Made by a program: the position numbers and the translations under genes
Shown here: piece by piece, positions 1 through 64,000 of the stretch
Layout: each line of letters starts with the position of its first letter
Numbering within the stretch: position 1 is the stretch's first letter
Notes under the pieces: model-generated
Seen by the model: the letters and a program-made list of their open reading frames with translations, nothing else
What the model was told of the DNA's origin: nothing
The model's database searches: none
Assembly (NCBI GenBank): GCA_027483175.1
Contig: JAIXVE010000058.1
Span: forward strand, 7,710 to 71,709
DNA: 64,000 bases
Direction of reading: 5' to 3'
From: Verrucomicrobiaceae bacterium
GTDB lineage: Bacteria > Verrucomicrobiota > Verrucomicrobiia > Verrucomicrobiales > V1-33

Positions 1-188
1 TCGACGAGCATGAGGGTGGTGCCGCCGACGAGGCCGAGGGCGCACCAGATGCCCTGGCGGCGGAGAGCGTACCACGTGTCGTGACGCGTTTCTGCGCTGA
101 AGCCTGCGGTACTCAGCTGCATGATGAAGCCGAGGACGGTGAGGAGGATGACGCAGGCGAGGAGGACGAACGGGGCGCGGCGGGACAC
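1..188 (-). CDS. ftsW: SEDS-family cell division protein FtsW/RodA-like, N-terminal fragment running off the left edge
   Basis: Hand translation of the minus strand from GTG at 188 gives VSRRAPFVLLACVILLTVLGFIMQLSTAGFSAETRHDTWYALRRQGIWCALGLVGG. This is a first TM helix plus the RQ..W region typical of FtsW N-termini. It lies at the distal end of the dcw cluster. It is absent from the ORF track because it is open-ended. Confidence 0.6.
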   Translation of the reverse strand, partial: MSRRAPFVLLACVILLTVLGFIMQLSTAGFSAETRHDTWYALRRQGIWCALGLVGGTTLMLV

Positions 189-208
189 GGTGGAGCGGTG
201 CTAGGGTT

Positions 209-1402
209 TCAGCGGCGGACGGGGATCTTGAGTTGTTCGCCGGGGCGGATGACGCTGGAGTCGCTGAGCCCGTTGAGGCGCATGATTTCGCCGGCTGGGA
301 AGCCGTAGCGGCGGGCGACATTGTAGACGGTGTCGCCGCGGACGACGACGTGGGTGCGCTGGCCTGCGGATCTGGCGGGCGTTTCCGCTTTGGGTTTGGT
401 GGCGACGGCGGAGTCGGCGTCGGATTTTTTGGTAGAGGGTTTTGGTGAGGATTTGACGGGAACGGGAGCTTCCTTTGGTTCCGCGGGTTCTGTGCGGACG
501 GATTTTGGTTTGGTGGCCGGGGCGGCCTTGACGACGACGGCGGGTTGTTTCTGGGCGGCCGGTTTCGTGGATGGTTTGGAGGAAGGTTGAGCGGCTGGGG
601 TGACGCGGCGGCCTTTTTCCTGGACCCATGTGTCTGGCTGGCGGGAGGCGACGGCGGTGGGGTCCGGTTCGGCTGGCTGGGCGTGTTCGACTGGCTCGTC
701 CTCCTGAGCGATGGAGTCGGCCGGGTCGGCGGCGGGGTTGGCGGCAGGGGCGGGTGATGGGTCGAAGGGAGCGGTGCGCTGGCTGAGTTTAGCGGCGGGG
801 TCGGCGGTGGAACCGATGACGTGCGGGGCGTCCGGGATGAGGATGCGGGTGCCGGCTTCCCATGAGGCGTCCGGGTTGGCGGCTTCGAGTTGTTCGACGC
901 TGCGTTCGTAGCGGGAGGAGACGAGGAACCGGGTTTCGCCTGGTTGGAGCGTGTGGAAGCTGCCTGGGGTGGAGGCGGCTGGGGCGGCTTCGGGTTCGGA
1001 GACTTCGTCTTCCGGGACGACTTCGGCGCGCGGGATGGGTGGTTCGGCACCTGCGAGGGAGGCGGGGGCACCTTGTCTGGGGAGAGTGGCGAGCTGGGCG
1101 GCGGGTGGCGCGGCGGCGGCGTCCGGGGAGTTAGGGTCGTGGGTGACAGCGCCGGAGTTTTCGCTATCGCGGCCCCACGTATGGAAGGCGAAGAGCCCGC
1201 CGACGGCGACGAGGTGGAGTGCGAGCATGACGACGAAGGCGCGTGACATGCGGATCTGGGGGACCTCGACTTCCCAGTCGTCGGAGGTGCTCATGTGAGC
1301 CGGGAGGCGGTGGGTCCTGCCGAAGCGTTCGGTGATGGCGCCGAAGACGTTTTTGCTGCGGCGGCGGAGAGGCCGGGATTTTTGATCTGGCGGAGTTCTC
1401 AT
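209..1402 (-). CDS. LysM-domain peptidoglycan-binding membrane protein
   Basis: 397-aa ORF with an N-terminal TM helix (AFVVMLALHLVAVGGLFAF) and long Ala/Pro-rich linkers. Two LysM-like segments are present: HTLQPGETRFLVSSRYERSVEQLEAANP...ILIP and HVVVRGDTVYNVARRYGFPAGEIMRLNGL...LKIP. The ATG at 1402 overlaps the murD stop (ATGA). Confidence 0.8.
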   Translation of the reverse strand: MRTPPDQKSRPLRRRSKNVFGAITERFGRTHRLPAHMSTSDDWEVEVPQIRMSRAFVVMLALHLVAVGGLFAFHTWGRDSENSGAVTHDPNSPDAAAAPPAAQLATLPRQGAPASLAGAEPPIPRAEVVPEDEVSEPEAAPAASTPGSFHTLQPGETRFLVSSRYERSVEQLEAANPDASWEAGTRILIPDAPHVIGSTADPAAKLSQRTAPFDPSPAPAANPAADPADSIAQEDEPVEHAQPAEPDPTAVASRQPDTWVQEKGRRVTPAAQPSSKPSTKPAAQKQPAVVVKAAPATKPKSVRTEPAEPKEAPVPVKSSPKPSTKKSDADSAVATKPKAETPARSAGQRTHVVVRGDTVYNVARRYGFPAGEIMRLNGLSDSSVIRPGEQLKIPVRR

Positions 1403-2739
1403 GGTGTGATCAGCTGGTTGACGGATTGGATGAAGGAGTCGCCGCGGTGGTCGTAGCCTGTGAACATGTCGAAGGACGACGTGCCTGGGGCGAAGAGGAC
1501 GGATTGGCCAGGGGAGGCGGCGGCGAGGGCGGCGCGGACGGCGTCGTCGAGGGAGGAGCAGACGGTGCAGGGGACGGCGTGGCCCCAGAGGGCGGCGAGG
1601 CGGGGGCCGATTTCGCCGATGGTGAAGACGGCGGTGGTTTTGGCGGCGATGAGCTGAGTGACGGGGAGATAGTCGAGGCCTTTTTCCTTACCGCCGGCGA
1701 TGAGGACGACCTTATCGTCCATGCCGCGGAGAGCGGATTCCATGGCGTGGACGTTAGTAGCTTTGGAGTCGTTGATGAAGTCGACTCCGTTGACGGAGCC
1801 GGCGGGTTCGCAGCGGTGGCGAGGGGCGGGGATGGACTTGAGGGAGTCGGCCAGGGCGGGGATGGGGATGCCCCATGCGTGGCAGGCGGCCATGGCGGCC
1901 ATGAGGTTTTCGGCGTTGTGGCGGCCGCGGAGCCGTGTGTCGCGCATGGCGAGGACGGGTTGGCCGTGGCGGAGGATGGTGCCGTCGGCGAGGGACCAGT
2001 CGGCGTTCTGGTCCCATGCGGAGAAGGTGATTTTCCGGGCGGGGAAGTCTGGATAGGATTCCGCGGCGTTGACGACGGCGAAGTCTTCCGGGGAGAGGTT
2101 TTCGAAGATGCGAGCTTTGGCGCGGTAGTAGGCGTTGAGGTCCGGGTGGCGGTCGAGGTGATCTTCAGCGAAGTTCATCCAGACGGCGACGTGCGGGTGG
2201 AAGGAGTCGATGAGTTCCAGCTGGAAGGAACTGACTTCGAGGGTGAAGACGTCGAGTGGGGTGTCGGCGAGGACGATGCTGGCGAGGGCGGTGCCGAAGT
2301 TGCCGCAGGGGAGTGTGCGGATGCCGGCGGCGGAGAGAGCGGCGGCGGTGAGGGCGGTGGTGGTGGTTTTTCCGTTAGTGCCGGTGATGGCAATGACGGG
2401 GATGGACGACTGCTGGATGGCGAATTCGATTTCGCTGATGGCCTTGGTGCCGGCGTCGATGACGAGCCTTGCGAGAGGCCATGAGGGGTCGATGGCCGGG
2501 CTGAGGATGGCGAGGTCGAAGCGGGTGGGGCAGGCGAGGGCGGCGGGGCCGGTGAGGGCGTGGATGCCTTCGGAAATGAGGGTGGCGGCGGCGGTGGCGG
2601 CAGCGGGGGAGTTGCCGCTGTCGAGAGCGGTGACATCGGCTCCGAGGCGAGCGGCGAGCCTGGCGGCGGCGAGGCCGCTCTGGCCGAGGCCGAGGACGGC
2701 GACGCGCTGACCGCGGTATTTTCCGGAGGCGGGGATCAC
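1399..2739 (-). CDS. murD: UDP-N-acetylmuramoylalanine--D-glutamate ligase
   Basis: 446 aa. N-terminal Rossmann segment VAVLGLGQSGLAAARLAARLGADV and Mur-ligase P-loop ITGTNGKTTT. Position between mraY and the distal dcw genes. Confidence 0.93.
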   Translation of the reverse strand: MIPASGKYRGQRVAVLGLGQSGLAAARLAARLGADVTALDSGNSPAAATAAATLISEGIHALTGPAALACPTRFDLAILSPAIDPSWPLARLVIDAGTKAISEIEFAIQQSSIPVIAITGTNGKTTTTALTAAALSAAGIRTLPCGNFGTALASIVLADTPLDVFTLEVSSFQLELIDSFHPHVAVWMNFAEDHLDRHPDLNAYYRAKARIFENLSPEDFAVVNAAESYPDFPARKITFSAWDQNADWSLADGTILRHGQPVLAMRDTRLRGRHNAENLMAAMAACHAWGIPIPALADSLKSIPAPRHRCEPAGSVNGVDFINDSKATNVHAMESALRGMDDKVVLIAGGKEKGLDYLPVTQLIAAKTTAVFTIGEIGPRLAALWGHAVPCTVCSSLDDAVRAALAAASPGQSVLFAPGTSSFDMFTGYDHRGDSFIQSVNQLITP

Positions 2740-2749
2740 GGTTAGGGGT

Positions 2750-3901
2750 TCAGCGGAGTTTGAGGGTGGCGAGGCCGATGAGGGCGCACATGAGACTGAG
2801 GACCCAGAAGCGGACGATGACCTGACTTTCCTTCCAGCCTTTGAGTTCGAAGTGGTGGTGGATGGGGGTCATGCGGAAGAGGCGGCGGGGTTCGCCGTAG
2901 AGGCGGCGGGAGATTTTGAACCATGCGACCTGGAGCATGACGGAGAGGGCTTCGGCGACGAAGACGAAGCCGACGATGATGAGGAGGATTTCCTGGCGGC
3001 AGCAGATGGCGACAGCGGCGATGCAGCCGCCGATGGCCATGCTGCCGGTATCGCCCATGAAGACGCGTGCGGGGAAGCAGTTGAACCAGAGGAAGCCGAG
3101 GCAGGCGCCGACGAGGCCCATGCAGACGGGGGCGAGTTCGCCGGCGTTCTGGTTATGGTCGATGAGGAGGAATCTGGCGGCGCCGGCGTGGCCGGTGACG
3201 TAGCAGAAGACGGCGTAGGCGAGGCCGACGGAGACGGTGCAGCCGGCGGCGAGGCCGTCGAGGCCATCGGTTAGGTTGACGGCGTTGGAGCAGCCGACGA
3301 TGACGATGGCGAAGAAGAACGGGGTGAAGTAGCCCATGTGTTCGACTTCGAAGAGTTCCTTCTTGATGAAGGGGAGCTGGAGGTGGTCGAAGTAGTCGCG
3401 CTGGCCTGGGAGTTGCCAGAGCGCGTAGCCTGCGGCGAGGCCGACGACCCATTGGACGACGAGTTTGGTGCGGGCGTTGACGCCTTTGGAGTTTTTCTTG
3501 CTGACCTTGAGGTAATCGTCGGCGTAGCCGAGAGCGCCGAGCCCGAGGGTGACCCCGAGGACGACCCAGAGGAAGGGATTGTCCCAGCGGGAGCAGAGGA
3601 GACTGGCGGCGACGAGGGCGCCGATGATGAGGACACCGCCCATGGTGGGGGTGCCGGCCTTTTTGCCGTGGAGTTCGAAGAGCTTGTGGACTTCTTCGGC
3701 GGTGCGGACGGGCTGACCGATTTTGAGGGAGATGAGTTTGCGGATGACGCGGTCGCCGAGGAGGATGCTGAGGGCGAAGGCGGTGATGCAGGCGGCGAGA
3801 CTGCGGAACGTCTGGTACTGGAAGACGTTAGCGAGTTTGGCGGCGAGGTGTTCCGCGGAGCCGGGAGCGGCCTCCATGAACTGGTAGAAGCGGTAGAGCA
3901 T
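2750..3901 (-). CDS. mraY: phospho-N-acetylmuramoyl-pentapeptide transferase
   Basis: 383-aa polytopic membrane protein with MraY signatures NAVNLTDGLDGLAAG, DTGSMAIGG and PIHHHFEL. Confidence 0.95.
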   Translation of the reverse strand: MLYRFYQFMEAAPGSAEHLAAKLANVFQYQTFRSLAACITAFALSILLGDRVIRKLISLKIGQPVRTAEEVHKLFELHGKKAGTPTMGGVLIIGALVAASLLCSRWDNPFLWVVLGVTLGLGALGYADDYLKVSKKNSKGVNARTKLVVQWVVGLAAGYALWQLPGQRDYFDHLQLPFIKKELFEVEHMGYFTPFFFAIVIVGCSNAVNLTDGLDGLAAGCTVSVGLAYAVFCYVTGHAGAARFLLIDHNQNAGELAPVCMGLVGACLGFLWFNCFPARVFMGDTGSMAIGGCIAAVAICCRQEILLIIVGFVFVAEALSVMLQVAWFKISRRLYGEPRRLFRMTPIHHHFELKGWKESQVIVRFWVLSLMCALIGLATLKLR

Positions 3902-3904
3902 AGG

Positions 3905-5281
3905 TCAGGGCGCGGAGAGGGAGTGGAGGACGCGTTCCATGCCTGCGGAACGGCTGCCTTTGAGGAGGATGAGGTCGTCCGGGGAGGCGGACTGGCGGAG
4001 GAGCGCGGCGCAGGATTCGGCGTCGGGGACGAGGTGGACTTGTGAGGGTGAGCCGCCAGCGGCGAGGAAGCCGTCGGCGATGAGGTGGGCGTCGCCGGAG
4101 TTGACGACGATGAGGAGATTGATGCCTGAGGAGTGGGCGGCGGCACCGGTGCGGCGGTGGCCGTCCGGGGAGTGAGGGCCGAGTTCGCCCATGCGGCCGA
4201 GGACGGCGATGCGACGGCCTTTGGTTTCGAGACCGCGGAGGGTTTCGAGGGCGGCGACCATGGAGTCCGGGTTGGCGTTGTAGGAGTCGTCGAGGAAGGA
4301 GAGGCCGGCGACCGAGCGGAGCTGGACGCGACCGGCGGTTAGGGCGACGTTGGCGAGACCGTCGGCGATGGCTTCGGCTGGGATGCCGTGGGACCAGCCG
4401 GCGGCGGCGGCGAGGGCGGCGTTAGCGGCCATGTGGCGGCCGGGGAGGGCGAGGGAGGCGGGGGTGTGCTGACCGTCCGGGAAGTGGAGGTGGAAGCGTG
4501 AGCCTTCTGGAGAGGCGGTGAGGTTTTCGATGCGGATATCGCCGATGCCGATGCCTGCGGTGAGGATGCGGGCGGAGGTGCGGGAGATGATGAAGGGGGT
4601 GAAGTCGTCCGAGGCGTTGAGGATGACGGTGCCGTCCGGGGCGATGGCGGAGGCGAGGGCGCTTTTTTCGAGGGCGATGCCTTCGCGGGAGCCGAGGTGT
4701 TCGATGTGAGCGGTGCCGATGTTGGTGATGATGGCGGTCTGGGGAGCGGCGATGGCGGCGAGGGGGGCGATTTCGCCGTGATGGTTCATGCCCATTTCGA
4801 CGACAGCGGCGGCGTGTTCCGGGTTGATGGCGAGGAGAGTGAGGGGGACGCCGATGTGGTTATTGAGATTGCCTTTGGTGGCGGCGGTGGGGAACTGGCG
4901 TGAGAGGATGGCGCTGGTGATGTCCTTTGTGGACGTTTTGCCATTGCTGCCGGTCAGGCCGGTGATGCGGCCGGCCCAGACCCGGCGCCATGAGGCGGCG
5001 AGCTGCTGAAGAGCGGCTAGGGAATCGTGGGCGAGGATGACGGGGAAGCCGTCGGGGACGTCGACCGGGCGGGAGGCGAGGATAGCGGCGGCCCCGGCCT
5101 TGACGGCGTCGGCGGCGAGGGTGTGGGCGTCGAAGCGTTCACCGGCGAGGGCGACGAAGAGGGCGCCGGGGGGAAGGGAGCGTGTGTCGGTGGAGACGGA
5201 GGAGACGATCGCGTCGGTGGGGCCCGAGCTGAGCGTTCCGCCGGACCATGCGGCGACTGTGGCGGCGTCGATGGGTTTCAT
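3905..5281 (-). CDS. murF: UDP-N-acetylmuramoyl-tripeptide--D-alanyl-D-alanine ligase
   Basis: 458 aa. P-loop GLTGSNGKTSTKD and the DDSYNANPDSM motif. dcw order is murE-murF-mraY. Confidence 0.92.
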   Translation of the reverse strand: MKPIDAATVAAWSGGTLSSGPTDAIVSSVSTDTRSLPPGALFVALAGERFDAHTLAADAVKAGAAAILASRPVDVPDGFPVILAHDSLAALQQLAASWRRVWAGRITGLTGSNGKTSTKDITSAILSRQFPTAATKGNLNNHIGVPLTLLAINPEHAAAVVEMGMNHHGEIAPLAAIAAPQTAIITNIGTAHIEHLGSREGIALEKSALASAIAPDGTVILNASDDFTPFIISRTSARILTAGIGIGDIRIENLTASPEGSRFHLHFPDGQHTPASLALPGRHMAANAALAAAAGWSHGIPAEAIADGLANVALTAGRVQLRSVAGLSFLDDSYNANPDSMVAALETLRGLETKGRRIAVLGRMGELGPHSPDGHRRTGAAAHSSGINLLIVVNSGDAHLIADGFLAAGGSPSQVHLVPDAESCAALLRQSASPDDLILLKGSRSAGMERVLHSLSAP

Positions 5282-6804
5282 CTGTCGTGGTCGCGCTGGG
5301 ATGGGCGTGAGCGGTCGGGCATGACCCAGTTGCGGAGGATGGATTGAGCGACTTTGACGTCGTCGAAGGGGAGCGTGAAGTTGCCGACGATCTGGCCTTG
5401 TTCGTGGCCTTTGCCGGCGATGAGGACGACATCGCCGCCGCCGGGGCGAGCGCCTGCGAGGTCGATGGCGCGGGCGATGGCGGCCTGGCGGTCCGGGATG
5501 ATTTCGCAGCGGTCGCCGCGCATGCCGGCGCGGATCTCTGCGAGGATGGCTTCGGGGTTTTCGGAGCGCGGGTTATCGCTGGTGAGGATGGTGTAGGTGG
5601 AGAGGGATTCGGCGGCTGCGCCCATGAGCGGGCGTTTGGAGCGGTCGCGGTCGCCGCCGCAGCCGAAGACGGTGATGATGCTGCGGGGTTCGAGTTCCTT
5701 GATGGTGCGGAGGGCGTTTTCGAGGGCGTCTGGGGTGTGCGCGTAGTCGACGTAGACGCGGAAGGGTTTGGCGTCGGCGACGCTCTGCATGCGGCCGGGA
5801 ATTTGGGGGGCGCGGAGGATGCTGGTGATGGCTTCGCGGAGATTGAGGTCCATGGACCATGCGGCGGCGAGAGCGCCGAGGACATTGAAGACGTTGAAGC
5901 GGCCGATGTAGGGAGTGCGGACGAGGAATTCGCGGCCGCGGGCGTGGAGAGTGAACTGGGTGCCCTGGATGGAGACGCGGATGGCGGAGGCGCGGAAGTC
6001 GGCCTGGACGCCCATGCCGAATTTGAGGACGGGGAGACGGCCTTCGAGGGAGCGGGCGAGGCGTTTGCCCCATGGGTCGTCGATATTGATGACGGCGGTG
6101 GGTTTTTTGGGGCCGCCCTGGGAGATGAGGTGTTCGAAGAAGGAGGCTTTGGCCATGAAGTAGTCCTCCATGGTGCCGTGGTAGTCGAGGTGGTCCTGGG
6201 TGAGGTTAGTGAAGATGGCGGAGTCGAAGCGGATCCCGTGGACGCGGGATTGGGAGAGGGCGTGGGAGCTGACTTCCATGGCGACGCCCTTGCAGGCGTT
6301 GGCGCGCATTTCGGAGAGGAGACGCTGGAGGGCGATCCAGTCCGGGGTGGTGTGTGAGGAGGGGAGTTGGCCGAGACCGGTGTCGTATTTGACGGTGCCG
6401 AGGAGCCCGCAGCGGCCGCGGGCCTGAGTGACGAGGTGCTGGAGGATGAAAGCGGTCGTGGTTTTTCCGTTAGTGCCGGTGACGCCGGAGACGAGCATGG
6501 CGTCGGAGGGACGGCCGTAGTAGACGTCGGCGGCTTCGGCGACGGCCTTGCGGCTGTCGGGGACCTGGAGCCATGTATCGCGGTAGAGTTCCGGGACATC
6601 CTGTTCGGCCATGATGGCGGAGGCGCCGGCTTCGCGGGCTTTGGAGATGAAGTCGTGGCCGTCGGCTTTTTCGCCGCGGATGGCGGCGAAGAGCGTGCCT
6701 TCGGCGACCTCGCGGGAGTCGACGGAGATGGCGTTGATTTCGCGGTCGAGAGGACCGAAGGTGCTGACGCGCTGGACGCCTTCGAGGATTTCTTTGAGGT
6801 TCAT
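5278..6804 (-). CDS. murE: UDP-N-acetylmuramoyl-L-alanyl-D-glutamate--2,6-diaminopimelate ligase
   Basis: 508 aa. P-loop VTGTNGKTTT, DYAHTPDALENAL, and a DNPR motif (TSDNPRSENP) typical of meso-DAP-adding MurE. It has 4-nt overlaps with both neighbours. Confidence 0.93.
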   Translation of the reverse strand: MNLKEILEGVQRVSTFGPLDREINAISVDSREVAEGTLFAAIRGEKADGHDFISKAREAGASAIMAEQDVPELYRDTWLQVPDSRKAVAEAADVYYGRPSDAMLVSGVTGTNGKTTTAFILQHLVTQARGRCGLLGTVKYDTGLGQLPSSHTTPDWIALQRLLSEMRANACKGVAMEVSSHALSQSRVHGIRFDSAIFTNLTQDHLDYHGTMEDYFMAKASFFEHLISQGGPKKPTAVINIDDPWGKRLARSLEGRLPVLKFGMGVQADFRASAIRVSIQGTQFTLHARGREFLVRTPYIGRFNVFNVLGALAAAWSMDLNLREAITSILRAPQIPGRMQSVADAKPFRVYVDYAHTPDALENALRTIKELEPRSIITVFGCGGDRDRSKRPLMGAAAESLSTYTILTSDNPRSENPEAILAEIRAGMRGDRCEIIPDRQAAIARAIDLAGARPGGGDVVLIAGKGHEQGQIVGNFTLPFDDVKVAQSILRNWVMPDRSRPSQRDHDR

Positions 6805-8819
6805 CTCGATGTTCGCTTTCCTGACATGTTTTTGGTCCGCGGGGCGGAAGGCCCTTTGGGAGAGGGTGGTGCCGTGGTGGCGATGAACTGAGGGGGTACC
6901 TTGTAGTAGTTCATGGCCTTTTCTGCGATGCGGCGGAAGAGGGGGGCGGCGAGGTGGCCGCCGTAGTTTTCTGCTTCGGCGAGTTTGGGTTCGTCGATGA
7001 TGCAGATGCCAGCGAGGCGCGGGCCGGAGGCGGCGCTGATGTAGCCGAGGAAGGAGACGACGCGGCGGTTTTCGTCGTAGCCTGCGGCGGGGTTTTTTTC
7101 GTTGACCTTTTTGGCGGTGCCGGTTTTGCCGCCGATTTCGAAGAGATCGCTGCGTGCGGATTTGGCGGTGCCTTTTTCGACGACGCCGAGGAGCATGCGG
7201 GAGACGTCCTGGGCGACGTTAGGGGGGATGACGGGGCGGCCTTCCGGCGGGTTGATGGGGGCGGTGACGGTGCCTGAGGAATCGGTCCATGCGTCGGCGA
7301 GGGCGAGCGGGCGCCAGATGCCGTTGTTGAGGATGCAGCCGAGCATGGAGCACATCTGTGCCGGGGAGACCTGGCAGGAGTAGCCGTAGGAGACCCGGGA
7401 CATGGTCTGCTGGTTCCATTTGCCGGCGATGGCGCCTTTGCGTTCGAAGGGGAGGGCGATGCCGGTTTTTTCGCTGAGGCCGAAGGCGGTGTAGTACTCG
7501 CGGAAGCGCTGGAGGCCGACGCGGCGGGCGAGCATGTAGGCACCGATGTTGCTGGACTTGGCGAGGATGCCTGCGGGGGTGAGTTCCGGGTAGGAGCCTT
7601 TATCGTTGATGCGGCGGACCTCTTTATCGGAGTACATTTTGTCGCCGTCGGGGTCGACGGGGATGGGTTGGTCCGGGCGGACCTTGCGATCTGCGAGGGC
7701 GGCGGCGGCGGTGGCGATTTTGATCGTGGAGCCTGGCTCGTAGAGGTAGTCCACGAGGTAGTTCATGGACGAGGGAGCGTCGGAGGCCTTTCTGGTGAAG
7801 TCCCTGCCGACGAGGGCGCGGAGGGCCATGGTGGCTGGTTCGAAGAGGACGACGATGACGGCGTCCGGTTTCATGCGGGCGACGCTGAAGGCGTCCGGGC
7901 CGTCTGGGGAGAGGTTATCGATTTCCTGCTGGACGACCTCCTGGAGACCGGTGTCGATGGTGAGGCGGATGGAGCGGCCTTCGGTGGGCTGGGTGGTGGA
8001 GCCGCGGTAGGCGGCGAGTTCGTCGCCGTGGCCGTCGATTTCGACGGTGCGGGAGCCTGGGGAGCCGGTGAGGTCGGAGTGGAAGGTTTTTTCGATGCCG
8101 GAGACCCCGGTGGGAGGGAGGATGGCGTTCGGGTCCTTGGAGGGAGGGACGGCGAAGCGGCCGACGATGAGGTCGACTGGGGTGGGTGAGGGGTAGGTGC
8201 GTTCGAAGTAGTCTTTGATGACGATGCCACCGATGCGGCGGCGGAGTTCCTGATAGCGGCCGAGTTTAGCGGCTTCGAGTTTCTGCCAGACGAGATTGCC
8301 GATGCCGTAGTCGAGGCGTTTTTCGAGGACGACCTCGCCGGAGCGGCGGATGGCGAAGCGGGAGGAGATTTCCGATTCGATTTCTGCGGCTGGGCGGTGG
8401 AGGATTTCTGCGAGGATGGCGGAGACGCGCTGGAGGTAGCGGGAGCGGAGCTGGTCCGGGCTGAGGAGCTTGAGGAGTTTGGAGGAATCGATGTGTTCCG
8501 AGTCTTCGAGGGCGTAGGCGAGGAGACGGGTTTCGCGGAGGAAGCCGAGGTCGAAGACGAGCTGCTGGACGCTTTCGTCGCGGGCGAGGACGACCCCACG
8601 GGCGTCGGTGATGGTGCCGCGGGGGGCGGGGAGTTCGTCGGTGAAGGAGTGTCTGGCGGCGGCCTGGGCGGCGTATTTGGGGGCGGCGGTGGACTGGAGG
8701 TGGACGAGGCGCCATGAGAGGGCGCCGAAGGTGGTGGTGATGGCGGCGGCTAGGAAGACGGCGCGGTGCCTGAGCGGGGCATCGCTGGGTTCGTCTGGAG
8801 CTGGCCGTTGGGAGGGCAT
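6801..8819 (-). CDS. ftsI: class B penicillin-binding protein / peptidoglycan D,D-transpeptidase FtsI
   Basis: Transpeptidase motifs SxxK (EPGSTIKIATAAA), SxN (KSSNIGA) and KTG (GGKTGTAKK), plus an N-terminal TM helix AVFLAAAITTTFGALSWRLV. The start is set at ATG 8819 (MPSQRPAPDEP). The 80 codons upstream in the track ORF are an Arg/Pro-rich shadow overlapping the ftsL-like gene. Confidence 0.9.
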   Translation of the reverse strand: MPSQRPAPDEPSDAPLRHRAVFLAAAITTTFGALSWRLVHLQSTAAPKYAAQAAARHSFTDELPAPRGTITDARGVVLARDESVQQLVFDLGFLRETRLLAYALEDSEHIDSSKLLKLLSPDQLRSRYLQRVSAILAEILHRPAAEIESEISSRFAIRRSGEVVLEKRLDYGIGNLVWQKLEAAKLGRYQELRRRIGGIVIKDYFERTYPSPTPVDLIVGRFAVPPSKDPNAILPPTGVSGIEKTFHSDLTGSPGSRTVEIDGHGDELAAYRGSTTQPTEGRSIRLTIDTGLQEVVQQEIDNLSPDGPDAFSVARMKPDAVIVVLFEPATMALRALVGRDFTRKASDAPSSMNYLVDYLYEPGSTIKIATAAAALADRKVRPDQPIPVDPDGDKMYSDKEVRRINDKGSYPELTPAGILAKSSNIGAYMLARRVGLQRFREYYTAFGLSEKTGIALPFERKGAIAGKWNQQTMSRVSYGYSCQVSPAQMCSMLGCILNNGIWRPLALADAWTDSSGTVTAPINPPEGRPVIPPNVAQDVSRMLLGVVEKGTAKSARSDLFEIGGKTGTAKKVNEKNPAAGYDENRRVVSFLGYISAASGPRLAGICIIDEPKLAEAENYGGHLAAPLFRRIAEKAMNYYKVPPQFIATTAPPSPKGPSAPRTKNMSGKRTSR

Positions 8820-9163
8820 TAGCGGGTGGGGACGGCGCGTCCGGGGACGGCGGCGGAGAGGACCTTGATTTTGCGAGTGGGAGCGGAGACGAGGTCGAGG
8901 CCGAGGTCGGCGACGCGTTTTTTGAGGGTGGCGTCGTTGGAGTCGGTGTCGCGTTTTTTGCGGAGGGCATCGATTTCCTTGTGGAGGATTTCGATGTCGT
9001 GGGTGGCGGTGGCGATGTCGCGGCCGCGGGAGTTTTTGCGATGGACGACCCATGCCCATGCGAAGCCGATGCTGCCGACGATGAAGCAGGCGGCGATGAC
9101 GTTGAAGGTAACGCCGGCGGGGAGGGGTTGCTGACGGGGTTTGGAGCGAGAGGGCCGAGCCAT
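8819..9163 (-). CDS. FtsL-like small bitopic cell division protein
   Basis: About 114 aa from the internal ATG at 9163 (MARPSRSKPRQQPLPAGV). It has a single TM helix (TFNVIAACFIVGSIGFAWAWVV) followed by a coiled-coil-like segment (IEILHKEIDALRKKRD). It lies between rsmH and ftsI, where ftsL normally sits. Its stop overlaps the ftsI ATG. Confidence 0.55.
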   Translation of the reverse strand: MARPSRSKPRQQPLPAGVTFNVIAACFIVGSIGFAWAWVVHRKNSRGRDIATATHDIEILHKEIDALRKKRDTDSNDATLKKRVADLGLDLVSAPTRKIKVLSAAVPGRAVPTR

Positions 9164-9177
9164 GGGAGTGGGAGGGT

Positions 9178-10194
9178 TCAGGCTGAGGGGAGCCGTTCGG
9201 CGACGCGGAGGCGTGCGCTGCGGGAGCGTGGGTTGGCGGCGAGTTCGGCTGGGGAAGGGGAGATGGCGCGTCGGGAGGGGAGGGAGAGGCAGAGATCGGG
9301 GTTGGGGCGCGGGGCGGGCCACTCCGGGCGATCGGTTTCGGTTTCGCTGAGGTGGCGCATCCAGAGTTTGACGATTCTGTCTTCGAGGGAGTGGAAGGTG
9401 ATGACGGCGATGCGGCCGTAGGGGAGGAGGCAGGGAGGGGCGGCGGCGAGGGCGCGCTGGAGGCAGCCGAGTTCGTCGTTGACGGCGATGCGGAGGGCCT
9501 GGAAGGATTTGACGGCGGGGTGCTGGGCTCCTTTTTTAGGGACTACCGAGGCGATGACGTCGGCGAGTTCGGTGGTGGAGGAGAACGGTTGGGATTCGCG
9601 GTGGCGGACGATGGCGGCGGCGATGCGGCGGGAGGCGTGTTCTTCGCCGAGGCGGTAGAGCGTGTCAGCGATTTCGGATTCGGGCCATGAATTGACGATG
9701 GAGGCGGCGCTGATGGCGTCTGACTGGTCCATGCGCATGTCGAGCGGGCCGTTGAAGCGGATGGAGAAGCCGCGGGAGGCGTCGTCGAACTGGTGGCTGC
9801 TGACGCCGATGTCGAGGAGGATGCCGTGGAGGGGGCCGATGGCTTCGCGCTGAAGGATTTCTGGGAACTGGTCGAAGCGGGCGTGGAAGATGCGGAAGCG
9901 GTCGGGGTAGGCGGCTTGGAGGGGAGCGGCCTGGGCGATGGCGTCGTGGTCGCGGTCGATGGCGATGACGGAAGCACCTGCGGCGAGGAGACGGGAGGAA
10001 TGGCCTCCGCCGCCGAAGGTCCCGTCGAGGATGGTCATGCCGGGGCGTGGGGCGAGGGCGGCGACGACCTCGTCTGGCATGACTGGGAGGTGGTAATTAG
10101 AGGGTCCCTCGGGAGTGGGAGGGATGGTGAGCCCGCGGTTGGGCCGCTCCGTATGAGGGGAGGGAGGCGCTGCGGGATCAGGGGCCGAGGGCAT
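9178..10194 (-). CDS. rsmH: 16S rRNA (cytosine1402-N4)-methyltransferase
   Basis: 338 aa with motifs DGTFGGGGHS, DIGVSSHQFD and FHSLEDR. It is the first gene of the dcw cluster. The true start may lie about 30 codons downstream of 10194. Confidence 0.92.
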   Translation of the reverse strand: MPSAPDPAAPPSPHTERPNRGLTIPPTPEGPSNYHLPVMPDEVVAALAPRPGMTILDGTFGGGGHSSRLLAAGASVIAIDRDHDAIAQAAPLQAAYPDRFRIFHARFDQFPEILQREAIGPLHGILLDIGVSSHQFDDASRGFSIRFNGPLDMRMDQSDAISAASIVNSWPESEIADTLYRLGEEHASRRIAAAIVRHRESQPFSSTTELADVIASVVPKKGAQHPAVKSFQALRIAVNDELGCLQRALAAAPPCLLPYGRIAVITFHSLEDRIVKLWMRHLSETETDRPEWPAPRPNPDLCLSLPSRRAISPSPAELAANPRSRSARLRVAERLPSA

Positions 10195-10298
10195 GAAAAG
10201 CTGGCAGAGGAGCGGGTTGAGAAAGAGAACTTAGAAGTTAAGTCTTCGGAAATTTCGGTCAATCGGAATAGAAGAAACCGCGGTAATTATGGTTTTTG

Positions 10299-10360
10299 TG
10301 CGAAAGTGGTTTTAGTTAAGATTTGCGAAAGATCAATGTTTTTCCCGGTTTTTTGCGAAA
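10299..10360. promoter_or_regulatory. three direct TGCGAAA repeats in the AT-rich divergent rsmH / bamD-like intergenic region (candidate operator/promoter element)
   Basis: TGCGAAA occurs at 10299-10305, 10324-10330 and 10354-10360, each preceded by a T-run (consensus TTTGCGAAAG). The spacings are 25 and 30 nt. The function has not been tested. Confidence 0.3.
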
Positions 10361-10426
10361 TGGGGTGGGGGAGAGGGTGTGGGTGGAGTGGCTTGACGGC
10401 TGGGAAAGGTCTTTTATAGTTCGCCG

Positions 10427-11818
10427 ATGAAATCCCCCTCCTGCCGCCTGCTGGTTGCCGCCGTGGCGCTTGTCCAGAATGTTGCTGTGGTGGACGCGGT
10501 GGCGTTGCCGAATCCTTTTAAGAAGAAAGTGGCTGAGTCTGTGCCAGCTGCGCCGGAGTTGAAGGCAGCGGAGGCTGAGGCGTCGCGGATGTTTGCGGAG
10601 GCGGCGGCGGATGAGGCTGCGGGGAAGACTGGGGCTGCGGAGAAGAGCTACCGGCGGATTGTGCGGGATTATCCGTTTACGAATGCGGCACCGGCGGCGC
10701 AGTTCCGGCTGGCGGCGTCATTGGAGCAGAACGGGAAGTTGCCGAAGGCGTTTGATGCGTATCAGGAATTGATCGAGACGTACCGGAAGACCCCGCAGTT
10801 TGCGGAGGCGCTGGATCGGCAGTATGGGATTGCGATGCAGAGCCGGACGGAGCGGACGGGGTCGTTTTTCGGGATACCTCGGAAGGTGGATGCGACGGAT
10901 CTGATTGGGATGTTCGGGAAGATCATTGCGAACGCGCCGCAGGGGAGCCACGCGGCGGAGGCGCAGTTTGAGATCGGGCAGATTTATGATGACGACAAAG
11001 AGCCGGACCTGGCGATTGCGGCCTATAAGAAGGTGACGGAGGATTATCCGCAGAGCCCCTTGGCGAAGGAGGCGCAGATGCGGGTGAGTAAGAATTACAT
11101 CGGGAAGGTGAAGGACGGGAGCCGTGATGAATCGAACATCAAGGAGGCGCGCGTGGCGACGGAGAACTCAATGGGATTGTTTCCGGATCCGGGAGCGGAT
11201 TTGGGCGGGACGCAGACGGAGATTGACGAGGCGGCGTCGGAGAGTGCGTTCAAGACGGGGCGGTACTATGAGAAGCGCGGGAATCTGCGTGCGGCGATGA
11301 TGTACTACACGGAGGTGCTGAAGGCTCCTGGGAGCACGCATTATGAGGAGGTGCGGGACCGGGTGAACGAGATGAGCAGCCGGGATCCGAAGCTGATGGA
11401 TTCGGTGCGGGATTTGAAGGTGAACACGACGGAGCTGGCGGTGCCTGCGGCGAGTGATGTGAAGGGGCGTGCGGAGTATTTCGGGCCGCCGATGCTGGCG
11501 AGTGGGCGAGCGAAGAAGAGTGGTGAGGTGAAGCGGCCGGGGATGAGGCAGGGGGATTCGGTGCCGATCACGCCGATTGAGGAACCGGAGTTGCCGACGG
11601 GGAGTGACAAGGCTGGCAAGCCTGATGATTCGCTGCTGAATCCGGGGAGTGTGCCGTTGCCTGATCCTGGTGCGGCGGTGCCGCCGCCGGTGACGCCTGG
11701 GTTGGAGCCGCCGAGTCTGGGGCCTGATGGGGGATCGCCGCCGGAGATTCCGGCGAGTGGTACCGGGGAGAAGCCTGCGGATGAGAAGAAGGGTGAGGGC
11801 GAGAAGAAGGCCGAGTGA
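10427..11818 (+). CDS. BamD/YfiO-like TPR outer-membrane assembly protein with Pro-rich C-terminal extension
   Basis: 463 aa with a signal peptide. It has repeated TPR-like helices with BamD/YbgF-type wording (YRRIVRDYPFTNAAPAAQFRLAASLEQNGKLPKAFDAYQELIETY; AEAQFEIGQIYDDDKEPDLAIAAYKKVTEDYPQSPLAKEAQMRV). An lptE-like gene is adjacent. Confidence 0.7.
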   Translation: MKSPSCRLLVAAVALVQNVAVVDAVALPNPFKKKVAESVPAAPELKAAEAEASRMFAEAAADEAAGKTGAAEKSYRRIVRDYPFTNAAPAAQFRLAASLEQNGKLPKAFDAYQELIETYRKTPQFAEALDRQYGIAMQSRTERTGSFFGIPRKVDATDLIGMFGKIIANAPQGSHAAEAQFEIGQIYDDDKEPDLAIAAYKKVTEDYPQSPLAKEAQMRVSKNYIGKVKDGSRDESNIKEARVATENSMGLFPDPGADLGGTQTEIDEAASESAFKTGRYYEKRGNLRAAMMYYTEVLKAPGSTHYEEVRDRVNEMSSRDPKLMDSVRDLKVNTTELAVPAASDVKGRAEYFGPPMLASGRAKKSGEVKRPGMRQGDSVPITPIEEPELPTGSDKAGKPDDSLLNPGSVPLPDPGAAVPPPVTPGLEPPSLGPDGGSPPEIPASGTGEKPADEKKGEGEKKAE

Positions 11819-11846
11819 GAGAGGTTAGATTTTCCGAATTGACTCC

Positions 11847-12473
11847 ATGATATCTTATACTGGTTTTGTGCGTGCTGCGGTGTTTGCTGTGGTGGCGGTG
11901 GTATTTTCGAATTGTGCCGGGTATCAAATGGGGGCGAGTCGGCCGGCGGCGATGGAGGGCGTGAAGACGCTTGCGGTGCCGTTGTTCCGGAACAACACGC
12001 TGGAGCCGAGGGCGTCGTCGATTGTGTCGAACAACGTGGTGAGATTGCTGCACAATGACGGGACGTACAAGCTGGTGGATTCGAGTCTGGCGGATGCGGT
12101 GCTGAAGGGGACGATCACGCGATTTGACCGGCGGCAGCTGCGTTCGGCACGGAACAACAGTTTGCGGACGCGGGAGCTGGAGTTGCGGGTCTGGATTGAC
12201 TACACGGTGGAGACGCGGACTGGGGCGGTGCTGATGCGGGGGACGGCGAATGGGTCGACGTCGCTGTTCCTTGACCCGAATTTCCAACTGACGGAGCGTC
12301 AGGGGATTGATGATGCGTCGCTGCGGGCGGCGGAGGATCTGGTGAGCCGGTTGTGTGAGGGCTGGGGGTCAGATGCGTTTCCGGTGGATGCGAGCGGGCA
12401 GGTGGTGCCGGTGGCCGGGGATGCGGCGGCGCGGTCGGCGATGCCTGGGTTCATGCAGCCGAGGGTGAGGTGA
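11847..12473 (+). CDS. LptE-like LPS-assembly lipoprotein
   Basis: 208 aa with a lipobox-like VVFSNC|AGY. The pattern VKTLAVPLFRNNTLEPRASSIVSNNVVRLL...ADAVLKGTITRFD resembles the LptE/RlpB family. Confidence 0.55.
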   Translation: MISYTGFVRAAVFAVVAVVFSNCAGYQMGASRPAAMEGVKTLAVPLFRNNTLEPRASSIVSNNVVRLLHNDGTYKLVDSSLADAVLKGTITRFDRRQLRSARNNSLRTRELELRVWIDYTVETRTGAVLMRGTANGSTSLFLDPNFQLTERQGIDDASLRAAEDLVSRLCEGWGSDAFPVDASGQVVPVAGDAAARSAMPGFMQPRVR

Positions 12474-12595
12474 GTTGGGGGGATGGGGCTGTTTCCGGAT
12501 TCCTGTGGAGGTCGTTGGTTTGAGGGTGCTGCTGCTGCTTCGCTGGGGCAGTGGCAAGGCAGGGGTAGCCTGAATCTGGCCGCAACAAAGGCGCC

Positions 12596-13297
12596 ATGAA
12601 AACGCAGATATTGACCGGAACTTGCCTACTGGCGGTGATCGCGGCGATTTACGTATTCAGCCGCGAGGAGAGGCCTAAGCCAAATGTGACCGAACCTGGT
12701 GTGGCTAAACAAGTCGGACCTTCAGGACCTGCCGAGAAAGAGCCTGACATTTTCGCAATAGCCAAGGCTGAGGCTAATCTGCCCGCTGATTACGTTCTCA
12801 CGCCGGAGCAGAAGGAAAAGATCATGAGTCGGCGGGAGGAGATCCTGAGAAAACAGCGAGCGAAGGAAATGTATCCTACTGAAGATGAGTTGAAGATAAT
12901 GCTAAAGACTCCGGTAGAGTTCTACGGACGAGTGTTGGACCAATTTGATCAGCCTGTCGTGGGTGCTGACATACGTTGCTCGTGGCCTTTCATCGGTCCG
13001 CAGGAATCCCCCGTTAATGTTTTATCATCCGCTCCCCATGGTGACTTCGAAATACGGAACATCAAGGCGGCGGCTCTTCGCATCTCCGTCTACCCTCCAG
13101 CCGGATATGCAGAGGAAGTGCGGGACTCTAAGAGAGTACAAATCGCGAAAGCGCCTGATCGGCTGCTGAACATTTTTGACTTAAAGAATGCAACACCCGA
13201 GCAGCTTGAAAATCTGCCGCAATTTTTTTTTGGCGGAGCTGAAAGCTACAAGGGTGACAAGGCAAAGCCCGTGATCTTTCGGCTGAAGAAGCTCTGA
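12596..13297 (+). CDS. hypothetical membrane-anchored protein (possible carboxypeptidase-regulatory-like beta domain)
   Basis: 233-aa ORF with an N-terminal anchor (LTGTCLLAVIAAIYVF). GC is clearly lower than in neighbouring genes and the local G>C asymmetry is absent. No recognisable catalytic motif. Confidence 0.55.
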   Translation: MKTQILTGTCLLAVIAAIYVFSREERPKPNVTEPGVAKQVGPSGPAEKEPDIFAIAKAEANLPADYVLTPEQKEKIMSRREEILRKQRAKEMYPTEDELKIMLKTPVEFYGRVLDQFDQPVVGADIRCSWPFIGPQESPVNVLSSAPHGDFEIRNIKAAALRISVYPPAGYAEEVRDSKRVQIAKAPDRLLNIFDLKNATPEQLENLPQFFFGGAESYKGDKAKPVIFRLKKL

Positions 13298-13796
13298 GGG
13301 AGCAACACCGCGAGTCTCCCGCCAGTCGCGATTCGACGCATCATCCTGCCCCGCCGGTGACACTGAGCCTGGCATTTTGCGGATGGGCGTTGGGTGGATA
13401 GAAGTCGGTGGCTTTGATTACGAGCACGCTGCGCTGGCTGTCATGAAAGGCGCGGGCATCATGCGTGCGGCGAAGTTCCGGAAGTGGGCGCACAAGTTCG
13501 GTTGCCGCTTCATGATTAATGGGGTCAATCTGGTGGACTGAAAGGCCGGACCATGACAAAGGAGGCGCGATGAAAAGCAAACCTGACTACGACTTCTTCG
13601 AAAAATCGTTGTGTAATGTTAGAAAATTGAGGGGTATCATTACGATGTCCTGCTGGGATCGGAGGAAATCAGAAATGATGCATCCGGTTCTCCTGCGGCA
13701 AGAATCGTACAGGGAGCGGATGAATTTGGAAACTGCATTTTCGAGGCAACTAGTTATGCTGCAATACCCGGGCATGGGCTGAGTCGACTGCAGGAA

Positions 13797-14204
13797 TTGG
13801 TGCGCCATCCGCTGCCTCCTGATTTCATCGCATTTTTCGAAAAATACGAAAAAGCGCTCGCCGTCACCTTGACCTATCCCTTGTATTTCTGGCCTGAGGA
13901 CAAAATCATCGAAGAAATCAACGAGCGAAGGGAATTTCTGGACCGCCCCATGCGTACCTTCCGCTTTGGTGAACAGTATGAAAGGGAAGCGACGCAGTAT
14001 GGGCTTTGGCTTGAGGCGCCGGGGACCATGGAGTGGCGGGTGATTAGCATGGATCGCGGGGTAATCGATGAGGATGATGACCCGTATGTGGAGCCTGATC
14101 GCATTGTTGGCGCCTCCTTTTTCGAATGGTTCAAGGAGTGGATGGAGTCAGACGGAGCATCCGATCCTTTTTCGAACGGGAATTTCTTCCAGGCCGTGCC
14201 ATGA
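13797..14204 (+). CDS. SUKH/SMI1-KNR4-like protein, possibly 5-prime truncated
   Basis: 135 aa from a TTG start. LPPDFIAFFEKYE near the N-terminus and FFEWFKEWMES near the C-terminus resemble SMI1/KNR4 (SUKH) immunity-type domains. The same frame stays open upstream to 13623 (..GLSRLQELV) with no canonical start, which suggests 5-prime decay. Confidence 0.4.
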   Translation: MVRHPLPPDFIAFFEKYEKALAVTLTYPLYFWPEDKIIEEINERREFLDRPMRTFRFGEQYEREATQYGLWLEAPGTMEWRVISMDRGVIDEDDDPYVEPDRIVGASFFEWFKEWMESDGASDPFSNGNFFQAVP

Positions 14205-14425
14205 TGGCAATCGCGGGTCGTGGCTGACTGGTTGTCCTTGAACAATCTGGCGGGAGGTGGTGCCGGTGGCAGGGAGGGAATAGATTGTGGCGGAAAGTGG
14301 TTTTTGAAATGTGAGGGTGGTGTTGGGGACGCAACCCCGTTGGGATTGGGGGGCGACGGGATGGGGCGGGGCAAGGGCGGGAACGGAGAGTGGTGTTTTG
14401 ACGCGAAGGGGGGAGGGGGAAGGGG

Positions 14426-14840
14426 GATTTGAGAGGGCTTGTGGGGAGAGGCGCGAGTACGGAGCCTCGCGTGCCCGGGCTTGTACGGAGAGGGCGGGTA
14501 GGCGTGCTCCGCACGCAGAGAGAGCTGTGATTCTCCCAGCAGTCCAGAGCCTGCGGCTGGCTGGTACGGGGGGGGCGTGTGAGAAGGCGCGAGTACGGAG
14601 CCTCGCGTGCCCGGTGCTTGTTGGGAGGGGCTTGTGGGGAGGGGCTTGAATGGTGCCGGGCCAGCGGGCTGGCTCCGGGAAAGCGGCAGCAGGCTTCCGC
14701 AGTCCAAGGGCCATCGGCCAGCTTGTTCGAAGGGGCGGACCCCTACGGGGTCCTGTGGTATTGTGTTGGGTACCGGGGGTACCGCGAGTGGCTCGCGGCA
14801 CCCCCGGCTAGTCACCGGTCGTCCCTACGGGACGGGGGCT
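14426..14840 (+). repeat. GC-rich mosaic intergenic repeat block (hairpin modules) preceded by a single GATTTGA unit
   Basis: GATTTGA lies at 14426-14432. Hairpins are CGCGAG-N8-CTCGCG at 14452-14471 and 14588-14607, and GCGTGC-TCC-GCACGC at 14502-14516. The GAGAGCTGTGATTCTCCCAGCAGTCCAGAGCCTGCGGC module runs to 14564. Further hairpins are GGACCCC-TAC-GGGGTCC (14737-14753), the nested CCGGGGGT..CGCGAG-TGG-CTCGCG..ACCCCCGG (14773-14807) and CGTCCC-TAC-GGGACG (14820-14834). Related copies lie at 37.3-38.1, 49.6-49.8 and 50.8-50.9 kb. Confidence 0.85.
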
Positions 14841-14972
14841 TGGTCGGAGAAGGGGCTCAAGCGGAGGCGCGGAGGCAGGCTAGTTGGGAGTGGATAGTTA
14901 CGTGGAAGCGGTGAGTGCTGCCGATGGCGGTGGTGCGTGTGAGATGAGAACGATAGAGAAACCAAGCAGACC

Positions 14973-15329
14973 ATGGAGATAGCAGTCGTCATTTTTCTGG
15001 GTGTCACTTTTGCGATCGTGAGCCGTGTCATCGCGGGCTCGTTTGATGGGGACCGTGTCGAGCAATACATTCGCGACATGGGATGCGAGTTGCTGGACAA
15101 GAGTTGGGATCCGTTTGGTCCTGGGTGGTTTGGCGAGAAGGATGCGAGGATCTATCAGGTTGTGTATCGGGACCGTGAGGGGCGGGTGCATCGGGCGCAC
15201 GTGAAGACGTCGATGATGAGTGGGGTGTATCTGACGAACGACGAGATTGTGGAAGACCGGCCCAAGCGAAGTGTGGAGGAGGAGAAGGCCGAGTTGCGGC
15301 GGCGTCTGGCCGAGCTTGAAAAGGAGTGA
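14973..15329 (+). CDS. hypothetical small membrane-anchored protein
   Basis: 118 aa with an N-terminal TM helix (IAVVIFLGVTFAIVSRVIAG), a soluble domain and a charged coiled-coil tail (EEEKAELRRRLAELEKE). No family recognised. Confidence 0.45.
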   Translation: MEIAVVIFLGVTFAIVSRVIAGSFDGDRVEQYIRDMGCELLDKSWDPFGPGWFGEKDARIYQVVYRDREGRVHRAHVKTSMMSGVYLTNDEIVEDRPKRSVEEEKAELRRRLAELEKE

Positions 15330-15441
15330 GGGTGGGAGAGCGTTCGAGGGAGCGTAGCTGAGGGGAGTGGTGGGCGGTGCGCGGGGATGAAGGCTTTTGA
15401 CATTCGGCGGATGGCGTGTTTCTTTGGAGGGAGAAACAGGA

Positions 15442-15882
15442 ATGATGCTGGCAGAAACGACACTCTTGGATTGTGTGGGGCTCTTTGGCATTTGGGTGGT
15501 ATTTGTGGTGGTGGACTATGTGATCGCACGGGCGGGGTGGACGCGCGAGAGTCAGGCGGCGTCGTTTTGGGAATGGTCGACGCGGCATCGGCCCGAGAGG
15601 AAGCTGAAGGGTGTTGAGGCTGTGGGTGCTGTGAGGGAGTTCTACCGGTCTCCGGTGTCATTCCTGATCATTGGGCTGCCCGGGTTTGCGTTTTGTTGCG
15701 GTACCACTTTGATGTTTCTGCTGCGGGATGCGGGGGTGACGATTTTTGAGTGGGCGATCCTGATCAATGTTGTGTTGCTGTGGTATTGGCAAGGATTGGC
15801 CGGGCGGCTGATGTTCCGGCGGATGTCCCGCATGGTGGCGGTTGATGGGCGGGAGGCGGGTGTGGCTTTGTTGGGTGAATGA
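15442..15882 (+). CDS. hypothetical multi-pass membrane protein
   Basis: About 146 aa from ATG 15442, which is preceded by GGAGGGAGAAACAGGA. At least three hydrophobic helices are present (GLFGIWVVFVVVDYVI; FLIIGLPGFAFCCGTTLMFLL; WAILINVVLLWYW). Confidence 0.45.
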   Translation: MMLAETTLLDCVGLFGIWVVFVVVDYVIARAGWTRESQAASFWEWSTRHRPERKLKGVEAVGAVREFYRSPVSFLIIGLPGFAFCCGTTLMFLLRDAGVTIFEWAILINVVLLWYWQGLAGRLMFRRMSRMVAVDGREAGVALLGE

Positions 15883-16005
15883 GGGTGAGGGTGTCAGGGG
15901 TGGGGTGGTGGCGGGTGTGGGATTGATGGTTGGTGGTTGTTTCCGGCCCTTGCAAATTCGGTTGGATCCGGAATGGTTCTGATTGTGTTGCATGCTGCTG
16001 AAACC

Positions 16006-16569
16006 ATGATTCCGCCGAAGTCCGTCGATGAGCTGGAGGCAGCGATTGGTGCGGGTTTTGATCCGAAGTTCGTTTTCTTCTGGGGCCATCAGCCATCATC
16101 AGACGGCAGAGTCACGAAGGCATGCTTCAGTCAGTGGTGGATGGCGCCATTCACCGCAGATGGGATTGAGTATCGGACAGCCGAGCACTTCATGATGGCG
16201 TCGAAAGCGCGATTGTTTGGCGATGCAGTGACACTTGAGCGCATTCTTGCGGCACCACATCCGAAGCAGGCGAAGGACCTTGGTCGGTCGGTGGCTGGCT
16301 TTGACGAAGCTGTATGGCTCGCGCATCGGTTTGAGTATGTGGTCGCAGGCAACCATGCGAAGTTTTCCCAGCATTCAGAGTTAGCCGATTTCCTCCTTGG
16401 TACTGGGCAGCGTGTTCTGGTTGAGGCGAGTCCGGTGGATCGGATATGGGGCATTGGATTGTCGGCGGATTCGCCTGATGCTAGTCGGCCAGATCGCTGG
16501 AGGGGTCTCAATCTGCTTGGATTTGCGCTGATGGAGGTGCGCTACAAGCTATCCCGGGGAGTGCAGTGA
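16006..16569 (+). CDS. NADAR (DUF1768, YbiA-like) family protein
   Basis: The segments FFWGH...FSQWW..PF..DG..YRTAEHFMMASKARLFGD, HPKQAKDLGR and NHAKFSQH..L..FLLGTG...LVEASP.DRIWGIGL match the NADAR fold family. The start is set at the internal ATG (MIPPKSVDELE). The local G>C asymmetry is weak. Confidence 0.8.
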   Translation: MIPPKSVDELEAAIGAGFDPKFVFFWGHQPSSDGRVTKACFSQWWMAPFTADGIEYRTAEHFMMASKARLFGDAVTLERILAAPHPKQAKDLGRSVAGFDEAVWLAHRFEYVVAGNHAKFSQHSELADFLLGTGQRVLVEASPVDRIWGIGLSADSPDASRPDRWRGLNLLGFALMEVRYKLSRGVQ

Positions 16570-17162
16570 CGATCGCCTCCATGACTCACCAATCGAAGGG
16601 GAATCAGTCGCGGGTTCCGGCTGGGCGGGAGGCACTGTCGGGGGTGAAGTTTGGTGGGTGCGGGTTGATGTGGTGCGGGAGGCGAGGGTTTTTCAAGGTG
16701 CTGACTGCGGCGGTTGTTCTGGTGAGTCTTCCGGCGTGTGTTAGTCAGAGGGTTTCGTATGGACCGGGTGTTTCGTTTGAGTGCCGGTTATCTGTCTGGC
16801 CTGCGTTTGATCCGCCGGTGGAGTATCTGGTGCAGAAGGACTCGTTTGGCCGGGCAACGATTACTGAGTTCAGGTACAGAGGGGCTGGAGGGTCTGGGCC
16901 GAAACGGTCGGGGGTGCCGGTGGTGCATGGCATTGATGCGAAGAGATGGGGGGAGTTTGCTGATGCTGTGCGGGAGCATGATCCGTGGAGCATTTCTTCG
17001 AGGCAGCCGTACGAGGATGGGACGGATGGCGCGACGATGATCCTTGAGATCCGGGATGGGGAGCGATATCACCGTGTGCAGCGTTGGGCTCCGTTTGCCC
17101 ATGAGTCGGAGAAGCGGTTTGTCGAGGTTTCGACCGCAGTGGTCGGACTGCTGGCGGATTGA
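16566..17162 (+). CDS. hypothetical lipoprotein, start overlapping NADAR stop
   Basis: The GTG at 16566 overlaps the NADAR TGA (GTGA). Lipobox-like LVSLPAC|VSQ follows MWCGRRGFFKVLTAAVVLV, so the true start may be that internal Met. No family recognised. Confidence 0.45.
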   Translation: MTIASMTHQSKGNQSRVPAGREALSGVKFGGCGLMWCGRRGFFKVLTAAVVLVSLPACVSQRVSYGPGVSFECRLSVWPAFDPPVEYLVQKDSFGRATITEFRYRGAGGSGPKRSGVPVVHGIDAKRWGEFADAVREHDPWSISSRQPYEDGTDGATMILEIRDGERYHRVQRWAPFAHESEKRFVEVSTAVVGLLAD

Positions 17163-17239
17163 GAGCCGGTGGAAGCTCAGCCCGATGTGGAAGGTGCGCT
17201 GTTGTTCAGGGGCGGAGGGAGGTGTTGTTTTGGAGGGAT

Positions 17240-17671
17240 ATGGAGGCGCTTTTTGAGTTGGTGGTGACGTTTGTGACGTTGCTCGTCGAGTTGACGGTGC
17301 AGGCGGTGGTGTTTCTGTTCCTGTTAGTGATGGCGGCGTTTGATCCGGGTGCGAGGAGGAAGCTGAAGGGGCAGTGGGACAGGTCGATCTGGCAGCGGGT
17401 GAGTATGGTGTCGCTGGGGTTGGTGTATGCGGGGGTTGTGGTCTTCGTGGTGGTGATGTGGGTGCGGTTTTCCGGGGGCGGAGCGGAGGTGGTGGAGAGG
17501 GAGGATCGGAAGGAGGGGATGCGGGTTGAGATTTCCGGGGACGGGGAGAGTGGGGTGAAGAAGGGGGAGGTGATTGAGAAGCTGCTGGACAAGGCGGGCA
17601 GGGTGATCAGGCGGAAGCTGGAGGATCGGAAGCGGGAGGGGGAGGGTGGGGCGGAGAGTGGTGTGGAGTAG
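17240..17671 (+). CDS. hypothetical membrane protein with charged C-terminal tail
   Basis: About 143 aa from ATG 17240 (MEALFELVVTFVTLLVELTVQAVVFLFLLVMAAF). A second TM helix is present (VSLGLVYAGVVVFVVVMWV), followed by a Glu/Lys/Arg/Gly-rich tail. Confidence 0.4.
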   Translation: MEALFELVVTFVTLLVELTVQAVVFLFLLVMAAFDPGARRKLKGQWDRSIWQRVSMVSLGLVYAGVVVFVVVMWVRFSGGGAEVVEREDRKEGMRVEISGDGESGVKKGEVIEKLLDKAGRVIRRKLEDRKREGEGGAESGVE

Positions 17672-17768
17672 GTGTGGGGGGTGGGGAAGATGAATTAACC
17701 ATGAAAATTGGCTTGCGGGGAGGAGGGGGGATTCGGCAGGGTGGGATTCCCCCTGAATTGGAATCGAG

Positions 17769-19820
17769 ATGGTGTTGTTGGAGAATCAGCCCGTTGAGAA
17801 AGCGACGGCGGCGCGGCGAGTGCGCGGTCGTGGGTGGATGCGTGTGGTGGCGGTGCTGACGCCGCTGTTGGCGGTGGTGGTGGTGGCTTGGGGAGTGGAG
17901 GGGTGGTTGCGGTGGCGCGGGGAGAGGCGGGAGACGGGATTTTTGAGAGAGCGTGGCGGGGTGCTGGAGGATGATTACCGGTATTCGTGGACGTGGTTTC
18001 CTGCGGCGATGGCGCGGGCGCAGCAGCCGGTGCGGGTGGTGCGGGAGAAGGGAGGGGTGAGGCGGATTGTGGTGTATGGGGAGTCGGCGGCGATGGGGGA
18101 TCCGGAGCCTGCGGTGGGATTGCCGCGGATGCTGGAGGTGATGCTGGAGGGTCGTTATCCTGGGGAGCGGTGGGAGGTGGTGAATGCGGCGATGACGGCG
18201 ATCAATTCGTGGGCGGTGGCGGACATTGCGGGGGAGTTGTCGGGATTGGGGGCGGATGTGTCGGTGGTATACATGGGGAACAACGAAGTGGTGGGGCCGT
18301 TTGGGGCGGGGACGGTGTTTGGGGTGCAGGCTCCGCCTGGGTGGGTGGTGCCGCTGGTGGTGGGGATGAGGCGGAGTGCGATTGGGCAGTGGTGGCGTGG
18401 GCGCGAGGAGCAGGAGGGGGCGAGTTGGGGGGGGATGGAGATGTTTCTGAAGCATGAGGTGGCGGAGGGGAGCGAGGGGTTGGCGAGGGTGCGGGAGAGA
18501 TTCGGGGTGAATGCGGGGCGGGTGGCGGAAGTGCTGCGGGGGAGCGGGCCGGTGGTGATGGCGGCGGCGGCGGTGAATTTGAAGGATTGTGCGCCGTTTG
18601 GCGGGAGTGAGGCGCTGGCGGCGTGGCGTGCGGGGCGGGAGGCGGGAGGGGTGGAGGCGGCGGCGTGGTATCGGAGGGCGAGGGATCTGGACACCCTGCG
18701 GTTTCGGTGTGACGGGGTGATGCAGGCGGCGTTGCCGGTGGCGGTGGCTGGGAAGGCTGGGGTGCGGGTGGTGGATGTGCAGGCGAAGCTGGATGCGGCT
18801 GGGGGAGGGAGTGCTGGGGCGGAGTCATTTCATGAGCATGTGCACCTGACGCCGCGAGGAGCGTGGGAAGTGGCGCGGATGTTTGCGGGGGAGATTGCGG
18901 TGGTGCTGGGGTTGGCGGGTGGTGGCGAGTGGCCTGGGGAGGCGGAGTGTCTGAAGCGGCTAGGGTTCACGCCGTGGCATGAGACTCGGTTGCTGGAGGA
19001 GATGCGGGAGCGGTTCCGGAGGGCTCCGTTTACGGGTCAGAGCGGGCATGCGGAGCGGGTGGCGGCGCTGGAGGCGAGGATTGCGGCGGGGAAGCGAGCG
19101 GCGACGAAGGAAGCGATGGTGGGATGGGTGGAGGAAGTGGTGAGGGTGAGTGAGGGTCATCCTGAGGATTGGCGGGTGGCGGTGCAGGCTGGGGTGCTGC
19201 TGGAGGCGGTTGGTGATGAGCGGGCGATGGTGCTGATGGGTCGGGCGGCGGAGAAGATGCCGCATCAGAGTGTGCTGCAGCAGCAGGGGGCGACGCTGAA
19301 CCGGTTTCGTCGGTATGGGGAGGCGGTGACGGTGCTGCGGGCGGCGCTGGCGTTGCGGCCTGAATTTCCGGCGGCGTGGAACAGCCTTGGGATTGCGTTA
19401 GCGCATGTGGGGAGCGAGGAAGAGGCGATGGGAGCGTTCCGGCGGGCGATCGGGCAATCGCCGGATTACGGGGAGGCGCGGCGCGGGTTGGCGGCGCTGC
19501 TGATGCGTGCGAAGCGAGAGAAGGAGGCGGAGGAGCAGTATCGGGCGGTGGTGGCGGTGAATCCTGAGGATGTGGCGGCGCATTATGCGCTAGGGGGGAT
19601 GCTGACGGCGGCGGGGCGGATGGGGGAGGCGGTGCCGCATTATGAGGCGGTGGCGCGATTGCTGCCGGGGGATGCGGCGGCGCAGGTGAATGCCGGGGCG
19701 CTGCATGTGAGGGGCGGGCGGGGAGCGGAGGCACTGCCGTTTCTGCGGCGGGCGCTGGAGATTGATCCTGGGAATGCGGCGGCGGAGCGCCTGCTGCGGG
19801 AACTCAACAAGCAACCCTAA
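17769..19820 (+). CDS. SGNH/GDSL-hydrolase-like domain fused to TPR repeats
   Basis: 683 aa with an N-terminal TM helix. An SGNH-like block is present (RIVVYGESAAMGD ... VVYMGNNEVVGPFG). The C-terminal half carries canonical TPR repeats (AWNSLGIALAHVGSEEEAMGAFRRAIGQSPDYGEA..; HYALGGMLTAAGRMGEAVPHYEAVARLLPGD). Confidence 0.75.
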   Translation: MVLLENQPVEKATAARRVRGRGWMRVVAVLTPLLAVVVVAWGVEGWLRWRGERRETGFLRERGGVLEDDYRYSWTWFPAAMARAQQPVRVVREKGGVRRIVVYGESAAMGDPEPAVGLPRMLEVMLEGRYPGERWEVVNAAMTAINSWAVADIAGELSGLGADVSVVYMGNNEVVGPFGAGTVFGVQAPPGWVVPLVVGMRRSAIGQWWRGREEQEGASWGGMEMFLKHEVAEGSEGLARVRERFGVNAGRVAEVLRGSGPVVMAAAAVNLKDCAPFGGSEALAAWRAGREAGGVEAAAWYRRARDLDTLRFRCDGVMQAALPVAVAGKAGVRVVDVQAKLDAAGGGSAGAESFHEHVHLTPRGAWEVARMFAGEIAVVLGLAGGGEWPGEAECLKRLGFTPWHETRLLEEMRERFRRAPFTGQSGHAERVAALEARIAAGKRAATKEAMVGWVEEVVRVSEGHPEDWRVAVQAGVLLEAVGDERAMVLMGRAAEKMPHQSVLQQQGATLNRFRRYGEAVTVLRAALALRPEFPAAWNSLGIALAHVGSEEEAMGAFRRAIGQSPDYGEARRGLAALLMRAKREKEAEEQYRAVVAVNPEDVAAHYALGGMLTAAGRMGEAVPHYEAVARLLPGDAAAQVNAGALHVRGGRGAEALPFLRRALEIDPGNAAAERLLRELNKQP

Positions 19821-19830
19821 CGAAGTGATT

Positions 19831-19983
19831 ATGTGGCGACTGATGCGTGATTATGTGCAGTTTCTGCGTGAGGAGAAGAAGTGGTGGCTGGTGCCGCTGC
19901 TGCTGATTCTGCTGTTTCTGGGGCTGCTGGCGGCGGCGGGATCCGGGTCGGCGCTGTCGCCGCTGCTGTATCCATTCATGTGA
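19831..19983 (+). CDS. DUF5989 / SxtK-like small membrane protein
   Basis: 50 aa from the internal ATG: MWRLMRDYVQFLREEKKWWLVPLLLILLFLGLLAAAGSGSALSPLLYPFM. This is the characteristic charged head, single TM helix and ..PF(I/L)Y.. tail of the small proteins found beside carbamoyltransferases. Confidence 0.6.
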   Translation: MWRLMRDYVQFLREEKKWWLVPLLLILLFLGLLAAAGSGSALSPLLYPFM

Positions 19984-19987
19984 CGGT

Positions 19988-21811
19988 GTGAGTGTGATCC
20001 TGGGCATTTCGGCATTTTATCATGACAGTGCGGCGGCGCTGGTGAGGGATGGGCGCGTGGTGGCTGCGGCGCAGGAGGAGCGGTTCAGCCGGAAGAAGAA
20101 CGATGCGGGGTTTCCGGGGCGGGCGATTGCGAGTTGTCTGGAGGTGGCGGGGATGGGAGAGGGGGAGATTGACGCAGTGGTGTTTCACGAGAAGCCGGTG
20201 CGGAAGTTTGCGAGGGTGCTGGAGACCTTCATGGCGACGGTGCCGTGGGGGCTGGGTGGATTTGTGAGGATGGTGCCTGGCTGGCTGAGGGAGAAGCTGG
20301 ATGTACCGACGGCGGTGCGGAGGAATCTGGCGGGATTGCGGCGGGAGTGTCCGGTGCTGTTTGCGGGGCATCATCAGTCGCATGGGGCGAGTGCGTGGCT
20401 GGCGTCGGGGATGCGGACGGCGGCGGTGCTGACGGTGGATGGGGTGGGGGAGTGGGCGACGGCGATGGTGGCGCGGGGTGCGGATGGCGTGCTGACGCCG
20501 CTGCTGGAGATGAGGTTTCCGCATTCGCCGGGGTTGTTATACAGTGCGTTTACGGGGTACTGCGGGTTCCGGGTGAATTCGGGGGAGTACAAGCTGATGG
20601 GGCTGGCACCGTATGGGGAGGCGAGGTATGCGGGGATGATCCTGGAGAGAGTGATGAAGCTGCATGAGGATGGGTCGTTTCATCTGGTTCCCGAGGCGTT
20701 CGGGTTTCTGAGCGGGGAGCGGATGACGAGTGAGGCGTTTCACGGGTGGTTCGGGGGGCCGCCGCGGCGGGAGGGCGAGGCGATAGAGCAGCGGCATGCG
20801 GACATTGCGAGGTCGGTGCAGGAAGTGACGGAGGAGATGATGCTGCGGATGGCGCGGACGGTGCGGGAGCGGACAGGGGAGCGGGCGTTGTGTCTGGCTG
20901 GCGGGGTGGCGTTGAATTGTGTGGCGAACGGGCGGCTGCTGAGGGAGTCGGGTTTTGAGAGGATCTGGGTGCAGCCTGCGGCTGGGGATGCGGGGGCGGC
21001 GCTGGGAGCGGCGCTGACGGTGGCGAGCGAGCGCGGGGAGGTGGAGTTGGGGGGTGGTGGTGATCTGATGGGAGGGGCGATGCTTGGGCCGGCGTTTGGG
21101 GATGAGGAGATTCGGCGGGTGCTGGAGCGTGTGGGGGCGGTGTATGAGGTGGTGGAGGCGGGGGAATTGGCGAGGCGGGTGGCGGAGTGGCTGGCAGGGG
21201 GTCGGGCGGCGGGATGGTTTCAGGGGAGGATGGAGTTCGGGCCGCGGGCGCTGGGCGGGAGGTCGATCCTAGCGGATCCGAGGGATCCGGGGATGCAGCG
21301 GCGGTTGAATGTGCAGATCAAGTTCCGGGAGTCGTTCCGGCCGTTTGCGCCGGTGGTGCTGGCGGAGAAGGTGCATGAGTGGTTTGAGGTGCCGGAGGGA
21401 TTTGAGTCGCCGTACATGCTGTTTACGGCGGGGGTGAGGCGGGAGCGGCTAGTGGAGCCTGGGGCGGGGTTGCGGGGATTGGGGCTGGCGGGGGTGGCGC
21501 GTTCTGAGATTCCGGCGGTGACGCATGTGGATGGGTCGGCGCGGTTGCAGACGGTGGACCGTGGGAGGCAGCCGCTGCTGCATGAAGTGCTGAGGCATTT
21601 TGATGGGCTGACTGGGTGTCCGGTGCTGGTGAACACATCGTTCAACGTGCGAGGGGAGCCGGTGGTGGCGACGCCGGAGGATGCGTGGCGCTGTTTTTGC
21701 GGGACGAACCTGCCGTTGCTGGTGATGGGGAACTGCTGGGTGGAGCGGGGGCGGCAGCGGGAGGAAGTGTGTCCACGGGAGGCATTGCCACGGTTATGTC
21801 AGGACGACTGA
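19988..21811 (+). CDS. NodU/CmcH-family carbamoyltransferase
   Basis: 607 aa. The N-terminus ILGISAFYHDSAAALVRDGRVVAAAQEERFSRKKNDAGFP is diagnostic of the family. The C-terminal YrdC-like/Kae1-like halves carry FRPFAPVVL and VLVNTSFNVRGEP. Confidence 0.92.
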   Translation: MSVILGISAFYHDSAAALVRDGRVVAAAQEERFSRKKNDAGFPGRAIASCLEVAGMGEGEIDAVVFHEKPVRKFARVLETFMATVPWGLGGFVRMVPGWLREKLDVPTAVRRNLAGLRRECPVLFAGHHQSHGASAWLASGMRTAAVLTVDGVGEWATAMVARGADGVLTPLLEMRFPHSPGLLYSAFTGYCGFRVNSGEYKLMGLAPYGEARYAGMILERVMKLHEDGSFHLVPEAFGFLSGERMTSEAFHGWFGGPPRREGEAIEQRHADIARSVQEVTEEMMLRMARTVRERTGERALCLAGGVALNCVANGRLLRESGFERIWVQPAAGDAGAALGAALTVASERGEVELGGGGDLMGGAMLGPAFGDEEIRRVLERVGAVYEVVEAGELARRVAEWLAGGRAAGWFQGRMEFGPRALGGRSILADPRDPGMQRRLNVQIKFRESFRPFAPVVLAEKVHEWFEVPEGFESPYMLFTAGVRRERLVEPGAGLRGLGLAGVARSEIPAVTHVDGSARLQTVDRGRQPLLHEVLRHFDGLTGCPVLVNTSFNVRGEPVVATPEDAWRCFCGTNLPLLVMGNCWVERGRQREEVCPREALPRLCQDD

Positions 21812-22188
21812 GACGAACGGACGGGTACTGGCGGGTGCATGCGGCGGCGACGGCGGTGTCGCTGGCTGTGGTGGTGTGGATGCTGGCGGGGCGAGCTGGT
21901 TGGGACCGTGGGTGGTGGGTGGTGGTCCCGGGGTTGGTGCATCTGGTTTGGGCGCTGGGGTCGAAGGCGTATGCGGAGCGGAGCGGCCGGGTGGTGACGC
22001 GGGTGGGCGAGGGGATTGGGGCGGTGGTATCGGCGGTGCTGCTGGTGGGGATTTATGTGTTGGTGGTGGTGCCGACGGGGATGGTGCTGCGGGTGCTGGG
22101 CCGGGATCCGCTCGCGCGGCGGCACGGTGGGGAAACGAGCAACTGGCATCGGGCGGCGGGGTTTACGCCGACGGACCGGATGTATTGA
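21796..22188 (+). CDS. SxtJ-like membrane protein
   Basis: About 130 aa from the internal ATG 21796, overlapping the carbamoyltransferase 3-prime end. It has two or three TM helices and the conserved tail P.GMVLRVLGRDPLARR seen in SxtJ-family proteins. Confidence 0.6.
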   Translation: MSGRLRRTDGYWRVHAAATAVSLAVVVWMLAGRAGWDRGWWVVVPGLVHLVWALGSKAYAERSGRVVTRVGEGIGAVVSAVLLVGIYVLVVVPTGMVLRVLGRDPLARRHGGETSNWHRAAGFTPTDRMY

Positions 22189-22336
22189 GAGCGTGAGACG
22201 GGCGCGGGGAGGAGAGTGGGGAGGGAGGTTGAGGTGCGTGCGGGAGGGGCATGGGGGGCACGGGCTTCCGCTAACTCGCTAGCGCTTGTCGACGCGGAAG
22301 CGGGTGCGGAATGGATGGTGGCCTTGGTGGTGGGTG

Positions 22337-23953
22337 TCAGGCCGAGGGGGGCGCGGGGGGCTCGGGCGGTGGGGCAGGAGCTGGATCCGGAGCTGGGGCT
22401 GGGGCTGGTTCGGAGACTGGTTCCGGGGCGGGGATTGGTTCCGGAGTTAGGTCTGGGGTGGGGGATGGCTCTGGGAAGCGGTCTTCGACGGGGGTGTTTT
22501 CCGGGTGGGTGTGGGCGTCGTTGTAGAGGTGGGCGTGTTCGCGGAGGTACTGTTCGTATTCAGCGTCTGGGCCTTTGGAATCGGGGTCTGGGTGGTGGGG
22601 GTGCCAGTGGTGGTCGGGGTCGTGGTGGGGGTCGTGACCGGATTGACCGTGTTGACCGTATTGACTGTGGTGGTCGTGGTGGTAGGCGTCCGAGCCGTGG
22701 TAGGGGTCGGAGGGGGCGTGCGGGTCTGGATCGGATGGGGAGCGGGCCTGGACGGAAGCGACGCCGACGAGGGCGGCGCGGCGGGCCATGTCGTTGGCGC
22801 GTTCTGCTTCCTCGCGCTGGCGTTCTTTTTTCTCGTGGAGGACGGCGAGCCAGATGCAGGCCTCGTACATGATGATCATGGGGCCTGCGAGCATGGACAT
22901 GGTGAGCATGTCGCCGGTGGGGGTGAGGATGGCGGAGGCGGCGAGGATGATGACGACGGCCCATGAGCGGGTTCTGCGCATGGTGGTGGACTCGAGGAGG
23001 CCGAGTTTGACCATGGCCATGACGACGACTGGGAGTTCGAAGGCGAGGCCGAAGATGAGACTGAAGGTAGTGACGAAGGAGATGTACTGGCCGATGCGCC
23101 AGCGGTCGCGGATGCCTAGGCTGTTGGAGTATTCGTGGAAGAACTCGAGGGCGCGGGGGACGACGAAGTAGAAGGCGAAGAGGACGCCGGAGAGGAAGAG
23201 CCCGAAGCCGATGACGAGGGAGGGCCAGAGGAGACGGCGTTCGCGTTCGGTGAGGCCTGGGAGGATGAATTCGAGGAGGAAGTAGAAGAGGAGGGGGAAG
23301 CAGATGATGATGCCGGCGACGAGGGAGAGCTTCATGGAGAGCATGAAGCTTTCGGCGGGGGCGAAGGCCTCGGTTTCGACCATGTCTGCGGGGACATCGA
23401 GGTCGGGCGAGGTTTTGGCGGCGACGAGCTGGGCTGTGAATTCGAGGACCTTGGGGCCGTCTTCTGCGGGGAGGAGGAGCGCGGTGGCTTTGGCGAGATA
23501 GGCTTTGCGGTCGGCTTCCGGGAGGATGGAAGCGGTGTGGTGGAGGAGGACTGCGTTGGTGAGCTGGCGGTCGAGGGGGGTGGGGGCGACGGAGTCGAGG
23601 AAGAGCTGGCGTTGCGGGCCTTCGAGGGCGGCGGCGCCGCGGGCGGCGTTGTGGATGCGCCACCATGTGGGTTGCTGCTGGCTTTCGGGGAGAGCGGCGA
23701 CGACGGCGGGGAGATTGCGTTCGCGCGGGGCTTCGAGGCCGGCGCGGCGGAGCGGGTCGCGGACGATGGCGAAGAACCACTCGTTGAAGGCGAAGCAGAG
23801 GATGACCCCGGTGATGAGGGTGAGGATCATCCGCGTGAGGGTTTTGCGGAGATCTTCGAGGTGGGAGAGGAAAGGTTTTTCCTCGTCCATGGTGAGCTGG
23901 TTGCGTTTCCGGGCGATCTGGTCGCGGAGCTTCAGCAGAGGGGCGAAGAACAT
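22337..23953 (-). CDS. tatC: twin-arginine translocase subunit TatC with enlarged first loop and His/Pro-rich C-terminal tail
   Basis: The N-terminal TatC signature is PFLSHLEDLRKTLTRMILTLITGVILCFAF, and six TM helices are recognisable. An insert of about 150 aa lies between TM1 and TM2. A tail of about 170 aa follows the last TM helix (HHDHHSQYGQHGQSGHDPHHDPDHHWHPHHPDPD...PAPAPAPDPAPAPPPEPP). Confidence 0.85.
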   Translation of the reverse strand: MFFAPLLKLRDQIARKRNQLTMDEEKPFLSHLEDLRKTLTRMILTLITGVILCFAFNEWFFAIVRDPLRRAGLEAPRERNLPAVVAALPESQQQPTWWRIHNAARGAAALEGPQRQLFLDSVAPTPLDRQLTNAVLLHHTASILPEADRKAYLAKATALLLPAEDGPKVLEFTAQLVAAKTSPDLDVPADMVETEAFAPAESFMLSMKLSLVAGIIICFPLLFYFLLEFILPGLTERERRLLWPSLVIGFGLFLSGVLFAFYFVVPRALEFFHEYSNSLGIRDRWRIGQYISFVTTFSLIFGLAFELPVVVMAMVKLGLLESTTMRRTRSWAVVIILAASAILTPTGDMLTMSMLAGPMIIMYEACIWLAVLHEKKERQREEAERANDMARRAALVGVASVQARSPSDPDPHAPSDPYHGSDAYHHDHHSQYGQHGQSGHDPHHDPDHHWHPHHPDPDSKGPDAEYEQYLREHAHLYNDAHTHPENTPVEDRFPEPSPTPDLTPEPIPAPEPVSEPAPAPAPDPAPAPPPEPPAPPSA

Positions 23954-23989
23954 GGGAAGTGGGGAGGCCGGGGAGGTGCGGGGATGGGG

Positions 23990-25393
23990 TCAGGAGGCCT
24001 GTTTGCGGGCGCGGCGGGGAGAGGAGGCGGGCTTGAGTTTCCGGCTCCATGCGGCGAGTTCGCGGGCGACGTTGGCTGGGGAGGGAGCGCCGGTGGCGGT
24101 GCGTGCTTTGAGGGCCTGGTCGAGCGTGAGGACAGAGAAGACCGAGGCGTCGAAGACTGGTGAGAGCTGCTGGTAGGTCTCGAGGGGGATGTCTGGGAAG
24201 GCGGTGCCTGTGGAGAGACTGTGGGCGGTGAGCTGGCCGATGATTTCGTGGGCCTTGCGGAAGGGGACCCCTTTGAGGACGAGCCAGTCGGCGAGGTCGG
24301 TGGCGAGGAGGAAAGGATCGGCGGCGGCGGCGCGGACGCGTGGGGCGTTGACCTGCATGCCGGCGATCATTTCGGCGAAGACCTCGAGGGTGATTTTGAT
24401 GGTGTCGATGGAGTCGAAGAGCGGTTCCTTGTCTTCCTGCATGTCCCGGTTGTAGGTCATGGGGAGACCTTTGAGGAGTGTGAGGATCGAGAGGAGATTG
24501 CCGTAGAGACGACCGGTTTTGCCGCGGGTGAGTTCGGCGACGTCCGGGTTTTTCTTCTGCGGCATGAGACTGGAGCCGGTGGTGTGGGCGTCGCTGAGGG
24601 AGACGAAGCCGAATTCTGCGGAGACCCAGAGGATGATGTCCTCGCTGAAGCGAGAGAGGTGGGTGCCGGTGAGGGCGAGGGAGAAGAGGATTTCGGCGAT
24701 GTAGTCGCGGTCGGCGACGGCGTCCATGCTATTGCGGGAGACCCGGTCGAAGCCGAGGCGTTCGGCGACGCCCTCGCGGTTGAGGGCGATGGTGGAACCG
24801 GCGAGGGCGCCGGAGCCTAGCGGCATGACATTGACGCGTTTGAGGGCATCGGTGAGACGATCGGCGTCGCGATCGAGCATTTCGATCCAGGCGAGGAGGT
24901 GGTGACCGAAGAGGACGGGCTGACCGCGTTGGAGGTGCGTGTAGCCCGGCATGATGACGTCCTTGTGGGCGAGGGCAGAGGAGACGAGGGCGCGCTGGAG
25001 ATTGCGGATGAGGGAGAGGATGGCGGTGATTTCGGCGCGGCAGTAGAGCCGGACGTCGAGGGCGACCTGGTCGTTGCGGCTGCGGGCGGTGTGGAGTTTG
25101 GCTCCGGCGGGGCCGATGCGCGCGGTGAGGGCGCTTTCGATGTTCATGTGGACGTCTTCGAGGGAAGACTTCCATTCGAAGGTACCTGCGTCGATGTCGG
25201 CGCGGATGGATTTGAGCCCGGTGGTGATCTGGGAGAGTTCCTTTCTGGTGAGGATCCCGGCTTCGTGGAGGGCGGTGGCGTGGGCGATGGAGCCTTCTAT
25301 GTCGTGGGGGTAGAGGCGCCAGTCGAACGAGATGCTTTCACCGAACTGCTGGACGAGTCCGGAGGTTTCCTGCTGAAATCTGCCTTTCCACAT
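23990..25393 (-). CDS. argH: argininosuccinate lyase
   Basis: 467 aa. N-terminus MWKGRFQQETSGLVQQFGESISFD and the fumarate-lyase signature GSSLMPQKKNPD. Confidence 0.95.
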   Translation of the reverse strand: MWKGRFQQETSGLVQQFGESISFDWRLYPHDIEGSIAHATALHEAGILTRKELSQITTGLKSIRADIDAGTFEWKSSLEDVHMNIESALTARIGPAGAKLHTARSRNDQVALDVRLYCRAEITAILSLIRNLQRALVSSALAHKDVIMPGYTHLQRGQPVLFGHHLLAWIEMLDRDADRLTDALKRVNVMPLGSGALAGSTIALNREGVAERLGFDRVSRNSMDAVADRDYIAEILFSLALTGTHLSRFSEDIILWVSAEFGFVSLSDAHTTGSSLMPQKKNPDVAELTRGKTGRLYGNLLSILTLLKGLPMTYNRDMQEDKEPLFDSIDTIKITLEVFAEMIAGMQVNAPRVRAAAADPFLLATDLADWLVLKGVPFRKAHEIIGQLTAHSLSTGTAFPDIPLETYQQLSPVFDASVFSVLTLDQALKARTATGAPSPANVARELAAWSRKLKPASSPRRARKQAS

Positions 25394-25525
25394 GGGGTGA
25401 TGATAGGGTAACTGGAGGGACGTCCGCGGGGCGGACGATGGAGCAAAGCAGCAGGGGGCGGAGGGGCAAGGGCTTTTAGCCGGAGCGGGTCCGGGAGTGC
25501 GGAATCGCGGGGTGTGCGCGTGGGG

Positions 25526-25954
25526 TTACGAGGCGAGGAGTTTTTCGAGGGCGCGCCATGCGAGCATGGCGCATTTGACGCGCTGCGGGAAGCGACGGAC
25601 CCCTGCGAAGGCGGCGACCTCGCCGAGGGCGAAGAGGTCGGGTTCGGAGGTGCCGGTGAGGATTTCGGAGAATTCGGCGATGCGGGCGCGGGCGTCTTCG
25701 CGGGAGAGCCCGGTGCAGCGGGCGGTCATGACGGAGGCGGCGGCCTGGGAGATGGCGCAGCCTTGACCGGCGAAGTGGATGCGCGAGAGACGATCGTCCG
25801 GGGAGAATTCGGCCCAGACCTCGATTTCGTCGCCGCAGGAAGGGTTGACGCCTGAGGAGTGGACGGCAGGGGGGACTGCGAGGGGCCCGTGGTTCCGCGG
25901 ACGTTTGGCGTGGTCGAGGATGACCTGCTGGTAGAGATCGTCGAGAGGGTTCAT
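25526..25954 (-). CDS. sufU: SufU/IscU-type Fe-S cluster assembly scaffold
   Basis: 142 aa from the internal ATG (MNPLDDLYQQVILDHAKRPRNHG). The conserved Cys ligands are in NPSCGDEI, GQGCAIS and RVKCAML. The ATG overlaps the sufS stop (ATGA). Confidence 0.88.
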   Translation of the reverse strand: MNPLDDLYQQVILDHAKRPRNHGPLAVPPAVHSSGVNPSCGDEIEVWAEFSPDDRLSRIHFAGQGCAISQAAASVMTARCTGLSREDARARIAEFSEILTGTSEPDLFALGEVAAFAGVRRFPQRVKCAMLAWRALEKLLAS

Positions 25955-27204
25955 GCGAAGTAGCGGCCGGCGTCGGCGAGGATGCGGGTGGCGGCGTTGA
26001 TTTCGTCGAAGGAATTGTAGAAGTAGAGACTGGCGCGGACCGTGCCGGGGAGGGCGAGTTTGCGCATGAGCGGCTGCGTGCAGTGGTGGCCGCCGCGGAG
26101 ACAGAGCCCTTTTTCGCCGGCGAAGGTGACGAGGTCGTGGGGGTGGGCCTGGTCCATGACGAAGGAGACGAGCGAGCCGCGTTCGTGGGGTGGGCCGACG
26201 ATGCGGAGCCCGGGGATGGAGGCGAGGGAGGATTTGAGGGCGGCGGTGAGGGCGGCGTCGCGAGCGGCGATGTGGTCGAGCCCGATGGAGTCGAGGTAGC
26301 GGCAGGCGGCGGCGAGGCCGATGGCCTGGGCGATGGGTGGGGTGCCGGCTTCGAAGCGCCATGGGGCTTCGCGCCATGAGCTTTGGAGGAACGAGACGGA
26401 TTCGATCATTTCGCCGCCGCCGAGGAAAGGGGGCATGGCGTCGAGGAGGCCGGGACGGGCGATGAGGGCACCGATGGCGGTGGGGCCGCACATTTTGTGG
26501 CCGGAGAAGGCGTAGAAGTCGCAGCCGAGGGAGGAGAGATTGACGGGGATGTGGCCGGCGCTTTGGGCGCCGTCGACGAGAGTGGTGATGCCGAGGGAGC
26601 GGGCGCGGGCGCACCATGCGGCGGCGGGGTTTATGGTGCCGAGGGAGTTAGAGATGTGGGTGAAGGCGAAGAGCTTGACGCCGGGTGTGAGGAGGTCGTC
26701 GAGGGCTGATTCGTCGAGCGTGCCGCAGGGGCCGAGGACGGGGACGAAGACGAGCTGGGCACCGGTCTGGGCGGCGAGGAGCTGCCACGGGACGAGATTG
26801 CTATGGTGTTCGAGTTCGGTGAGGAGGATGCGGTCGCCGGGTTTCAGGTTGGCGCGGCCCCATGAGTGGGCGACGAGGTTGATGGCGGCGGTGGTGCCGC
26901 TGGTGAAGACGACATCGCGCGGGGAGGCTGCGCCGAAGAATGAGGCGACGGTGGCGCGGGCGTTTTCGAAGGCGTCGGTGGCGCGAGCGGAGAGGGCGTA
27001 GAGACCGCGGTGGACGTTGGCGTTGTCGTGGCGGTAGAAGTTGTCGAGGGCGTTGAGGACGGCTTCGGGTTTCTGGGACGAGGCGGCGCTATCGAAGTAG
27101 AGGAGTTCCGGGGATTCTGCGGCTCCAGAGATGAGGAGCGGGAAGGACGAGCGGACGGCGTCCCAATTGGGCTCGGGGACGGGGGCCGCGGGGGGAATCG
27201 CCAT
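25951..27204 (-). CDS. sufS: cysteine desulfurase (SufS class)
   Basis: Aminotransferase class V motifs are present: HHSNLVPWQ, the PLP-lysine region FSGHKMCGPT, and the catalytic-Cys loop RGGHHCTQP. The start is set at the internal ATG 27204 (MAIPPAAPVPEPNWDAV). Confidence 0.92.
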   Translation of the reverse strand: MAIPPAAPVPEPNWDAVRSSFPLLISGAAESPELLYFDSAASSQKPEAVLNALDNFYRHDNANVHRGLYALSARATDAFENARATVASFFGAASPRDVVFTSGTTAAINLVAHSWGRANLKPGDRILLTELEHHSNLVPWQLLAAQTGAQLVFVPVLGPCGTLDESALDDLLTPGVKLFAFTHISNSLGTINPAAAWCARARSLGITTLVDGAQSAGHIPVNLSSLGCDFYAFSGHKMCGPTAIGALIARPGLLDAMPPFLGGGEMIESVSFLQSSWREAPWRFEAGTPPIAQAIGLAAACRYLDSIGLDHIAARDAALTAALKSSLASIPGLRIVGPPHERGSLVSFVMDQAHPHDLVTFAGEKGLCLRGGHHCTQPLMRKLALPGTVRASLYFYNSFDEINAATRILADAGRYFA

Positions 27205-27218
27205 GGGTAGGGAGGGGG

Positions 27219-28238
27219 TCAGGCGGAGAACTGGGAGAGGAAGCGGACGTCGTTTTCGATGAGATGGCGGATGTCCGGGATGCCCCATTGGAGCATGGCG
27301 AGCCGTTCGAGGCCCATGCCGAAGGCGAAGCCGGTGACGCGGTCCGGGTGGTAGACCTCGTCGTTGCGGGAGTTGCAGATGGCTTCGAAGACGGCGGGGT
27401 CGACCATGCCGCAGCCGAGGAGTTCGACCCAGCGTGGGGCCTGGCCTTTCGGGGTGAGTTTGACGTCGACCTCGTAGGAAGGTTCGGTGAAGGGGAAGAA
27501 GTGGGGGCGGAAGCGGATTTCGGTATTGGGGCCGAAGAGGGCGCGGAAGAAGTGGGAGAGCGTGCCTTTGAGGTCGGCGAGGCTGACATTGGGGGCGACG
27601 TAGAGCCCTTCGAGCTGGTTGAAGGCGGAGAGGTGGGTGGCGTCGATTTCGTCGCGGCGGAAGGCACTGCCTGGGGCGATGATGCGGACGGGTGGGGCTT
27701 GCTGCTGCATGGTGCGCACCTGGACACTGCTGGTGTGGGTGCGGAGGAGGAGCCCGTTACTGAAGTAGAACGTGTCGCTTTCGTTGCGGGCCGGGTGATC
27801 GGCGGGGGTATTGAGGGCGTCGAAGCAATGCCATTCGGTTTCGACTTCGGGGCCGGTGGCGAGAGCGAAGCCCATGCGGCGGAGGATGCTGACGGCGCGG
27901 TCGAGCACCTGAGTCATGGGGTGGAGCCCGCCTGTGGGGAGGGGACGGCCGGGGAGAGTGATGTCGAGACCGGCGGCCTGGAGGGCGTCGAGGGCGGCCT
28001 GGAGGGCGGATTTTTTCTGATCGATGGCTGAGGAGATGCCGTCGCGGGCCTCGTTGAGGAGGGCGCCGACGGAGGATCGCTGGTCAGCGGGGACCTCGCG
28101 CATTTTGGAGGAAAGCGCGGTGAGGAGGCCTTTTTTGCCGAGGTAGCGGAGCCTGAAGTCTTCGAGGGATGGCTCGGAGGAGACGGCGGTGATTTCGGAG
28201 AGAGCGGTGGCGAGGAGGGCCTTGAGTTCCTGTTCCAT
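27219..28238 (-). CDS. pheS: phenylalanine--tRNA ligase alpha subunit
   Basis: Class II aaRS motifs are present (FRRDEIDATHLSAFNQLEG; GCGMVDP; GFAFGMGLERLAM). The start is set at ATG 28238 (MEQELKALL...LRYLGKKG), because a strong hairpin plus T-run sits immediately upstream. Confidence 0.92.
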   Translation of the reverse strand: MEQELKALLATALSEITAVSSEPSLEDFRLRYLGKKGLLTALSSKMREVPADQRSSVGALLNEARDGISSAIDQKKSALQAALDALQAAGLDITLPGRPLPTGGLHPMTQVLDRAVSILRRMGFALATGPEVETEWHCFDALNTPADHPARNESDTFYFSNGLLLRTHTSSVQVRTMQQQAPPVRIIAPGSAFRRDEIDATHLSAFNQLEGLYVAPNVSLADLKGTLSHFFRALFGPNTEIRFRPHFFPFTEPSYEVDVKLTPKGQAPRWVELLGCGMVDPAVFEAICNSRNDEVYHPDRVTGFAFGMGLERLAMLQWGIPDIRHLIENDVRFLSQFSA

Positions 28239-28243
28239 GGGAG

Positions 28244-28282
28244 AAAAAAGCGGGGCCGCTTCCATGGAGGAGGCGGCCCCGC
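28244..28282 (-). terminator. intrinsic terminator/attenuator hairpin between rplT and pheS
   Basis: On the minus strand the sequence reads GCGGGGCCGC (28282-28273), a 13-nt loop, GCGGCCCCGC (28259-28250), then TTTTTT (28249-28244). This is a perfect 10-bp GC stem followed by a U-tract, 5 nt upstream of the pheS ATG. Confidence 0.6.
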
Positions 28283-28318
28283 TGGGCAAGGGATTTTGGA
28301 GAATCCGGTTACGATGCG

Positions 28319-28708
28319 TCAGGCCGAGGCCTTGGTGGCGGCGGCTGCTTTGGCTTCGAGGCCGGATTTGGCCTGAGCGACCAGCTCGTCGAGGACGGCT
28401 GGGTTGCTGATGGCGAGGTCTGCGAGAGCCTTGCGGTCGAGGTCGACGTTAAGGAACTTCAGGCCTTCCATGAAGCGGTTGTAGGTCATGCCGCGACCGC
28501 GGACGGCAGCGCTGATCCGGGTGATCCAGAGCGAGCGGAAGTTCCGTTTGCGGGTTTTGCGGTCACGGGTGGCCCATGTCTTCGCTTTGAAGAGGGCGTC
28601 TTTGGCGTAGCGGTAGAGGCGGCTCCGATTACCGTAGAAGCCTTTTGCTTGTTTGATGATGCGTTTCCGGCGCTTACGACTGGCCGGAGAGTTGGTAGCT
28701 CTTGACAT
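28319..28708 (-). CDS. rplT: 50S ribosomal protein L20
   Basis: 129 aa: MSRATNSPASRKRRKRIIKQAKGFYGNRSRLYRYAKDALFKA...WITRISAAVR. This is the canonical L20 sequence. Confidence 0.95.
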   Translation of the reverse strand: MSRATNSPASRKRRKRIIKQAKGFYGNRSRLYRYAKDALFKAKTWATRDRKTRKRNFRSLWITRISAAVRGRGMTYNRFMEGLKFLNVDLDRKALADLAISNPAVLDELVAQAKSGLEAKAAAATKASA

Positions 28709-28824
28709 GTTATTTGGGATTTGATCGGGCTGTTTTCAGATGATCTGCGCCGTCTCACCAGATCGAAGGTGCCCGAGGGCACCAGGCGGCGGCAGATTTG
28801 GCCGGAGGAACCGGCCGGTGGAGG

Positions 28825-29034
28825 TCAGGCGAACGGCATACATTCCATGAGGCGTGGCACGTCGACTTGGGCGACGAGCCCGACCTTACGGAGGTTGCGT
28901 TTACGTTTACGGTTTTTGCACTCAGCGAGGTGCCGGCGGCCCTGCTTGCGGCGCAGGATTTTGCCGGTTCCCGTGATCTTGAACCGTTTCACGACGCCTT
29001 TCCTCGTCTTGCTTCTAGCAATTTTCTTTCTCAT
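28825..29034 (-). CDS. rpmI: 50S ribosomal protein L35
   Basis: 69 aa from the internal ATG 29034: MRKKIARSKTRKGVVKRFKITGTGKILRRKQGRRHL. This is the canonical L35 pattern, and the gene lies upstream of rplT. Confidence 0.9.
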   Translation of the reverse strand: MRKKIARSKTRKGVVKRFKITGTGKILRRKQGRRHLAECKNRKRKRNLRKVGLVAQVDVPRLMECMPFA

Positions 29035-29088
29035 AAGAGGGGGCGAAAGTGGCAGAGAACGGAGGAACGGCAACTGGTAATTTGGGAC

Positions 29089-30465
29089 TTATTCACCATG
29101 GGGAGGGGAGTGGGTGGGAGGGATGAACTGGTTGGCGGCGGCGGCGAAGGCGTCGAGTTCTGGTTTGGGGCGGTTCCAGCCGAAGGGGAGGACGGAGGAG
29201 TTGAGGATGATTTCGCCGCGGTAGGAGGGTGAGTTGTTGGAGGCGCTGATGGGGACGACGATGGTTTGGCGGAGTTCGCGGAGGTCCCATGATTCCGAGG
29301 AGGAGCTGGAGCGGGAGGATTTGGTGCGGGTGATGGAGGAGCGGCTGATTTCGATGAGCTGGTGGGAGAAGCGGAGCTTCCATGCGAGGAAGAGGAGGGT
29401 GGAGCTGATGAGGACGCCGAGGAGCGGGCCGGCGCACCAGAAGATCATGAAGGCGGAGGAGAGGAAGCGGAAGGCTCCGGGGGGCGATGGGGAGTCTGGG
29501 GCGACGGTATTGAAGAGCATGCGGAGCCCCTGGGAGAGCATGAAGCTGGTGACGGCGAGGATGAAGAGGCCTGCGATGATGAGAGCGGGGTGCCAGCGGC
29601 CTTGGGATTCGATGCGGAGGACCCCGTCGGGGGCGAGGGGGATGGCGAAGGCGGGCGGGGTGGATGGGGAGAGTTGGTGGGTGGAGGGGGAGGCTGGAGC
29701 GGTGGCGGGGGTGATGGGAGGGAGTGTTTGGGGGAGGAGGGCGGCCTTGAGTTGGGCGGTGAGGACTTGTTTTTCGGGGACGGAGAGTTGGCTGCCGAAG
29801 CGGATTTTGCCTTCGGAGCTACGGATTTCGATGCCGTGGACTGGGCGGTAGTTCTGCTGGTAGAATTCGGTGAGTTCGACGGATTGGATGGAGTTGAGGG
29901 AGACGGTGATGTGTTTGGAGCCGCCGAAGAGGTGCTGGGAGTAGGTGAAGTGGCCGTTGGCGATGGTGAGGTCGTAGGAGATGAAGGCCATGCGGAGGCC
30001 GGCGAAGAACATGCCGAGGCCGATGGCGACGAAGACGGAGATGAAGATGCCGAGGACCCAGCCGGGGGTATTGGAATCGGATTTGTCGGCGAGGAAGGCC
30101 CAGAGGAATATAGAAGTGAAGAGGAGCCAGATGGTGCCGAAGACGAGGATGAAGTTGATTCGTTTTCGGGCGGGGATGTTCCAGTGATTGGAGGCTGGGG
30201 AGGAGTCGGCGGAGATGGTGGAGTCTGGGGGGAGAGCGGTGGTGGGGGGAGGCAGGGCGGTTTCGTCCGAGCGATTGCCGAGGGCGAGGAGCGAGCAGCC
30301 TGCGCCGCAGTGGGGGCAGAGGACGAGTGCGTCCCAGAGGTCGTCGGTGAGGGTGGTCGGGACGGGGATGGGATTAGAGCAGGAGCGGCAGAGCGGCGCG
30401 GGGAGGTTGCAGAGTTTTCGTTCGAGGATGAAGCGCACCGGGCGGTGCCACCATGGGGGATTCAT
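29089..30465 (-). CDS. hypothetical zinc-ribbon membrane protein with internally duplicated 2TM + beta-domain modules
   Basis: 458 aa. The N-terminal CxxC...CxxC (CRSCSNP...CPHCGAGC) is zinc-ribbon-like. It is followed by two copies of a unit made of a TM hairpin plus a soluble domain of about 90 aa. No family recognised. Confidence 0.6.
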   Translation of the reverse strand: MNPPWWHRPVRFILERKLCNLPAPLCRSCSNPIPVPTTLTDDLWDALVLCPHCGAGCSLLALGNRSDETALPPPTTALPPDSTISADSSPASNHWNIPARKRINFILVFGTIWLLFTSIFLWAFLADKSDSNTPGWVLGIFISVFVAIGLGMFFAGLRMAFISYDLTIANGHFTYSQHLFGGSKHITVSLNSIQSVELTEFYQQNYRPVHGIEIRSSEGKIRFGSQLSVPEKQVLTAQLKAALLPQTLPPITPATAPASPSTHQLSPSTPPAFAIPLAPDGVLRIESQGRWHPALIIAGLFILAVTSFMLSQGLRMLFNTVAPDSPSPPGAFRFLSSAFMIFWCAGPLLGVLISSTLLFLAWKLRFSHQLIEISRSSITRTKSSRSSSSSESWDLRELRQTIVVPISASNNSPSYRGEIILNSSVLPFGWNRPKPELDAFAAAANQFIPPTHSPPHGE

Positions 30466-30478
30466 GAGAGGAGGGAGG

Positions 30479-32221
30479 TCAGGGGATGGTGGCGACGCGG
30501 TAGAAGCGGCGGGATTGGTCGTCGGGCGGGCTGGTCCATGAGGTGGAGGGGCCCTGGGATGAGATGGTTGGGCTGGCGGGGGACCATGAGAGGAGGTCGT
30601 CGCTGGATTGGACCGAGTAGGAGGTGTCCGGGAGCGAGTGCCATGTTAGGGAAGTGCGGCGGGTGGCGGCGTTGCGGGAGATGGCGGTGATGGCGAAGGG
30701 ATCGAGGTCGAGCCAGAGATTGGCGGAGGAGACCGAGGCTCCGGAGATGGTTAGGGATCGGGAGACGGGAGGGAAGCCGGGGATGGAGACGGAGAGCGTG
30801 TATGCGCCCGGGGGCAGGTCGATGGCGCCGAAGAAGCCGGTGGCGTCGGATTTGAGCGTGCGCTGGGCGGTGCCGGTTAGGGTGATGGAGGCGCCGTCGA
30901 TGGGGAGAGAGCCGTCGGCGATGCGGAGGAAGCCCATGAGGTGGCCGCGGGAGACGTCGGATTTCCATGGCATGGAAGGGACGGTGACGGGGGAGGGGAA
31001 GGGGGCGGTGCCGCCGAAGGATTGGGCGGTGGCGGCGTCGGTTAGCGAGGCGAGGAACGTGGCGCGCGGGAGGTAGTTGTTAGAGTAGGTGGAGTCAGGG
31101 TTCTGGGTTCGGCCCCATGTGCCGTAGGAGTAGAGGACCGTGCCGGAGAGCGAGCGACCGGAGGGGTTGGTGGTGCGTGCGGCGGGGAGTTGGGTGAGCG
31201 TGCCTTCGAAGCGGTTGAGGTAGTTGCCGAGACCGGCGGCGGCGTGGCGGTTGAACTGGTTGTCGCGGGCCCATGCGGTCCAGCCTAGCCATTCGGAGGC
31301 GCGAGCGGCGATGGTCTGGTCGCGGTAGACCATGGGGATGGCGAGGTCGAGGATGCCTTCTTCGAGCCATGATCGCCAGTCCTGGAAGACACGGGCGTAG
31401 GCGTCGCGTTCGCGCCATGCGGCGGGGCTGTTAGAGGTGGGTGCGGAGCCGTAGGCGATGGTGGCGGCGGAGAGGGTGATGGAGGGTCGGAGTTGCCATG
31501 CGTGGAGACAGAGTTTCCGGACGAGAGCGGAGACCTGGTCGCGGCGGAACTGGAGCCATGTGGAGTCGTTAGGGGCGGGTGTGGTGGAGCGGTTGTTGAG
31601 GCGGAGGAAGCGGGCGACGGTGACTGGGTTGTAGCCCCATGGGTTGGAGCCGATGGTGGCGTTGGCGTCGGTGTAGCGGATGTAGTCGAGGTGGAGGCCG
31701 TCGACATTGTAGCGCCTGAGGATATCCATGGCGACGTCGAACGTGTATTGCTGGACGGCGGGGTGGCCGGGGTCGAAGGCGTAGTTGGCTCCGTCCCATT
31801 GGACCCCGTCGTTGCGCTGGGTGAGCCAGTCGGGGTGGGTGCGGTAGGGGTGGGAGGATTGGGAGGGGAGGGAAGACTGGGAGTTCCAGATATTGAAGGA
31901 GACGATCCATGCGTGGACCTTGAGCGGTTCGGGGCCGGCGTTGGCTTTGGCGATGAGGTCGGCAAGGGGGTCGAAGGACGCGGTGGAGATGTCGGTGGCG
32001 CGGGGTTCGAGGCCGTTGCTGTAGTAGGCGTCGCCGCGTTTTCTGATCTGGACGAAGAGGGCGTTGCAGTTGGCGGCGCGGGCGTCGGCGACGAGCTGGG
32101 AGACTTCGGTGGAGGATTTGAAGCCTGCGTGGAAGGCGTCGACCCAGAAGCCGCGGAGTTCCTGGCAGCGGGCGGCGGCTGGCAGGAACCATGCGAGGAG
32201 GCAGAGCAGCGGGCGGCGCAT
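30479..32221 (-). CDS. GHL10-type (family-10-like, YngK-like) glycoside hydrolase with C-terminal beta-sandwich domains
   Basis: The start is at the internal ATG 32221 (MRRPLLCLLAWFLPAAARC signal peptide). The block LRGFWVDAFHAGFKS...NALFVQIRKRGDAYY...HAWIVSFNIW...DPGHPAVQQY...DGLHLDYIRY is typical of the GHL10 family. The C-terminus carries a CarboxypepD_reg-like segment (GFLRIADGSLPIDGASITL). Confidence 0.75.
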   Translation of the reverse strand: MRRPLLCLLAWFLPAAARCQELRGFWVDAFHAGFKSSTEVSQLVADARAANCNALFVQIRKRGDAYYSNGLEPRATDISTASFDPLADLIAKANAGPEPLKVHAWIVSFNIWNSQSSLPSQSSHPYRTHPDWLTQRNDGVQWDGANYAFDPGHPAVQQYTFDVAMDILRRYNVDGLHLDYIRYTDANATIGSNPWGYNPVTVARFLRLNNRSTTPAPNDSTWLQFRRDQVSALVRKLCLHAWQLRPSITLSAATIAYGSAPTSNSPAAWRERDAYARVFQDWRSWLEEGILDLAIPMVYRDQTIAARASEWLGWTAWARDNQFNRHAAAGLGNYLNRFEGTLTQLPAARTTNPSGRSLSGTVLYSYGTWGRTQNPDSTYSNNYLPRATFLASLTDAATAQSFGGTAPFPSPVTVPSMPWKSDVSRGHLMGFLRIADGSLPIDGASITLTGTAQRTLKSDATGFFGAIDLPPGAYTLSVSIPGFPPVSRSLTISGASVSSANLWLDLDPFAITAISRNAATRRTSLTWHSLPDTSYSVQSSDDLLSWSPASPTISSQGPSTSWTSPPDDQSRRFYRVATIP

Positions 32222-32382
32222 GGGTGATCGGGTACTGCGTGTGGAACGCGTGCGGGGGATGATTGGGGAGATTGGGGTAAATGAAAGGCGGAAGTTCCGG
32301 GGCGGGGAATTGCGGGGTTTTGGCGTTGTGTGGAGGCGATGGGTGGCGGAAAGGGAGGGAATATTAAACTGAGCCAGAAGAC

Positions 32383-32946
32383 ATGAATCCGCCGCCGATG
32401 CCGCCTGAGAATTCCGGAATGCCGCCAATGATGCCGTCGCATGCGCCGGAGCCGCCGGTTTGGAAGACGGAGCCGCCGCCGCCGAGCAGTGGGGGCAAGT
32501 GGGTGCTTTACGGGTGTGGTGGGTGTCTTTCGCTGGTGGCGATTGTGGCGGTGGTGGGGTGGATCGGGTTCAGCAAGCTGATGTCGACGGTGAAGGCGTC
32601 GCCGGTTTACAAGGCGGCGCTGGCGGAGGTGCAGCATTCGCCGGCGGTGGTGGCGGAGATCGGGGAGCCGATCAGTGAGGGGTTCATGTCGATTGGGAAG
32701 ACGAGTAAGGACGTGAGTGGTGAGAGTGGGGAGTATACTTTTATGGTGAAGGGGCCGAAGGGGGAGGCTCTGGCGATGGTGCTGGGCGAGAGTGGGACTG
32801 GGGGCGTGGTGAAGTTGAGTCGGTTGACGGTGACGGTGGCGGCGACGCAGAAGGTGATTGAGCTGGTGGCACCTGCGGCGGCTGAGGCGAAGGAGGAAGG
32901 GAAGGCAGTGCCGGGGGATGGGAAGGCGTTGCCGGGGGCGGATTGA
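32383..32946 (+). CDS. hypothetical membrane-anchored protein (Coa1-like domain suspected)
   Basis: 187 aa with a Pro-rich head and one TM helix (CLSLVAIVAVVGWIGF). The following segment is SPVYKAALAEVQHSPAVVAEIGEPISEGFMS...GEYTFMVKGPKGEA, a pattern I associate with cytochrome-oxidase-assembly-protein-1-like domains. The assignment is weak. Confidence 0.45.
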   Translation: MNPPPMPPENSGMPPMMPSHAPEPPVWKTEPPPPSSGGKWVLYGCGGCLSLVAIVAVVGWIGFSKLMSTVKASPVYKAALAEVQHSPAVVAEIGEPISEGFMSIGKTSKDVSGESGEYTFMVKGPKGEALAMVLGESGTGGVVKLSRLTVTVAATQKVIELVAPAAAEAKEEGKAVPGDGKALPGAD

Positions 32947-32956
32947 ACGGTCGAAT

Positions 32957-33511
32957 GTGGTGGAAACGGCGCACGGCATTCTGATCCGGCGGACGCTGCT
33001 GACGGACACGAGTCTGATCGTGCACTGGCTGACGCGGGAGCAGGGGATTGTGCGGACGGCGGCGAGGGGGGCGAGGCGGCCGGGGAGTGTGTTCGGGGGG
33101 AAGCTGGATTTGTTTTATTCGGCGGACATTGCGTTTGTGCGGGGGCGGCGCGGGGACCTGCACGCGTTGCGGGAGGTTGGGGTGACGGCGTACCGGCAGG
33201 GGATTCAGGGATCGTATACGCGGGTGCTGTGTGCGGCGTATTTTGCGTCGCTGATTGATCTGGTGGTGGAGAAGGATGCGCCGGTGGGCGGGTTCCATGA
33301 TTTGCTGCGGCGTGGGCTTGACTGGCTGGAAGGGCATGAGCCGACGGCGGCAGCGGTGAGGTTTTACGAGAAGGAAGTGGCGGTGGAGCTGGGGATTCAC
33401 GGGGAGGCGGGCGTGGCTCCGGCGGACGCGATTCTGGGGATGTTTCACCGTTTGCCGGAGTCGCGCGCGGCGCTGATGAGGCGGCTGGGGGGAGGGGGAT
33501 TTGAGATTTGA
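32957..33511 (+). CDS. recO: DNA repair protein RecO
   Basis: About 184 aa from GTG 32957 (VVETAHGILIRRTLLTDTSLIVHWLTREQGIVRTAARGARRPGSVFGGKLDLF), the canonical RecO OB-fold N-terminus. The stop codon 33509-33511 lies inside a GATTTGA heptamer array. Confidence 0.8.
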   Translation: MVETAHGILIRRTLLTDTSLIVHWLTREQGIVRTAARGARRPGSVFGGKLDLFYSADIAFVRGRRGDLHALREVGVTAYRQGIQGSYTRVLCAAYFASLIDLVVEKDAPVGGFHDLLRRGLDWLEGHEPTAAAVRFYEKEVAVELGIHGEAGVAPADAILGMFHRLPESRAALMRRLGGGGFEI

Positions 33512-33525
33512 AATTTGAGATTTGA
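33498..33525 (+). repeat. heptamer array (GATTTGA GATTTGA AATTTGA GATTTGA)
   Basis: Four tandem 7-mers read directly from the sequence. TGA triplets at 33502, 33509, 33516 and 33523 fall in all three frames. The array contains the recO stop codon. Confidence 0.95.
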
Positions 33526-33741
33526 GAGGGGACAGGCAGGCGCACACTGGGCGCAGAGAAAGCTGTGATCTGACCTGAGACGAGAGCACGCCGGCGGGTT
33601 TTGGAGGGGGGCATTTTTTGGGTAGGTGTGCAGGCAGGGTTTTTGGGATTTGGGGGCGACGGGTTTGGGGTTGGGTGGTATCTGATGGGGACTGATTGGA
33701 TTGGGGATATGTGTGACCGAGCCAAAGGAATTAGTGAGGGG

Positions 33742-36237
33742 ATGGCCGCGCCTGATGGGCTGGTGCGGGGGGATTTCGTGGCTGTGAATTCCGGGGGCGA
33801 GGGTGCAGATTGCTGGAGGGTATGCTTTGGGGTGAGAGTGCTGGGTTTGGCGATGTTATTTGGATCTGGCGTTGCGAGTGAGGTGCGGGCGGCGGGGGAG
33901 GGTGGTTTTGGGGAACGGGTGCGGCCGTTTTTTGAGGAGTACTGTCTGAGTTGTCATGACGATGAGACGCAGGAAGGGGAGGTGTCTCTTGAGAGTCTCG
34001 GCGAGGTTTCTGCGGAGAATGCGGGGCTGTGGAAGCGCATCTGGGAGCAGGTGGCGTTGAAGGAGATGCCGCCGAGGAAGAAGACGAAGCAGCCGGAATT
34101 GACGGAGCGTCTGGAGTTGTCGAATTGGATTACGGCGGGGCTTGAGGGCGCGATGAGGGAGAAGGGTGGGTTTACCGAGCACCTGCGGCCGGGCAAAGGG
34201 AATCATCTGGATCATGATCTGCTATTCAAAGCTGAGCTGAAGCATCTGGAACCGGCGTCGACGCCGGCGCGGATCTGGAGGATTCATCCGCAGGAACAGA
34301 TGGTCCGCTTGAACGATCTGATTTGTCTGAAGCGCAAATACGACCCGGAGCGCCAGGGCCTTTGGACGCACGGCGATCACATTCCGTCGAATCTTGAAGG
34401 GGAGACGAAGGTGTATTTCGGATTGGATGGGTATCTGGGGAGTTTCAATGACGCCTACAACTCTGGCGTCGGCGGGTTTCAGTCGCCCTTGGCGATGGTG
34501 AGGGATCACGGACTGCGCAACTATCCGTTTCTATACTCGGTCAACAGTGCGGAGTCGCTCCAGATTGCGGGGATTGCGGAGAAGGTTCTGAGGTTCATGG
34601 CGAATGGGCCGAGGGCGGAGCCCTATCAGTTTGCGGACGATATCGAGAAGGTGCCTGGAGATTATCGGAATCTGAATATCATTTTTTACAAGAATGGCAT
34701 CTTCCGGCCGCTGACTCCGTTGTATGAACTGATGCAGACGCCCGGGGTCAGTGATGAACGCCTGACGGAGGTGATCCGTTTTCTGTTTGAGTCGCTGACG
34801 CTGCGACCGCCGAGTGCGGGGGAGACAGGGACTTACCTTGAGATCGTGAAGCGATCGATCAGTGAGCTTGGCAAAGAGGAAGGGGTTTTCCTTGGTCTGG
34901 TGCCGATTTTTCTGGATCGCGATGCGCTGTTCCGGCCTGAGCTTTGTGAGGGCGGGAAGCCTGACGAGCATGGTCGCGTGATGCTGCAGGGCGATGAACT
35001 GGCGCTGGCGATCAATGCTGCATTCTGCTACATCCGGCCGGAGGGTGATCACCTGCGCACGGCGCTTGCCGAGGGGCGGCTTACGACTCTCGAGGATGTG
35101 CGGCGTGAGGTGGTTCGAATCCTTGACGACGAGAGCATCCGGAAGCCGCGGATTCTACAGTTTTTCCGCGAGTATTTCGACTACGACCGTGCGGCGACGA
35201 TCTGCAAGACGAGAGAATCGATCGAGGGCAATGGGGCGCATTACGAGTCGCACCCGGCGGTGATCAACAGCATGATTGCGAATACGGATGGGCTGATTGA
35301 GTTGATTCTGCGCGAGGACAAGGATGTGCTGAAGGAATTGCTGACGACGGATCGCGTGATCTATCAGCCGTACACGTCGGTGCGGCTGCAGCGAGGGATG
35401 ACGACGGACATTGCCTACTTCATCAACCGGGGGAAAGCGTTCGTGCCTGTGAGGGTTTACGACAAGGCGCTTGTCGCGAAGGGGGATGAGGAGCGGGTGC
35501 AGCACGAAGTCACCAATGGGAATCAGCTGAACCACATTCTGCCGAATCCGGCCCGACCGATTTATGTGAGGCAGTCGCAGTTTGATAACGGGATTTTCCC
35601 GCCTGCGAAGGATGCGCTCAAGGCGATCACGACGGTGGATAGGAAGGAGAGAGTCGGGATTCTGACGCACCCGGTGTGGCTGGTGGCGCACTCGGACGCG
35701 ATGGAGAATCACGCGATTTCGCGGGGTCGGTGGGTTCGGGAGCGATTGCTTGGCGATGCGGTGCCTGACATTCCGATTACGGTGGATGCGAGGTTGCCGG
35801 ATGAACCGGATGCGACGCTACGGCACCGGATGCGGGTGACCCGGGAAAGCGAATGCTGGCGCTGTCACCAGAAGATGGATCCTCTGGGGCTGCCGTTTGA
35901 GATGTACAATCATCTGGGGATGCTGAGGGATCAGGATCACGGCAAGCCTGCGGACACGAGCGGCGAGATCGTTCTGAGCGGGGAACCGGCGTTGGATGGG
36001 CCGGTGAAGGATCCGTTGGAGATGATCTACAGGCTGGCTAACAGCGAGCGGGTGCAGCAGGTTTTTGTCCGGCATGCGTTCCGATTCTGGATGGGGCGCA
36101 ATGAAACGGTCAACGATGCGCCGATTATCCAGGCGGCGTGGAGGGCGTATCGGGATAATAACGGGAGTATGAAGGCGCTGTTGACGTCGTTGATGGCGTC
36201 GGATGCTTTTCTTTGGAGACGGGTGGGGGGAAAGTGA
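33742..36237 (+). CDS. DUF1592/DUF1588/DUF1585-type heme-binding (CxxCH) secreted protein
   Basis: An N-terminal CLSCHDDETQEGEVSLESL cytochrome-c-like motif follows a signal-like segment. The C-terminal region HPVWLVAHSDAMENHAISRGRWVRERLLG...CWRCHQKMDPLGLPFEMYNHLG is typical of this PVC-group family. The start is uncertain (33742 chosen; 33601-33853 possible). The stop lies inside a GTGAGAA array. Confidence 0.8.
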   Translation: MAAPDGLVRGDFVAVNSGGEGADCWRVCFGVRVLGLAMLFGSGVASEVRAAGEGGFGERVRPFFEEYCLSCHDDETQEGEVSLESLGEVSAENAGLWKRIWEQVALKEMPPRKKTKQPELTERLELSNWITAGLEGAMREKGGFTEHLRPGKGNHLDHDLLFKAELKHLEPASTPARIWRIHPQEQMVRLNDLICLKRKYDPERQGLWTHGDHIPSNLEGETKVYFGLDGYLGSFNDAYNSGVGGFQSPLAMVRDHGLRNYPFLYSVNSAESLQIAGIAEKVLRFMANGPRAEPYQFADDIEKVPGDYRNLNIIFYKNGIFRPLTPLYELMQTPGVSDERLTEVIRFLFESLTLRPPSAGETGTYLEIVKRSISELGKEEGVFLGLVPIFLDRDALFRPELCEGGKPDEHGRVMLQGDELALAINAAFCYIRPEGDHLRTALAEGRLTTLEDVRREVVRILDDESIRKPRILQFFREYFDYDRAATICKTRESIEGNGAHYESHPAVINSMIANTDGLIELILREDKDVLKELLTTDRVIYQPYTSVRLQRGMTTDIAYFINRGKAFVPVRVYDKALVAKGDEERVQHEVTNGNQLNHILPNPARPIYVRQSQFDNGIFPPAKDALKAITTVDRKERVGILTHPVWLVAHSDAMENHAISRGRWVRERLLGDAVPDIPITVDARLPDEPDATLRHRMRVTRESECWRCHQKMDPLGLPFEMYNHLGMLRDQDHGKPADTSGEIVLSGEPALDGPVKDPLEMIYRLANSERVQQVFVRHAFRFWMGRNETVNDAPIIQAAWRAYRDNNGSMKALLTSLMASDAFLWRRVGGK

Positions 36238-36261
36238 GAAGTGAGAAGTGAGAAGTTAGAA
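36234..36261 (+). repeat. heptamer array (GTGAGAA x3 + GTTAGAA)
   Basis: Four tandem 7-mers. TGA at 36235, 36242 and 36249 plus TAG at 36257 cover all three frames. The array contains the stop codon (36235-36237) of the upstream gene. A degenerate second copy (GAAGTGGGAAGTGAGAT) lies near 36284-36300. Confidence 0.95.
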
Positions 36262-36443
36262 AGGCTTGTTGGGAGAGGGTGCGGCGGGGAAGTGGGAAGT
36301 GAGATGGGGCGGGTTCGGAGGGGGAAGTGGGGAGGTGGCGGGAAGGATGACGGGATGAGCGGGTTGGGGTTCGGGAGATCTGATGGTTGTTTTCGGTTGA
36401 AGGGGGATGGGGCGAGGGGTTTCTTGTGGGTCAGAATGATCCG

Positions 36444-37262
36444 ATGAGTGCGAAAATCAGAAAGCTTCCCTTGGCAGGAACGGTGACCAGTGTTCCGATT
36501 GTGGGTCAATTGCGAGCGTACACCGTGTCGCTGACGGGGAGTTCGATGTTCTGGGTTTATGATTTTCTGACGGAAGGAAGGGTTTGCGACCGGAGCCTGT
36601 TTTCTCCTAAGCGATGGAAGAAGTTTTTCTATTATGACAGTGCCGGTTTTCCGGCCGATTGGGTGGATGAGGTGCAGATTGAATTGTCTGGTGCGGAGAG
36701 AAAAAGGCCGCCGACTTGGAAGAAGTGTTTTGACTCGCAGGTCGCGAATAAGGAGGTGCCCGCACCCTACCGGGTGACGACGTACGACTACGTGGAGTTT
36801 TACGTGGAGGAAGATCAGCTTCCGCAGTACCATGAATTTGTCTGGTTCAAGCACAAGGAACTGGTGGCGTATGTGAAGGCGAATTTGGGGCAATTTGAGA
36901 TCATCACGCCGAGGGAGGATCAGTTGGCTTCGCCGGTGGAGGCGCTGCCGGAGGTGGCGGTGTTCACGCGGGGGTGTGTTTATGAGATCTGGTTGTCGGG
37001 GTTAGAGCGGATGGAGTTGACCGAGGTGGAGGAGATTGGGGAGGAGATTGATGAGGAGCTTCAGGAGCACGAGGCGGGGGAAGTGATTGGGGTTGGCGGC
37101 ACGGATGAGGATCATCATAACATTGCGGTGCAGTGTGAGCCGGGGATGAACAAGAAGGCGCTGGGGTGCATTCGGACGGTGCTGAAGCGGTTGAAGGCGA
37201 ATCCTGAGACGACGGATATCTGGGTGCAGGGGGAGTCGGAGAAGAATTTAGGTTTGAGGTGA
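36444..37262 (+). CDS. hypothetical protein (no recognisable family) in a repeat-flanked, lower-GC segment
   Basis: About 272 aa from the internal ATG 36444 (MSAKIRKLPLAGTV...). The C-terminal third is acidic (EVEEIGEEIDEELQEHEAGE). It is flanked by GTGAGAA arrays at 36234 and 37276. Confidence 0.5.
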   Translation: MSAKIRKLPLAGTVTSVPIVGQLRAYTVSLTGSSMFWVYDFLTEGRVCDRSLFSPKRWKKFFYYDSAGFPADWVDEVQIELSGAERKRPPTWKKCFDSQVANKEVPAPYRVTTYDYVEFYVEEDQLPQYHEFVWFKHKELVAYVKANLGQFEIITPREDQLASPVEALPEVAVFTRGCVYEIWLSGLERMELTEVEEIGEEIDEELQEHEAGEVIGVGGTDEDHHNIAVQCEPGMNKKALGCIRTVLKRLKANPETTDIWVQGESEKNLGLR

Positions 37263-37275
37263 GGGGGTGGGGGAA

Positions 37276-37296
37276 GTGAGAAGTGAGAAGTGAGAA
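37276..37296 (+). repeat. heptamer array (GTGAGAA x3)
   Basis: Three perfect tandem 7-mers starting 14 nt after the stop codon at 37260-37262. Confidence 0.95.
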
Positions 37297-37500
37297 TGGC
37301 GTGTGGGGAGAGGCGCGAGTTCGGATGTGGGGCGTGGTGTTTCCCGCGGCGATGCCCCGGGAGAGGGTAGGGCGCCCTTTCAGGGCTTGGTGTGTGGTGG
37401 GTGAGACCCCGGGCGCTGCCCTGGGCTGCGTTAGGGCGCGCCGTTGGCGCTGGGGTGCCGGGCTTGGACGGAGAGAGGGCGCGAAGGGTGGTGGGGGCGA
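37297..37500 (+). repeat. GC-rich intergenic repeat module (truncated A-type head plus a second hairpin-rich module)
   Basis: It begins GGCGTGTGGGGAGAGGCGCGAGT, the same head as the copies at 14441, 37801 and 50785, and then diverges. Small triloop hairpins are GCCCT-TTC-AGGGC and GCGCC-GTT-GGCGC. Confidence 0.7.
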
Positions 37501-37528
37501 AATTGGAAATGGTAGATAGTGAATAGTA
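37501..37528 (+). repeat. heptamer array (AATTGGA AATGGTA GATAGTG AATAGTA)
   Basis: Four tandem, cytosine-free 7-mers of the AATAGTA class. Here they sit between two GC-rich modules rather than at a gene end. Confidence 0.85.
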
Positions 37529-37550
37529 AAATGCTGGATGGTGAAGGAGG

Positions 37551-38060
37551 GCGTTTGGGGAGAGCGCGAGTACAGAGTCTCGCGTGCCCGGGCTTGTTGG
37601 GAGGGCTGGCAGGCGCACTCCGTGTGTGGAGGGAGTGCGATTCCAGCGGCAGGCCAGGGCCTGCGGTTGCTGGTTTGGAGAGGGGCCGGCATCCCTCCGG
37701 GATGCGATGTTATTTGGTGTGTTTTCCGGTGGTCATCGCTCGTGGCCTCGCTCGACCACCGGCTACAAGCCGGCATCCCTACGGGATGCGAGGGGAGTGG
37801 GGCGTGTTGGGAGAGGCGCGAGTACATAGCCTCGCGTGCCCGGGCTTGTTGGGAGGGCTGGCAGGCGCACTTCGTTAGCGGAGGGAGTTGCGATTCCAAC
37901 GGCAGGCCAGGGCCTGCGGCTGCTGGCTCGGAGGGGGGCTTGAACGGAGAGGGGCCGGCACCCCTCCAGGGTGCGATGTTATTGGTTTGTTATCCGGTGG
38001 TCATCGCTCGTGGCCTCGCTCGACCATCTACAAGCCGACATCCCTCCGGGATGCGAACGG
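37551..38060 (+). repeat. tandem duplication of a ~250-bp composite hairpin-rich repeat unit
   Basis: Unit 1 spans 37551-37800 and unit 2 spans 37801-38060, and they align along their length. Unit 1 hairpins are CGCGAG-N8-CTCGCG (37565-37584), CGCACTCC-N10-GGAGTGCG (37614-37639), GCATCCC-TCC-GGGATGC (37689-37705), CCGGTGGTC-N19-GACCACCGG (37726-37762) and GCATCCC-TAC-GGGATGC (37773-37789). Confidence 0.9.
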
Positions 38061-38138
38061 AGTGAGCGTGTTCGGAGAGAGGGCGAGTGGGGAAGGAAAT
38101 TGGTGGCGGGGGGTGGGGTGGGGGGCGTAGGTTGTGGG

Positions 38139-39215
38139 ATGAGTATGTTGACCCGGATTCGGTTGAAGCGTCGGCGGTTGCTGAAGTGGCTTGGGGGGAC
38201 GGCGTTGGGTGGAGGGGTGATGGTGGTGGGGAGGGATGAGTGGTTGAGTGCTGGGCCTGGGTGGAAGGGGCCGGTGAGTGATCATTTTGACGGGCGGGTG
38301 TTTTTCAATCCGTGGGGGGCGTCGAAGAAATCGGGCGTGGATTTGTGGAAGTGGCGGTTTACGAGGAAGCCGGTGGCGTGGCCTTCGGAGGGTGGAGGGT
38401 TGGAGGAACCGGCGTTGGGGGCGGTGGTGGGGAGTGGGGGAGCGGCGGTGACGCTGGTGGGGCATGCGACGTGGCTGATTCAGGTGGGCGGGATGAATAT
38501 TCTGACGGATCCGGTGTGGTCGGAGCGGTGCAGTCCGGTGAGTTGGGCTGGGCCGAAGCGGGTGAGGCGACCGGCGATTGTGTTTGAGTCGCTGCCGAAG
38601 ATTGATGTGGTGTTGTTATCGCACAATCATTATGACCACCTTGATGTGGGGACGTTGAGGCGATTGCAGGAGCGGTGGATGCCGCGGGTGGTGACGGGGT
38701 TGGGGAATCGGGCGTTTCTGGAGGGGAAGGGGATGCCTGGGGCGGTGGAATTGGATTGGTGGGAGCGGCGGGAGGTTGGTGGGTTGGGGGTGACGTTCAC
38801 GCCGGCGCAGCATTGGTCGAATCGCGGGGGGAATGGGATGAATGCGACCTTGTGGGGCGGGTTTGTGGTGGAGGCTGGGGGGATGCGGATTTATTTTGCG
38901 GGGGACACGGGTTATGCGCCGTTTTTCGGGACGATTCGGGAGCGATGCGGGGCACCGGATCTGGCGTTGCTGCCGATCGGGGCGTATGAGCCGCGGTGGT
39001 TCATGGCGACGATGCACATGAATCCGGAGGAGGCGGTGCGGGCGCACGGGGAGCTGGGGGCGAAGCGGTCGTTAGGGATGCATTACGGGACGTGGCAGCT
39101 GACAGATGAGGGGATGGAGCAGCCGGTGACGGATCTGGCGGCGGCGCGTGCGGCGGCTGGGTTGAGCGAGGATGGGTTCGGGGCGGGGGTGTTCGGGCGG
39201 ACGGTGGTGGTGTGA
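38139..39215 (+). CDS. MBL-fold metallo-hydrolase (NAPE-PLD-like)
   Basis: The start is at ATG 38139 (MSMLTRIRLKRRRLLKWLGGTALGG, a Tat-like signal). Supporting segments are VTLVGHATWLIQVGGMNILTDPVW and the metal motif LLSHNHYDHLD. The upstream part of the track ORF reads through the repeat block and is rejected. Confidence 0.8.
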   Translation: MSMLTRIRLKRRRLLKWLGGTALGGGVMVVGRDEWLSAGPGWKGPVSDHFDGRVFFNPWGASKKSGVDLWKWRFTRKPVAWPSEGGGLEEPALGAVVGSGGAAVTLVGHATWLIQVGGMNILTDPVWSERCSPVSWAGPKRVRRPAIVFESLPKIDVVLLSHNHYDHLDVGTLRRLQERWMPRVVTGLGNRAFLEGKGMPGAVELDWWERREVGGLGVTFTPAQHWSNRGGNGMNATLWGGFVVEAGGMRIYFAGDTGYAPFFGTIRERCGAPDLALLPIGAYEPRWFMATMHMNPEEAVRAHGELGAKRSLGMHYGTWQLTDEGMEQPVTDLAAARAAAGLSEDGFGAGVFGRTVVV

Positions 39216-39233
39216 AGAAAATGGTATCCTGAG

Positions 39234-40583
39234 GTGGGCGGGATGGGATATGGGAAGGGGATGAAGCGAGCGGCAGTGACGATGATGGTGCTGGGGATGG
39301 CTAGTGCGACGGCACTGGGCGGGGGGATTTACTGGACGAATCGCGGGGCTGGGCTGGTGGAGCGGGCGCGGTATGACGGGGTGGGTCGGGCGACGGTGCG
39401 GTCGAGTGCGGGGACGAACGTGCGGGGGCTGGCGCTGGAGCTGGGGAGCGGGAGGATTTACTATGCGGACAACGGGGCGGATTTGTTATACCGGATGAAT
39501 CTGGACGGGAGTGACCGGGTGACGGTGCTGTCGGTGGGGCCGAGTGCGTTTCCGGCGGATGTGCGGGTGGATGCGGCGGCGGGGCATTTGTATTATTGTG
39601 ACCAGCAGAAGGCGCATTTGAGGCGGGTGGGGCTGGATGGGAGCAATCCGGTGGTGCTGGTGAGCGATGCGGTGTCGCAGCCGTATTATCTGGATCTGGA
39701 TGGTGTGGGGCGGAAAATTTACTGGGGTGATTTTGACGGGGTTTCGGCGAATACGGGGAATGTGTTCCGGATGAATTATGATGGGAGCGGGCGGGAGACG
39801 GTGGTGACGGGGAATCTGGAGACGCGCGGGGTTTGTGTGGATGCGGCTGGGGGGTGGTTGTACTGGGTGAATCGGAATGCGGGGAAAGTGATGCGGTGTC
39901 GGTTGGTGGACTTGCCGGTGAGTGCGCTGGACGGGACGAAGGTGCAGACCCTTTATGGGAATCTGGATACCCCGCATGGACTGACCCTGGATGTGCCGGC
40001 GGGTCGGGTTTACTGGGTGGACACGGGGACGAACGGGTTTCCGGGGACGGTGGGGGACCAGGGGGTGAGTCGCGGGCGGATGGACGGGAGCGGGGCGCAC
40101 GAAGTGCTGGTTGCGCTAGGGAGCGAGCCGTGGGATGTGGAGGTGGATCCGAGGGTGGCGAGCTATGCGGAATGGGTGGCGCGGTTTTTCGAAGTGGGTG
40201 CCGGGGTGGCGAGTGAGCCGGGGTCGGATGCGGACGGGGATGGGGTGGTGAATGTGCTGGAGTGTGCGTTAGGCGGGCATCCTCAGGTGGCGGATGCGGG
40301 GAGAGTGCTGCCGGTGGCGTTGCGGCATGTGGAGGGTGGGGAGGAGTATGTGGCGGTGGAGTTTGTGAGGCGGGGCGGGGTGGCGGGGATGGCGGTGGTG
40401 GTGCAGTGGCGGAATGGGGATGGCGCGTGGGTGGATCTGGGAGCGGAGGGCGCGCCGGGGGTGACGACGGTGTCGGTGACGCCGCTGGCGGAGAACCTTG
40501 AGCGCGTGAGGGTGCGGTCGCCGCTGAGTGTGAGCGCGAGCGGGCGGCAGCAACTGCGGGTGGCGGTGCGGCTGGGGCTGTGA
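39234..40583 (+). CDS. secreted YWTD (LDL-receptor class B-like) six-bladed beta-propeller protein with C-terminal extension
   Basis: There are six repeats of the type G.IYW(T/A/V)(N/D)....i.r..lDGs....v: GGIYWTNRG, GRIYYADNG, GHLYYCDQQ, RKIYWGDFD, GWLYWVNRN and GRVYWVDTG. A signal peptide is present. The C-terminal DADGDGVVN segment is calcium-binding-like. Confidence 0.75.
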   Translation: MGGMGYGKGMKRAAVTMMVLGMASATALGGGIYWTNRGAGLVERARYDGVGRATVRSSAGTNVRGLALELGSGRIYYADNGADLLYRMNLDGSDRVTVLSVGPSAFPADVRVDAAAGHLYYCDQQKAHLRRVGLDGSNPVVLVSDAVSQPYYLDLDGVGRKIYWGDFDGVSANTGNVFRMNYDGSGRETVVTGNLETRGVCVDAAGGWLYWVNRNAGKVMRCRLVDLPVSALDGTKVQTLYGNLDTPHGLTLDVPAGRVYWVDTGTNGFPGTVGDQGVSRGRMDGSGAHEVLVALGSEPWDVEVDPRVASYAEWVARFFEVGAGVASEPGSDADGDGVVNVLECALGGHPQVADAGRVLPVALRHVEGGEEYVAVEFVRRGGVAGMAVVVQWRNGDGAWVDLGAEGAPGVTTVSVTPLAENLERVRVRSPLSVSASGRQQLRVAVRLGL

Positions 40584-40602
40584 GCCGGGAGCGGGCGATC
40601 GG

Positions 40603-41616
40603 TTAGCGAGCGCGGCAGCCGTCGAGGAGCGAGTCGAGGTATTCCGTGATGTTGCCGAGGGCGATGGAGTAATCGTTGGCTGGGAGGATGGCGAGTGCGG
40701 AGCGGGCGTCGACGAGCATCTGGCGGCCGGTGGAGACGGCGCGGGTGACGGCACCGGCGTAGTTGGCGATGCCGGCGAGGACGGAGAGGTCGATGGGTTC
40801 CTGGCGGAGGATGAGCGTGTTGAGCTGGCTGCGCTGGGAGTCGGTGGCGTCCTCCATGAGATAGAGGATGGGGAGCGTGAGTTTGCCTTTCACGAGGTCG
40901 GTGCCGAGGGTTTTGCCGGCTTCTTTTTCGGAGCCGCAGAGGTCGAGGCAGTCGTCGTAGACCTGATAGGCGGTGCCGAGGAGTTCGCCGTAGCGACGCA
41001 TGCTGTCCTGGACGGGGATGCTGGCACCGCTGAGCCATGCGGAGAGTTCGGTGGCGGCCGAGAAGAGGGCGGCCGTTTTCATGCGGATGATGCGGAAGTA
41101 TTCCGGGATGGTGAGACCGAGGTCGAAGCGGCGCTGGGTCTGGAGGATTTCGCCGGAGCAGACCTCGTTGGAGGCGCGGGAGATTTTGCGGCTGATGTGG
41201 GTGCTGTCGAAGCTGGCGGCGAGTTCGAGGGCGTGGGCGAAGAGGCAATCGCCGAGGAGGACGGAGAGGGCGTTGCCCCAGCGGGCGGCGGCGGTGGGGG
41301 CGGCGCGGCGCATTTCGGCACCGTCCATGATGTCGTCGTGGACGAGGGTGGCGAGGTGGATGAGTTCGAGGACGATGCCGAGCTTGGCGTGATCGGCGTC
41401 TGGGGAGCTGCAGGCCCCGCCGGCGAGGAGGGCGAGGGCTGGGCGGATGCGTTTGCCGCTTGAGCCGAGGACGGTGGTGACGTAGCCTTCGACGGCTGGG
41501 TCGAAGGAGCGCGCCTGGAGCCGGATTTGTTCTTCCACGTCGACGAGGTGGTCGGCGATGAGGTGGAAGGGGAAGCGGAGGGCGGTGGCGGCGGGGGACT
41601 TTGTGAAATTTTTCAC
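40603..41616 (-). CDS. ispB: polyprenyl diphosphate synthase (IspB-like)
   Basis: It carries the two Asp-rich motifs LVHDDIMD and YQVYDDCLDL, plus GKRIRP. The start is uncertain. GTG 41616 or TTG 41619 gives a typical N-terminal length. The track start at 41685 adds 23 atypical residues. Confidence 0.85.
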   Translation of the reverse strand: MKNFTKSPAATALRFPFHLIADHLVDVEEQIRLQARSFDPAVEGYVTTVLGSSGKRIRPALALLAGGACSSPDADHAKLGIVLELIHLATLVHDDIMDGAEMRRAAPTAAARWGNALSVLLGDCLFAHALELAASFDSTHISRKISRASNEVCSGEILQTQRRFDLGLTIPEYFRIIRMKTAALFSAATELSAWLSGASIPVQDSMRRYGELLGTAYQVYDDCLDLCGSEKEAGKTLGTDLVKGKLTLPILYLMEDATDSQRSQLNTLILRQEPIDLSVLAGIANYAGAVTRAVSTGRQMLVDARSALAILPANDYSIALGNITEYLDSLLDGCRAR

Positions 41617-41618
41617 AA
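41601..41618. promoter_or_regulatory. perfect CRP/FNR-type palindrome TTGTGAAA-TT-TTTCACAA (core TGTGA-N6-TCACA)
   Basis: Read directly at 41601-41618. The arms TTGTGAAA and TTTCACAA are exact reverse complements. The site overlaps the candidate ispB start codons and faces the divergent Lon-N gene. Confidence 0.35.
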
Positions 41619-41781
41619 GCGATGTGTAGTTGGGTGAAAGGTGGGTGTCAACGAGGGGGTTGCAGGGAGGATACGTCTGCGGCAAGACGTGGGACGTGAT
41701 TGGGCATCCGCGGGGAGGCTGGGGAGCGTTTCCTGATCTGCCTTGTTACCGTATTTTCCTGTGGTGAGCCTTCCTGAAGTT

Positions 41782-42351
41782 ATGCCTGTGATGGTGTTAT
41801 CCCGCTGCAATCTGATGCCGCACGGGATGCTGCCGCTGTTTATATTTGAGCCGCGGTATCGGGCGATGCTGGATCATGCGCTGAAGTGCGACCGGATGTT
41901 TGCGCTGGGGTTTGTGCGTGGGGATCGGGAGAGTGACGAGACGATTGACGAGTACAGCACGGCTGGATTGGTGAGGGCGTGTGTGCGGCACGGGGATGGG
42001 ACGGCGCATCTGGTTTTGCAGGGGGTGAAGAGGATTCGGCTGGGGGCGTGGGAGCAGCGGGAGCCGTTTCGGATTGCGTCGGTGAGTGCGGTGGAGACGA
42101 CCTTGTGCAGGGAGGGGGAGATTGTGGAATTGAGTGCTGGGTTGATTGAGCGGGCGACGGGAGTGTTGCGGCGGGGCGGGGCTGGGGAGATGGCGGATCG
42201 GATTGCGGGGATTGAGAATCCGGAGATTCTGGCGGATTTTGTGGCGGCGAATTTTGTGTCGGAGCCGGACCAGCGGCAGCCATTGCTGGGGATGGCATCA
42301 TTGGAGGATCGGTTGCGGTACTTGCTGGAACTGCTGCCGGAAGGGGAGTAG
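41782..42351 (+). CDS. LON substrate-binding (Lon N-terminal) domain protein
   Basis: The MPVMVLSRCNLMPHGMLPLFIFEPRYRAMLDHAL pattern (L.PG..LPL.IFEPRY) is typical of stand-alone Lon-N / PUA-like domain proteins. The start is set at the internal ATG 41782. Confidence 0.8.
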   Translation: MPVMVLSRCNLMPHGMLPLFIFEPRYRAMLDHALKCDRMFALGFVRGDRESDETIDEYSTAGLVRACVRHGDGTAHLVLQGVKRIRLGAWEQREPFRIASVSAVETTLCREGEIVELSAGLIERATGVLRRGGAGEMADRIAGIENPEILADFVAANFVSEPDQRQPLLGMASLEDRLRYLLELLPEGE

Positions 42352-42360
42352 AGGGCGGGC

Positions 42361-43143
42361 ATGAGACCCGAGAAGAATGAGATGATGTGGCGGCCGATGC
42401 GGTTGTGCGAGGCGCATGATGCGGGGAAGTACGAGGCGCGGTGGTTGCGCGTGGCGAGGGCGGCGCGGATGGAGGTGAGGGAGCTGGGGACGGGCGAGGG
42501 CGGGCGAGTGTTGTGCCTTGAGGGGAGGGGTGCGGGCGGGCCGGGGTTGTATTTATCATCGGGGGTGCATGGGGATGAGGCGGCGGCGGCGGCGGGATTG
42601 CTGTTGTGGGCGGAGGCGCGGATTGATTACCTGAGGCGGCAGGCGGTGACGGTGGTGCCGGTGTTCAATCCTGCGGGGTTGCGGATGAACACGCGGCTGG
42701 ACGGGGAGGGCCGGGATTTGAACCGGATGTTTCATTTGAGGGAGGATCCGCTGATGGGGTCGTGGTGGCGGGTGGTGGAAGGGCGGCGTTACGGGGCGGC
42801 GGTGTGCCTGCACGAGGATTACGATGCGGAGGGATGTTATTGTTATGAGCTGAACGAGGACGCGGGGTTGAGGCTGGCGGATCGGTTGCTGGGGTCGGTG
42901 GAGGAATGGGTGCCGCGGGATGGGAGGAGGACGATTGACGGGCGGCGGGCGGATCGCGGGGTGATTCAGCGGCGGCGGGTGCCGGCATTGCCCGGGTTGC
43001 CGGAGGCGGTGGCGCTGTATCGGGCGGGGGTTCCGGTGACCCTGACATTCGAGACCCCGTCGGAGATGGAGTTTGAGCGTCGGGTGCGGGCGCATGCGGC
43101 GTTTGTGGAGGCGGCGGCGGGGGAAATTGAGAATTTAAAATAG
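42361..43143 (+). CDS. M14-family zinc metallopeptidase (succinylglutamate desuccinylase/carboxypeptidase-like)
   Basis: 260 aa. The HxxE zinc motif is in SGVHGDEAAA. NPAGLRMNTR and DLNRMF are present, and the third ligand context is CLHEDYDAEG. The stop codon 43141-43143 lies inside an AATAGTA-class array. Confidence 0.7.
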   Translation: MRPEKNEMMWRPMRLCEAHDAGKYEARWLRVARAARMEVRELGTGEGGRVLCLEGRGAGGPGLYLSSGVHGDEAAAAAGLLLWAEARIDYLRRQAVTVVPVFNPAGLRMNTRLDGEGRDLNRMFHLREDPLMGSWWRVVEGRRYGAAVCLHEDYDAEGCYCYELNEDAGLRLADRLLGSVEEWVPRDGRRTIDGRRADRGVIQRRRVPALPGLPEAVALYRAGVPVTLTFETPSEMEFERRVRAHAAFVEAAAGEIENLK

Positions 43144-43204
43144 TAAATAGTAAAAGGGGCTGGTGGGAGGGTTGGAAATAGTGAATAGTAAATGGTAAAT
43201 AGTA
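43125..43204 (+). repeat. two AATAGTA-class heptamer arrays, each followed by GGGGCTGGTGGG(A/G)
   Basis: Array 1 at 43125-43152 reads AATTGAG AATTTAA AATAGTA AATAGTA. Array 2 at 43177-43204 reads AATAGTG AATAGTA AATGGTA AATAGTA. Both are followed by GGGGCTGGTGGG, so the array plus its G-rich tail forms a duplicated unit. Confidence 0.9.
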
Positions 43205-43330
43205 AGAGGGGGCTGGTGGGGAGAGGAGATGGGGGACCGCGGATTTTGTGAATGGGCGGGGTGTGGGGGGGACGGGGTAAAGGGGTGACAAGGGGCTTGA
43301 TTTCGGGGAGTGGACCCGTTTTAAGGGGGG

Positions 43331-44017
43331 ATGATGACACGTCGTGACCTATTTGTGATGACTGCTGCTGCTGCGGCGGGTTCTGTGATGAGTGGAACTG
43401 TGGTGGGTGAGGAGGCGGCGATGGTGGCGTTGTTTGACGGGAAGACGCTGGAGGGGTGGACGAATCCTTATGAGTGGGGTGTGGCGGAGGTGAAGGACGG
43501 GGAGATTCATCTGACGGCGGACAAGAAGTTTTTTCTGGTGACGAAGGAGACGTACGGGGATTTTGTGTTTGAGGGGGAGGTGCATCTTCCGGAGGGGCAG
43601 GCGAACAGCGGGTTCATGTTCCGGGCGCATGTGGAGAAGAACCGGGTGTTCGGGTATCAGGCGGAGGTGGATGGGGATGCGAAGCGGAAGTGGTCGGGTG
43701 GGTTGTATGATGAGGGACGGCGGGCGTGGTTCATCAGTCCGGTGAAGGCGGATCCGAAGAAGGCGGCGGGAGCGGCGGCGGTGGGACAGGTGGATGAGGC
43801 GGCGTTCCGGGCGCGGGCTGGGGATGCGTTCAAGCGGAACGAGTGGAACAAGTACCGGATCACGTGCCGTGGGAAGAAACTGACGATTGAGGTGAACGGG
43901 GTGGTGACGACGGATTGCGAGGATGGGGTGGATGCGAGCGGGGTGATTGGGATTCAGCATCACGGGGAGAAGGGAGCGACGTACCGGTTCCGGAATCTGA
44001 AGATTCAGAAGCTTTGA
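43331..44017 (+). CDS. DUF1080 (3-keto-disaccharide hydrolase-like) domain protein with Tat-type signal
   Basis: Supporting segments are MMTRRDLFVMTAAAAAGSV, LFDGKTLEGW, YGDFVFEGEV...NSGFMFR and GIQHHGEKGATYRFRNLKI. This is the characteristic DUF1080 pattern. Confidence 0.85.
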   Translation: MMTRRDLFVMTAAAAAGSVMSGTVVGEEAAMVALFDGKTLEGWTNPYEWGVAEVKDGEIHLTADKKFFLVTKETYGDFVFEGEVHLPEGQANSGFMFRAHVEKNRVFGYQAEVDGDAKRKWSGGLYDEGRRAWFISPVKADPKKAAGAAAVGQVDEAAFRARAGDAFKRNEWNKYRITCRGKKLTIEVNGVVTTDCEDGVDASGVIGIQHHGEKGATYRFRNLKIQKL

Positions 44018-44182
44018 GGGCCTCTGGTGGGCGAGATGGAGGCGGGTGGGGGCGTCCCTCGGGTTTGACAGCCTGAAATCACGCGATTAAGGACCGCCCG
44101 AATGAAGTCCCCCGGAGGCTGGCGTGATGTCGGCGGCTGGGGGGATTCGTCCCCCAAAATTCGAGCATTTACCTGACCATCT

Positions 44183-45430
44183 ATGAGCGAGCGCAGAGTT
44201 GTGATTACCGGCATGGGAGTGTTGTCGCCCGTGGGGAATGATGTGGCCACGTTCTGGGAGAGCCTGAAGGCGGGGCGGAGCGGGATTGGGCAGATCACGG
44301 CCTTTGATACATCGGCGTACCATTGTCATATCGGGGGAGAGGTGAGGGATTTCGACTATGTGCCGTATTTCCGGACTCCGAAGGACGGGAAGCGGGTGGA
44401 TCGTTATGCTGGGCTGGCGGTGGCGGCGTCGAAGATGGCGCTGGAGGATTCGGGGATTGATCTGAATGCGATCGATCCGACGCGGGTGGGAGTGATGGTG
44501 GGGAGCGGGATTGGCGGGTTGGCGACGCTGGAGGAGAATCACACCGTGCTGCTGCAGAAGGCGCCGTCTCGGGTGTCGCCGTTCGTGATTCCGATGATGA
44601 TCAGCAACATCGGGAGCGGGATTATTTCGATGGAGTTCGGGCTGCAGGGGCCGAACATGGTGGTGGTGACGGCTTGTGCGACGAGCAATAACAATATTGG
44701 GGAGGCGTGGCGGATCATCAAGTTCGGGGATGCGGACGCGATGCTGGCGGGTGGTGCGGAGGCGTCGATTCTGCCGATGGGGTTGTCAGGATTCGGGAAC
44801 ATGCGGGCGTTGTCGCTGCGGAATGATGAACCGGAGCGGGCGTCGCGGCCGTTTGACCGCGGGCGTGATGGGTTTGTGATGGGTGAGGGGGCTGGGGTGA
44901 TGATGATTGAGGAGCTGGAGCATGCGAAGCGGCGCGGGGCGCGGATTTATGCGGAGCTGATTGGTTATGGGGTGAGTGCGGATGCGAATCACCTGAGTGC
45001 GCCGTCGCCGGACGGGAGTGGGCCTTCGCGGGCGATGATGATGGCATTGCGGCACGGGAAGGTGAATCCGGAGGACGTGCAGTATCTGAATGCGCACGCG
45101 ACGTCGACGGGGTTGGGGGACATTGCGGAGACGAAGGCGATCAAGCTGGCGTTTGGCGAGTATGCGAAGCGCGGGTTGCTGGTGAGTTCGACGAAGAGCA
45201 TGACCGGGCACCTGCTGGGAGCGGCGGGCGGGGTGGAGCTGGCGGCGAGTGTGCTGGCGATTCGGGACGGGATTATTCCGCCGACGATCAATCTGGAGGA
45301 TCAGGATCCGGAGTGTGATCTGGATTGTGTGCCGAATCATGCGCGGGAGGCGAAGGTGGATGTGGCGATGAGCAACAGTTTCGGGTTTGGCGGGCACAAT
45401 GCGACGGTGCTGGTGCGGCGGTTTTCGTGA
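44183..45430 (+). CDS. fabF: beta-ketoacyl-ACP synthase II
   Basis: 415 aa. It begins RRVVITGMGVLSPVGN, has the active-site Cys context VTACATS, and has the His motifs in NAHATSTGLGD and GHLLGAAG. The C-terminus carries NSFGFGGHNATVL. Confidence 0.95.
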   Translation: MSERRVVITGMGVLSPVGNDVATFWESLKAGRSGIGQITAFDTSAYHCHIGGEVRDFDYVPYFRTPKDGKRVDRYAGLAVAASKMALEDSGIDLNAIDPTRVGVMVGSGIGGLATLEENHTVLLQKAPSRVSPFVIPMMISNIGSGIISMEFGLQGPNMVVVTACATSNNNIGEAWRIIKFGDADAMLAGGAEASILPMGLSGFGNMRALSLRNDEPERASRPFDRGRDGFVMGEGAGVMMIEELEHAKRRGARIYAELIGYGVSADANHLSAPSPDGSGPSRAMMMALRHGKVNPEDVQYLNAHATSTGLGDIAETKAIKLAFGEYAKRGLLVSSTKSMTGHLLGAAGGVELAASVLAIRDGIIPPTINLEDQDPECDLDCVPNHAREAKVDVAMSNSFGFGGHNATVLVRRFS

Positions 45431-45538
45431 GTTGATGCCGCGCGGAGATTCCTGGGGTCGTTGTGGGATTTCTGTGGCGGCGGGTTGGCGGAGTGGGTTA
45501 GAGTGGGAAGTGCCTTGAATTGATTCGGGCGCTGACTG

Positions 45539-47035
45539 GTGATGACGCGTGTAGTTTTGAGAACGATGGTTTCGCTGCTGGTGACGGTGGCGGGTGCGCG
45601 TGCGGGGACTGGTGGGGAGGCGGGTGTTTTCAGTCGTCAGCCGTATCTGCAATTGGCGACGCCGACGACGGTGACGGTGGTGTGGCGGACGCGGGTGGCG
45701 ATGCAGGGGGAGTTGAGGGTTAGGGAGAAGGGTGGGGACGGAGTTGTGAGGTTGCCGGTGGAGAAGATGACGGTGAGGCGGCTGGTGGAGGATGGGGAAT
45801 CGAGTGCGGGGGCGAGGGCGCTGCATTCAGCGCCGCCGGGGACGTGGCAGTACGAGGCGACGGTGAGCGGGTTGAAGCCGGATACGGCGTATGGTTATGA
45901 GATTGTGGATGGGGGGAAAGTGGTGACGCCTGCGGATGGGAGTTGTGTGCTGCGGACGCATCCTGAGGTTGGGGCGGTGAGGCCGTTTTCGTTCTGGGTG
46001 GTGGGGGACAGCGGGACGGGGAGTGAGAGTCAGAAGGGCGTGTATGAGTCGTTCAAGGCCTGGCGTGCGAAGGCGAAGCGGGACGTGGATTTTTATGTGC
46101 ATGTGGGGGACATGGCGTACAAGAACGGGAGGGACGCGGAGTTTCAGTTCGGGTTTTTCGGGGTTTATGCGGAGACCTTGAGGGGATTGACGTGCTGGCC
46201 GGCGATGGGGAATCACGAAGGGCGCACGTCGAGCGGGAGGAGCGGGGTGGGGCCGTATTACGATGCGTATGTGACGCCGACGCGGGGTGAGGCGGGAGGG
46301 TTGGCGAGCGGGACGGAGGCTTATTATTCGTGGGATTACGGGCGGACGCATTTTGTGTGTCTGGACACGTATGACCTGGCGGTGACGGCGGATGGGGCGA
46401 TGTCGCAGTGGCTGAAGGCGGACCTTGAGAAGACGAAGGCGGAGTGGGTGATCGCGTACTGGCATCATCCGCCGTACACGAAGGGGTCGCATGATTCGGA
46501 TGGTGAGCTGGATCTGACGGAGGTGCGGGAGCATCTGATGCCGATCATTGAGTCGGGCGGGGTGGATCTGGTGCTGGCGGGGCACAGTCATGTTTATGAG
46601 CGGTCGTTTCTGCTGAACGGGGCGTATGCGACGCCGACGGTGGCGGCGAACGTGGTGCTGGATGACGGGACGGGTGATCCGTTGAAGGGAGGCCCGTATC
46701 ACAAAGTGCCGGGGTTGGTGCCGAACAGCGGGACGGTGCAGATTGTGGCTGGGAATGGCGGGCAGGTGCTGCAGCGGAGGCATTATCCGAGTCCGGTGAT
46801 GTGGAAGACGATTACGGAATGGGGGTCTGTGCTGGTGGATGTGGATGGGCGGACGCTGACGGCGACGATGCTGGATGTGCATGGGAAAGTGCGGGACACC
46901 GTGCAGATTGTGAAGGATGCGAAGGCGGTGGCGGGGAGGATTTCTGAACCAAAGCCTCCGGGGGAACCTGAGGGGCCGTATGAGTTGAAGAGTCGGGTGG
47001 TGGTGCCGGGGGCGGAGGGGTTGGGCGGCCCGTGA
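45539..47035 (+). CDS. purple-acid-phosphatase-like metallophosphoesterase (paralog 1)
   Basis: 498 aa with a signal peptide. Metallophosphoesterase motifs are GDSG, GDMAY, GNHE and GHSHVYER, and WHHPPYTKGSHDSD is present. Confidence 0.85.
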   Translation: MMTRVVLRTMVSLLVTVAGARAGTGGEAGVFSRQPYLQLATPTTVTVVWRTRVAMQGELRVREKGGDGVVRLPVEKMTVRRLVEDGESSAGARALHSAPPGTWQYEATVSGLKPDTAYGYEIVDGGKVVTPADGSCVLRTHPEVGAVRPFSFWVVGDSGTGSESQKGVYESFKAWRAKAKRDVDFYVHVGDMAYKNGRDAEFQFGFFGVYAETLRGLTCWPAMGNHEGRTSSGRSGVGPYYDAYVTPTRGEAGGLASGTEAYYSWDYGRTHFVCLDTYDLAVTADGAMSQWLKADLEKTKAEWVIAYWHHPPYTKGSHDSDGELDLTEVREHLMPIIESGGVDLVLAGHSHVYERSFLLNGAYATPTVAANVVLDDGTGDPLKGGPYHKVPGLVPNSGTVQIVAGNGGQVLQRRHYPSPVMWKTITEWGSVLVDVDGRTLTATMLDVHGKVRDTVQIVKDAKAVAGRISEPKPPGEPEGPYELKSRVVVPGAEGLGGP

Positions 47036-47154
47036 CGGGAGAGTGGGCGGGATGGGAGGAATTCCGCGAATTTGGGCGGATTTTCTGTGGCGTGGGTGGG
47101 GGCGCGGTCGTTGGTTGGGTGAGGGTCTGGAATTCAACCGGGCGCTGACACTGC

Positions 47155-48648
47155 ATGACACGTATTCTTCTCAGTTCTGTTGTTTCGCTGCTGCTGACGG
47201 TGGCGGTGAGTCCTGCGCAGTCGGGTGATTCTGGCGGGGTGTTCAGTCGGCAGCCGTATTTGCAGATGGCGACGCCGACGACGGTGACGATTGTGTGGCG
47301 GACGCGGGTGGCGATGGTGCCGGAGGTGAGGGTTGGCTTGAAGAGTGGTGCGTCGGTGGTGAAGGTGCCGGCGGAGAAGATGACGGTGCGGCGGCTGGCG
47401 GGGGATGGGGGATCGAGTGCGGGGGCGAAGGTGCTGCATTCTGCGCCTGCGGGGACGTGGCAGTATGAGGCGACGGTGAGCGGGCTGAAGCCTGACACGA
47501 AGTATGTGTATGAGATTCTGGATGGCGGGAAAGTGGTGACGCCTGCGGATGGGAGTTGTGTGCTGCAGACGAACCCTGAGCCGGGGGCGGCGCGGCCGTT
47601 TTCGTTCTGGGTGGTGGGGGACAGCGGGACGGGGAGTGACAGTCAGAAGGCGGTGCACAATTCGTTCAAGGCGTGGCGTGCGAAGGCTAAGAAGGACGTG
47701 GATTTTTATGTGCATGTAGGGGACATGGCTTACAATTTCGGGCGGGACGCGGAGTTTCAGTTCGGGTTTTTCGAGGTGTATGCGGACACACTGCGCGGGC
47801 TGACGTGCTGGCCGGCGATGGGAAATCACGAGGGGAACACGTCGAATGGGAGCACAGGGGTGGGGCCGTATTACGATGCTTATGTGACGCCAGCGAAGGG
47901 TGAGGCCGGGGGATTGGCTAGTGGGACGGAGGCGTATTATTCGTGGGATTATGCGAGGACGCATTTTGTGTGTCTGGATTCGCATGATCTGCCGCGGAAG
48001 GCGGACGGGGCGATGGCGCAGTGGCTGAAGGCGGATCTGGAGAAGACGAAGGCGGATTGGGTGATCGCGTACTGGCATCATCCGCCGTACACGAAGGGGT
48101 CGCATGATTCGGACAAGGAGAAGGATTTGATAGAGGTGCGGGAACATCTGCTGCCGATCATTGAGGCGGGCGGGGTGGATCTGGTGCTGACGGGGCACAG
48201 CCATGTTTACGAGCGGTCGTTTCTGCTGAACGGGGCGTACGGGACGCCGACGGTGGCTGCGAACGGTGTGCTGGATGACGGGCCGGGCGATCCGTTCAAG
48301 GGTGGGCCCTATCACAAGATGCCGGGATTGGTGGCGAATAGCGGGACGGTGCAGATTGTGGCGGGCCATGGCGGGCAGGCGCTGTCGCGGAAGGAGCATC
48401 CGAGTCCGGTGATGTGGAAGACGATCACGGAATGGGGATCGGTGCTGGTGAATGTGAATGGCCGGACCCTGACGGCGATGATGCTGGATGCGGATGGTAA
48501 GGAGCGGGACACGGTGCAGATTGTGAAGGACGCGAAGGCGGTGCCGGGGAAGATTGCGGCGCCGAAGCCTCCAGGGGTGCCGGAGGGGCCATTGAAGATG
48601 AAGAGTCGAGTGGTGGTTCCTGGAGCGACGGTGCCTGACAAACCGTGA
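47155..48648 (+). CDS. purple-acid-phosphatase-like metallophosphoesterase (paralog 2, tandem duplicate)
   Basis: 497 aa, colinear with paralog 1 over its whole length and roughly four-fifths identical by eye. The same metal motifs are present. The upstream leader is also similar (GGGCGCTGAC...ATGAC(G/A)CGT). Confidence 0.85.
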   Translation: MTRILLSSVVSLLLTVAVSPAQSGDSGGVFSRQPYLQMATPTTVTIVWRTRVAMVPEVRVGLKSGASVVKVPAEKMTVRRLAGDGGSSAGAKVLHSAPAGTWQYEATVSGLKPDTKYVYEILDGGKVVTPADGSCVLQTNPEPGAARPFSFWVVGDSGTGSDSQKAVHNSFKAWRAKAKKDVDFYVHVGDMAYNFGRDAEFQFGFFEVYADTLRGLTCWPAMGNHEGNTSNGSTGVGPYYDAYVTPAKGEAGGLASGTEAYYSWDYARTHFVCLDSHDLPRKADGAMAQWLKADLEKTKADWVIAYWHHPPYTKGSHDSDKEKDLIEVREHLLPIIEAGGVDLVLTGHSHVYERSFLLNGAYGTPTVAANGVLDDGPGDPFKGGPYHKMPGLVANSGTVQIVAGHGGQALSRKEHPSPVMWKTITEWGSVLVNVNGRTLTAMMLDADGKERDTVQIVKDAKAVPGKIAAPKPPGVPEGPLKMKSRVVVPGATVPDKP

Positions 48649-48649
48649 C

Positions 48650-49594
48650 ATGAGAGAGGTGCGCGGGTTGCTGGTGGCGGGGATGGTGGTGCTGCTGAGT
48701 GCTGCGGGGGAGTTGCGGGCGGATCCCGGGCATGAGGTGAGCATTGCGGAGTTGAGTGCGCAGATTGAGAAGACCCCGGAGATTCCGGAATTGTACTATC
48801 AGCGGGCGGTGAATTACCGGGAGATCGGGAAGGTTGCGGAGGCGCGGGCGGATTTTGCGAAGGCGCTGATGCTGGGACCGGGGTTTCTGCCGGCGGGGAG
48901 GGAGCTGGCGCGGATGGATGCGGAGGCGGGGAAGCGTGCGGAGGGGATCGAGCGGCTGAAGAAGCTGTTAGCGGGGGCTCCGGCGGAGGCGGCGTTTCAT
49001 GTGCCGGGCTGCTGTGCGGCGCTGGCGGATTTGTTATTGAAGGAAGGTCGGAACGAGGAAGCGCTGGCGGCGGCGGCGAAGGGGATTGAGGCGTCGGAGG
49101 AGATCAGCATAGATCTGTACCTGTTCCGTGCGGAGGCGCAGCGGCGGCTGGGGAAGCATGAGGATCGGGTGCGGGATCTGGCGGAGGCGGCGGGGAAGCT
49201 GAAGAGCATTGTGCTGAGGATCGCGTGGATCGAGGCGCTGATCGATGCGGGGCGGACGGCGGAGGTGCTGCCGGAGATCGAGGCGGAGATTGCGACGTGC
49301 CGGTTTCAGGCGGCGTGGCGGATTCGGCGGGCGCGGGCGCTGCTGAAGGTGCCACGAAAGGAGGAGGCGATGGAGGAACTGGCGAAGGCGCTGGTGGAGA
49401 TTGAGGGCCGGCTGAGGCCGGAGCGGCCGGATCTGACTTTGTTGTGCGAGCGGGCGCTGATCTATGCGCTGACGGGGCGTCGGGCGGAGGCGGAGGCGGG
49501 CCTAGCGGAGGCGCGGGAGCGCGGGGCGGACGGGTGGATGACGCGGAATCTGGAGGCGGTGCTGGGGAAATTAAGAATTGAAAATAGTAAATAG
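48650..49594 (+). CDS. TPR-repeat protein with signal peptide
   Basis: 314 aa with TPR-like helices (YYQRAVNYREIGKVAEARADFAKALMLGPGF..). It starts 2 nt after the upstream stop. Its stop codon 49592-49594 lies inside an AATAGTA-class array. Confidence 0.7.
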   Translation: MREVRGLLVAGMVVLLSAAGELRADPGHEVSIAELSAQIEKTPEIPELYYQRAVNYREIGKVAEARADFAKALMLGPGFLPAGRELARMDAEAGKRAEGIERLKKLLAGAPAEAAFHVPGCCAALADLLLKEGRNEEALAAAAKGIEASEEISIDLYLFRAEAQRRLGKHEDRVRDLAEAAGKLKSIVLRIAWIEALIDAGRTAEVLPEIEAEIATCRFQAAWRIRRARALLKVPRKEEAMEELAKALVEIEGRLRPERPDLTLLCERALIYALTGRRAEAEAGLAEARERGADGWMTRNLEAVLGKLRIENSK

Positions 49595-49596
49595 TA
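49569..49596 (+). repeat. heptamer array (AATTAAG AATTGAA AATAGTA AATAGTA)
   Basis: Four tandem cytosine-free 7-mers. Stops at 49572, 49579, 49585, 49588, 49592 and 49595 cover all three frames. Confidence 0.9.
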
Positions 49597-49765
49597 AATT
49601 TGGGACGGTGAGGTGGGCGTGTGGGAGCGGCTTGTTGGGAGGGGTGGGGCTGATGCGGAGGCGCGAAGGATGGCTAGTGGGGAGGGGCGGGCCGCGCGCA
49701 CTCTGTGCGCTCCGAGAGCTGTGATTCTCCAAGCAGGGCAGAGCCTGCGGCGGGCTTGTTCGGAG
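49597..49765 (+). repeat. GC-rich intergenic repeat module (copy E)
   Basis: It contains GCGCAC-TCT-GTGCGC (49696-49710), followed by GAGAGCTGTGATTCTCCAAGCAGGGCAGAGCCTGCGGCGGGC. It aligns with 14517-14564 and 50859-50905. Confidence 0.85.
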
Positions 49766-49958
49766 GGTGCGTGTTGGTTCATGGCTGCGCTTGTGCGAGA
49801 GGGTGAACTGTGTTCTCACTTTACTCATGAGTTGCTCGTGGGTCTTCGATGTCGGAGATGGGGGTCGTTACCGCTCTCATTGACCCGCCGTCGATTTCGC
49901 GGTAAACTCGTTATCCGTTAATGTTGAGACTGCCAAGGTCGAGCAGAAAGAAATCGTT

Positions 49959-50312
49959 ATGAGATGCCTGATTGTGATGCTTTTGTGGATGGGGGCGAAT
50001 CGATGTCTGAGCGAAGCGGGAGCTAAAGCCAATTCCAGATTGAATTCCGAGGGTGAGGCGGCGGCGAGAGCTGAAGCTGATGAAAAAATGTTCGCGTCAT
50101 GGATTGAAGAGGTGGAGGAAGGAGGAATGCGACTAGTGCATCCGATCGGGGAATTGGGGCTGGAGCTTCTGAAGGGCGGGCAGGAGCCTGGTGAGGCGGA
50201 GGTCAATGGAGTGGGGGTGCTTTCGTTCGTCGAGAGTGAGTCCGTTACGGCGAGCGACGAGAGTCTTCGATATCTGATCAAGCTGCTGAAGTCGGACAAT
50301 CTTGGGGTTTGA
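49959..50312 (+). CDS. hypothetical small protein (weak call)
   Basis: 117-aa ORF in a lower-GC segment. A competing 140-aa ORF lies on the opposite strand (49877-50299). The plus strand is preferred only because its stop overlaps the next plus-strand ORF. Confidence 0.3.
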   Translation: MRCLIVMLLWMGANRCLSEAGAKANSRLNSEGEAAARAEADEKMFASWIEEVEEGGMRLVHPIGELGLELLKGGQEPGEAEVNGVGVLSFVESESVTASDESLRYLIKLLKSDNLGV

Positions 50313-50326
50313 GTTATTGTCTGTTT

Positions 50327-50755
50327 ATGAGAACGTTGATCTGGTTGTTTCCGATGCTGCTGCTTGCGTCAGGCTGCAGGAATGTCGAGCCGGCGCGGAA
50401 TTGTGCGGTGTATCAGTATCGCCACCACGTTGGTGATCCATTTTCTGGCAGAGAGGGCGTTGATGAATTGCGTCAGTGTGGCGAGGTTCCGGTTCCGGGT
50501 GGGTTGTTGGCGTCGATGAGTCAGCTCGAACCGCTGAGGGTAAGCACGTCTGCTGATTGGTTGTGGATTGTTCTGCTGAGTCCGAGTGAGTGTCTCGTTT
50601 TGTGCTCGGATAGGGTTTCGCTGCGGAAAGGCAAATACAGGATGGAGGGCGGAGGGGTGGTGGTAGATGGGGATTTAATGTTTTTCAGGGACGCGAGGGT
50701 TGCCGGTGAGATGTTTGATATTCTGGCGAGGTCGGGAATTGTGAAGGAGAAGTAG
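50327..50755 (+). CDS. hypothetical lipoprotein
   Basis: About 142 aa from ATG 50327: MRTLIWLFPMLLLASGC|RNV, a good lipobox. No family recognised. It lies in a lower-GC segment. Confidence 0.45.
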   Translation: MRTLIWLFPMLLLASGCRNVEPARNCAVYQYRHHVGDPFSGREGVDELRQCGEVPVPGGLLASMSQLEPLRVSTSADWLWIVLLSPSECLVLCSDRVSLRKGKYRMEGGGVVVDGDLMFFRDARVAGEMFDILARSGIVKEK

Positions 50756-50770
50756 GGCGATTTGTTTGTG

Positions 50771-50907
50771 GGAAGGTGGGCTTGATCGGAGAGGCGCGAG
50801 TACGGAGCCTCGCGTGCCCGGGATTGAACGGAGAGTGGGCCGCGCGCACTCCGTGCGCCCTGAGAGCTGTGATTCTCCCAGCAGTCCAGAGCCTGCGGCG
50901 CGCTGGG
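50771..50907 (+). repeat. GC-rich intergenic repeat module (copy F)
   Basis: About 120 nt aligns with 14441-14564. Elements are CGCGAG-N8-CTCGCG (50795-50814), GCGCAC-TCC-GTGCGC (50844-50858) and GAGAGCTGTGATTCTCCCAGCAGTCCAGAGCCTGCGGC. Confidence 0.9.
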
Positions 50908-50935
50908 GATTTGAGATTTGAAATTTGAGATTTGA
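50908..50935 (+). repeat. heptamer array (GATTTGA GATTTGA AATTTGA GATTTGA)
   Basis: With its flanks, the 33-nt string GGGGATTTGAGATTTGAAATTTGAGATTTGAGA (50905-50937) is identical to 33495-33527. Confidence 0.95.
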
Positions 50936-51034
50936 GATGGGCTGGTTTTGAGGGGACGAGGCTCGTGGGGAGGGGGTAGAATGGGGGTGTTGAAGGAAAT
51001 TGACGGGTGGGGTGTGGCTTGCCATGGTGGGGGG

Positions 51035-52168
51035 ATGAAGAACATGACCTTTGTTGCGCTGATGACGACGATTGCGGTGGCGGGAGCTGCGGAGCATCGG
51101 ATTTATGTGGGGACGTACACGGCGAAGGGGAGCAAGACGGAGGGGGTGGGGTTGCTGACGTTTGATGATGTGAGTGGGGTGTTGAAGTCGGGGGGGACGG
51201 CGGCGGTGTCGGACAATCCATCGTTTGTGGCGGTGAGTTCGGATGGGAAGTTTGTGTATGCGGTGAACGAGGGGCCGTCGGCGGCGACGGCGTTTGCGGT
51301 GGATGGGGCGACTGGGAAGCTGAAGCAGTTGAGTCAGGTGCCGGTGGGGGAGAAGGGGGCGCAGGGGCCGTGTCATTTGTGTCTGGTGGAGGCGGAGGGG
51401 ATCCTGGTGACGGCGAATTACGGTGGTGGGAGTGTGTCGACGTTTGCGGTGGGGGAGGATGGGGGATTGGAGTCGCGCACTGGGTTTATCCAGCATGTGG
51501 GGGGTGGGCCGGACAAAGGGCGGCAGGAGTCGCCGCATGCGCACGGGGCGGTGCTATCGCCTGATGGGAAGCATGTGCTGGTGAACGATCTGGGGACGGA
51601 CCGGGTGTATATTTATGCGGTGGATTCGTTTGGGAGGAAGCTGGCGGAGAAGCCGATTGGCGAGGGCGTGATCAATCCCGGGGCGGGGCCGCGTCACGGG
51701 GTGTTTTCGCCGGACGGGAAGGTGTTTTACTGTTTGAATGAGATGGCGTGCACGGTGACGCCGATGGCGTGGGATGGGGAGGCGAAGACCCTGACGGCGG
51801 GGAAGCCGGTGCGGACGCTGGAGGGCGAGCATCAAGGGAATTCGACGGCGGAGATTGCGGTGCATCCGGGTGGGAAGTGGGTGTTTGCGTCGAATCGCGG
51901 GCATGACAGCATTGCGGTGTTTGCGGCGGAGGGAGGGGCGGTGACGTTGAAGGGGACGGTGCCTTGCGGTGGGAAGGTGCCGCGGAGTTTCACGCTGTCG
52001 CCGGATGGGAAGTGGCTGCTGGCGGCGCATCAGGAGTCGAACAGCGTGCAGGTGTTTTCGTTTGATGCGGCGAGTGGGGAGTTGAAGGCGAAGGGTGGGC
52101 CGGTGAAGACGACTTGCGGGAAGCCGGTGAGCCTTGTGTTTGCGCCGAGGGCGGGAAGTGAGAAGTGA
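51035..52168 (+). CDS. lactonase-family 7-bladed beta-propeller protein (6-phosphogluconolactonase-like)
   Basis: The start is at ATG 51035 (MKNMTFVALMTTIAVAGA signal). Supporting segments are RIYVGTYT, NPSFVAVSSDGKFVYAVNE, ANYGGGSVS, HAHGAVLSPDGKHVLVNDLGTDRV and ASNRGHDSIAVF. The stop lies inside a GTGAGAA array. Confidence 0.8.
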   Translation: MKNMTFVALMTTIAVAGAAEHRIYVGTYTAKGSKTEGVGLLTFDDVSGVLKSGGTAAVSDNPSFVAVSSDGKFVYAVNEGPSAATAFAVDGATGKLKQLSQVPVGEKGAQGPCHLCLVEAEGILVTANYGGGSVSTFAVGEDGGLESRTGFIQHVGGGPDKGRQESPHAHGAVLSPDGKHVLVNDLGTDRVYIYAVDSFGRKLAEKPIGEGVINPGAGPRHGVFSPDGKVFYCLNEMACTVTPMAWDGEAKTLTAGKPVRTLEGEHQGNSTAEIAVHPGGKWVFASNRGHDSIAVFAAEGGAVTLKGTVPCGGKVPRSFTLSPDGKWLLAAHQESNSVQVFSFDAASGELKAKGGPVKTTCGKPVSLVFAPRAGSEK

Positions 52169-52199
52169 GAAGTGAGAAGTGAGAAGTGAGAAGTGGGAA
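52158..52199 (+). repeat. heptamer array (GTGAGAA x5 + GTGGGAA)
   Basis: Six tandem 7-mers, the longest array in the window. It contains the stop codon 52166-52168. Confidence 0.95.
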
Positions 52200-52250
52200 G
52201 GAGGTGGAGGCAGGAGGCAGGACGTGGAGAGGCGAGAGAACGGGATTGAA

Positions 52251-52267
52251 TTGTACGCGATGCTACA
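52251..52267. promoter_or_regulatory. candidate operator TTGTA-N7-CTACA upstream of the metal-transporter binding-protein gene
   Basis: TTGTACGCGATGCTACA lies 10 nt upstream of the first ATG. The same TTGTA-N7-CTACA pattern recurs at 59320-59336, upstream of the permease-repressor fusion gene. Confidence 0.3.
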
Positions 52268-52276
52268 TTACGGAGC

Positions 52277-53224
52277 ATGATGTTCACCCGCCGAGAGATG
52301 ATGAAGCTTGCTGCTGGTGGTGTGGCGTTGGTTGGCGTGGGGTGTGGGGATGGGGGTGGAGGTGGGCGATGGGGTGAGAGCGGGTTGCCGCTGGTGGCGG
52401 CGACGACGACGATGGTGGCGGACCTGGCGAGATCGTTAGGCGTGGGGATGGTGGAGGTGGCGGCGCTGATGGGGCCGGAGGTGGATCCGCATTTATTCAA
52501 GCCTGGGCAGCGGGACGTGCAGTTGCTGAGGGGAGCGGAGGTGGTGATGTATGGAGGGTTGCATCTGGAGGGGAGGATGGCGGAGATGCTGGAGCGGATG
52601 GAGCGGCATGGGGGGCGGGTGTTTGCGGTGTCGGCTGGGTTGCGGGAGGGGAGTGTGATTGAGGCGGATGGGGCGCATGATCCGCACATCTGGGGTGATG
52701 CGTCGATGTGGGCGGATGCGGCGGCGTATGCGGTGGAGCGGTTGGCGGGGTATTTTCCGGCGAGGGCGGAGGAAGTGCGGGGGCGCGGGGAGGGAGTGGT
52801 GGCGTCGCTGCGGGCGGTGCATGAGCGGTTGAAGGCGAGGGCGGAGGAAGTGCCGGAGGGACGGCGTGTGCTGGTGACGAGTCATGATGCGTTCCGGTAT
52901 TTCGGACGGGCGTATGGATTTGAGGTGCTGTCGGTGCAGGGGATTGCGACGGTGAGCGAGGCGGCGCTGGCGGACATGGCGCGGATTTCCGGGGTGATTC
53001 GGTCGCGCGGGATCAAGGCGGTGTTTGTGGAGAGCAGCGTGTCGCCGGCGACGATCAAGCGGATCAGTGAGGAGACTGGGGCGGTGCTGGGCGGGGAGTT
53101 GTGTTCGGATGCGCTGGGAGCGCCCGGGGAGATGGTGGATGCGGGCGGGCGGCTGGTGGACAAGGGGACGGTGGGCGGGATGCTGGAGTACAACATGGAC
53201 ACGATTGTCCGGGCTTTACGTTAG
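52277..53224 (+). CDS. metal (Mn/Zn/Fe) ABC transporter substrate-binding lipoprotein, ZnuA/TroA/YtgA family
   Basis: 315 aa with lipobox ALVGVGC|G. Metal-ligand contexts are VDPHLFKP, HDPHIWGD and VTSHDAFRYFGRAYG. IKAVFVESSVSP is also present. Confidence 0.88.
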   Translation: MMFTRREMMKLAAGGVALVGVGCGDGGGGGRWGESGLPLVAATTTMVADLARSLGVGMVEVAALMGPEVDPHLFKPGQRDVQLLRGAEVVMYGGLHLEGRMAEMLERMERHGGRVFAVSAGLREGSVIEADGAHDPHIWGDASMWADAAAYAVERLAGYFPARAEEVRGRGEGVVASLRAVHERLKARAEEVPEGRRVLVTSHDAFRYFGRAYGFEVLSVQGIATVSEAALADMARISGVIRSRGIKAVFVESSVSPATIKRISEETGAVLGGELCSDALGAPGEMVDAGGRLVDKGTVGGMLEYNMDTIVRALR

Positions 53225-53229
53225 CGATT

Positions 53230-54021
53230 ATGGAAACGAATTCAGAGATGGAGCCGCCGGCATTCGAGTGTCATGATCTGTCGGTGTCGTATGACAGGAA
53301 GCCGGTGCTTTACGGGATTGATGTGAGGGTGCCGGGCGGGAGCCTGTGCGGGATTGTGGGGCCGAACGGGGCTGGGAAGTCGACCCTGATCAAGGCGGCG
53401 ATGGGATTGCTGCCGGTGGAGGGCGGGTGGGCGCGGATGTTCGGGCGGCCGCTGGATGAAGTGAGAGGGCGGGTGGCGTATGTGCCGCAGCGGACGACGG
53501 TGGACTGGGATTTTCCGGTGAATGTGATGGATGTGGTGCTGATGGGGTGTGGTGGGAAGGCTGGGTTGTGGCGGAGACCGACGGCGGCGGATCGGGAGCT
53601 GGCGCGGGAGAGCCTGGAGATGGTGCAGATGCTGCCGTATGCGGACCGGCAGATTTCGCAGTTGTCAGGCGGGCAGCAGCAGCGCGTGTTTCTGGCGCGG
53701 GCGCTGGCGCAGCAGGCGGATCTTTATTTCATGGATGAGCCGTTTACGGGGGTAGATGCGGCGACGGAGCGGGCGATTGTGACCCTGTTAGAGGGATTGC
53801 GGGCGAAGGGCGGGACGATTGTGGCGGTGCACCATGATCTGACGACAGCGCCGGAGTATTTTGACCGGGTGATTCTGCTGAATATGAGATTGGTAGCGGC
53901 TGGGCCGGTGGAGGAAGTGTTTACGGCGGAGTTGCTGCAGAAGACTTATGGCGGGCGATTGACGGTGCTGAGCGAGCTGGCGTTGCGGGCGCAGGCGGCG
54001 CGGGCGCGGCGGACCGTCTGA
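53230..54021 (+). CDS. metal ABC transporter ATP-binding protein (ZnuC/TroB/YtgB-like)
   Basis: The start is at ATG 53230 (METNSEM). Motifs are Walker A GPNGAGKST, signature LSGGQQQRV, Walker B LYFMDEP and the H-loop VHHD. Confidence 0.9.
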   Translation: METNSEMEPPAFECHDLSVSYDRKPVLYGIDVRVPGGSLCGIVGPNGAGKSTLIKAAMGLLPVEGGWARMFGRPLDEVRGRVAYVPQRTTVDWDFPVNVMDVVLMGCGGKAGLWRRPTAADRELARESLEMVQMLPYADRQISQLSGGQQQRVFLARALAQQADLYFMDEPFTGVDAATERAIVTLLEGLRAKGGTIVAVHHDLTTAPEYFDRVILLNMRLVAAGPVEEVFTAELLQKTYGGRLTVLSELALRAQAARARRTV

Positions 54022-54518
54022 TGGGGATTGTTAGAAACGGAGATCCGGGAAGCCGCGTGCGGCGAGGGCGGCGTTGAGACGGGCGGCGGCGTCGGAGCCG
54101 GGAGGGGAGGGGCGGGGAGATCGGTGGAATCGGCTAGATAGGCGGCGGCGGCGGTGAGGTCGCGCCATGGGTCGGCGAGATCGTCGGGGAGGTCTGGGGG
54201 GAGAGCTTCCTTCATGAGCCGGGCGAGATTGAGGAAGTGGTCGCGGCGGGCGTCTGGTTGAGACGGGATGGGAGGTGGGTTGGCGAATTGGGAGCGGAGA
54301 TTGGTGACGAAGGAGAGGACGGCGCGCTGGGAGCGGTGGGTGGATTCTAGGAGAGCGGCTTCCTTGCGCTTGTTGCGGGAGGCGCGGTCTTCGTTAGAGG
54401 ATTTGGAGTGGTGGGAGCACTTCTGGAGGAAGCTTGAGGCGGCGGGGAGGGCAAGGGCGACGACGACATAGAGGGTAAAGAGATCGGAGGGGCGGAAGGA
54501 AGCGAGGAGCCGTTTCAC
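53946..54518 (-). CDS. hypothetical small membrane protein possibly coupled to the DUF1501 gene (weak call)
   Basis: The GTG at 54518 overlaps the DUF1501 stop (GTGA). It encodes VKRLLASFRPSDLFTLYVVVALALPAASSFL (one TM helix), then a charged and Pro-rich region. It would overlap the convergent ABC ATPase 3-prime end by about 75 nt. Confidence 0.3.
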   Translation of the reverse strand: MKRLLASFRPSDLFTLYVVVALALPAASSFLQKCSHHSKSSNEDRASRNKRKEAALLESTHRSQRAVLSFVTNLRSQFANPPPIPSQPDARRDHFLNLARLMKEALPPDLPDDLADPWRDLTAAAAYLADSTDLPAPPLPAPTPPPVSTPPSPHAASRISVSNNPHQTVRRARAACARNASSLSTVNRPP

Positions 54519-55933
54519 AGGAGGGCTGGGGAGATGAGATTGCCGGCGACGTCGGTGAGGCGGAAGTCGCGTCCCTGGAATGGGAACGTGAATTGCTCGT
54601 GATGGATGCCCATGAGGTGCATGAGAGTGGCGTGGAGATCGTTGACCGTGGTGCGGCCGTCGACCACGTCGAAGCCGAAGTCGTCGGTGGCTCCGATGGT
54701 GCCCGGGCGGATGCCGGCACCGGCGAGCCAGCAGGTGAAGGCATTGCGGTGGTGTTCGCGGCCGAAGCGGTCGAGGTTTTTGGCGCCGCCCTGGGCGTAG
54801 GGTGTGCGGCCGAATTCGGTGAGGAAGAGGACGAGCGTGTCGTCGAGGAGACCGCGGAGATTGAGATCGTCGAGGAGGGCGGCGATGGGTTGATCGATTT
54901 CCGAGGCGCAGGAGGCGAAGCCTTTTTCGAGTTCGCCGTGCTGATCCCAGCCTGGGTGGAAGAGTTGGACGAAGCGGACCCCGTGTTCGCAGAGACGGCG
55001 GGCGAGGAGACAATTGGCGGCGAAGGAGCCCTGGTTGCGGGAGTCTGGGCCGTAGAGGTCGAGGGTTTTGGGATCTTCCGAGGAGAGGTTGGTTAGGGCC
55101 GGGACGGCGCGCTGCATGCGGAAGGCGAGCTCGTGCTGTTCGAGGCGGGCGGCGGTGGCGGGGTCGCCGCGGAGGGCGAGTTCGTCGAGTTGGACGGAGC
55201 GGAGGGCGTCGAGCGAGCGGCGCTGGAGTTCTGGGGGGAGCCCGTCTGGGTTGCGGAGGTAGAGGACTGGTTCGCGGCCGGCGCGGAAGGGGATGCCCTG
55301 GTGGTGGGCTGGGAGGAAGCCGCAGTCCCAGAGACGAGAGGAGAGCGGCTGGTCGGCGGTTTTGCGGGTGACCATGACGACGAAGGCGGGGAGGTCGTGA
55401 TTCTCCGAGCCGAGACCGTAGCTAAGCCATGAGCCCATGACGGGCCTGCCGGGGAGCTGGTTGCCGCTATTCATGAAGATGATAGCGGGGTCGTGATTGA
55501 CGGCGTCGGAGACCATGCCTTTGAGGAAGCAGAGCCGGTCGGCGTGTCTGGCGAGGGCTGGGAAGCGGTCGCTGATCCATGCGCCGGATTGGCCGTGCTG
55601 CTGGAAGGGGAAAGGGGAGGGCTGGACGGGGAAGGCGGACTGGAGGCGGGACATCCCGAGGGGCGTGCGGCCTTTGAAGATGGAGTCGGGGATGGGTTGG
55701 CTGCGGTGTTTGAGGAGGGTGGGTTTGTGGTCGAAGGATTCGAGCTGGGAGAAGCCGCCGCTCATGAAGAGACAGATGACCCGTTTGGCGCGCGGGGGGA
55801 AGTGAGGGAGGGCGGGGGGTGAGGGGATGCCTTTGGCGAGGGATGCGAGGGCGAGGGAAGCGAGCGTGCCGCTGGTGGAGCGGAGCCATGAGCGGCGGAG
55901 CATGGAAGAGTGAGGGGAGATGGCCGGGGTCAT
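54515..55933 (-). CDS. DUF1501 (sulfatase-fold) protein with Tat signal
   Basis: 472 aa. The Tat-like signal is MLRRSWLRSTSGTLASLALASLA. Supporting segments are CLFMSGGFSQLESFDHKP and TEFGRTPY...GREHH, typical of DUF1501 partners of DUF1549/DUF1553 proteins. Confidence 0.88.
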   Translation of the reverse strand: MTPAISPHSSMLRRSWLRSTSGTLASLALASLAKGIPSPPALPHFPPRAKRVICLFMSGGFSQLESFDHKPTLLKHRSQPIPDSIFKGRTPLGMSRLQSAFPVQPSPFPFQQHGQSGAWISDRFPALARHADRLCFLKGMVSDAVNHDPAIIFMNSGNQLPGRPVMGSWLSYGLGSENHDLPAFVVMVTRKTADQPLSSRLWDCGFLPAHHQGIPFRAGREPVLYLRNPDGLPPELQRRSLDALRSVQLDELALRGDPATAARLEQHELAFRMQRAVPALTNLSSEDPKTLDLYGPDSRNQGSFAANCLLARRLCEHGVRFVQLFHPGWDQHGELEKGFASCASEIDQPIAALLDDLNLRGLLDDTLVLFLTEFGRTPYAQGGAKNLDRFGREHHRNAFTCWLAGAGIRPGTIGATDDFGFDVVDGRTTVNDLHATLMHLMGIHHEQFTFPFQGRDFRLTDVAGNLISPALL

Positions 55934-55941
55934 GGGAAGAG

Positions 55942-58900
55942 TCAGGGGGAGACGAGGAAGGCGTCGCTATTGAGGATGGCACGGATGGTGACGACGGCGG
56001 CGGCGACGGAAGGAGGGTCGAGGTTAGGGGTGTGGGGGGCGGTGCCGGTGGATTTGAGGAGAGCGGCGGCCTGATCCGGGTGGGCTTGGTAGTGGAGGAG
56101 AGAGTCGGAGAAGAGCGAGGCGAGGGCGGATTGCTGAGTGGGCGAAGGATTGCCAGAGGTGAGGCGATGCCATGCGGTGGCGGCGAGGGCGGAGGCGTCG
56201 GGCGGGGAGGGAGAGGCGGCGAGGAGTTTTTCAGCGAGGACTCGGGCGGCTTCGAGGATGCCGGTATCGTTCTGGAAGGCGAGGGACTGGAGAGGAGTGA
56301 GGGTGGAGTCGCGGCGGACCTTGCAGAATTCGCGGGTGGGGGCGTCGAAGACTGAGAGGAGAGGAGGCGGGCAGGTGCGGCGCCAGAACGTGTAGAGACT
56401 GCGGCGGTGAAGACTTGGGCCGGAATCCGGCGTGTAGGAGTGCTGCGTGCCGCTTTCTTCCCAGAGCCCTTCGGGTTGCCATGGTTTGACGCTAGGGCCG
56501 CCGATGGTGGGGACGAGGAGACCGGAGGCGGCGAGGGCGGCGTCGCGGAGTTGTTCGGCGGGGAGACGGAAGCGCGGGCCGCGGGCGAGGAATTGGTTAG
56601 ATGGGTCGCGGGCGAGGGAATCGGGGGAGATGGCGGAGCTGCGGGCGAAAGTCTGGGAGAGGGCGATTTCGCGGCAGAGTGCTTTGACGTTCCAGCCGGA
56701 CTGGACGAAGTGGACGGCGAGCCAGTCGAGGAGTTCGGGGAGTGCTGGGGGTTGGCCCTGGAGACCGAAGTCTTCCGGGGTGGGGACGAGGCCTGAGCCG
56801 AAGAAGGCGGACCAGATGCGATTGACGGCGACGCGGGCGGTGAGTGGGTGGTCCGGGTGGGTGAGCCATTGGGCGAGACCGAGCCGGTTGGGAGCGGAGT
56901 TGTCAGGGAGCGGGAGGAGGACGGACGGGACCCCGGGTTGGACGGGATCGCCGGGCTGGCGGAAGTCGCCGCGGTTGAGGATGGGCGTGGGGCGGCGCGG
57001 GCCTTTGGGTTCGCGCATGACCATGACCTCGGTGAGCGGGATGGTGAAGTCGTTTTCGGCGCGTCTGGCATCGGCTAGTTTTGTGAGGGCGGCGCGGTAG
57101 TCGGGGTCGATTTCGCGGAGGAACCAGTCGAACCATGCGGGATCTTCGGGTTGGGTGCCTGCGAGGAGGGCCATTTCCGCGGTGGAGAGGGCGGCGGGGT
57201 AGAAGCGGAGTTCGTCGATGGCTCCGGAGCGGAGACTGGCGTCGAGCGTGCGGGAGCCTAGTGTCAGGGTGACTGGGTCTGCGTAGTCGGCGTCGGCGAC
57301 GCGCATGGAGTCGAGATCGCCCCATGCTTCGAGGTAGGTGATGTCGCGGGTGAGGTGGTCGCGGATGATGGTGACGGGTTGGGGGATGCCGTCGAGGAAG
57401 AGGGACATGCCTGCGGCGCGGGAGGAGCCGTCGTAGGAGAAGCCGATGTGGTGCCAGTTGGAGAGGTCGGGGGAGTCTTTGAGTTGGATGCGGATGGCGT
57501 TGCCTGGGTAGAAGTGGGCGAGGGTGGCGGTGAGTTTACCGTTTTCGAAGGTGATTTCGTAGCCACGGTTGGCGGCGTCGAGGCCTGCGCGGGAGTGGTG
57601 GAGGAGGACCCCGCGGTCTGGGGGTGAGGGCATTTTGAGCCAGAAGGAGAGGGAGAACGGCTGGGAGCGGGTGACGCTGCCGGTGGCTGGGAGCGTGATT
57701 TTTCTGGGGAACGTGGCGCACCAGCCGAAGCGGCCCTCGCGGTTGGCGGCTCCGTTGATGGTGGTTTCGGTGAGGACATCGGGGCGGGAGTCGGCGATGA
57801 GACGGCGGTCGCGCGGGTCGAGGAAATCGAAGGAGAGGTGCGTGGAGGGAGCGGGGAGAGAGTGAGGGCGGCGCGCGGAGGGGGAGGTTAGGGCGTTCCA
57901 GAGACCTTCAGGGGAACCGGGAGGAGAATTGGCGGCGAGCCATGAGGTGAAGCGCGGTTGGGCGGCGGCGCGGGTGGCGGCGAGGTGTTTTTCAGCGGCG
58001 GTGATGGCGGCGAGGAGGGACGCGTGGGTTTCCTGCTGCTGGTCTTTGTAGGCGAAGGTGGAAGGCGAGGGGATGCCGTTGGAGTAGCGGGCGAAGAGCC
58101 CGAGTTCGTCGATGTTATTGAGGTAGGCGGCGAACTGATAGTAATCCCTTGTGGAGAAAGGGTCGTATTTGTGGTCGTGGCAGCGGGCGCATTCGAAGGT
58201 GAGGCCCATGAAGGCGGAGGAAGTGGTGTGGACGCGGTCGAAGACCTGGTCCCAGCGGTATTCGTCGGGGTCGCTGCCGGATTCGTTGGACTGGACGGGG
58301 AGACGCTGGAAGGCGGTGGCGAGGATCTGGTCGGTGGATGCGTCAGGGAGGAGATCGCCGGCGACTTGCCATGTGATGAACTGGTGGTAGGGGAGATTGT
58401 TATTGAAGGCGCGGATGACCCAGTCGCGCCATGGCCAGACGGTGGAGTCGGCGTCTTCGTGGCGGCCGTAGGTATCGGCGAAGCGGGCGGCGTCGAGCCA
58501 GTCGGTGGCCATGCGTTCGCCGAAGGCAGGGGAATTGAGGAGTTGGTCGACGAAGGCGCTGCGGGCGGCTGGGGAGGGATTGGCGATGAAGGCGGCGGCG
58601 GCGGCGGGTTCGGGCGGGAGGCCTGTCAGGGCGAAGGACGTGCGGCGGAGCCAGTCGGAGGGAGAGGCGGGCGGGGCGAGGGGGAGGTTGCGGGTGGTGG
58701 CGGCGGCGCGGATGAGAGAGTCGATGGGGTGTTCGTCTTTGAGAGGAGCTGGGAGGGGCGGTGATTGCGGGGGGATGAAGGCCCAGTGTTTTTCGTAGGG
58801 AGCGCCTTGGGAGATCCAGCGTTCGAGGAGGGAGATGTCGTCGGGGGAGAGGGCGGCGTGTTTTTCTGGTGGGGGCATGACCTCATCGGGGTCCGAGTGG

Positions 58901-59148
58901 CGGATGCGCTGGATGAGGTGGCTGGCGGAAGGGTTGCCGGGGACGATGGCGGAGGCGGCGATGGCGTTGTCGCGGAGATCGAGGCGGAGGTCGGCCTTGC
59001 GGGCGTTGGAGTCGCTGCCGTGGCAGGCGAAGCATTTGGAGGAGAGGAGCGGGCGGATGGCGAAGTTGTAGGAGACGGGGGGGGCGGGTTCCGACCGTGC
59101 GGCGGCGGCGAGGAGGAGGGAGGAGAGGACGAACGGGAGGCGAGGCAC
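55942..59148 (-). CDS. PSCyt1 (CxxCH) / DUF1549 / LamG-like insert / DUF1553 protein
   Basis: 1068 aa with a signal peptide. Supporting segments are CFACHGSDSNARKADLRLDL (planctomycete cytochrome-c motif), the DUF1549 region (DWLRRTSFALTGLPP), CARCHDHKYDPFSTRDYY and the DUF1553 C-terminus (REFCKVRRDSTLTPLQSLAFQN). A central segment of about 200 aa resembles a concanavalin/LamG fold (WHHIGFSYDGSSRAAGMSLFLDG). Confidence 0.88.
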   Translation of the reverse strand: MPRLPFVLSSLLLAAAARSEPAPPVSYNFAIRPLLSSKCFACHGSDSNARKADLRLDLRDNAIAASAIVPGNPSASHLIQRIRHSDPDEVMPPPEKHAALSPDDISLLERWISQGAPYEKHWAFIPPQSPPLPAPLKDEHPIDSLIRAAATTRNLPLAPPASPSDWLRRTSFALTGLPPEPAAAAAFIANPSPAARSAFVDQLLNSPAFGERMATDWLDAARFADTYGRHEDADSTVWPWRDWVIRAFNNNLPYHQFITWQVAGDLLPDASTDQILATAFQRLPVQSNESGSDPDEYRWDQVFDRVHTTSSAFMGLTFECARCHDHKYDPFSTRDYYQFAAYLNNIDELGLFARYSNGIPSPSTFAYKDQQQETHASLLAAITAAEKHLAATRAAAQPRFTSWLAANSPPGSPEGLWNALTSPSARRPHSLPAPSTHLSFDFLDPRDRRLIADSRPDVLTETTINGAANREGRFGWCATFPRKITLPATGSVTRSQPFSLSFWLKMPSPPDRGVLLHHSRAGLDAANRGYEITFENGKLTATLAHFYPGNAIRIQLKDSPDLSNWHHIGFSYDGSSRAAGMSLFLDGIPQPVTIIRDHLTRDITYLEAWGDLDSMRVADADYADPVTLTLGSRTLDASLRSGAIDELRFYPAALSTAEMALLAGTQPEDPAWFDWFLREIDPDYRAALTKLADARRAENDFTIPLTEVMVMREPKGPRRPTPILNRGDFRQPGDPVQPGVPSVLLPLPDNSAPNRLGLAQWLTHPDHPLTARVAVNRIWSAFFGSGLVPTPEDFGLQGQPPALPELLDWLAVHFVQSGWNVKALCREIALSQTFARSSAISPDSLARDPSNQFLARGPRFRLPAEQLRDAALAASGLLVPTIGGPSVKPWQPEGLWEESGTQHSYTPDSGPSLHRRSLYTFWRRTCPPPLLSVFDAPTREFCKVRRDSTLTPLQSLAFQNDTGILEAARVLAEKLLAASPSPPDASALAATAWHRLTSGNPSPTQQSALASLFSDSLLHYQAHPDQAAALLKSTGTAPHTPNLDPPSVAAAVVTIRAILNSDAFLVSP

Positions 59149-59319
59149 GGCGCGTCGAATGGTGGAGACTGTTGGTTTTGAGGATGAAACTAATGGTGAG
59201 ACGATGCAAATGGCAAGACTAGCGGTGGGTTGCGTGGGAGTGGTGGTGGGGTGTGGGGTTGGGATTTGAGGGTGGCGGGGGGAAAGCGGGCTTGCGCTGG
59301 GCGTGGGTTGTGCTTAAAT

Positions 59320-59336
59320 TTGTAGCCTTGACTACA
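59320..59336. promoter_or_regulatory. candidate operator TTGTA-N7-CTACA upstream of the permease-repressor fusion gene
   Basis: TTGTAGCCTTGACTACA contains the inverted repeat TGTAG..CTACA. It lies 46 nt upstream of ATG 59382 and matches the pattern at 52251-52267. Confidence 0.3.
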
Positions 59337-59381
59337 GGGCGACGACAACTGGAAAAGCTGAGGTGGCGAGGGCTGCCGGGG

Positions 59382-60755
59382 ATGTCTGTGTGGCGGTGGT
59401 TTGGGTGGGTGGTTGGGTTGGTGGGGGTGATGATGTTGAGTGGGTGTGGGGTGGTGAGTGGGGAGCGGGCGGTGGATTTTGTGATGTTGAGGGACGGGCA
59501 TGTGCGTGCGGCGCTGCCTGGGGTGGTGCTGCTGGGGTTGAACTGCGGGTTGCTGGGGACCCTCCTGATTGCGCGGCGGCTGACGATGTTAGGGGACACC
59601 CTGTCGCATGCGGTGCTGCCGGGGATAGCGGCGGGGTTTTTGTGGACGATGACGAAGCATCCGGCGGCGCTGCTGTGCGGGGCGCTGGTGACGGGGGTGT
59701 TGAGCAGTCTGGTGACGGGGTGGATCCTGGGGACGACGCGGTTGAAGGCGGATGCGGCGCAGAGCGTGGTGCTGACGGTGTTTTTTGCGGCGGGGATTGT
59801 GATGATCAAGCTGCTGCCGGATGGGACCAAGGCTGGGTTGGATCGGTTTCTGTATGGGCAGGCGGCGGCATTGGATGCTGGGGAGACGATGCTGCTGGCG
59901 GTGGCTGCGGCGTTGTCGGTGGTGGTGATCTGGTGGGGGTATCGCGGGTTTCTGGTGTTGTCGTTTGATCCAGGGTATGGTCGGGCGGCGGGGTTGCCGG
60001 TGAAGGGATTTCATCTGCTGCAGATGTTTCTGACGACCTTGGCGGTGGTGGTGTCGATGCAGGCGGTGGGGGTGATTCTGGTGGCTGGGCTGCTGGTGAT
60101 TCCCGGGGCGACGGCGTGGTTGTTTTCGGCGCGGTTGCATCGGGTGCTGGTGCTGGCGGCGCTGCTGGGGATGGCGGCTGCGGTGATGGGGACGTTTCTG
60201 TCGTTTGCGGGGGATGGGATGGCGATGGGGCCGACGCTGGTGTTGTGTGCGGGGGTGATGTTTGGCGGGGCGTTTCTGCTGAGTCCGCGGTATGGGATGG
60301 CGCGGCGGATGGTGTCGGTGCTGCGGCACGGGAGGCGGGTGAGGCGGGAGGATGGGTTGAAGGGTGTGTATCGTGTGCTGGAGGATCGGGGGTTCAGCGG
60401 GGCTGGGTTCAGGCTGGAGGAGAGCGGGTTGAGCGAGCGGATGGTGAGGTCGCTGGAGCGGCGGGGGATGGTGCGGTTTGTTAGTGGTGGCGGGTGGGAA
60501 CTGACGGAGAGAGGGTTTGGAGAAGCGGCGCGGGTGGTGAGGAATCACCGGTTGTGGGAGTTGTACCTAACGCGGCGGGCGGGGTTTGCGGAGGATCATG
60601 TGCATGATGCGGCGGAGGAGATGGAGCATCTGCTGGCGGAGGAGAACATTGCGCACCTGATGGGGGTGCTGGGGCATCCGGATCGGGATCCGCACGGGAG
60701 GCGGATACCGAGGGCGGGGGACACGATTGAAACGAGTGCGGCGCGCCATGAATGA
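59382..60755 (+). CDS. metal ABC transporter permease fused to a C-terminal DtxR/MntR-family repressor domain (YtgC-YtgR-like)
   Basis: About 457 aa from ATG 59382. The N-terminal ~300 aa form a ZnuB/TroC-type permease (LGDTLSHAVLPGIAAGF; LLVIPGATAWLF). The C-terminal ~140 aa are DtxR-like (RNHRLWELYL...HVHDAAEEMEHLL...LGHPDRDPHGRRIP). Confidence 0.85.
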   Translation: MSVWRWFGWVVGLVGVMMLSGCGVVSGERAVDFVMLRDGHVRAALPGVVLLGLNCGLLGTLLIARRLTMLGDTLSHAVLPGIAAGFLWTMTKHPAALLCGALVTGVLSSLVTGWILGTTRLKADAAQSVVLTVFFAAGIVMIKLLPDGTKAGLDRFLYGQAAALDAGETMLLAVAAALSVVVIWWGYRGFLVLSFDPGYGRAAGLPVKGFHLLQMFLTTLAVVVSMQAVGVILVAGLLVIPGATAWLFSARLHRVLVLAALLGMAAAVMGTFLSFAGDGMAMGPTLVLCAGVMFGGAFLLSPRYGMARRMVSVLRHGRRVRREDGLKGVYRVLEDRGFSGAGFRLEESGLSERMVRSLERRGMVRFVSGGGWELTERGFGEAARVVRNHRLWELYLTRRAGFAEDHVHDAAEEMEHLLAEENIAHLMGVLGHPDRDPHGRRIPRAGDTIETSAARHE

Positions 60756-61707
60756 GCTGATGACAGGATTTGGCGGGTTGATGGTGCCGCGGTTTGACGT
60801 GGAGGAAGTGCTGATTGCGCCGTGGACGAGGTATGCGGATGCGACGGTGTGGATGGTGCTGATGGCGGTGCTGCTGGGAGTGCCGTGTGCGCTGCTGGGG
60901 AATTATCTGATGTTGCGGCGGATGGCGCTCGCGGGAGATGCGATCAGTCACAGCGTGCTGCCCGGGCTGGTGATTTCCTATCTGATTTTCCGTGATCTGG
61001 GGACATTGCCGATGATGGGGGGAGCGATGGTGGCGGGACTGGTGACGACGGTGCTGATTGAGTTCATCACGGGGCGGAGCCGGTTGAAGACGGATGCGGC
61101 GATGGGGATCACGTACACGACCCTGTTTGCGCTAGGGATGTTTCTGGTGAACCGGTATGCGGGGCGGGTGCATCTGGATGCGGACTGCGTGCTGTTCGGG
61201 GAGCTGGAGTATGTGCCGCTGGCGGAGCCGTCGGGGTTGCGGGTGGGGCGTCTTGGTGCGGTGCCGATGCCGGTGGTGATTGCGGGCGGGATGGCGGTGG
61301 GGACGGTGGGATTGCTGATGGTGTTTTCGAGGTGGCTGCTGGTGACGTCGTTTGATGGCGGGTTTGCGCGGTCGGTGGGGATCCGGGCTGGGGCGGTCCA
61401 TTATGGATTGATGGCGTTGTTGTCGGTGGTGGTGGTGACGGCGTTGGAGAGTGTGGGGTTGCTGGTGGCGGCGCTGCTGGTGCTGCCTGGGGCGACGGCG
61501 CAGTTTTTTGCGCGGCGGATGGGGCGACTGCATGGATTGGCGGTGGTGTTTGCGGTGACGGCGAGTGTGGCGGGGATTCACCTTGGGGCGTGGTTGAACT
61601 GTCCGTCGGCGGCGGCGATTGCGCTGGCGGGCGGGGCGCAGTTTGCGGTGGCGTGGGGGGTATCGGTGTGGCTGCGGGGGAGAGCGGTTGAGGGAGTGGC
61701 GGGATGA
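60748..61707 (+). CDS. metal ABC transporter permease (ZnuB/TroD/YtgD-like)
   Basis: The start is at ATG 60748, overlapping the upstream stop (ATGAATGA). Supporting segments are ALAGDAISHSVLPGLVISY and LLVLPGATAQFF. About eight or nine TM helices. Confidence 0.88.
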   Translation: MNELMTGFGGLMVPRFDVEEVLIAPWTRYADATVWMVLMAVLLGVPCALLGNYLMLRRMALAGDAISHSVLPGLVISYLIFRDLGTLPMMGGAMVAGLVTTVLIEFITGRSRLKTDAAMGITYTTLFALGMFLVNRYAGRVHLDADCVLFGELEYVPLAEPSGLRVGRLGAVPMPVVIAGGMAVGTVGLLMVFSRWLLVTSFDGGFARSVGIRAGAVHYGLMALLSVVVVTALESVGLLVAALLVLPGATAQFFARRMGRLHGLAVVFAVTASVAGIHLGAWLNCPSAAAIALAGGAQFAVAWGVSVWLRGRAVEGVAG

Positions 61708-61752
61708 GTTCCGGGTTGCAAACGGGGGAGGGTGCCGTGAGTGGGGCTGGCT

Positions 61753-62634
61753 ATGTCCGAAACACCGAAACTCAAGCTCGGGCTGCCGAGCGGCAGTCTG
61801 CAGGAACCGACGCTGGCTTTGCTGGAGCGAGCTGGTTACAGCATTACGGGGGCGGCGCGGAGTTACCGGCCGGCGGTTGATGATCCTGAGATTGAGATCC
61901 GGCTGCTGCGGGCGCAGGAGATTGGCCGGTATGTGGACCACGGGTTTCTGGATGCGGGGATTACGGGAAGGGACTGGGTGATTGAGAACGGGGCGGATGT
62001 GGAGTACATCTGCGAGCTGCCGTATTCCCGGGCGACGACGCGGCCGACGCGATGGGTGCTGGTGGTGCCGGAGGATTCGGAGATTCAGACCGTGCAGGAT
62101 CTGGAAGGGAAGCGGATTGCGACCGAGGCGGTGGGATTGACGAAGCACTATCTGGATAAAAAGGGTGTGAAAGCGGAGGTGGAGTTTTCGTGGGGCGCGA
62201 CGGAGGTGAAGGTGCCGGAATTGGTGGATGCGATTGTGGACATTACGGAGACCGGGTCGTCATTGCGGGCGAACAAGCTGAGGATTGTGGACACCCTGAT
62301 GGAGAGCTACCCGCAGTTGATTGCGAGTCGGAGGGCGGCGGCGGATCCTTGGAAGCGTGCGAAGATTGACCGGATTGCCTTGCTGGTGCAGGGGGCGCTG
62401 AATGCGCGTGGGAAGGTGGGATTGAAGATGAATCTGCCGAAGGCGAAGCTGGATGAATTGGTGACGAGCCTGCCGAGCCTGCGGCGGCCGACGATTGCGC
62501 ATCTGACGGATGCGGATTGGCTGAGCGTGGAGACGGTGATTGATGAGTCGGTGGTGCGGGAGATCATTCCGACGCTGAAGGCTTTGGGTGCGGAGGGAAT
62601 CATTGAGTATGCGCTGAACAAGCTGGTGCATTGA
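61753..62634 (+). CDS. hisG: ATP phosphoribosyltransferase (long form)
   Basis: Supporting segments are [48 protein letters not shown] and [14 protein letters not shown]-terminal regulatory domain is present. Confidence 0.9.
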
Positions 62635-62674
62635 GTCGGGGATTGAGGAGACGTTAGAACAGGAGACAGCGAGC

Positions 62675-63502
62675 ATGGCTGAAGCGATTCCCGGGCTGGC
62701 GGTGCATACGATCACGACGAAGCCGTGGCCGGTGGAGCGTTGCATTGACGAATATGCGGCGGCTGGGGTGAGTGGGATCACGCTGTGGCGGCGGGATTTC
62801 GAGCGATTGCCTGCGGCGGCGGTGGGGAGGCGGGTGAGGGAGGCTGGGTTGGAGTGCTGCGGGTTGGCTCGTGGGGGCTTTTTTCCGGCGGTGGAGGCAG
62901 CGGGGAGGAGAGCGGCGGTGGAGGACAACTTGCGGGCGATTGACGAGGCGGCGGCGTGTGGTGCGCCGGTGCTGGTGCTGGTGTGCGGGGCGGTGCCTGG
63001 TCAGCCGCTGGCGGAGAGCCGGAAGCAGATTGCGGAGGGGATTTCGGAGTGTGTGGGTCATGCGCGGGCGGCTGGGGTGAAGCTGGCGATTGAGCCATTG
63101 CATCCGATGTATGCGGGTGACCGGAGTGCGGTGGTGACGATGGGGCAGGCGAATGATCTGTGTGACGTGCTGGGATCGCCTGCGGAGGTGGGGATTGCGG
63201 TGGATGTGTATCACACGTGGTGGGATGCGGCGCTGGAGGTGGAGATTGCGCGTGCGGGAGAGGCGGGGCGGTTGTTTTCCTATCATGTGTGCGACTGGCG
63301 GCTGCCGACGGAGGATCTGCTGAATGACCGCGGGCTGATGGGGGAGGGGTGCATTGATCTGGCGGGGATTCGGGGGATGATGGAGCGGGCTGGGTTTACG
63401 GGGCCGAGCGAGGTGGAGATTTTTTCGGACCGGCGGTGGGCGCAGGTGCAGGAAGTGTGGCTAGAGGAAGTGGTGGCGGCGTGGGTGAGGCACTGCGGGT
63501 GA
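62675..63502 (+). CDS. sugar phosphate isomerase/epimerase (xylose-isomerase-like TIM barrel)
   Basis: 275 aa. LAIEPLHP, DVYHTWWD and the terminal EVEIFS pattern are typical of AP-endonuclease-2 / TIM-barrel family proteins. Confidence 0.75.
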   Translation: MAEAIPGLAVHTITTKPWPVERCIDEYAAAGVSGITLWRRDFERLPAAAVGRRVREAGLECCGLARGGFFPAVEAAGRRAAVEDNLRAIDEAAACGAPVLVLVCGAVPGQPLAESRKQIAEGISECVGHARAAGVKLAIEPLHPMYAGDRSAVVTMGQANDLCDVLGSPAEVGIAVDVYHTWWDAALEVEIARAGEAGRLFSYHVCDWRLPTEDLLNDRGLMGEGCIDLAGIRGMMERAGFTGPSEVEIFSDRRWAQVQEVWLEEVVAAWVRHCG

Positions 63503-63562
63503 GATGACGAAGATTTCTGCGGAGGGATCCGTTGACAAAAGCAAATAACAAATTCCAGCACT

Positions 63563-64000
63563 ATGCGAACAATCGGGATCATCATGAATGGCGTTACGGG
63601 TCGGATGGGGACGAACCAGCACCTTGTGCGGTCGGTGGCGGAGATTATCCGTCAGGGTGGGGTGAGGGTTGGTGGGGAGACGGTGATGCCGCGGGTGGTG
63701 CTGACGGGGCGGAGTGAGGAGAAGCTGCGGGCGTGTGCGGAGAAGGCGGGTGTGCCGGTGGAGATGAGCACGGATCTGGCGTCCGTGCTGGCGCGGCCGG
63801 ACATGGAGGTGTTTTTCGATGCGAGCGGGACCTTGTACCGCGGGCAGTTTGTGGATGCGGCGGCGGCGGCGGGGAAGGCGATTTACTGTGAGAAGCCGAC
63901 GGCGACGAATCTGGAGGAAGCGCTGCGGCTGGCGCGGGTGGCGGAGAGTGCGGGGGTGAAGAACGGGGTGGTGGCGGACAAGCTGTGGCTCCCGGGGATC
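63563..64000 (+). CDS. Gfo/Idh/MocA-family oxidoreductase, N-terminal part running off the right edge
   Basis: Hand translation from ATG 63563 gives MRTIGIIMNGVTGRMGTNQHLVRSVAEIIRQGG...VFFDASGTLYRGQFVDAAAAAGKAIYCEKP. This is a Rossmann G.(I/M)G.G..G plus the EKP motif. It is absent from the ORF track because it is open-ended. Confidence 0.75.
   Translation, partial: MRTIGIIMNGVTGRMGTNQHLVRSVAEIIRQGGVRVGGETVMPRVVLTGRSEEKLRACAEKAGVPVEMSTDLASVLARPDMEVFFDASGTLYRGQFVDAAAAAGKAIYCEKPTATNLEEALRLARVAESAGVKNGVVADKLWLPGI

Follow-up and report, generated by a model that had tools for sequence, protein, structure and literature searches.

Gene content and taxonomic placement

The stretch of DNA analysed here, called the window (64,000 nt), carries genes in both orientations, and its given strand is G-rich and C-poor over the entire length (1-64000, plus strand; GC skew +0.39, four-fold skew 0.85-0.87). 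The dcw cluster, identified with Pfam (murD, mraY, murF, murE, an ftsI-type PBP gene and rsmH/mraW), occupies the minus strand at 1399-10194 and is written in a C/A-ending codon dialect, with coding GC3 skews of -0.69 to -0.81. It is followed by a low-skew island at 12500-14250 (skew 0.05-0.18, GC 49-55%) and, on the plus strand, by a 4.5 kb segment at 17662-22189 with a TPR protein, a carbamoyltransferase and an SxtJ-like ORF (skew 0.46, GC3 skew 0.80-0.86). Minus-strand genes in the C-ending dialect then extend from 22337 to 32428 (tatC, argH, nifU, a cysteine desulfurase gene, pheS, rplT, rpmI, an unknown ORF of 458 aa and GHL10). The plus-strand run at 37971-54021, in a G/T-ending dialect with GC3 skews of +0.62 to +0.79, comprises genes for MBL-fold, DUF5050, Lon-N, AstE-like and 3-keto-disaccharide hydrolase proteins, fabF, two Metallophos genes, a TPR gene, a lactonase gene, znuA and an ABC ATPase gene; its sole minus-strand member, a polyprenyl synthase gene at 40603-41685, has a coding GC3 skew of -0.75. 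Towards the right end lie DUF1501 and PSCyt1/PSCyt2/PSD1 genes on the minus strand (54515-59148; C-ending dialect, coding GC3 skews of -0.71 and -0.76) and, on the plus strand at 59253-63502, a pair of ABC-3 permease genes, of which the first encodes a DtxR-type metal-binding domain as well, together with hisG and a TIM-barrel gene, in the G-ending dialect (GC3 skew +0.67 to +0.82).

Scans of the 64-kb window for Rfam families and tRNAs gave no matches. The ORFs of the island and other hypothetical ORFs likewise yielded no family in Pfam, PADLOC or PHROGs, with the exception of a NADAR ORF, which matches PDC-M42C. The 4.5 kb segment is absent in every relative that spans the junction, yet is fully skewed. 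A dispersed repeat, GCGCGAGTAC..., has one other copy within the loci examined.

According to Pfam, the window holds PSCyt1/2/3, PSD1/2/4 and DUF1501 genes, which are characteristic families of the PVC group. Its ArgH is 69% identical to that of a Prosthecobacter MAG, the closest among the matches listed from genome contigs, and 66% identical to that of a Verrucomicrobiaceae MAG, and nearer relatives carry the NCBI labels Verrucomicrobiota or Verrucomicrobiales. Judged by these sequence comparisons, the window is placed on a Verrucomicrobiales chromosome. Its gene content, as read from the Pfam results, looks like that of a free-living organism.

Strand asymmetry across the window

The given strand contains 28,422 G, 12,436 C, 10,573 A and 12,569 T, corresponding to 63.8% GC, a GC skew of +0.391, an AT skew, (A-T)/(A+T), of -0.086 and 61% purines. 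The G/C ratio is 2.3 whatever the direction of the genes, and G departs from parity with C by 79 SD. All 32 windows of 2 kb have a positive GC skew (0.18-0.49) and none of the 636 windows of 500 nt has a negative one (mean 0.389), the lowest value (0.022) being found near 12.9 kb, inside the low-skew island. All 68 G-quadruplex motifs lie on one strand. The asymmetry extends beyond genes, since DNA outside all candidate genes has an overall skew of 0.43. Four spacers had been described in the initial annotation as almost C-free runs of G; they are indeed G-rich, with skews of 0.50-0.70, but their poverty in C was overstated, C making up 7 of 64 nt at 10363-10426, 23 of 132 at 25394-25525, 12 of 126 at 43205-43330 and 16 of 152 at 59149-59300. 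The third of these overlaps a G-rich plus-strand spacer at 43144-43330 (skew 0.75) with C-free AAATAGT heptamer repeats.

The same annotation had deduced from hand counts of five 60-nt lines that the skew lies far above the usual bacterial range. All five counts were reproduced exactly, and the skew computed over the whole window is not in the ordinary bacterial range. The per-nucleotide G excess is 0.25, compared with a typical bacterial value of ~2.5% in SkewDB (PMC8941118), and in 80 control loci of ~4-21 kb, drawn from a variety of bacterial genomes, |GC skew| has its median at 0.05 and does not exceed 0.21. The strand bias here is roughly ten times what is usual in bacteria.

Two codon dialects on a fixed strand

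Codon statistics were obtained for 24 plus-strand and 15 minus-strand genes, all supported by Pfam. Third positions of the plus-strand genes are G.657, C.108, T.186 and A.049; those of the minus-strand genes, read on the coding strand, are C.718, G.112, A.111 and T.058. When read on the given strand, the GC3 skew is +0.72 in the former and +0.73 in the latter, as expected from the initial proposal that the skew is independent of gene orientation. At four-fold degenerate sites (n = 9,803), the frequency of G is.81 in either orientation and that of C is.056 or.068, giving skews of 0.87 and 0.845 for the two orientations and a synonymous-site G:C ratio of ~12-14:1. Because third-position and four-fold skews are alike in both orientations, the skew is a property of the DNA strand and not of transcription.

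As the asymmetry ignores gene direction, the two strands use opposite sets of synonymous codons and partly different amino-acid compositions. The codon sets are almost disjoint: Val is encoded by GTG (.90) in one dialect and GTC (.97) in the other, and Glu by GAG (.86) or GAA (.86). These tables bear out the two strand-specific dialects proposed earlier. The strings then quoted from the start of fabF and the end of murD do not occur verbatim in the window, where only fragments such as GGGAATGAT are found, but the codon preferences they illustrated are correct. The proteome, too, divides by strand: one side is ~1.7-1.8-fold richer in Gly, Val and Glu, the other ~1.6-fold richer in Pro and Ser. 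An early remark on the composition of shadow ORFs also fits the public gene calls, in that a long opposite-strand ORF replaced tatC in two related contigs.

Transcription-associated skew, or a gene-orientation bias of the Firmicutes (PolC) type, would make coding strands G-rich and crowd genes onto one strand. A small coding-strand component does exist: codon position 1 is G-rich on the coding strand in both orientations (+0.34 and +0.04), and T exceeds A mainly within plus-strand genes. However, the coding-strand GC3 skew of the minus-strand genes is -0.73, opposite to this prediction, so that its sign flips with orientation, and the four-fold skew is alike in both. Nor can gene-strand bias be the cause, since only 54% of the codons are on the G-rich strand (8,968 versus 7,775; 53% when the window is summed with two further genome regions of its clade, L172 and L175). 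This explanation was therefore rejected and deserves practically no credence.

Relatives and the graded origin of the skew

Thirteen contigs of the same clade, from 11 samples (JGI, ENA and NCBI) and 91-96% identical in DNA, have |skew| values of 0.31-0.38, and the regions L172 and L175 are also skewed (0.34 and 0.38). Orthologues retain their orientation relative to the G-rich strand. Such repetition speaks against sequencing, assembly or base damage as the source of the pattern, and so do the undisrupted reading frames, which match Pfam families strongly whether the gene is on the plus or the minus strand. In addition, the relatives differ from the window mostly at synonymous positions; for ArgH, protein identity is 96-99% at 91-96% DNA identity. 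With a like skew in assemblies of at least 11 samples and no observation in its favour, an artefact is extremely improbable, and assembly error was discarded as a candidate.

Outside the skewed clade, where |GC3 skew| is 0.67-0.83, the value is 0.17-0.33 in relative L173 (ArgH 83% identical) and ~0 in relative L086 (ArgH 80% identical). With this graded series in sister lineages, the origin of the skew is recent and stepwise. Skew is lacking or low in young DNA. An ISL3 insertion at locus L087, whose transposase has three short near-identical copies among the metagenome contigs scanned, has a skew of ~0, and the island of the window reaches only 0.05-0.18. The simplest reading of the island is a recent acquisition not yet reshaped by the skew.

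Sign change along the chromosome

The initial annotation had suggested searching the complete genome for sign flips. This was done in part, with two points on a long contig from a relative with 92-94% DNA identity, not from the genome of the window itself. Read on the forward strand of this contig (Ga0621872_00014; 2,641,627 bp), the segment at 349-375 kb has a skew of +0.33 and that at 1,176-1,197 kb one of -0.34, so that the signs at 0.36 and 1.19 Mb are opposite. A second long contig (3.35 Mb) from the same sample has a skew of -0.38, as sampled with a riboflavin-synthase probe. The opposite signs would fit two replichores, although an inversion or a misassembly may mimic them, and the sign change would correspond to an origin or a terminus of replication.

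The closest precedent found is a CPR bacterium, Candidatus Chazhemtobacterium aquaticus Ch65, with 14.97% G and 29.83% C (PMC7143001), equivalent to a skew of 0.33. It is an outlier among 17,873 genomes (PMC11514846), and the sign stays constant along all 0.8 Mb of its chromosome, a pattern that has been read as unidirectional replication (PMC7143001). Like Ch65 and the related UBA1400 Microgenomates, the present clade has a very large G/C strand disparity with little A/T disparity, for which gene distribution is no explanation. Unlike Ch65, which has 45% GC, it is a verrucomicrobium with 64% GC, its local skew is somewhat larger (0.39), its sister lineages show a stepwise rise and the sign switches on the contig of a relative.

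One-directional asymmetry of a whole chromosome as in Ch65, through replication that is unidirectional or highly unequal, or a skew that has nothing to do with replication, would require the sign change to be an inversion or an assembly join. The single sign throughout the 64 kb window and each clade locus is compatible with this, there is the bacterial precedent of similar magnitude without a switch (PMC7143001), and just one switch interval was found in the clade. This interval, however, lies between 0.37 and 1.18 Mb on one contig, with equal and opposite skews 0.8 Mb apart, and both regions hold ordinary chromosomal genes in both orientations, which makes this reading quite improbable.

If the general rule on polarity applies, the G-rich strand would have the sequence of the leading strand and serve as template for the lagging one. 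Gene-strand bias, at 53% of codons on the G-rich strand over the window, L172 and L175, is too weak to favour either polarity. Both the dcw cluster and rpmI-rplT-pheS have a C-rich coding strand, and the standard polarity would therefore make them lagging-strand genes, as the initial annotation had conditionally proposed, and put them head-on to replication, which would be unusual and counts against it. In a more radical version, the polarity may be inverted, with the C-rich strand leading, and this would accord with the way the dcw and ribosomal-protein genes point.

Substitution spectrum at weakly constrained sites

The substitution spectrum was derived from the block at 22337-32428, aligned across 11 clade members, in which 2,159 four-fold sites gave 723 changes polarised by parsimony on the 11-taxon tree. 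Of the six complementary substitution pairs, five are strand-asymmetric (p from 9e-3 to 6e-19). On the G-rich strand, the excess over the complement is 5.2-fold for C>G, 3.5-fold for C>T, 3.0-fold for T>G, 2.8-fold for A>G and 1.8-fold for C>A. Most asymmetries have a common direction whichever strand the gene is on; the exceptions are C>A and T>G, whose asymmetry is confined to minus-strand genes. The equilibrium skew predicted from these rates is 0.72, versus 0.82 observed. It falls to 0.36 when C>G and G>C are made symmetric and to 0.63 when C>T and G>A are, so that C>G versus G>C is the largest contributor. The skew is present at weakly constrained sites and is maintained by asymmetric substitution.

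About twice as many polarised changes lead away from G as lead to it (377 versus 192), on tip and internal branches alike, an imbalance that could reflect a skew that is not at equilibrium, a fixation bias opposing mutation, or an artefact of parsimony at saturated rare-base sites. Under fixation bias, mutation would be approximately strand-symmetric or directed away from G, with selection, strand-directed biased repair or a process resembling gene conversion favouring G on one replication strand, at almost every site under weak constraint. This flux is in line with such a bias, as are the faster loss of G in GG contexts and the elevation on the G-rich strand of all three G-creating substitution types instead of one chemical pathway. 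On the other hand, parsimony yields an imbalance of this kind at the rare-base rates found here (0.2-0.6 changes per site across the 11-taxon tree), the skew extends to intergenic DNA, and there is no known selective agent that would act on ~80% of four-fold sites in opposite directions according to gene strand. Fixation bias is accordingly considered unlikely as the main cause.

Sequence context bears on a strand-specific base editor as the cause of the C loss, namely an enzyme of the APOBEC, SsdA or DddA type that deaminates cytosine in the exposed, single-stranded template. Context was assessed by G:C ratios conditional on neighbours; counts of trinucleotides versus their reverse complements were discarded because the neighbouring bases are themselves skewed. 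The 3.5-fold asymmetry of C>T would suit such an enzyme, and at equilibrium C is rarest after T and before A, with four-fold G:C ratios of 31 and 34, compared with 7-9 next to G. This pattern is, however, explained instead by the faster loss of G beside G. Among polarised changes from C, the TC context is not enriched: 11 fall at the 23 sites after T and 72 at the 90 after G, and the rates per C site, although based on small counts, are 0.48 after T, 0.80 after G and 0.66 after C. The 5'-TC footprint of an APOBEC/DddA-like enzyme is thus contradicted, and a TC-specific deaminase was rejected. Moreover, symmetric C>T/G>A lowers the predicted skew far less than symmetric C>G/G>C does, and no deaminase gene is present within the DNA examined. 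A base editor in general is held to be highly improbable.

Proposed explanation

The window is part of the chromosome of an uncultured member of the Verrucomicrobiales. In its clade, the replication-linked strand asymmetry that is ordinary in bacteria has probably been amplified greatly and in recent times. Strongly strand-asymmetric substitution would lead one strand of each chromosome arm to gain G and lose C wherever constraint is weak. The cause would be a lineage-specific change in replication or repair, for which two components are preferred: excess misincorporation of dGTP or mutagenic lesion bypass during synthesis of the G-rich strand, which would produce C>G, A>G and T>G, and ordinary deamination of cytosine while the G-rich strand is single-stranded, which would produce C>T. 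Elevation of all three G-creating types would be equally expected from selection or biased repair favouring G and counts against this mutational reading. A bolder version is put forward only tentatively: a recent change in the clade, such as a strongly G-misincorporating or lesion-bypassing polymerase on one strand, the loss of a repair activity directed against G:C>C:G or very long single-strand exposure of one template, may have led to the strongest strand asymmetry found in a cellular chromosome, arising mainly from C<->G transversions and not from deamination, with living intermediates (synonymous skews of 0, 0.3 and 0.8).

Comparison with known systems

The classical GC skew, reportedly described by Lobry in 1996 and Grigoriev in 1998, consists of an excess of G over C and of T over A on the leading strand, with a switch of sign at the origin and terminus. 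The present asymmetry resembles it in being bound to a fixed strand, with G>C and a weaker T>A, in affecting synonymous and intergenic positions independently of gene direction and, judged by the two points on the contig of a relative, in changing sign along the chromosome. It differs in magnitude (25% G excess per nucleotide versus the typical 2.5%; PMC8941118) and in that C>G versus G>C transversion asymmetry contributes most, not C>T deamination. GC skews generally shrink with rising GC (10.1101/176370), and an extreme skew in a 64% GC genome runs against this trend.

The mitochondrial heavy/light-strand asymmetry of vertebrates is linked to strand-displacement replication (reviewed in PMC3269012). 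As in this system, C>T and A>G are both elevated on the same strand here; in the present clade, however, the transversion asymmetries C>G and T>G match or exceed these in strength and bring one strand to 61% purines, and mitochondrial DNA belongs to an organelle with a different mode of replication. The four-fold skew of vertebrate mtDNA is comparably extreme, and its C>T and A>G elevation on one strand is attributed to deamination of single-stranded DNA.

Strand-specific codon usage was reportedly found by McInerney in 1998 and Lafay in 1999 in Borrelia burgdorferi, Treponema, Chlamydia and Buchnera, and is also documented in Lawsonia intracellularis (PMC2671203). In these bacteria, as here, synonymous codon choice depends mainly on the replication strand, and amino-acid composition is shifted too. 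Their genomes are small, AT-rich and host-associated, with much weaker third-position skews. Unlike them, the present genome has a high GC content and almost disjoint codon sets.

Significance

In this clade, mRNAs of the two strands differ strongly in composition and gene callers choose opposite-strand shadow ORFs; composition-based binning and codon-adaptation indices would tend to read the two strands as two organisms. More generally, the cause of GC skew is still disputed, with mutation set against selection, deamination against polymerase error and fidelity of leading-strand against that of lagging-strand synthesis, partly because the signal usually amounts to a few per cent. Here it is about ten times larger and saturates synonymous sites, and sister lineages with zero and intermediate skew are present in public metagenomes. 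A clade with skewed, moderately skewed and unskewed relatives is a natural experiment on the cause of strand bias, and comparing the replication and repair genes and the rare-variant spectra of these sister lineages could tie a biochemical change to strand asymmetry.

Magnitude of the strand asymmetry and genomic setting

The given strand of the window contains 28,422 G and 12,436 C, a GC skew of +0.391 that lies 79 SD off parity and amounts to 0.25 surplus G per nucleotide. All 2 kb windows are positive (skew 0.18–0.49) and no 500-nt window (n = 636) has a negative skew, in agreement with the initial annotation, which had claimed that G exceeds C throughout this strand. Its five base counts of single 60-nt lines proved exact on recount, verbatim copies of its two quoted codon strings are absent from the window, and the spacers that it called almost C-free are indeed G-rich (skew 0.50–0.70) but contain 11–17% C. 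As a yardstick, |skew| in 80 loci of ~4–21 kb each from diverse bacterial genomes has its median at 0.05 and does not exceed 0.21. The typical G excess in SkewDB is ~2.5% per nucleotide (PMC8941118) and, across 7,738 surveyed assemblies, higher GC contents are generally associated with smaller skews (10.1101/176370); the GC content here is 64%. Two of the ~11 unrelated verrucomicrobial loci in the control set (L004 and L008) reach a |skew| of 0.19, within the top five of the 80, which hints at a wider skew tendency across the phylum.

Both strands of the 64 kb window bear ordinary chromosomal genes. The minus strand carries the dcw cluster (rsmH, a gene for an ftsI-type PBP, murE, murF, mraY and murD) as well as tatC, argH, nifU with a cysteine desulfurase gene, pheS, rplT, rpmI, and DUF1501 and PSD1 genes, and the plus strand carries lptE, recO, fabF, znuA with ABC transporter genes, hisG and several hydrolase genes. 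Judged from the sequence, the PSCyt, PSD and DUF1501 families and the nearest listed genome matches point to a PVC bacterium. The closest genomes among the matches listed are a Prosthecobacter MAG (69% ArgH identity) and a Verrucomicrobiaceae MAG (66%); nearer relatives than these, labelled Verrucomicrobiota or Verrucomicrobiales, are found in NCBI, JGI, ENA and Logan assemblies. TatC (22337–23953) is unusually long, with 538 aa (545–578 aa in relatives where it is called with a Pfam match), and its 208-position Pfam profile is stretched across residues 30–358, implying large insertions. Tandem paralogous Metallophos genes, purple-acid-phosphatase-like, lie at 45539–47035 and 47155–48648, their first 300 nt being 72% identical.

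Strand rather than gene direction determines composition

The effect of gene orientation was assessed in the 39 Pfam-supported genes. Third positions of plus-strand genes are G.657, C.108, T.186 and A.049, and those of minus-strand genes, read on the coding strand, are C.718, G.112, A.111 and T.058. Read on the given strand, third-position skew is thus +0.72 in plus-strand and +0.73 in minus-strand genes, so that the asymmetry belongs to the fixed strand and does not track transcription. At four-fold degenerate sites (n = 9,803) G makes up 81% of the given strand in either orientation and C 5.6% and 6.8%, for skews of 0.87 and 0.845. The two strand-specific codon dialects described in the initial annotation are borne out by nearly disjoint codon tables, with GTG.90 on the plus strand versus GTC.97 on the minus strand for Val, GCG.86 versus GCC.83 for Ala, CTG plus TTG.88 versus CTC.94 for Leu, ATT.67 versus ATC.98 for Ile, GAG.86 versus GAA.86 for Glu, and AAG.90 versus AAA.77 for Lys.

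Codon positions 1 and 2 show a strand component of ~0.15–0.17 atop the usual coding-strand pattern, so that protein sequences are also affected. Val, Gly, Met and Glu are enriched 1.7–1.8-fold in plus-strand genes, and Ser, Pro, Gln and Ile in minus-strand genes (chi-square 551, 19 d.f., for amino-acid use by strand), a comparison confounded when taken alone by the different functions of the two gene sets; orthologues compared across lineages shift in the same direction. The G-rich strand holds 68 G-quadruplex motifs and the other strand 0, and runs of at least five number 252 for G versus 6 for C. Gene finders are also misled by the long shadow ORFs to which the skew gives rise. In public gene calls of the clade, formed by the skewed verrucomicrobial relatives and the window's organism, tatC is either swapped for a long opposite-strand ORF without a Pfam match or fragmented (loci L082, 11405–12880; L083, 2483–3982; L180, ~14270–16160).

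Two kinds of repeats were observed on the G-rich strand. C-free tandem heptamers (GATTTGA, GAAGTGA and AAATAGT; 2.4–6.6 copies), all written on this strand, are intergenic, at or shortly beyond the 3′ ends of plus-strand genes (33498–33527, 36232–36261, 37273–37296, 43138–43205, 49582–49599, 50908–50938 and 52155–52200). A dispersed hairpin-containing element with the core GCGCGAGTACRKAGYCTCGCGTGCCCGG, without a match in Rfam, occurs five times, always on the plus strand, where chance alone predicts 0 occurrences (14451–14478, 14587–14614, 37564–37591, 37816–37843 and 50794–50821); two pairs lie within larger repeats, at spacings of 136 and 252 nt, and the single copy in a relative (L081, 15811–15838) keeps its orientation to the G-rich strand.

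Reproducibility in the clade and probable relation to replication

An assembly artefact is ruled out by 13 clade contigs from eleven JGI, ENA and NCBI samples, each with a |skew| of 0.31–0.38; these contigs are 91–96% DNA-identical to the window and differ among themselves mostly by synonymous changes. Within the assembly collection, 155 blocks index the identical L35 protein, indicating that the clade is widespread. The skew is equally strong in two unrelated genome regions from clade members (L172, −0.34; L175, −0.38), whose two strands again use opposite codon dialects.

On a 2,641,627 bp JGI contig of the clade (Ga0621872_00014), the argH region at 349–375 kb has a forward-strand skew of +0.33. 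A second point was obtained from the radical-SAM gene adjoining argH in a sister lineage, by way of its orthologue cluster and the member of that cluster on the contig; at this locus (1,176–1,197 kb) the forward-strand skew is −0.34, so that a sign change falls within 0.37–1.18 Mb. Two points on one relative's contig are as expected for two replichores, although the change may also reflect an inversion or a misjoin. A single sign over the whole chromosome, as in the CPR bacterium Ch65 (PMC7143001), is not supported, since the sign changes on this contig. A second long contig of the same sample (JGI 3300071567; Ga0621872_00004, 3.35 Mb, with L175 at 710–731 kb) is as skewed as the first, and each single-copy gene checked lies on only one of the two, which may be pieces of one ~6 Mb genome or belong to two related species. 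In L173, a locus of the relatives with 83% ArgH identity, fixed-strand GC3 skews are +0.10 to +0.22 for the first two complete genes (PSD1 and LamG3) and the dioxygenase gene but −0.17 to −0.38 for the remaining ten (1–7700 versus 7900–21401). This difference may stem from inverted or acquired DNA, or a replication switch point may lie close to 8 kb in the locus.

Age of the trait and composition of young DNA

Relatives at 80% ArgH identity (L084–L086) have skews near 0 and GC3 skews of −0.07 to 0, with argH and tatC at 0 to −0.05. In those at 83% (L089–L091, L173 and L174), locus skew is ~−0.07 to −0.13, and 10 of 13 genes, in both orientations, have a fixed-strand GC3 skew of 0.17–0.38. The MAGs with MEN9283758.1 and MFN5960542.1 belong to the same L173-type lineage, at a synonymous skew of ~0.3. 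From this lineage to the skewed clade, the |GC3 skew| of seven orthologues rises from 0.17–0.33 to 0.67–0.83 with its sign kept, and skew at positions 1 and 2 shifts likewise in most of them (along the series, ArgH position 2 reads −0.08, −0.15 and −0.26; UDPGP position 1 goes from 0.15 to 0.31). The trait is therefore recent, and its strength is graded across the lineages.

Young DNA lacks the skew. An ISL3 transposase insertion (L087, 17358–18623) has a skew of ~0 in a clade background of −0.4, and the island at 12500–14250 of the window, with 49–55% GC and a skew of 0.05–0.18, is probably recently acquired; its ORFs have no match in Pfam, PADLOC or PHROGs. Another insertion sequence (Transposase_mut; L081, 20932–21404) is also near zero against −0.4, and near-zero skew marks both insertion sequences as recent arrivals. 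Near-identical ISL3 copies are held by three short, weakly skewed contigs. A 4.5 kb segment (17662–22189), encoding a 683-aa TPR protein, a carbamoyltransferase and an SxtJ-like ORF, is missing in all relatives spanning the junction, including the closest (96% identity), yet has the top skew of the window, and was therefore either acquired from a source inside the skewed clade or repeatedly lost elsewhere. A strain-variable stretch at ~14.8–17.7 kb (83–95% identity among relatives) contains a NADAR-domain gene (15937–16569; Pfam E 2.5e-53; PADLOC candidate-defence model PDC-M42C, E 1.7e-40), followed downstream by two overlapping ORFs of unassigned function.

Substitution spectrum and sequence context

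Twelve loci were aligned to window positions 22,478–36,284 and 38,077–40,410, and changes were polarised by Fitch parsimony on a neighbour-joining tree of 11 taxa, two near-duplicates being dropped, which gave 723 changes at 2,159 four-fold sites. With plus- and minus-strand genes pooled, per-site rates on the G-rich strand relative to their complements are highest for C>G versus G>C (ratio 5.2, 95% CI 3.7–7.3), followed by C>T versus G>A (3.5, 2.4–4.9), T>G versus A>C (3.0, 1.8–5.3), A>G versus T>C (2.8, 1.8–4.5) and C>A versus G>T (1.8, 1.1–2.8); T>A versus A>T is not significant (0.84). When the two gene orientations are examined apart, the asymmetry of C>G, C>T and A>G recurs in each, but C>A and T>G show it in minus-strand genes only. 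Rare bases change 0.2–0.6 times per site over the tree, so that parsimony misassigns some changes, which probably lowers the estimated asymmetry and may explain an apparent flux away from G about twice that towards G.

At the equilibrium predicted by the rate matrix, G is.70 and C is.11; the corresponding skew of 0.72 compares with an observed 0.82, indicating that the asymmetric process is still running. Making C>G and G>C symmetric reduces the predicted skew to 0.36, the largest effect of any pair, and making C>T and G>A symmetric reduces it only slightly, to 0.63. Cytosine deamination is classically regarded as the main driver of skew, and the lead of C>G/G>C over C>T/G>A is a departure from that view. 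Among the polarised four-fold changes, those of C have no TC preference, and a TC-specific deaminase is thus not supported.

In both gene orientations, the four-fold G:C ratio at equilibrium peaks at sites that follow T (31) or precede A (34) and has its minimum beside G (7–9), because the loss of G flanked by G (0.28–0.29 per site) is two to three times as fast as that of G beside A or T (0.11–0.14). Locally, the skew is limited by instability or avoidance of G runs.

Mechanism, precedents and significance

These results establish a substitution asymmetry that is strand-fixed, independent of transcription, ongoing and lineage-specific in strength, and that changes sign along a long contig of a clade member; the interpretation offered in the initial annotation is upheld in its fixed-strand skew and codon dialects. 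We infer that the familiar leading/lagging asymmetry has been amplified through a change in replication or repair. In a first component, G would be over-inserted opposite G, T and A as the G-rich strand is made, giving C>G, A>G and T>G, or, equivalently, lesions on the complementary template would be bypassed mutagenically; in a second, cytosine deamination on a transiently single-stranded strand would give C>T. With either component the G-rich strand would be the leading-strand sequence. The main rival is that fixation is biased towards G on one of the strands.

The phenomenon belongs to a known kind, bacterial strand compositional asymmetry. Its closest precedents include ordinary bacterial GC skew, strand-specific codon usage as known from spirochaetes and other small AT-rich genomes such as Lawsonia (PMC2671203), and Ch65, with 14.97% G and 29.83% C (skew 0.33; PMC7143001), the visible outlier of 17,873 complete genomes (PMC11514846); vertebrate mitochondrial DNA is a further one. 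The present case differs in its magnitude in a high-GC, seemingly free-living organism, in the lead of C<->G transversions, in the existence of living intermediates and, compared with Ch65, which is without one, in the sign switch on the relative's contig. Searches of a full-text library, extending to GC skew in Verrucomicrobia or Verrucomicrobiota, found no account of the phenomenon. The asymmetry matters practically for gene calling and binning, and it is of substantial interest for the study of mutation and genome composition.

Follow-up and report, generated by a model that had tools for sequence, protein, structure and literature searches.

The repeats analysed here, in a 64-kb stretch of DNA (the window), are a real family of small hairpin repeats of the REP/BIME type, linked to a RAYT (REP-associated tyrosine transposase). 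What most distinguishes this family is an absolute strand lock, which the earlier note on this DNA had missed: every copy lies on the G-rich strand. It is a known kind of element in an unusual organisation, in which the REP-RAYT association has been kept, the inverted doublets have been dropped and orientation is 100% in accord with the skew. The region is probably a BIME-like cluster of ssDNA-hairpin REP modules, belonging to an intergenic family of a freshwater Verrucomicrobiaceae clade, with module A cognate to a RAYT that is encoded elsewhere in the genome and bracketed by A arrays (a REPtron).

Module A, whose unit boundaries were defined from 96 distinct copies, has a conserved core of 28-35 nt containing a hairpin with a 6-bp stem (CGCGAG/CTCGCG) and an 8-nt loop, and its consensus is GCGAG-TRCGGAGC-CTCGC plus GTCCCGG. 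The 28-nt core GCGCGAGTACGGAGCCTCGCGTGCCCGG is found exactly at 14451, 14587 and 50794 and with two mismatches each at 37564 and 37816, all on the + strand. These five occurrences, against an expectation of 0 from 100 dinucleotide shuffles, confirm the repeats that had been reported from inspection of the window. Copy 1 (14445..14479) is composed of the REP hairpin CGCGAG-TACGGAGC-CTCGCG plus TGCCCGGG and has a G-rich linker L on both sides (GCTTGTGGGGAG and GCTTGTACGGAGAGGG). The other copies are located at 14585..14614 (copy 2), 37564..37592 (copy 3), 37810..37844 (copy 4) and 50788..50822 (copy 5), and a truncated fragment consisting of the left arm alone is present at 37307..37325, again on the + strand.

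B, C, D and the triloop E/F types are further hairpin modules, and the G-rich linker L of about 15 nt joins them into BIME-like mosaics; all those described below lie on the + strand. Between the first two A copies is a module B (14497..14559) with the B1 hairpin GCGTGC-TCC-GCACGC of a minor subfamily, a B2 hairpin region and the B3/B4 tail GCAGTCCAGAGCCTGCGGC. Copy 2 is followed by tandem linker L units at 14616..14648 (GCTTGTGGGGAGGG, 2.4 times), by module C (14653..14718), whose 3' tail GCAGTCCAAGGGCC.TCGGC is related to the module B tail, and by module F, of the E/F type (14733..14838), which comprises GGACCCC-TAC-GGGGTCC, a central hairpin and CGTCCC-TAC-GGGACG. A decayed fragment of the 5' half of module B lies at 33535..33569, directly 3' of a GATTTGA heptamer array. 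The next cluster contains the hairpin module G (37407..37451), a diverged B, termed B' (37606..37672), with a re-formed 8-bp hairpin CGCACTCC-N10-GGAGTGCG and the tail GCAGGC-CAGG-GCCTGC, and module E (37686..37795), again of the E/F type, with GCATCCC-TCC-GGGATGC, the central hairpin CCGGTGGTC...GACCACCGG and GCATCCC-TAC-GGGATGC; a second B' (37858..37925) and a second, more decayed E (37950..38060) lie 3' of copy 4. A solo module B with B1 = GCGCAC-TCT-GTGCGC occupies 49696..49751, and another B (50844..50899) lies 3' of copy 5. The variants of the central hairpin at 14502-16, 49696-710 and 37614-39, the triloop hairpins of the form CCC-T(A/C)C-GGG (starting at 14737, 14819, 37689 and 37773) and the nested hairpin at 14773-14807, which is the central hairpin of module F and has 8+7 bp, are all as the earlier note had described them or nearly so.

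Tandem A-B arrays repeat regularly every 138 nt or so, and the spacings between the two modules are about 52 and 86 nt. Modules A-D contain 31% C with a GC skew of 0.11, as against about 20% C and a skew of 0.28-0.39 elsewhere, which bears out the contrast with C-depleted spacers noticed before. In this lineage the depleted strand is C-rich nowhere but in the hairpin modules. Only the E/F module folds better as DNA than shuffled sequence (z = -3.41 for module F). The 131-nt A-B unit does no better than its shuffles (z = -0.29 for the + strand and -1.32 for the - strand), and the idea that it is thermodynamically exceptional was rejected.

The family is dispersed over 27 loci in three Verrucomicrobia MAGs and over 66 metagenome loci. 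At least three species are represented, and the separate intergenic clusters, spread over different contigs, number about 100. Confident gene calls are overlapped by 6 of 100 clusters, and the remaining 94 lie outside them. The fetched loci hold 140 matches to A and 123 to B, a sample biased by the use of the A pattern for fetching. The MAGs that host the family are of freshwater Verrucomicrobia and the metagenome contigs come from lakes. Matches in unskewed metagenome sequences of very high GC were set aside as mostly chance matches in coding DNA; three loci from other organisms (L052, L058 and L084) carry genuine copies of the same REP class.

The RAYT has module A as its cognate REP. The earlier note had offered a REP/BIME-like reading as one of two, had seen no transposase gene in the window and had proposed a genome search for RAYT genes. 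A tblastn search finds no RAYT in the window, whose lack of Y1_Tnp rests on this same search, and a RAYT with module A on both sides was found outside it, in the MAG closest to the window (L094) and in metagenome contigs (L077, L044 and L036); the link to the window's own family is thus drawn from relatives that are 93-97% identical. The gene at L077:3212-3817 passes the cutoff of 80 bits for the NCBIfam model NF047646 (REP-associated tyrosine transposase), scoring 91.7, and that of 23 bits for Pfam Y1_Tnp, scoring 26.8. Its score against the IS200 model is 21.1 bits where the cutoff is 55, which makes it a RAYT equivalog and not an IS200 transposase. Its only relative in the PDB is TnpA-REP (4ER8), and in the alignment of the two the HUH motif PNHVHAL pairs with PEHMHCI and the tyrosine motif YIHNNPVK with YIYINPVK. 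Judged from these matches, the RAYT is a homologue of E. coli TnpA-REP and belongs to the Y1 HUH tyrosine transposases. Exact-protein look-ups of a protein of the window and of the best RAYT match (P0001) returned no record.

Two A copies lie upstream and three downstream of the intact L077 gene. In the closest MAG (JAIXPK010000483) five A copies lie upstream of the RAYT and at least five downstream; this gene is frameshifted near codon 135 and is either a pseudogene or an assembly error. The L044 gene is partial, and all of its 179 codons present are identical to those of L077. The more distant L036 gene (59.6% identical) is bracketed by the same hairpin as module A, and the same hairpin, as GCGAGTRCGGAGCCTCGCG(G/T)TCCCRG, is present at the loci of homologues from unskewed hosts (L095-L098; 58-70% identity). 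Altogether, the RAYT is flanked by its own REP in L077, L044, L094, L036, L097 and L098, and in L098, from an unskewed host, inverted pairs of the A-type hairpin surround the gene. Such adjacency is seen for module A only and not for B, C, D or E/F. The 5' foot of the hairpin reads GTGG in most RAYT-proximal A copies and otherwise GAGG, GGAG or GAGA, with GTAG in a single L036 copy; the classic GTAG tag does not appear to be conserved.

The GC skew of this lineage is extreme (about +0.4), roughly ten times the usual size, and literature searches on extreme GC skew in Verrucomicrobia and on the V1-33 MAG returned nothing relevant. Across 500 kb of skewed sequence (76 sequences), the ratio of module copies on the G-rich strand to those on the C-rich strand is 295:0. 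The first set had already given 119 of 119 matches on this strand, and at loci with strong local skew 279 copies are concordant and none is discordant. Counted by pattern match, the ratios are 125:1 for A, 111:0 for B1, 111:0 for B3, 25:0 for D and 22:0 for the triloop hairpins, the sole A exception being a chance match within coding DNA. The linker L motif, which mostly adjoins modules, has 299 occurrences on the G-rich strand and none on the C-rich strand. With none of the 295 copies in the opposite orientation, there are neither inverted REPIN doublets nor an alternating BIME orientation among them.

The strand lock is independent of the direction of neighbouring genes. When the flanking genes are marked as + for the G-rich strand, the clusters fall into contexts (+,+) 9, (+,-) 7, (-,+) 2 and (-,-) 7, and genes on the C-rich strand that flank the elements are confirmed by Pfam. 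The RAYT genes themselves are on the G-rich strand in three of three skewed loci. Strand-biased mutational decay of inverted copies was considered as the origin of the lock and rejected: the hairpin cores are nearly G/C-balanced and should therefore decay alike in both orientations. The G-rich strand is presumably the leading strand, by the general rule, the T>A skew and a gene-strand bias of 60:40; the encoding of the window's dcw cell-division cluster on the C-rich strand counts against this.

A strand-locked pattern is the expected trace of a mechanism that works on one exposed strand at the replication fork. We suggest that the RAYT would bind the A hairpin on ssDNA in its top-strand form only, would cut and rejoin close by, with the conserved CT in the adjoining linker GCTTGT as the probable site, and would be coupled to the lagging-strand template, so that each new copy is always placed in one and the same direction with respect to the moving fork. 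Every copy would then lie on the G-rich strand because the orientation of insertion is fixed relative to the fork. After insertion, the arrays may be reshaped as related modules recombine or slip against each other, for instance at the shared B/C tails and the linkers, which would give rise to the mosaic and to module-level differences between close relatives. The modules would in this way be mobilised by the RAYT, and B, C, D and E/F presumably use the same or a similar enzyme. How REPs spread is still called poorly understood (PMC8266576); in-vivo evidence is scarce, and the present family offers a natural test bed. A stronger and decidedly speculative version is that REP/RAYT in this clade may be strictly replication-polar, with single direct modules in place of inverted REPINs as the propagating unit, present only on the lagging-strand template, and with their paired Cs escaping C loss. 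If true, this would be natural in-vivo evidence for REP spread coupled to the replication fork. The modules might, in addition, have been co-opted for structural roles in strand marking or at the fork.

The absolute polarity shared by several unrelated module types and the linker L would also fit polar DNA signals that the host selects on one replication strand (KOPS/Chi-like signals or lagging-strand-template hairpins), with the RAYT serving only as a maintenance tool, and so would the resistance of the modules to the strong C loss of the lineage on the G-rich strand, visible in their skew of 0.11 against 0.36-0.39. We regard this as improbable. The copy number and order of modules vary between relatives 93-97% identical, which suits selfish turnover better than fixed signals, and the polar signals already known are 8-mers spread through genes and not intergenic modules of 30-110 nt. 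Moreover, the polarity is already predicted from the strand specificity of Y1 enzymes (PMC3971601, PMC8266576).

Conserved pairing of the hairpins raises the possibility that the modules are structured RNA elements, either a small RNA family, as the earlier note had entertained, or mRNA hairpins acting in cis to stabilise or end transcripts, and are conserved for RNA structure. The B1 hairpin is 99% paired, and a double-compensatory switch of two adjacent base pairs together (C-G/A-T to T-A/G-C) is present, without intermediates, in 17 of the 92 distinct B copies. The central hairpin of E/F also shows compensatory differences among copies. The earlier description of swapped arms was loosely worded, as it is two adjacent base pairs that change together. 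The number of base pairs changed on both sides is no higher than in shuffles (3, against 2.7). The covariation is real but thin: one linked event common to a subfamily. The A hairpin is sequence-invariant and not covarying across distant RAYT loci, where it is physically tied to the gene of a DNA enzyme; in our collection the A stem is invariant because the search pattern required it.

Most clusters lie downstream of genes and few separate divergent ones (2 of 25 fully assigned clusters), as would suit an mRNA element. However, such an element would follow its gene, and the orientation of the modules ignores gene direction, with 7 (-,-) against 9 (+,+) clusters and no copy on the C-rich strand, which counts against the RNA reading. 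Neither T-tract terminators (one weak site with a GC hairpin and T-run in 13700-15100, where 1.2 are expected) nor sigma-70-like promoters exceed chance, so that readings of the elements as terminators or promoters were both rejected; the fold of the A-B unit is likewise no better than shuffles, and a tRNA scan gave no tRNA. In Rfam, A-D and E/F have no match, whether at the gathering score over the whole window or at E <= 1 in both repeat regions. The neighbouring module G alone resembles a known RNA family: it matches the full model of RF01687 (Acido-Lenti-1) with 39.1 bits in L015 (1790-1834) and, below the gathering threshold of 37, with 27.3 bits in the window (37407-37451). The location of this match within strand-locked REP-like mosaics suggests that RF01687 may be a DNA repeat and not an RNA gene. 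An RNA function is not supported for the modules, and we consider it very unlikely.

The arrays differ between orthologous sites. Relatives that are 93-97% identical in flanking DNA differ by whole modules, in copy number and in order, and one orthologous site carries different module strings in the window, L018, L060 and L085. The window and L019 are identical over 480 nt up to a break inside the second B' module, and breakpoints between relatives fall inside modules and at shared tails. Among the orthologous sites compared, all differing by whole modules, no clean pair of empty and filled sites was found, so that transposition is not separable there from recombination or duplication. Passive copying of an old repeat through local duplication, slippage and homologous recombination, with no dedicated mobilising enzyme now active, would agree with these breakpoints, with the tandem A-B arrays and with the frameshifted RAYT of the closest MAG. 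It is also very unlikely, given the roughly 100 separate clusters on different contigs of at least three species, the intact L077 RAYT inside an A array, the far lower skew of the modules than of the DNA around them, which points to youth or constraint, and the fact that recombination alone does not forbid inverted copies.

The reading of the family as REP modules mobilised by a RAYT finds a close parallel in the REP/BIME elements and TnpA-REP (4ER8) of E. coli, which share with it a short imperfect palindrome in high copy number at intergenic positions, REP-type mosaics joined by linker motifs and, in the REPtron, a single Y1 HUH transposase gene, encoding a homologous protein, bracketed by its own REPs. 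TnpA-REP acts on ssDNA, neither binds nor cleaves the inverse REP and makes its cuts at a CT on the 5' and on the 3' side of the hairpin (PMC8266576). However, E. coli BIMEs alternate the orientation of their REPs (Y/Z inverted pairs), whereas 0 of 295 copies are inverted here, and in place of the GTAG tag there is a variable GTGG, GGAG or GAGA. Unlike in E. coli, the module A loop has 8 nt and is conserved in sequence, and the arrays include several extra module types (B, C, D, E/F and G). Within the Verrucomicrobia, REP families are already known from the GTAG REPs of Opitutus terrae, often found after coding regions (Di Nocera et al. 2013, PMC3733652); the present family appears to differ in having no conserved GTAG or CGTC tag, and that survey reported no strand polarity and made no mention of leading or lagging strands (PMC3733652).

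The REPINs and GI-GIII arrays of Pseudomonas fluorescens SBW25 are also RAYT-associated REP families. Ordered tandem arrays of two REP types, with spacings of 112 and 72 bp, have been described there (Bertels & Rainey 2011, PMC3116915), forward near 2 Mbp and reverse near 4 Mbp (PMC3116915), and they resemble our A-B arrays with their spacings of about 52 and 86 nt. In SBW25, however, 93% of doublets are inverted, this form is the main unit and singlets are seen as decayed remnants, whereas only direct singlets and arrays occur here. Finally, the IS200/IS605 elements (IS608, ISDra2) and their non-autonomous hairpin derivatives share with our family a Y1 HUH enzyme whose chemistry on ssDNA is strand-specific and hairpins in direct orientation, on one strand and on both sides of the transposase gene. 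Unlike IS200/IS605, the enzyme here is a RAYT equivalog, apparently single-copy beside a high-copy hairpin; defined left and right ends and a fixed target tetranucleotide are not demonstrable at the sites compared, and the A unit has a similar L motif on either side. Copies of IS200 and IS200/IS605 tend to be oriented with the advancing fork, via use of the lagging-strand template (PMC3971601, PMC6006769), and a genome-wide orientation bias is common to these elements and to the modules described here, whose G-rich strand would correspond to the leading strand.

The repeats that an earlier note had described from sequence alone, at 14426-14840 and at other sites of the window, read as it had described them. 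Module A has a 28-nt core (GCGCGAGTACGGAGCCTCGCGTGCCCGG) which is present in five copies, all five on the + strand, where shuffled sequences predict none. Module B is located at 14497-14559, 49696-49751 and 50844-50899; two more copies, near 37606 and 37858, are diverged (B'), and at 33535 a decayed fragment of B is left. Module C is at 14653-14718. Both the triloop hairpins and the nested one (14773-14807) are parts of an element of about 105 nt, named E/F (14733-14838, 37686-37795 and 37950-38060), which carries a similar triloop hairpin (NNNCCC-TNC-GGGNNN) at each end, 82-84 nt apart, and a long central hairpin between them. The E/F element folds better than shuffled sequence (z = -3.41); the A-B unit as a whole folds no better than its shuffles. 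As the note had claimed, the modules are rich in C relative to their surroundings (31% C and a GC skew of 0.11 versus about 20% C and a skew of 0.28-0.39).

The modules are connected by L, a linker that is rich in G and about 15 nt long (GCTTGTTGGGAGRGG and variants). The motif GC[TG][TG]G[TG]N[CGT]GGAG is present at 14616-14648 and throughout the intergenic regions, with 299 matches on the G-rich strand and none on the C-rich strand, and 390 of the 499 matches to a looser pattern lie within 120 nt of modules. The linker is also found solo, immediately 3' of heptamer arrays; a target, a cleavage site or a separate repeat are its candidate roles. Every unit of these tandem heptamers (GAAGTGA, GATTTGA, AAATAGT) contains a stop codon, which places stops in all three frames. 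They are located in the window at 33498-33527, 36232-36261, 37273-37296, 43138-43205, 49582-49599, 50908-50938 and 52155-52200. Five arrays overlap or adjoin the stop codon of a + strand gene, and none of the seven minus-strand genes checked in the window has an array 3' of it. In related loci heptamers are often situated directly 5' of the REP arrays; all of those seen are on the G-rich strand. Module G (37407-37451, and 1790-1834 of the collected locus L015) is a full-model match to the Acido-Lenti-1 RNA of Rfam (RF01687); the copy in L015, at 39.1 bits, passes the gathering score of 37, and the copy in the window, at 27.3 bits, stays below it. Since module G is part of REP-like arrays that are strand-locked, one may ask if the RF01687 motif is a DNA repeat.

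When one genome per species was scanned, the A core came up at 27 loci, distributed over three MAGs of Verrucomicrobia (JAIXPK01, Verrucomicrobiaceae C1_MAG_00061; QQNF01, V1-33; CANHUG01, RE-27jun17-61), and a metagenome scan added 66 further loci, for the most part from lake samples. JAIXPK01 contigs and some lake contigs match the window at 93-97% identity, so the window derives from a close relative of the JAIXPK01 MAG. The modules form mosaic strings, with AB (n = 19), A alone (n = 18), B alone (n = 9) and BA (n = 8), and the longest arrays read ABABABABAB; combinations with C and D also occur. Neighbouring modules have a median spacing of about 52 nt in the order A-B and of about 86 nt in the order B-A.

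Comparison of relatives reveals turnover of these strings. At the site of the finding the window reads A-B-A-C-F, and three related loci read A-B-A-C-heptamers-D (L018), A-B-(left arm of A only)-C-heptamers-D (L060) and A-B-F-B-A' (L085), so that all four differ. Across the 37.4-37.9 kb cluster the window is identical to another locus (L019) over 480 nt; the two sequences part within the second B module, and L019 has about 460 nt of modules beyond those of the window. Breakpoints are located inside modules or at the tails of B and C, which are related to each other. Recombination or slippage between modules, in addition to any transposition, is consistent with this pattern. When the reverse complement of L060 is compared with window 14575-14650, just GGCGCGAG, the left arm of A, is left at the orthologous site, fused to a linker. 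The gap of about 43 nt in this single case starts exactly at the A loop and may be a deletion or an excision footprint.

No gene for a REP-associated tyrosine transposase (RAYT) was found in the window, in agreement with the earlier note. A metagenome contig (L077; GC 0.64, skew +0.40) encodes a 201-aa ORF at 3212-3817 which scores 91.7 bits against the NCBIfam REP-associated tyrosine transposase equivalog (cutoff 80) and also exceeds the Pfam Y1_Tnp cutoff. E. coli TnpA-REP (4ER8) is the one relative with a solved structure, and the HUH and Tyr motifs of the two proteins align. Two A copies are present upstream of this gene and three downstream, on the same strand as the gene. The same RAYT is present in the MAG closest to the window (L094, JAIXPK010000483.1, 1394-2000), with five A copies upstream and at least five downstream. 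A frameshift near codon 135 breaks this copy in two, either as a pseudogene or through an assembly error; the intact L077 protein is 84.5% and 92.9% identical to its two pieces. A 59.6%-identical RAYT from a lower-GC organism (L036) has the same hairpin on both sides. Homologues of 58-70% identity come from unskewed hosts, one of them a Kiritimatiellae MAG, and have GCGAGTRCGGAGCCTCGCG(G/T)TCCCRG beside the gene. The A-type hairpins around homologous RAYTs form inverted pairs in one locus (L098) and are all direct in another (L097). The copies flanking the RAYT and the same hairpin at homologous RAYTs therefore identify A as the cognate REP of a widespread RAYT clade, and A is conserved in sequence, beyond structure alone.

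In two loci A-type hairpins lie beside other gene systems. In L095 (Ga0558126_08300) a RAYT homologue of 67% identity and its hairpins are located inside a type I restriction-modification operon, between the N6_Mtase/Eco57I and Methylase_S genes. In L052 (Ga0172380_10219885), from an unskewed organism, a 64-nt tandem unit with an A-type hairpin and the motif GGGAACGCGGGGCTCTGCACCCGC flanks a small two-gene cassette, a putative hicA/hicB toxin-antitoxin pair as read by eye from the translation.

The earlier note had proposed either a REP/BIME-like mosaic or a structured ncRNA family, and had pointed to compensatory stem changes. Covariation was analysed in 92 distinct copies of B, which had played no part in collecting the loci; the stem of A was fixed by the search pattern and so is invariant. 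Pairing is kept in 99% of cells in hairpin B1, in 89% in B2, which has two alternative imperfect forms, and in 77% in the B3 register. In 17 of the 92 copies two adjacent pairs of B1 change jointly from C-G/A-T to T-A/G-C, with no intermediates. This switch is a genuine double-compensatory difference between two subfamilies coexisting in each genome, and it is one linked event. Pairs changed on both sides in B number 3, against 2.7 in shuffles, which is no excess. The central hairpin of E/F has compensatory differences between types (CCGGTGGTC/GACCACCGG, CCGGGGGT/ACCCCCGG and CCCCGGGT/ACCCGGGG). Thus, pairing is kept and maintenance of the hairpins is supported, whereas statistically independent covariation lacks support. 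Of the earlier proposal, the REP/BIME half is supported by a RAYT bracketed by A, while the ncRNA half is unsupported; readings of the modules as RNA, as terminators or as passive duplications are weaker than the REP/RAYT reading.

The GC skew is extreme in every related contig (absolute values of 0.3-0.46) and in the whole window. Along window 1-64000, (G-C)/(G+C) is +0.3 to +0.5, with T>A on the same strand. The usual G excess is about 2.5% according to SkewDB (PMC8941118), and by this comparison the skew of the lineage is roughly tenfold the usual. With each contig oriented to its G-rich strand, 181 genes lie on that strand and 122 on the C-rich strand, and the skew over them is alike (0.39 and 0.36). 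Module copies lie on the G-rich strand in 119 of 119 cases in the first set, in a ratio of 279:0 where local skew is strong, and of 295:0 across 76 skewed sequences totalling 500 kb. By pattern, G-rich versus C-rich strand counts are 125 and 1 for the A loop, 111 and 0 for B1 and likewise for B3, 25 and 0 for D, and 22 and 0 for the E/F triloop hairpin. The lone C-strand match lies in coding DNA and is due to chance. Several genes next to modules lie on the C-rich strand and are confirmed by Pfam, namely ABC_tran and UPF0261 (L004), FdhD (L009), DUF4407 (L001, L023) and CotH (L002), and clusters are situated between two G-strand genes (9), two C-strand genes (7), convergent genes (7) or divergent genes (2). 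Since modules keep to the G-rich strand between genes of either direction, their orientation follows the strand asymmetry of the chromosome and not transcription. Near-zero-skew patches (window 13001-14000; L003 2500-5500, L020 1500-5500 and L025 1-5000, on the G-rich-strand orientation) are probably recently acquired DNA which is yet to take on the host skew; the window patch has a lower GC (0.52), and its ORFs at 12596-13297 and 13797-14204 have no Pfam hits.

Strand-specific, fork-coupled RAYT activity would explain the shared orientation of the modules. TnpA-REP works on single-stranded REPs, neither binding nor cutting the inverse REP, and a tetranucleotide at the hairpin foot guides its cuts, which fall at CT dinucleotides on the 5' and 3' sides of the hairpin (PMC8266576). 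The orientation of IS200-family elements is biased to fork advance because the lagging-strand template is used (PMC3971601; PMC6006769). The A unit is conserved as L-hairpin-L, with the CT in GCTTGT kept on each side, and in skewed loci the RAYT genes are on the G-rich strand; together with the placement of all copies on that strand, these features fit fork-coupled RAYT activity. From the general rule, the T>A skew and the 60:40 gene bias, we infer that the G-rich strand is the leading strand. Seven consecutive genes (window 209-10194, - strand) lie on the C-rich strand, including a LysM-domain gene at 209-1402. Window-wide Pfam matches include three Mur ligases and MraW, which, if assigned to these ORFs as we infer, suggests a dcw cell-wall/division cluster; if the G-rich strand is leading, such a cluster would be oriented head-on to replication.

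The family has four defining traits of known REP/RAYT systems: the repeat is a short palindrome, it lies outside genes in high copy number, its copies bracket a RAYT, and the enzyme belongs to the RAYT clade. However, the inverted REPIN/BIME organisation of known systems is absent, and the GTAG tag is not conserved. REPs are already known in Verrucomicrobia, from Opitutus terrae (PMC3733652), and P. fluorescens SBW25 has direct two-type tandem arrays oriented by replichore (PMC3116915). The type of element is thus ordinary, but the absolute replication-strand polarity of a REP family in a high-skew lineage is unusual, and it makes the mode of REP spread testable.

Follow-up and report, generated by a model that had tools for sequence, protein, structure and literature searches.

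Heptanucleotide repeat arrays at gene ends as part of a strand-polarised intergenic mosaic in a freshwater Verrucomicrobiota lineage

Heptamer arrays of the window and the mosaic around them

Why do tandem repeats of seven nucleotides, all free of cytosine, lie at the 3' ends of plus-strand genes and supply their stop codons? A preliminary description of the 64,000-nucleotide stretch of verrucomicrobial DNA analysed here (the window) had listed nine such arrays with stops in all three forward frames, and Tandem Repeats Finder (TRF), an exact period-7 scan and a frame check of all nine bore this out. The two scans yielded eight head-to-tail arrays of 2.4–6.6 units each (33498–33527, 36232–36261, 37273–37296, 43138–43154, 43176–43205, 49582–49599, 50908–50938 and 52155–52200). 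The ninth (37501–37528) is merely a degenerate heptad run, visible in the sequence and without a TRF call. All nine read on the plus strand and lie in spacers or overlap just the last codons of an ORF; their location is thus mainly non-coding. The TRF scan gave no array in the regions 1–33 kb and 53–64 kb of the window. In five of the nine cases the upstream ORF ends within the array (33511, 36237, 43143, 49594 and 52168), as had been described. The gaps from array to next start are 73, 125, 674, 125, 9 and 76 nt. The reverse strand carries zero or one stop per array: the reverse complements had been called stop-free, which is correct except for the arrays at 36232, 43125 and 49569 with one TAA each.

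The three sequence classes of the preliminary description, GAAGTGA, GATTTGA and AATAGTA, do differ in their units, but share the core NNTGARW and are variants of one family. GAATTGA is a unit within the class-3 (AATAGTA) arrays and the commonest unit elsewhere. A GAG or TAG triplet recurs every 7 nt, as read. All Gs of the units GAAGTGA, GATTTGA and AATAGTA are isolated, and G-tracts are confined to the flanking linkers.

The GATTTGA-class array at 33498–33527 comprises 4.3 units, the third being AATTTGA, and holds the stop of recO (33509–33511). Its identical copy at 50908–50938 is located downstream of modules A and B (see below), 152 nt beyond the stop of a small ORF and about 90 nt upstream of the lactonase start. 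A 33-nt string at 33495 does recur unchanged at 50905; extended to 37 nt, the two copies (family D10) differ by one mismatch. The 31-mer whose third unit is the A variant was found at at least eight distinct loci, usually in the arrangement module B, array, linker, which supports the earlier view of dispersed copies rather than independent slippage products. In the GAAGTGA class, the array at 36232–36261 (4.3 units) contains the stop of a PSCyt/PSD (DUF1588/1585/1592) protein (36235–36237) and the array at 52155–52200 (6.6 units) that of the lactonase (52166–52168). A third, with 3.4 perfect units (37273–37296), does follow the stop (37260–37262) of the ORF 36387–37262, at a distance of 10 nt and not of 14 nt as first given. 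The AATAGTA-class element at 43125–43154 is built up from AAATTGA, GAATTTA, AAATAGT and another AAATAGT; it encodes the tail GEIENLK of an M14/AstE-type peptidase together with its stop (43141–43143). A second array of this class is present in the same spacer (43177–43205). The element at 49569–49599 encodes the tail GKLRIENSK of a TPR protein and contains its stop (49592–49594). The degenerate run at 37501–37528 (family D6, 76% identity to the copy at 43117) has a linker and then module A downstream.

The arrays make up one module in a mosaic of intergenic repeats, strand-polarised and BIME-like, of an uncultured freshwater lake Verrucomicrobiota lineage. Being part of a dispersed intergenic element was one of three suggestions made earlier, and it fits best. 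The layout of the mosaic would be a G-run, an AT-rich heptamer array, the G-rich linker GCKTGTKGGGAGRG and then GC hairpin modules. At 14420–14650 of the plus strand, a single GATTTGA unit is followed by the linker GGCTTGTGGGGAGAGG, hairpin module A, module B and then repeated linkers (families D2, D3, D7 and D15). Two mosaics in tandem occupy 37540–37943 (+), with a linker, module A, a linker, a module B-like segment and the terminator-like hairpin GCATCCCTCCGGGATGC. A linker and module B (49620–49774, +; D2) are found directly 3' of the 49569 array, and a linker, module A and module B (50770–50907, +; D2, D3) directly 5' of the 50908 array. The module order is variable, since the array precedes the modules at 33498 and 49569 and follows them at 50908. 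All linkers and modules, like the arrays, occur in a single orientation. Modules A, B and C contain inverted repeats; the folding energies of A and B were no better than those of shuffled sequences. Two single-unit relics had also been proposed. The one at 14426 is credible, with its GATTTGA between a G-run and a linker motif, whereas the one at 59263 is unconvincing, as a solitary GATTTGA lies there barely within the ORF 59253–60755, with only G-runs in common.

Apart from the array itself, the two identical copies at 33498 and 50908 have just GGGG 5' of the array and GAGA in the array end in common. No terminal inverted repeats or target-site duplications were seen around the arrays in the sequence read, and no transposase was present among the scanned ORFs of the window or around the arrays. 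The Rfam scan of the whole window gave no family at gathering score and the tRNA scan gave no hit. Structure prediction leaves the array RNA unfolded (0 kcal/mol). We rejected the arrays as intrinsic terminators: the terminator scan points to other sites, namely GCATCCC...GGGATGC hairpins and a conserved hairpin 3' of the first metallophosphatase gene. An integron attC core was rejected on sequence (GTTRRRY versus GTTAGAA), and CsrA and Hfq A-R-N motifs were rejected because the period of 7 breaks the triplet register.

Strand composition, orientation and occurrence in the lineage

The plus strand contains 44% G and 19% C, and third codon positions are 66% G in the genes of one strand and 72% C in those of the other. 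We know of no bacterial genome with a strand bias anywhere near this one, and a literature search on extreme skew in freshwater Verrucomicrobia found no title or abstract on the subject. With this composition C-free heptamers are common: a random 7-mer is C-free with a chance of 0.22 and G-free with a chance of 0.016. The C-freeness of the arrays is therefore a consequence of the extreme GC skew. Stops in three frames are nearly automatic, because a stop occurs in 76% of C-free, AT-rich heptamers and the period of 7 rotates the frame. Reverse stops are nearly absent because the G-free reverse strand can only make TAA. Most of the apparent design of the arrays is thus composition and arithmetic. 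The strand bias visibly dictates which kinds of repeat can exist, and the host genome is the more unusual result.

The arrays are not confined to this region. In approximately 300 kb of the lineage, drawn from partly redundant metagenome samples at loci selected through a repeat module frequently found next to arrays, we observed 63 period-7 arrays of at least three copies, compared with 2 in composition-matched, first-order Markov shuffles. AT-rich arrays make up 58 of the 63. Periods 4, 5, 8 and 10–12 were at background, and 6 and 9 slightly in excess. Across 120 loci from more than ten phyla we counted 281 arrays of period 7, while no other period between 5 and 10 exceeded 29, and the array-bearing genomes hold many different heptamer units. 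Arrays in these other phyla display no skew polarity (57 versus 68) and occur in both orientations relative to genes. Arrays of the (GAWKTGA)n type with the core NNTGARW come from more than ten bacterial phyla among the matches listed; where such a match follows a co-oriented ORF, about 40% hold its stop codon. A literature search with the exact array strings found nothing relevant.

Within the lineage, the G-rich strand carries 58 of 61 arrays as C-free and flipped arrays are absent (0). This single orientation holds in all gene configurations; for 8 of the 41 arrays with both neighbours called, the upstream neighbour is a minus-strand gene and the array is still unflipped. Array orientation tracks the G-rich strand, a replication-type strand bias, and not the neighbouring gene. 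The proposed placement at gene ends holds insofar as the arrays are tied to co-oriented gene 3' ends, but, judged by the refuting condition set in the preliminary description itself, their orientation (58/61) follows strand bias rather than transcription. With gene calls in the fetched loci being heuristic (ORF and GC3), 20 of 38 arrays lie within 20 nt of a co-oriented stop and 13 of 38 contain it, versus 0 of 24 within 20 nt of the stop of a minus-strand gene. Minus-strand genes account for 42% of the coding DNA. Counts by spacer type (22/11/4/4, expected 16.5/8.6/7.2/8.6) make an enrichment after co-oriented genes suggestive only (p = 0.09).

Orthologous gene ends and known heptamer repeats

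A comparison of orthologous gene ends, as suggested in the preliminary description, revealed arrays kept at the same five ends in 5–7 genotypes. Copy numbers differ by whole 7-nt units at the lactonase, recO and DUF1592-type ends (window, L001, L127, L257, L259 and L260). The PSCyt/PSD gene ends with an array in six of six genotypes compared, with differing unit variants, and the M14/AstE-type peptidase stop lies in heptad sequence in all relatives compared. At the recO end, L127, L257, L259 and L260 contain a GAAGTGA array instead of the GATTTGA array of the window. Here the flanks are conserved and the whole spacer is swapped, with class 2 and module B in the window and class 1 and linkers in the four relatives. 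Spacer cassettes are thus exchanged whole at orthologous sites. In L063, an array with flanks near-identical to those of the 37273 array ends another gene. The lactonase gene of the relatives has shorter arrays than that of the window and other C-terminal tails; these array-encoded tails vary fast (RAGSEK, KTEGK, KTEKK, KK and KLGSEK). Because fast-changing arrays supply them, C-terminal tails and gene ends differ between close strains without functional reason. For annotation this means that, in this lineage and apparently across many phyla, such arrays provide many genes with their final codons and their stop.

The preliminary description had seen no described element in the arrays. They do belong to the described class of heptanucleotide simple-sequence repeats, and it is the unit sequences that are new. 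Among the long simple repeats of prokaryotes, heptanucleotides are reported to be the most frequent (Mrazek et al. 2007, as cited in PMC4679880 and PMC4692102). Published cases are TAACTGA, GGGAATC and STRR; the first two have been reported to overlap stop codons (PMC4679880, PMC4692102). The LSSR/STRR heptamers, including those of heterocystous cyanobacteria, resemble our arrays in their tandem intergenic 7-nt units, their period-7 excess and strain copy numbers in 7-nt steps; polymerase slippage has been proposed for them. The arrays described here differ from them in their units (GAAGTGA, GATTTGA and AATAGTA/GAATTGA), in the mosaic with hairpin modules and in a strict polarity towards one strand that is linked to the extreme GC skew.

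TAACTGA direct repeats of marine Beggiatoaceae, Cyanobacteria and Bacteroidetes (MacGregor 2015, PMC4679880) also close three forward frames with the reverse strand open (0–1 reverse stops in our arrays) and undergo indels in 7-nt increments. Some sets overlap the upstream ORF end, with a stated limit of 18 nt, and a role in rearrangement has been suspected (PMC4679880). The pattern xAAxTGA is common to TAACTGA, GAAGTGA and GAATTGA, although TAACTGA itself is not a unit of the window arrays. The host phylum is another one, and most sets of the Beggiatoaceae genome, in forward orientation, end one to a few nucleotides before a start (PMC4679880), whereas the arrays here abut the upstream stop and are separated from the next start by some 70–125 nt or more. 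The quadruplex-forming repeats GGGAATC/GGGGAYT of Xanthomonas and Nostoc (Rehm et al. 2015, PMC4692102) are likewise abundant intergenic arrays, under-represented between divergent genes and variable in length among related species. In contrast to our arrays, they are spread about equally over both strands, and their units have G-tracts, form G4 structures and lack a stop triplet as read (PMC4692102). A G4 calls for a tract of at least three Gs per unit, while in our arrays every G stands alone and no structure is predicted.

The REP/BIME clusters of enterobacteria are mosaics of short, hairpin-forming modules in variable order at gene 3' ends or between cistrons. The lineage shares with them the short-module spacer mosaic, the variable order and hairpin-forming members. 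Unlike REP/BIME, the arrays are not palindromic (predicted fold 0 kcal/mol) and all modules have one orientation instead of alternating. They also differ from a MITE or transposon, as neither flanking inverted repeats nor a target-site duplication was seen around the two identical copies.

Competing explanations and stop capture

Based on these results we consider it somewhat better than an even chance that the arrays are heptanucleotide repeats within a mosaic that grow by slippage, are oriented by mutation bias and are associated with stops mainly through survivorship. Arrays would grow by replication slippage and spread by recombination or copying among mosaics, and the extreme strand-specific mutation bias of the lineage would set their composition and orientation. 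A flipped, C-containing array would rarely arise and quickly decay. Three observations go against this proposal. Co-oriented stops have arrays close by more often than mere tolerance would lead one to expect (20/38 versus 0/24), arrays persist at the same five gene ends, and the canonical 31-mer is unchanged at at least eight loci, though slippage should scramble it. These observations could reflect selection on a putative RNA-level role.

Such a role, which we regard as unlikely, would make the array the least-structured, A/U-rich and C-free segment at or after the stop of G-rich plus-strand mRNAs. It could shield the terminating ribosome from downstream G-quadruplex-prone linkers and GC hairpins, or it could be a single-stranded platform for a putative binder such as S1, Hfq, RNase E or a HutP-like ring protein. 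REP-induced ribosome stalling may be a parallel. HutP is a ring protein that reads (U/G)AG triplets in a regulatory leader, and the array spacing of 7 nt resembles that of HutP. The triplet arrays of HutP and TRAP are part of attenuator leaders, however, whereas the arrays here follow genes. GA|UUU in the array RNA presumably resembles the RNase E consensus. Besides the hugging of stops, the retention at the same gene ends and the conserved 31-mer, an RNA-level role is supported by the predicted fold of 0 kcal/mol and by the TGA/TAG-containing core NNTGARW common to the classes and to TAACTGA (PMC4679880). It is opposed by the many array-less plus-strand genes of the same operons that are G-rich right past the stop (FabF, both metallophosphatases and the 3-keto hydrolase), by several spacers that hold 3–4 tandem arrays or in which arrays lie over 100 nt away from every stop (L158, L243), by the freely variable copy number and class among relatives and by the many different heptamer units of array-bearing genomes. 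We consider it distinctly unlikely that the arrays represent a functional element, widespread but so far unrecognised, at the boundary of translation termination and 3'-UTR; such an element may be a structure-free landing zone or a platform for a putative conserved RNA-binding factor, and slippage with tolerance would then explain the arrays only in part. If the arrays were functional, a very common and unexplained class of repeats would become experimentally tractable.

A three-frame stop pad selected against read-through or frameshifted ribosomes, in a genome poor in stop triplets, seems improbable. All nine arrays close three frames, five of the nine window arrays and 13 of the 38 in the lineage sample hold the working stop, and random frames on the G-rich strand hit a stop just about once per 29 codons, as calculated from base composition. 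Nevertheless, a stop is expected in 76% of such heptamers and the independent unit families number only 3–4. Arrays beside minus-strand genes give no sense-strand stops and none is flipped for these genes, several arrays per spacer are redundant, and other phyla show both orientations relative to genes. The GGGAATC repeats of Xanthomonas crowd and overlap stops with a unit that has no stop triplet as read (PMC4692102). The arrays do supply a working stop for many genes, but selection is not required, because C-freeness and stops follow from composition and orientation tracks strand bias. More probably, the supply of stops is a tolerated by-product and not a purpose-built device.

We give equally little weight to the arrays as the end of a single-stranded DNA mobile element (REP/RAYT- or IS200/IS605-like) that takes its orientation from the replication fork and targets gene ends. 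Transposons of this type are biased in orientation with replication, and the strict orientation of arrays and every mosaic module, the dispersed near-identical copies and the cassettes replaced at orthologous sites are in line with it. However, mutation bias explains the orientation equally well, transposase, terminal inverted repeats and target duplications were not seen around the arrays, the copies have just G-runs and linkers in common beyond the array, and the module order varies (array first at 33498 and 49569, last at 50908). A DNA-level replichore-polar signal, be it an oriented site for a chromosome-handling protein, comparable to KOPS or Chi, or a site of priming or unwinding, is very improbable. 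It would account for the full co-orientation with the G-rich strand, and three units make 21 bp or two helical turns by simple arithmetic, but arrays are clustered in some spacers and absent over long stretches (window 1–33 kb and 53–64 kb), have at least three different unit sequences and an unconstrained copy number, and lack skew polarity in other phyla.

For the slippage-grown repeats shaped by mutation bias that we favour, we propose the following route to the gene ends. A tandem heptamer with TGA, TAG or TAA would close all three frames within 21 nt, and therefore the array would be the sole kind of spacer module that could lie against the 3' end of a co-oriented ORF, or intrude into it, without harm. 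An indel fusing an ORF to an array would then exchange no more than a few C-terminal residues and provide a new stop ("stop capture"), so that the stop association would be mainly survivorship and not a selected pad. The alleles of the TPR gene are an example, for genome evolution, of a repeat that serves as a backstop and so allows deletions to erode a gene 3' end. Array-free alleles end in ...AGAGSGGGR* (L128 and L133 clades), and two kinds of array-fused alleles end in ...GKLKIENSK* and ...AGAGEKLKIENGK*. The alignment fits a deletion of about 460 nt between GCGGGGG microhomologies that "captured" the stop of the array. In L128, an array is located 456 nt downstream of the array-free TPR gene.

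Heptamer arrays and the surrounding repeat mosaic

The window contains nine period-7 tandem arrays of the classes GAAGTGA (36234–36261, 37276–37296 and 52158–52199), GATTTGA (33498–33525 and 50908–50935) and AATAGTA (37501–37528, 43125–43152, 43177–43204 and 49569–49596). Tandem Repeats Finder together with an exact period-7 scan recovered them at these positions, except for 37501–37528, the sole array too degenerate for calling. All nine are free of C and carry a stop in every forward frame. As the preliminary description had it, the ORFs of five genes end inside an array (RecO, a PSCyt/PSD (DUF1588/1585/1592) protein, an AstE/M14-type peptidase, a TPR protein and a 7-bladed lactonase), and one 33-nt string has the same sequence at 33495 and 50905 (repeat family D10). 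The reverse complements, reported there as free of stops, contain one TAA each in three arrays and are stop-free in the others; a supposed single-unit relic at 59263 is unconvincing. The arrays matched no Rfam family and show no terminator-like sequence, and folding predicts their RNA to be unstructured. About 300 kb of this lineage held 63 period-7 arrays with at least three copies (58 of them AT-rich) versus 2 in shuffles, so the arrays are not a product of chance. Periods other than 7 were near background in the same sequence.

A BIME-like mosaic of short intergenic modules occupies positions 14427–14850, 37540–37975, 49620–49774 and 50770–50905. Arrays are flanked by a G-run on the 5' side and by a G-rich linker, GCKTGTKGGGAGRG, on the 3' side. 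They alternate with three C-containing elements: the hairpin modules A (GCGCGAGTACRKAGYCTCGCGTGCC) and B (ending in CAGCAGTCCAGAGCCTGCGGC) and a terminator-like hairpin (GCATCCCTCCGGGATGC). All copies of the mosaic modules have a single orientation. One slot can hold different array classes, with GATTTGA units following module B at 50905 and GAAGTGA units in the fetched locus L091. The canonical 31-mer GATTTGAGATTTGAAATTTGAGATTTGAGAT is present at no fewer than eight distinct loci, and was therefore copied rather than regrown every time. GCATCCC..GGGATGC hairpins followed by T-rich tails resemble intrinsic terminators. The module B 21-mer is also found in related lineages of little skew.

Strand composition, orientation and contact with stop codons

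The source genome is an uncultured freshwater Verrucomicrobiota MAG, whose close relatives turn up in numerous lake metagenomes, two of their contigs reaching 2.64 and 3.35 Mb. The window is composed of 44.4% G and 19.4% C, and its GC skew is +0.33 to +0.49 in each 2-kb piece regardless of gene strand. In plus-strand genes 66% of third-position bases are G and 11% are C; for minus-strand genes the shares are 72% C and 11% G. The two strands also differ in amino-acid usage: plus-strand proteins are enriched in Gly, Val and Glu, those of the minus strand in Pro, Ser and Ile. No report of such an extreme strand bias was found among titles and abstracts in the literature searched. The extreme bias is also seen in the related loci L001, L127–L136 and L257–L262; in relatives at 69% protein identity (L002–L006) the skew is only ~0.15. 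The related contig L137 (1–12735) has a moderate skew that changes sign at about 6 kb, perhaps marking an origin or terminus, and a 1902-aa ORF with several heptamer arrays inside it that are G-free, i.e. in the translatable orientation.

On the window strand, a 7-mer is C-free with a probability of 0.22 and G-free with a probability of 0.016. Once repeated, 76% of C-free heptamers that have three G or fewer contain TGA, TAG or TAA, and with a period of 7 a stop in one unit thereby reaches all three frames. The complement of a C-free unit is G-free, so that TAA is the sole possible reverse stop. Given that the independent unit families number just three or four, the stop content of the arrays does not significantly exceed expectation.

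Orientation was analyzed for 61 non-redundant AT-rich period-7 arrays from the window and from high-skew loci fetched by the module-B pattern; this sample is seeded by a repeat module and includes related samples, and genes in those loci were called heuristically. The C-free strand is the G-rich strand in 58 of the 61; the remaining 3 are mixed, leaving no flipped array. By this test, which the preliminary description had named as able to refute its gene-end hypothesis, strand bias and not transcription sets the orientation. Both neighbouring genes were called for 41 arrays, whose spacers divide into +/+ 22, +/- 11, -/+ 4 and -/- 4, compared with 16.5, 8.6, 7.2 and 8.6 expected from spacer length (p = 0.09). 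The association with gene ends is borne out as close contact with co-oriented stops (20/38 vs 0/24): arrays after a plus-strand gene contain its stop in 13 of 38 cases and lie within 20 nt of it in 7 more, whereas of 24 on the 3' side of a minus-strand gene none comes within 20 nt.

Orthologous gene ends, other phyla and the nature of the arrays

The lactonase, DUF1592-type and peptidase ends have heptad-array sequence at the stop in all genotypes compared (only about two units at the peptidase end in some relatives). Copy number at these ends differs by whole 7-nt units, and the array-encoded tails differ (RAGSEK, KTEGK, KTEKK, KK and KLGSEK for the lactonase). The recO end carries GAAGTGA arrays and linkers in four relatives, and a G-run, GATTTGA array and module-B-like piece in the window; such different contents between conserved spacer flanks show that the entire cassette was swapped. 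The TPR end lacks an array in two clades (...AGAGSGGGR*), and in the related locus L128 an array lies 456 nt downstream. Other clades have the array fused at two different junctions, ...GKLKIENSK* and ...AGAGEKLKIENGK*. TPR alignment A2 fits a ~460-nt deletion between GCGGGGG microhomologies, which would have taken away the native stop, the array providing a replacement.

A scan of species-representative genomes for GAWKTGA GAWKTGA RAWKTGA matched at least 120 stretches, compared to ~35 expected by chance in the whole collection. The matches listed come from Acidobacteriota, Planctomycetota, Verrucomicrobiota, Bacteroidota, Cyanobacteria, Gemmatimonadota, Chloroflexota, CPR and others, and nearly all run on as perfect (GAGAATT)n, (GAGATTT)n, (GAGAAGT)n or (GAGATGT)n. 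Among them, with heuristic ORF calls, 34 arrays lie in +/+, 25 in -/-, 18 in +/- and 5 in -/+ spacers and 33 inside a reverse-strand ORF; 25 of the 61 that come after a co-oriented ORF contain its stop, and there is no polarity with local GC skew (57 vs 68). The 120 listed loci (L007–L126; more than 10 phyla, 857 kb) hold 281 period-7 arrays versus at most 29 for other periods, with two or more in 63 of the 120 8-kb stretches. In general these genomes abound in heptamer repeats with many other units, a sign of a general heptamer-repeat process and not of one sequence motif.

The preliminary description knew of no comparable element, but heptanucleotide repeats have been described. They are given as the most abundant 5–11-nt simple repeats in most prokaryotic genomes, with polymerase slippage as a possible cause (Mrazek 2007, as cited in PMC4679880 and PMC4692102). 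TAACTGA repeats likewise put a stop in each forward frame, may extend up to 18 nt into the end of an ORF and show 7-nt indels between strains, with a suspected role in rearrangement (MacGregor 2015, PMC4679880). GGGAATC repeats of Xanthomonas are reported to overlap stop codons too (Rehm 2015, PMC4692102). Their unit reads without a stop triplet.

The best-supported reading is that the arrays are heptanucleotide simple repeats that belong to a polarised intergenic mosaic as one of its modules. They would lengthen and shorten by slippage and be swapped together with their cassettes, and the extreme mutation bias would filter them toward C-free on the G-rich strand. As the sole spacer module that an ORF can enter harmlessly, they would be found at stop codons. 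Selection for the role suggested earlier, a pad ending translation in all three frames, is unneeded and sits badly with several facts. An RNA-level role at the stop codon, as a putative unstructured zone or binding platform, is a live rival to the simple-repeat reading, because contact with stops is sense-specific, the arrays persist in position and the 31-mer is conserved.

Neighbouring features of the window

A 5.2-kb segment (54027–59278) with two minus-strand genes (ORFs 54515–55933 and 55942–59148) is missing from the 92%-identical contig L001, where 54027 joins 59278 directly; it is an indel between close relatives. The orthologous gene in L127/L260 matches DUF1501. The low-GC islet at 49800–50760 contains two small ORFs whose N-termini resemble signal peptides or those of lipoproteins and is a variable spot with repeat mosaics on both sides; its slot holds a PhdYeFM antitoxin in L257–L259 and PQQ-repeat proteins in the L128 clade. 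ORF 36387–37262 (291 aa, lower GC, codon-position GC 0.57/0.38/0.69) has no Pfam match and, according to the gene table of L127 and not an alignment, no corresponding gene in the shorter 0.77-kb spacer there. This ORF may be an accessory gene that was inserted among the repeat mosaics. Two tandem paralogous metallophosphatase genes (45539–47035 and 47155–48648; family D1, ~72% DNA identity over 300 nt) are each followed by a conserved spacer ending in ...GGGCGCTGAC, with a conserved terminator-like hairpin at 47063.
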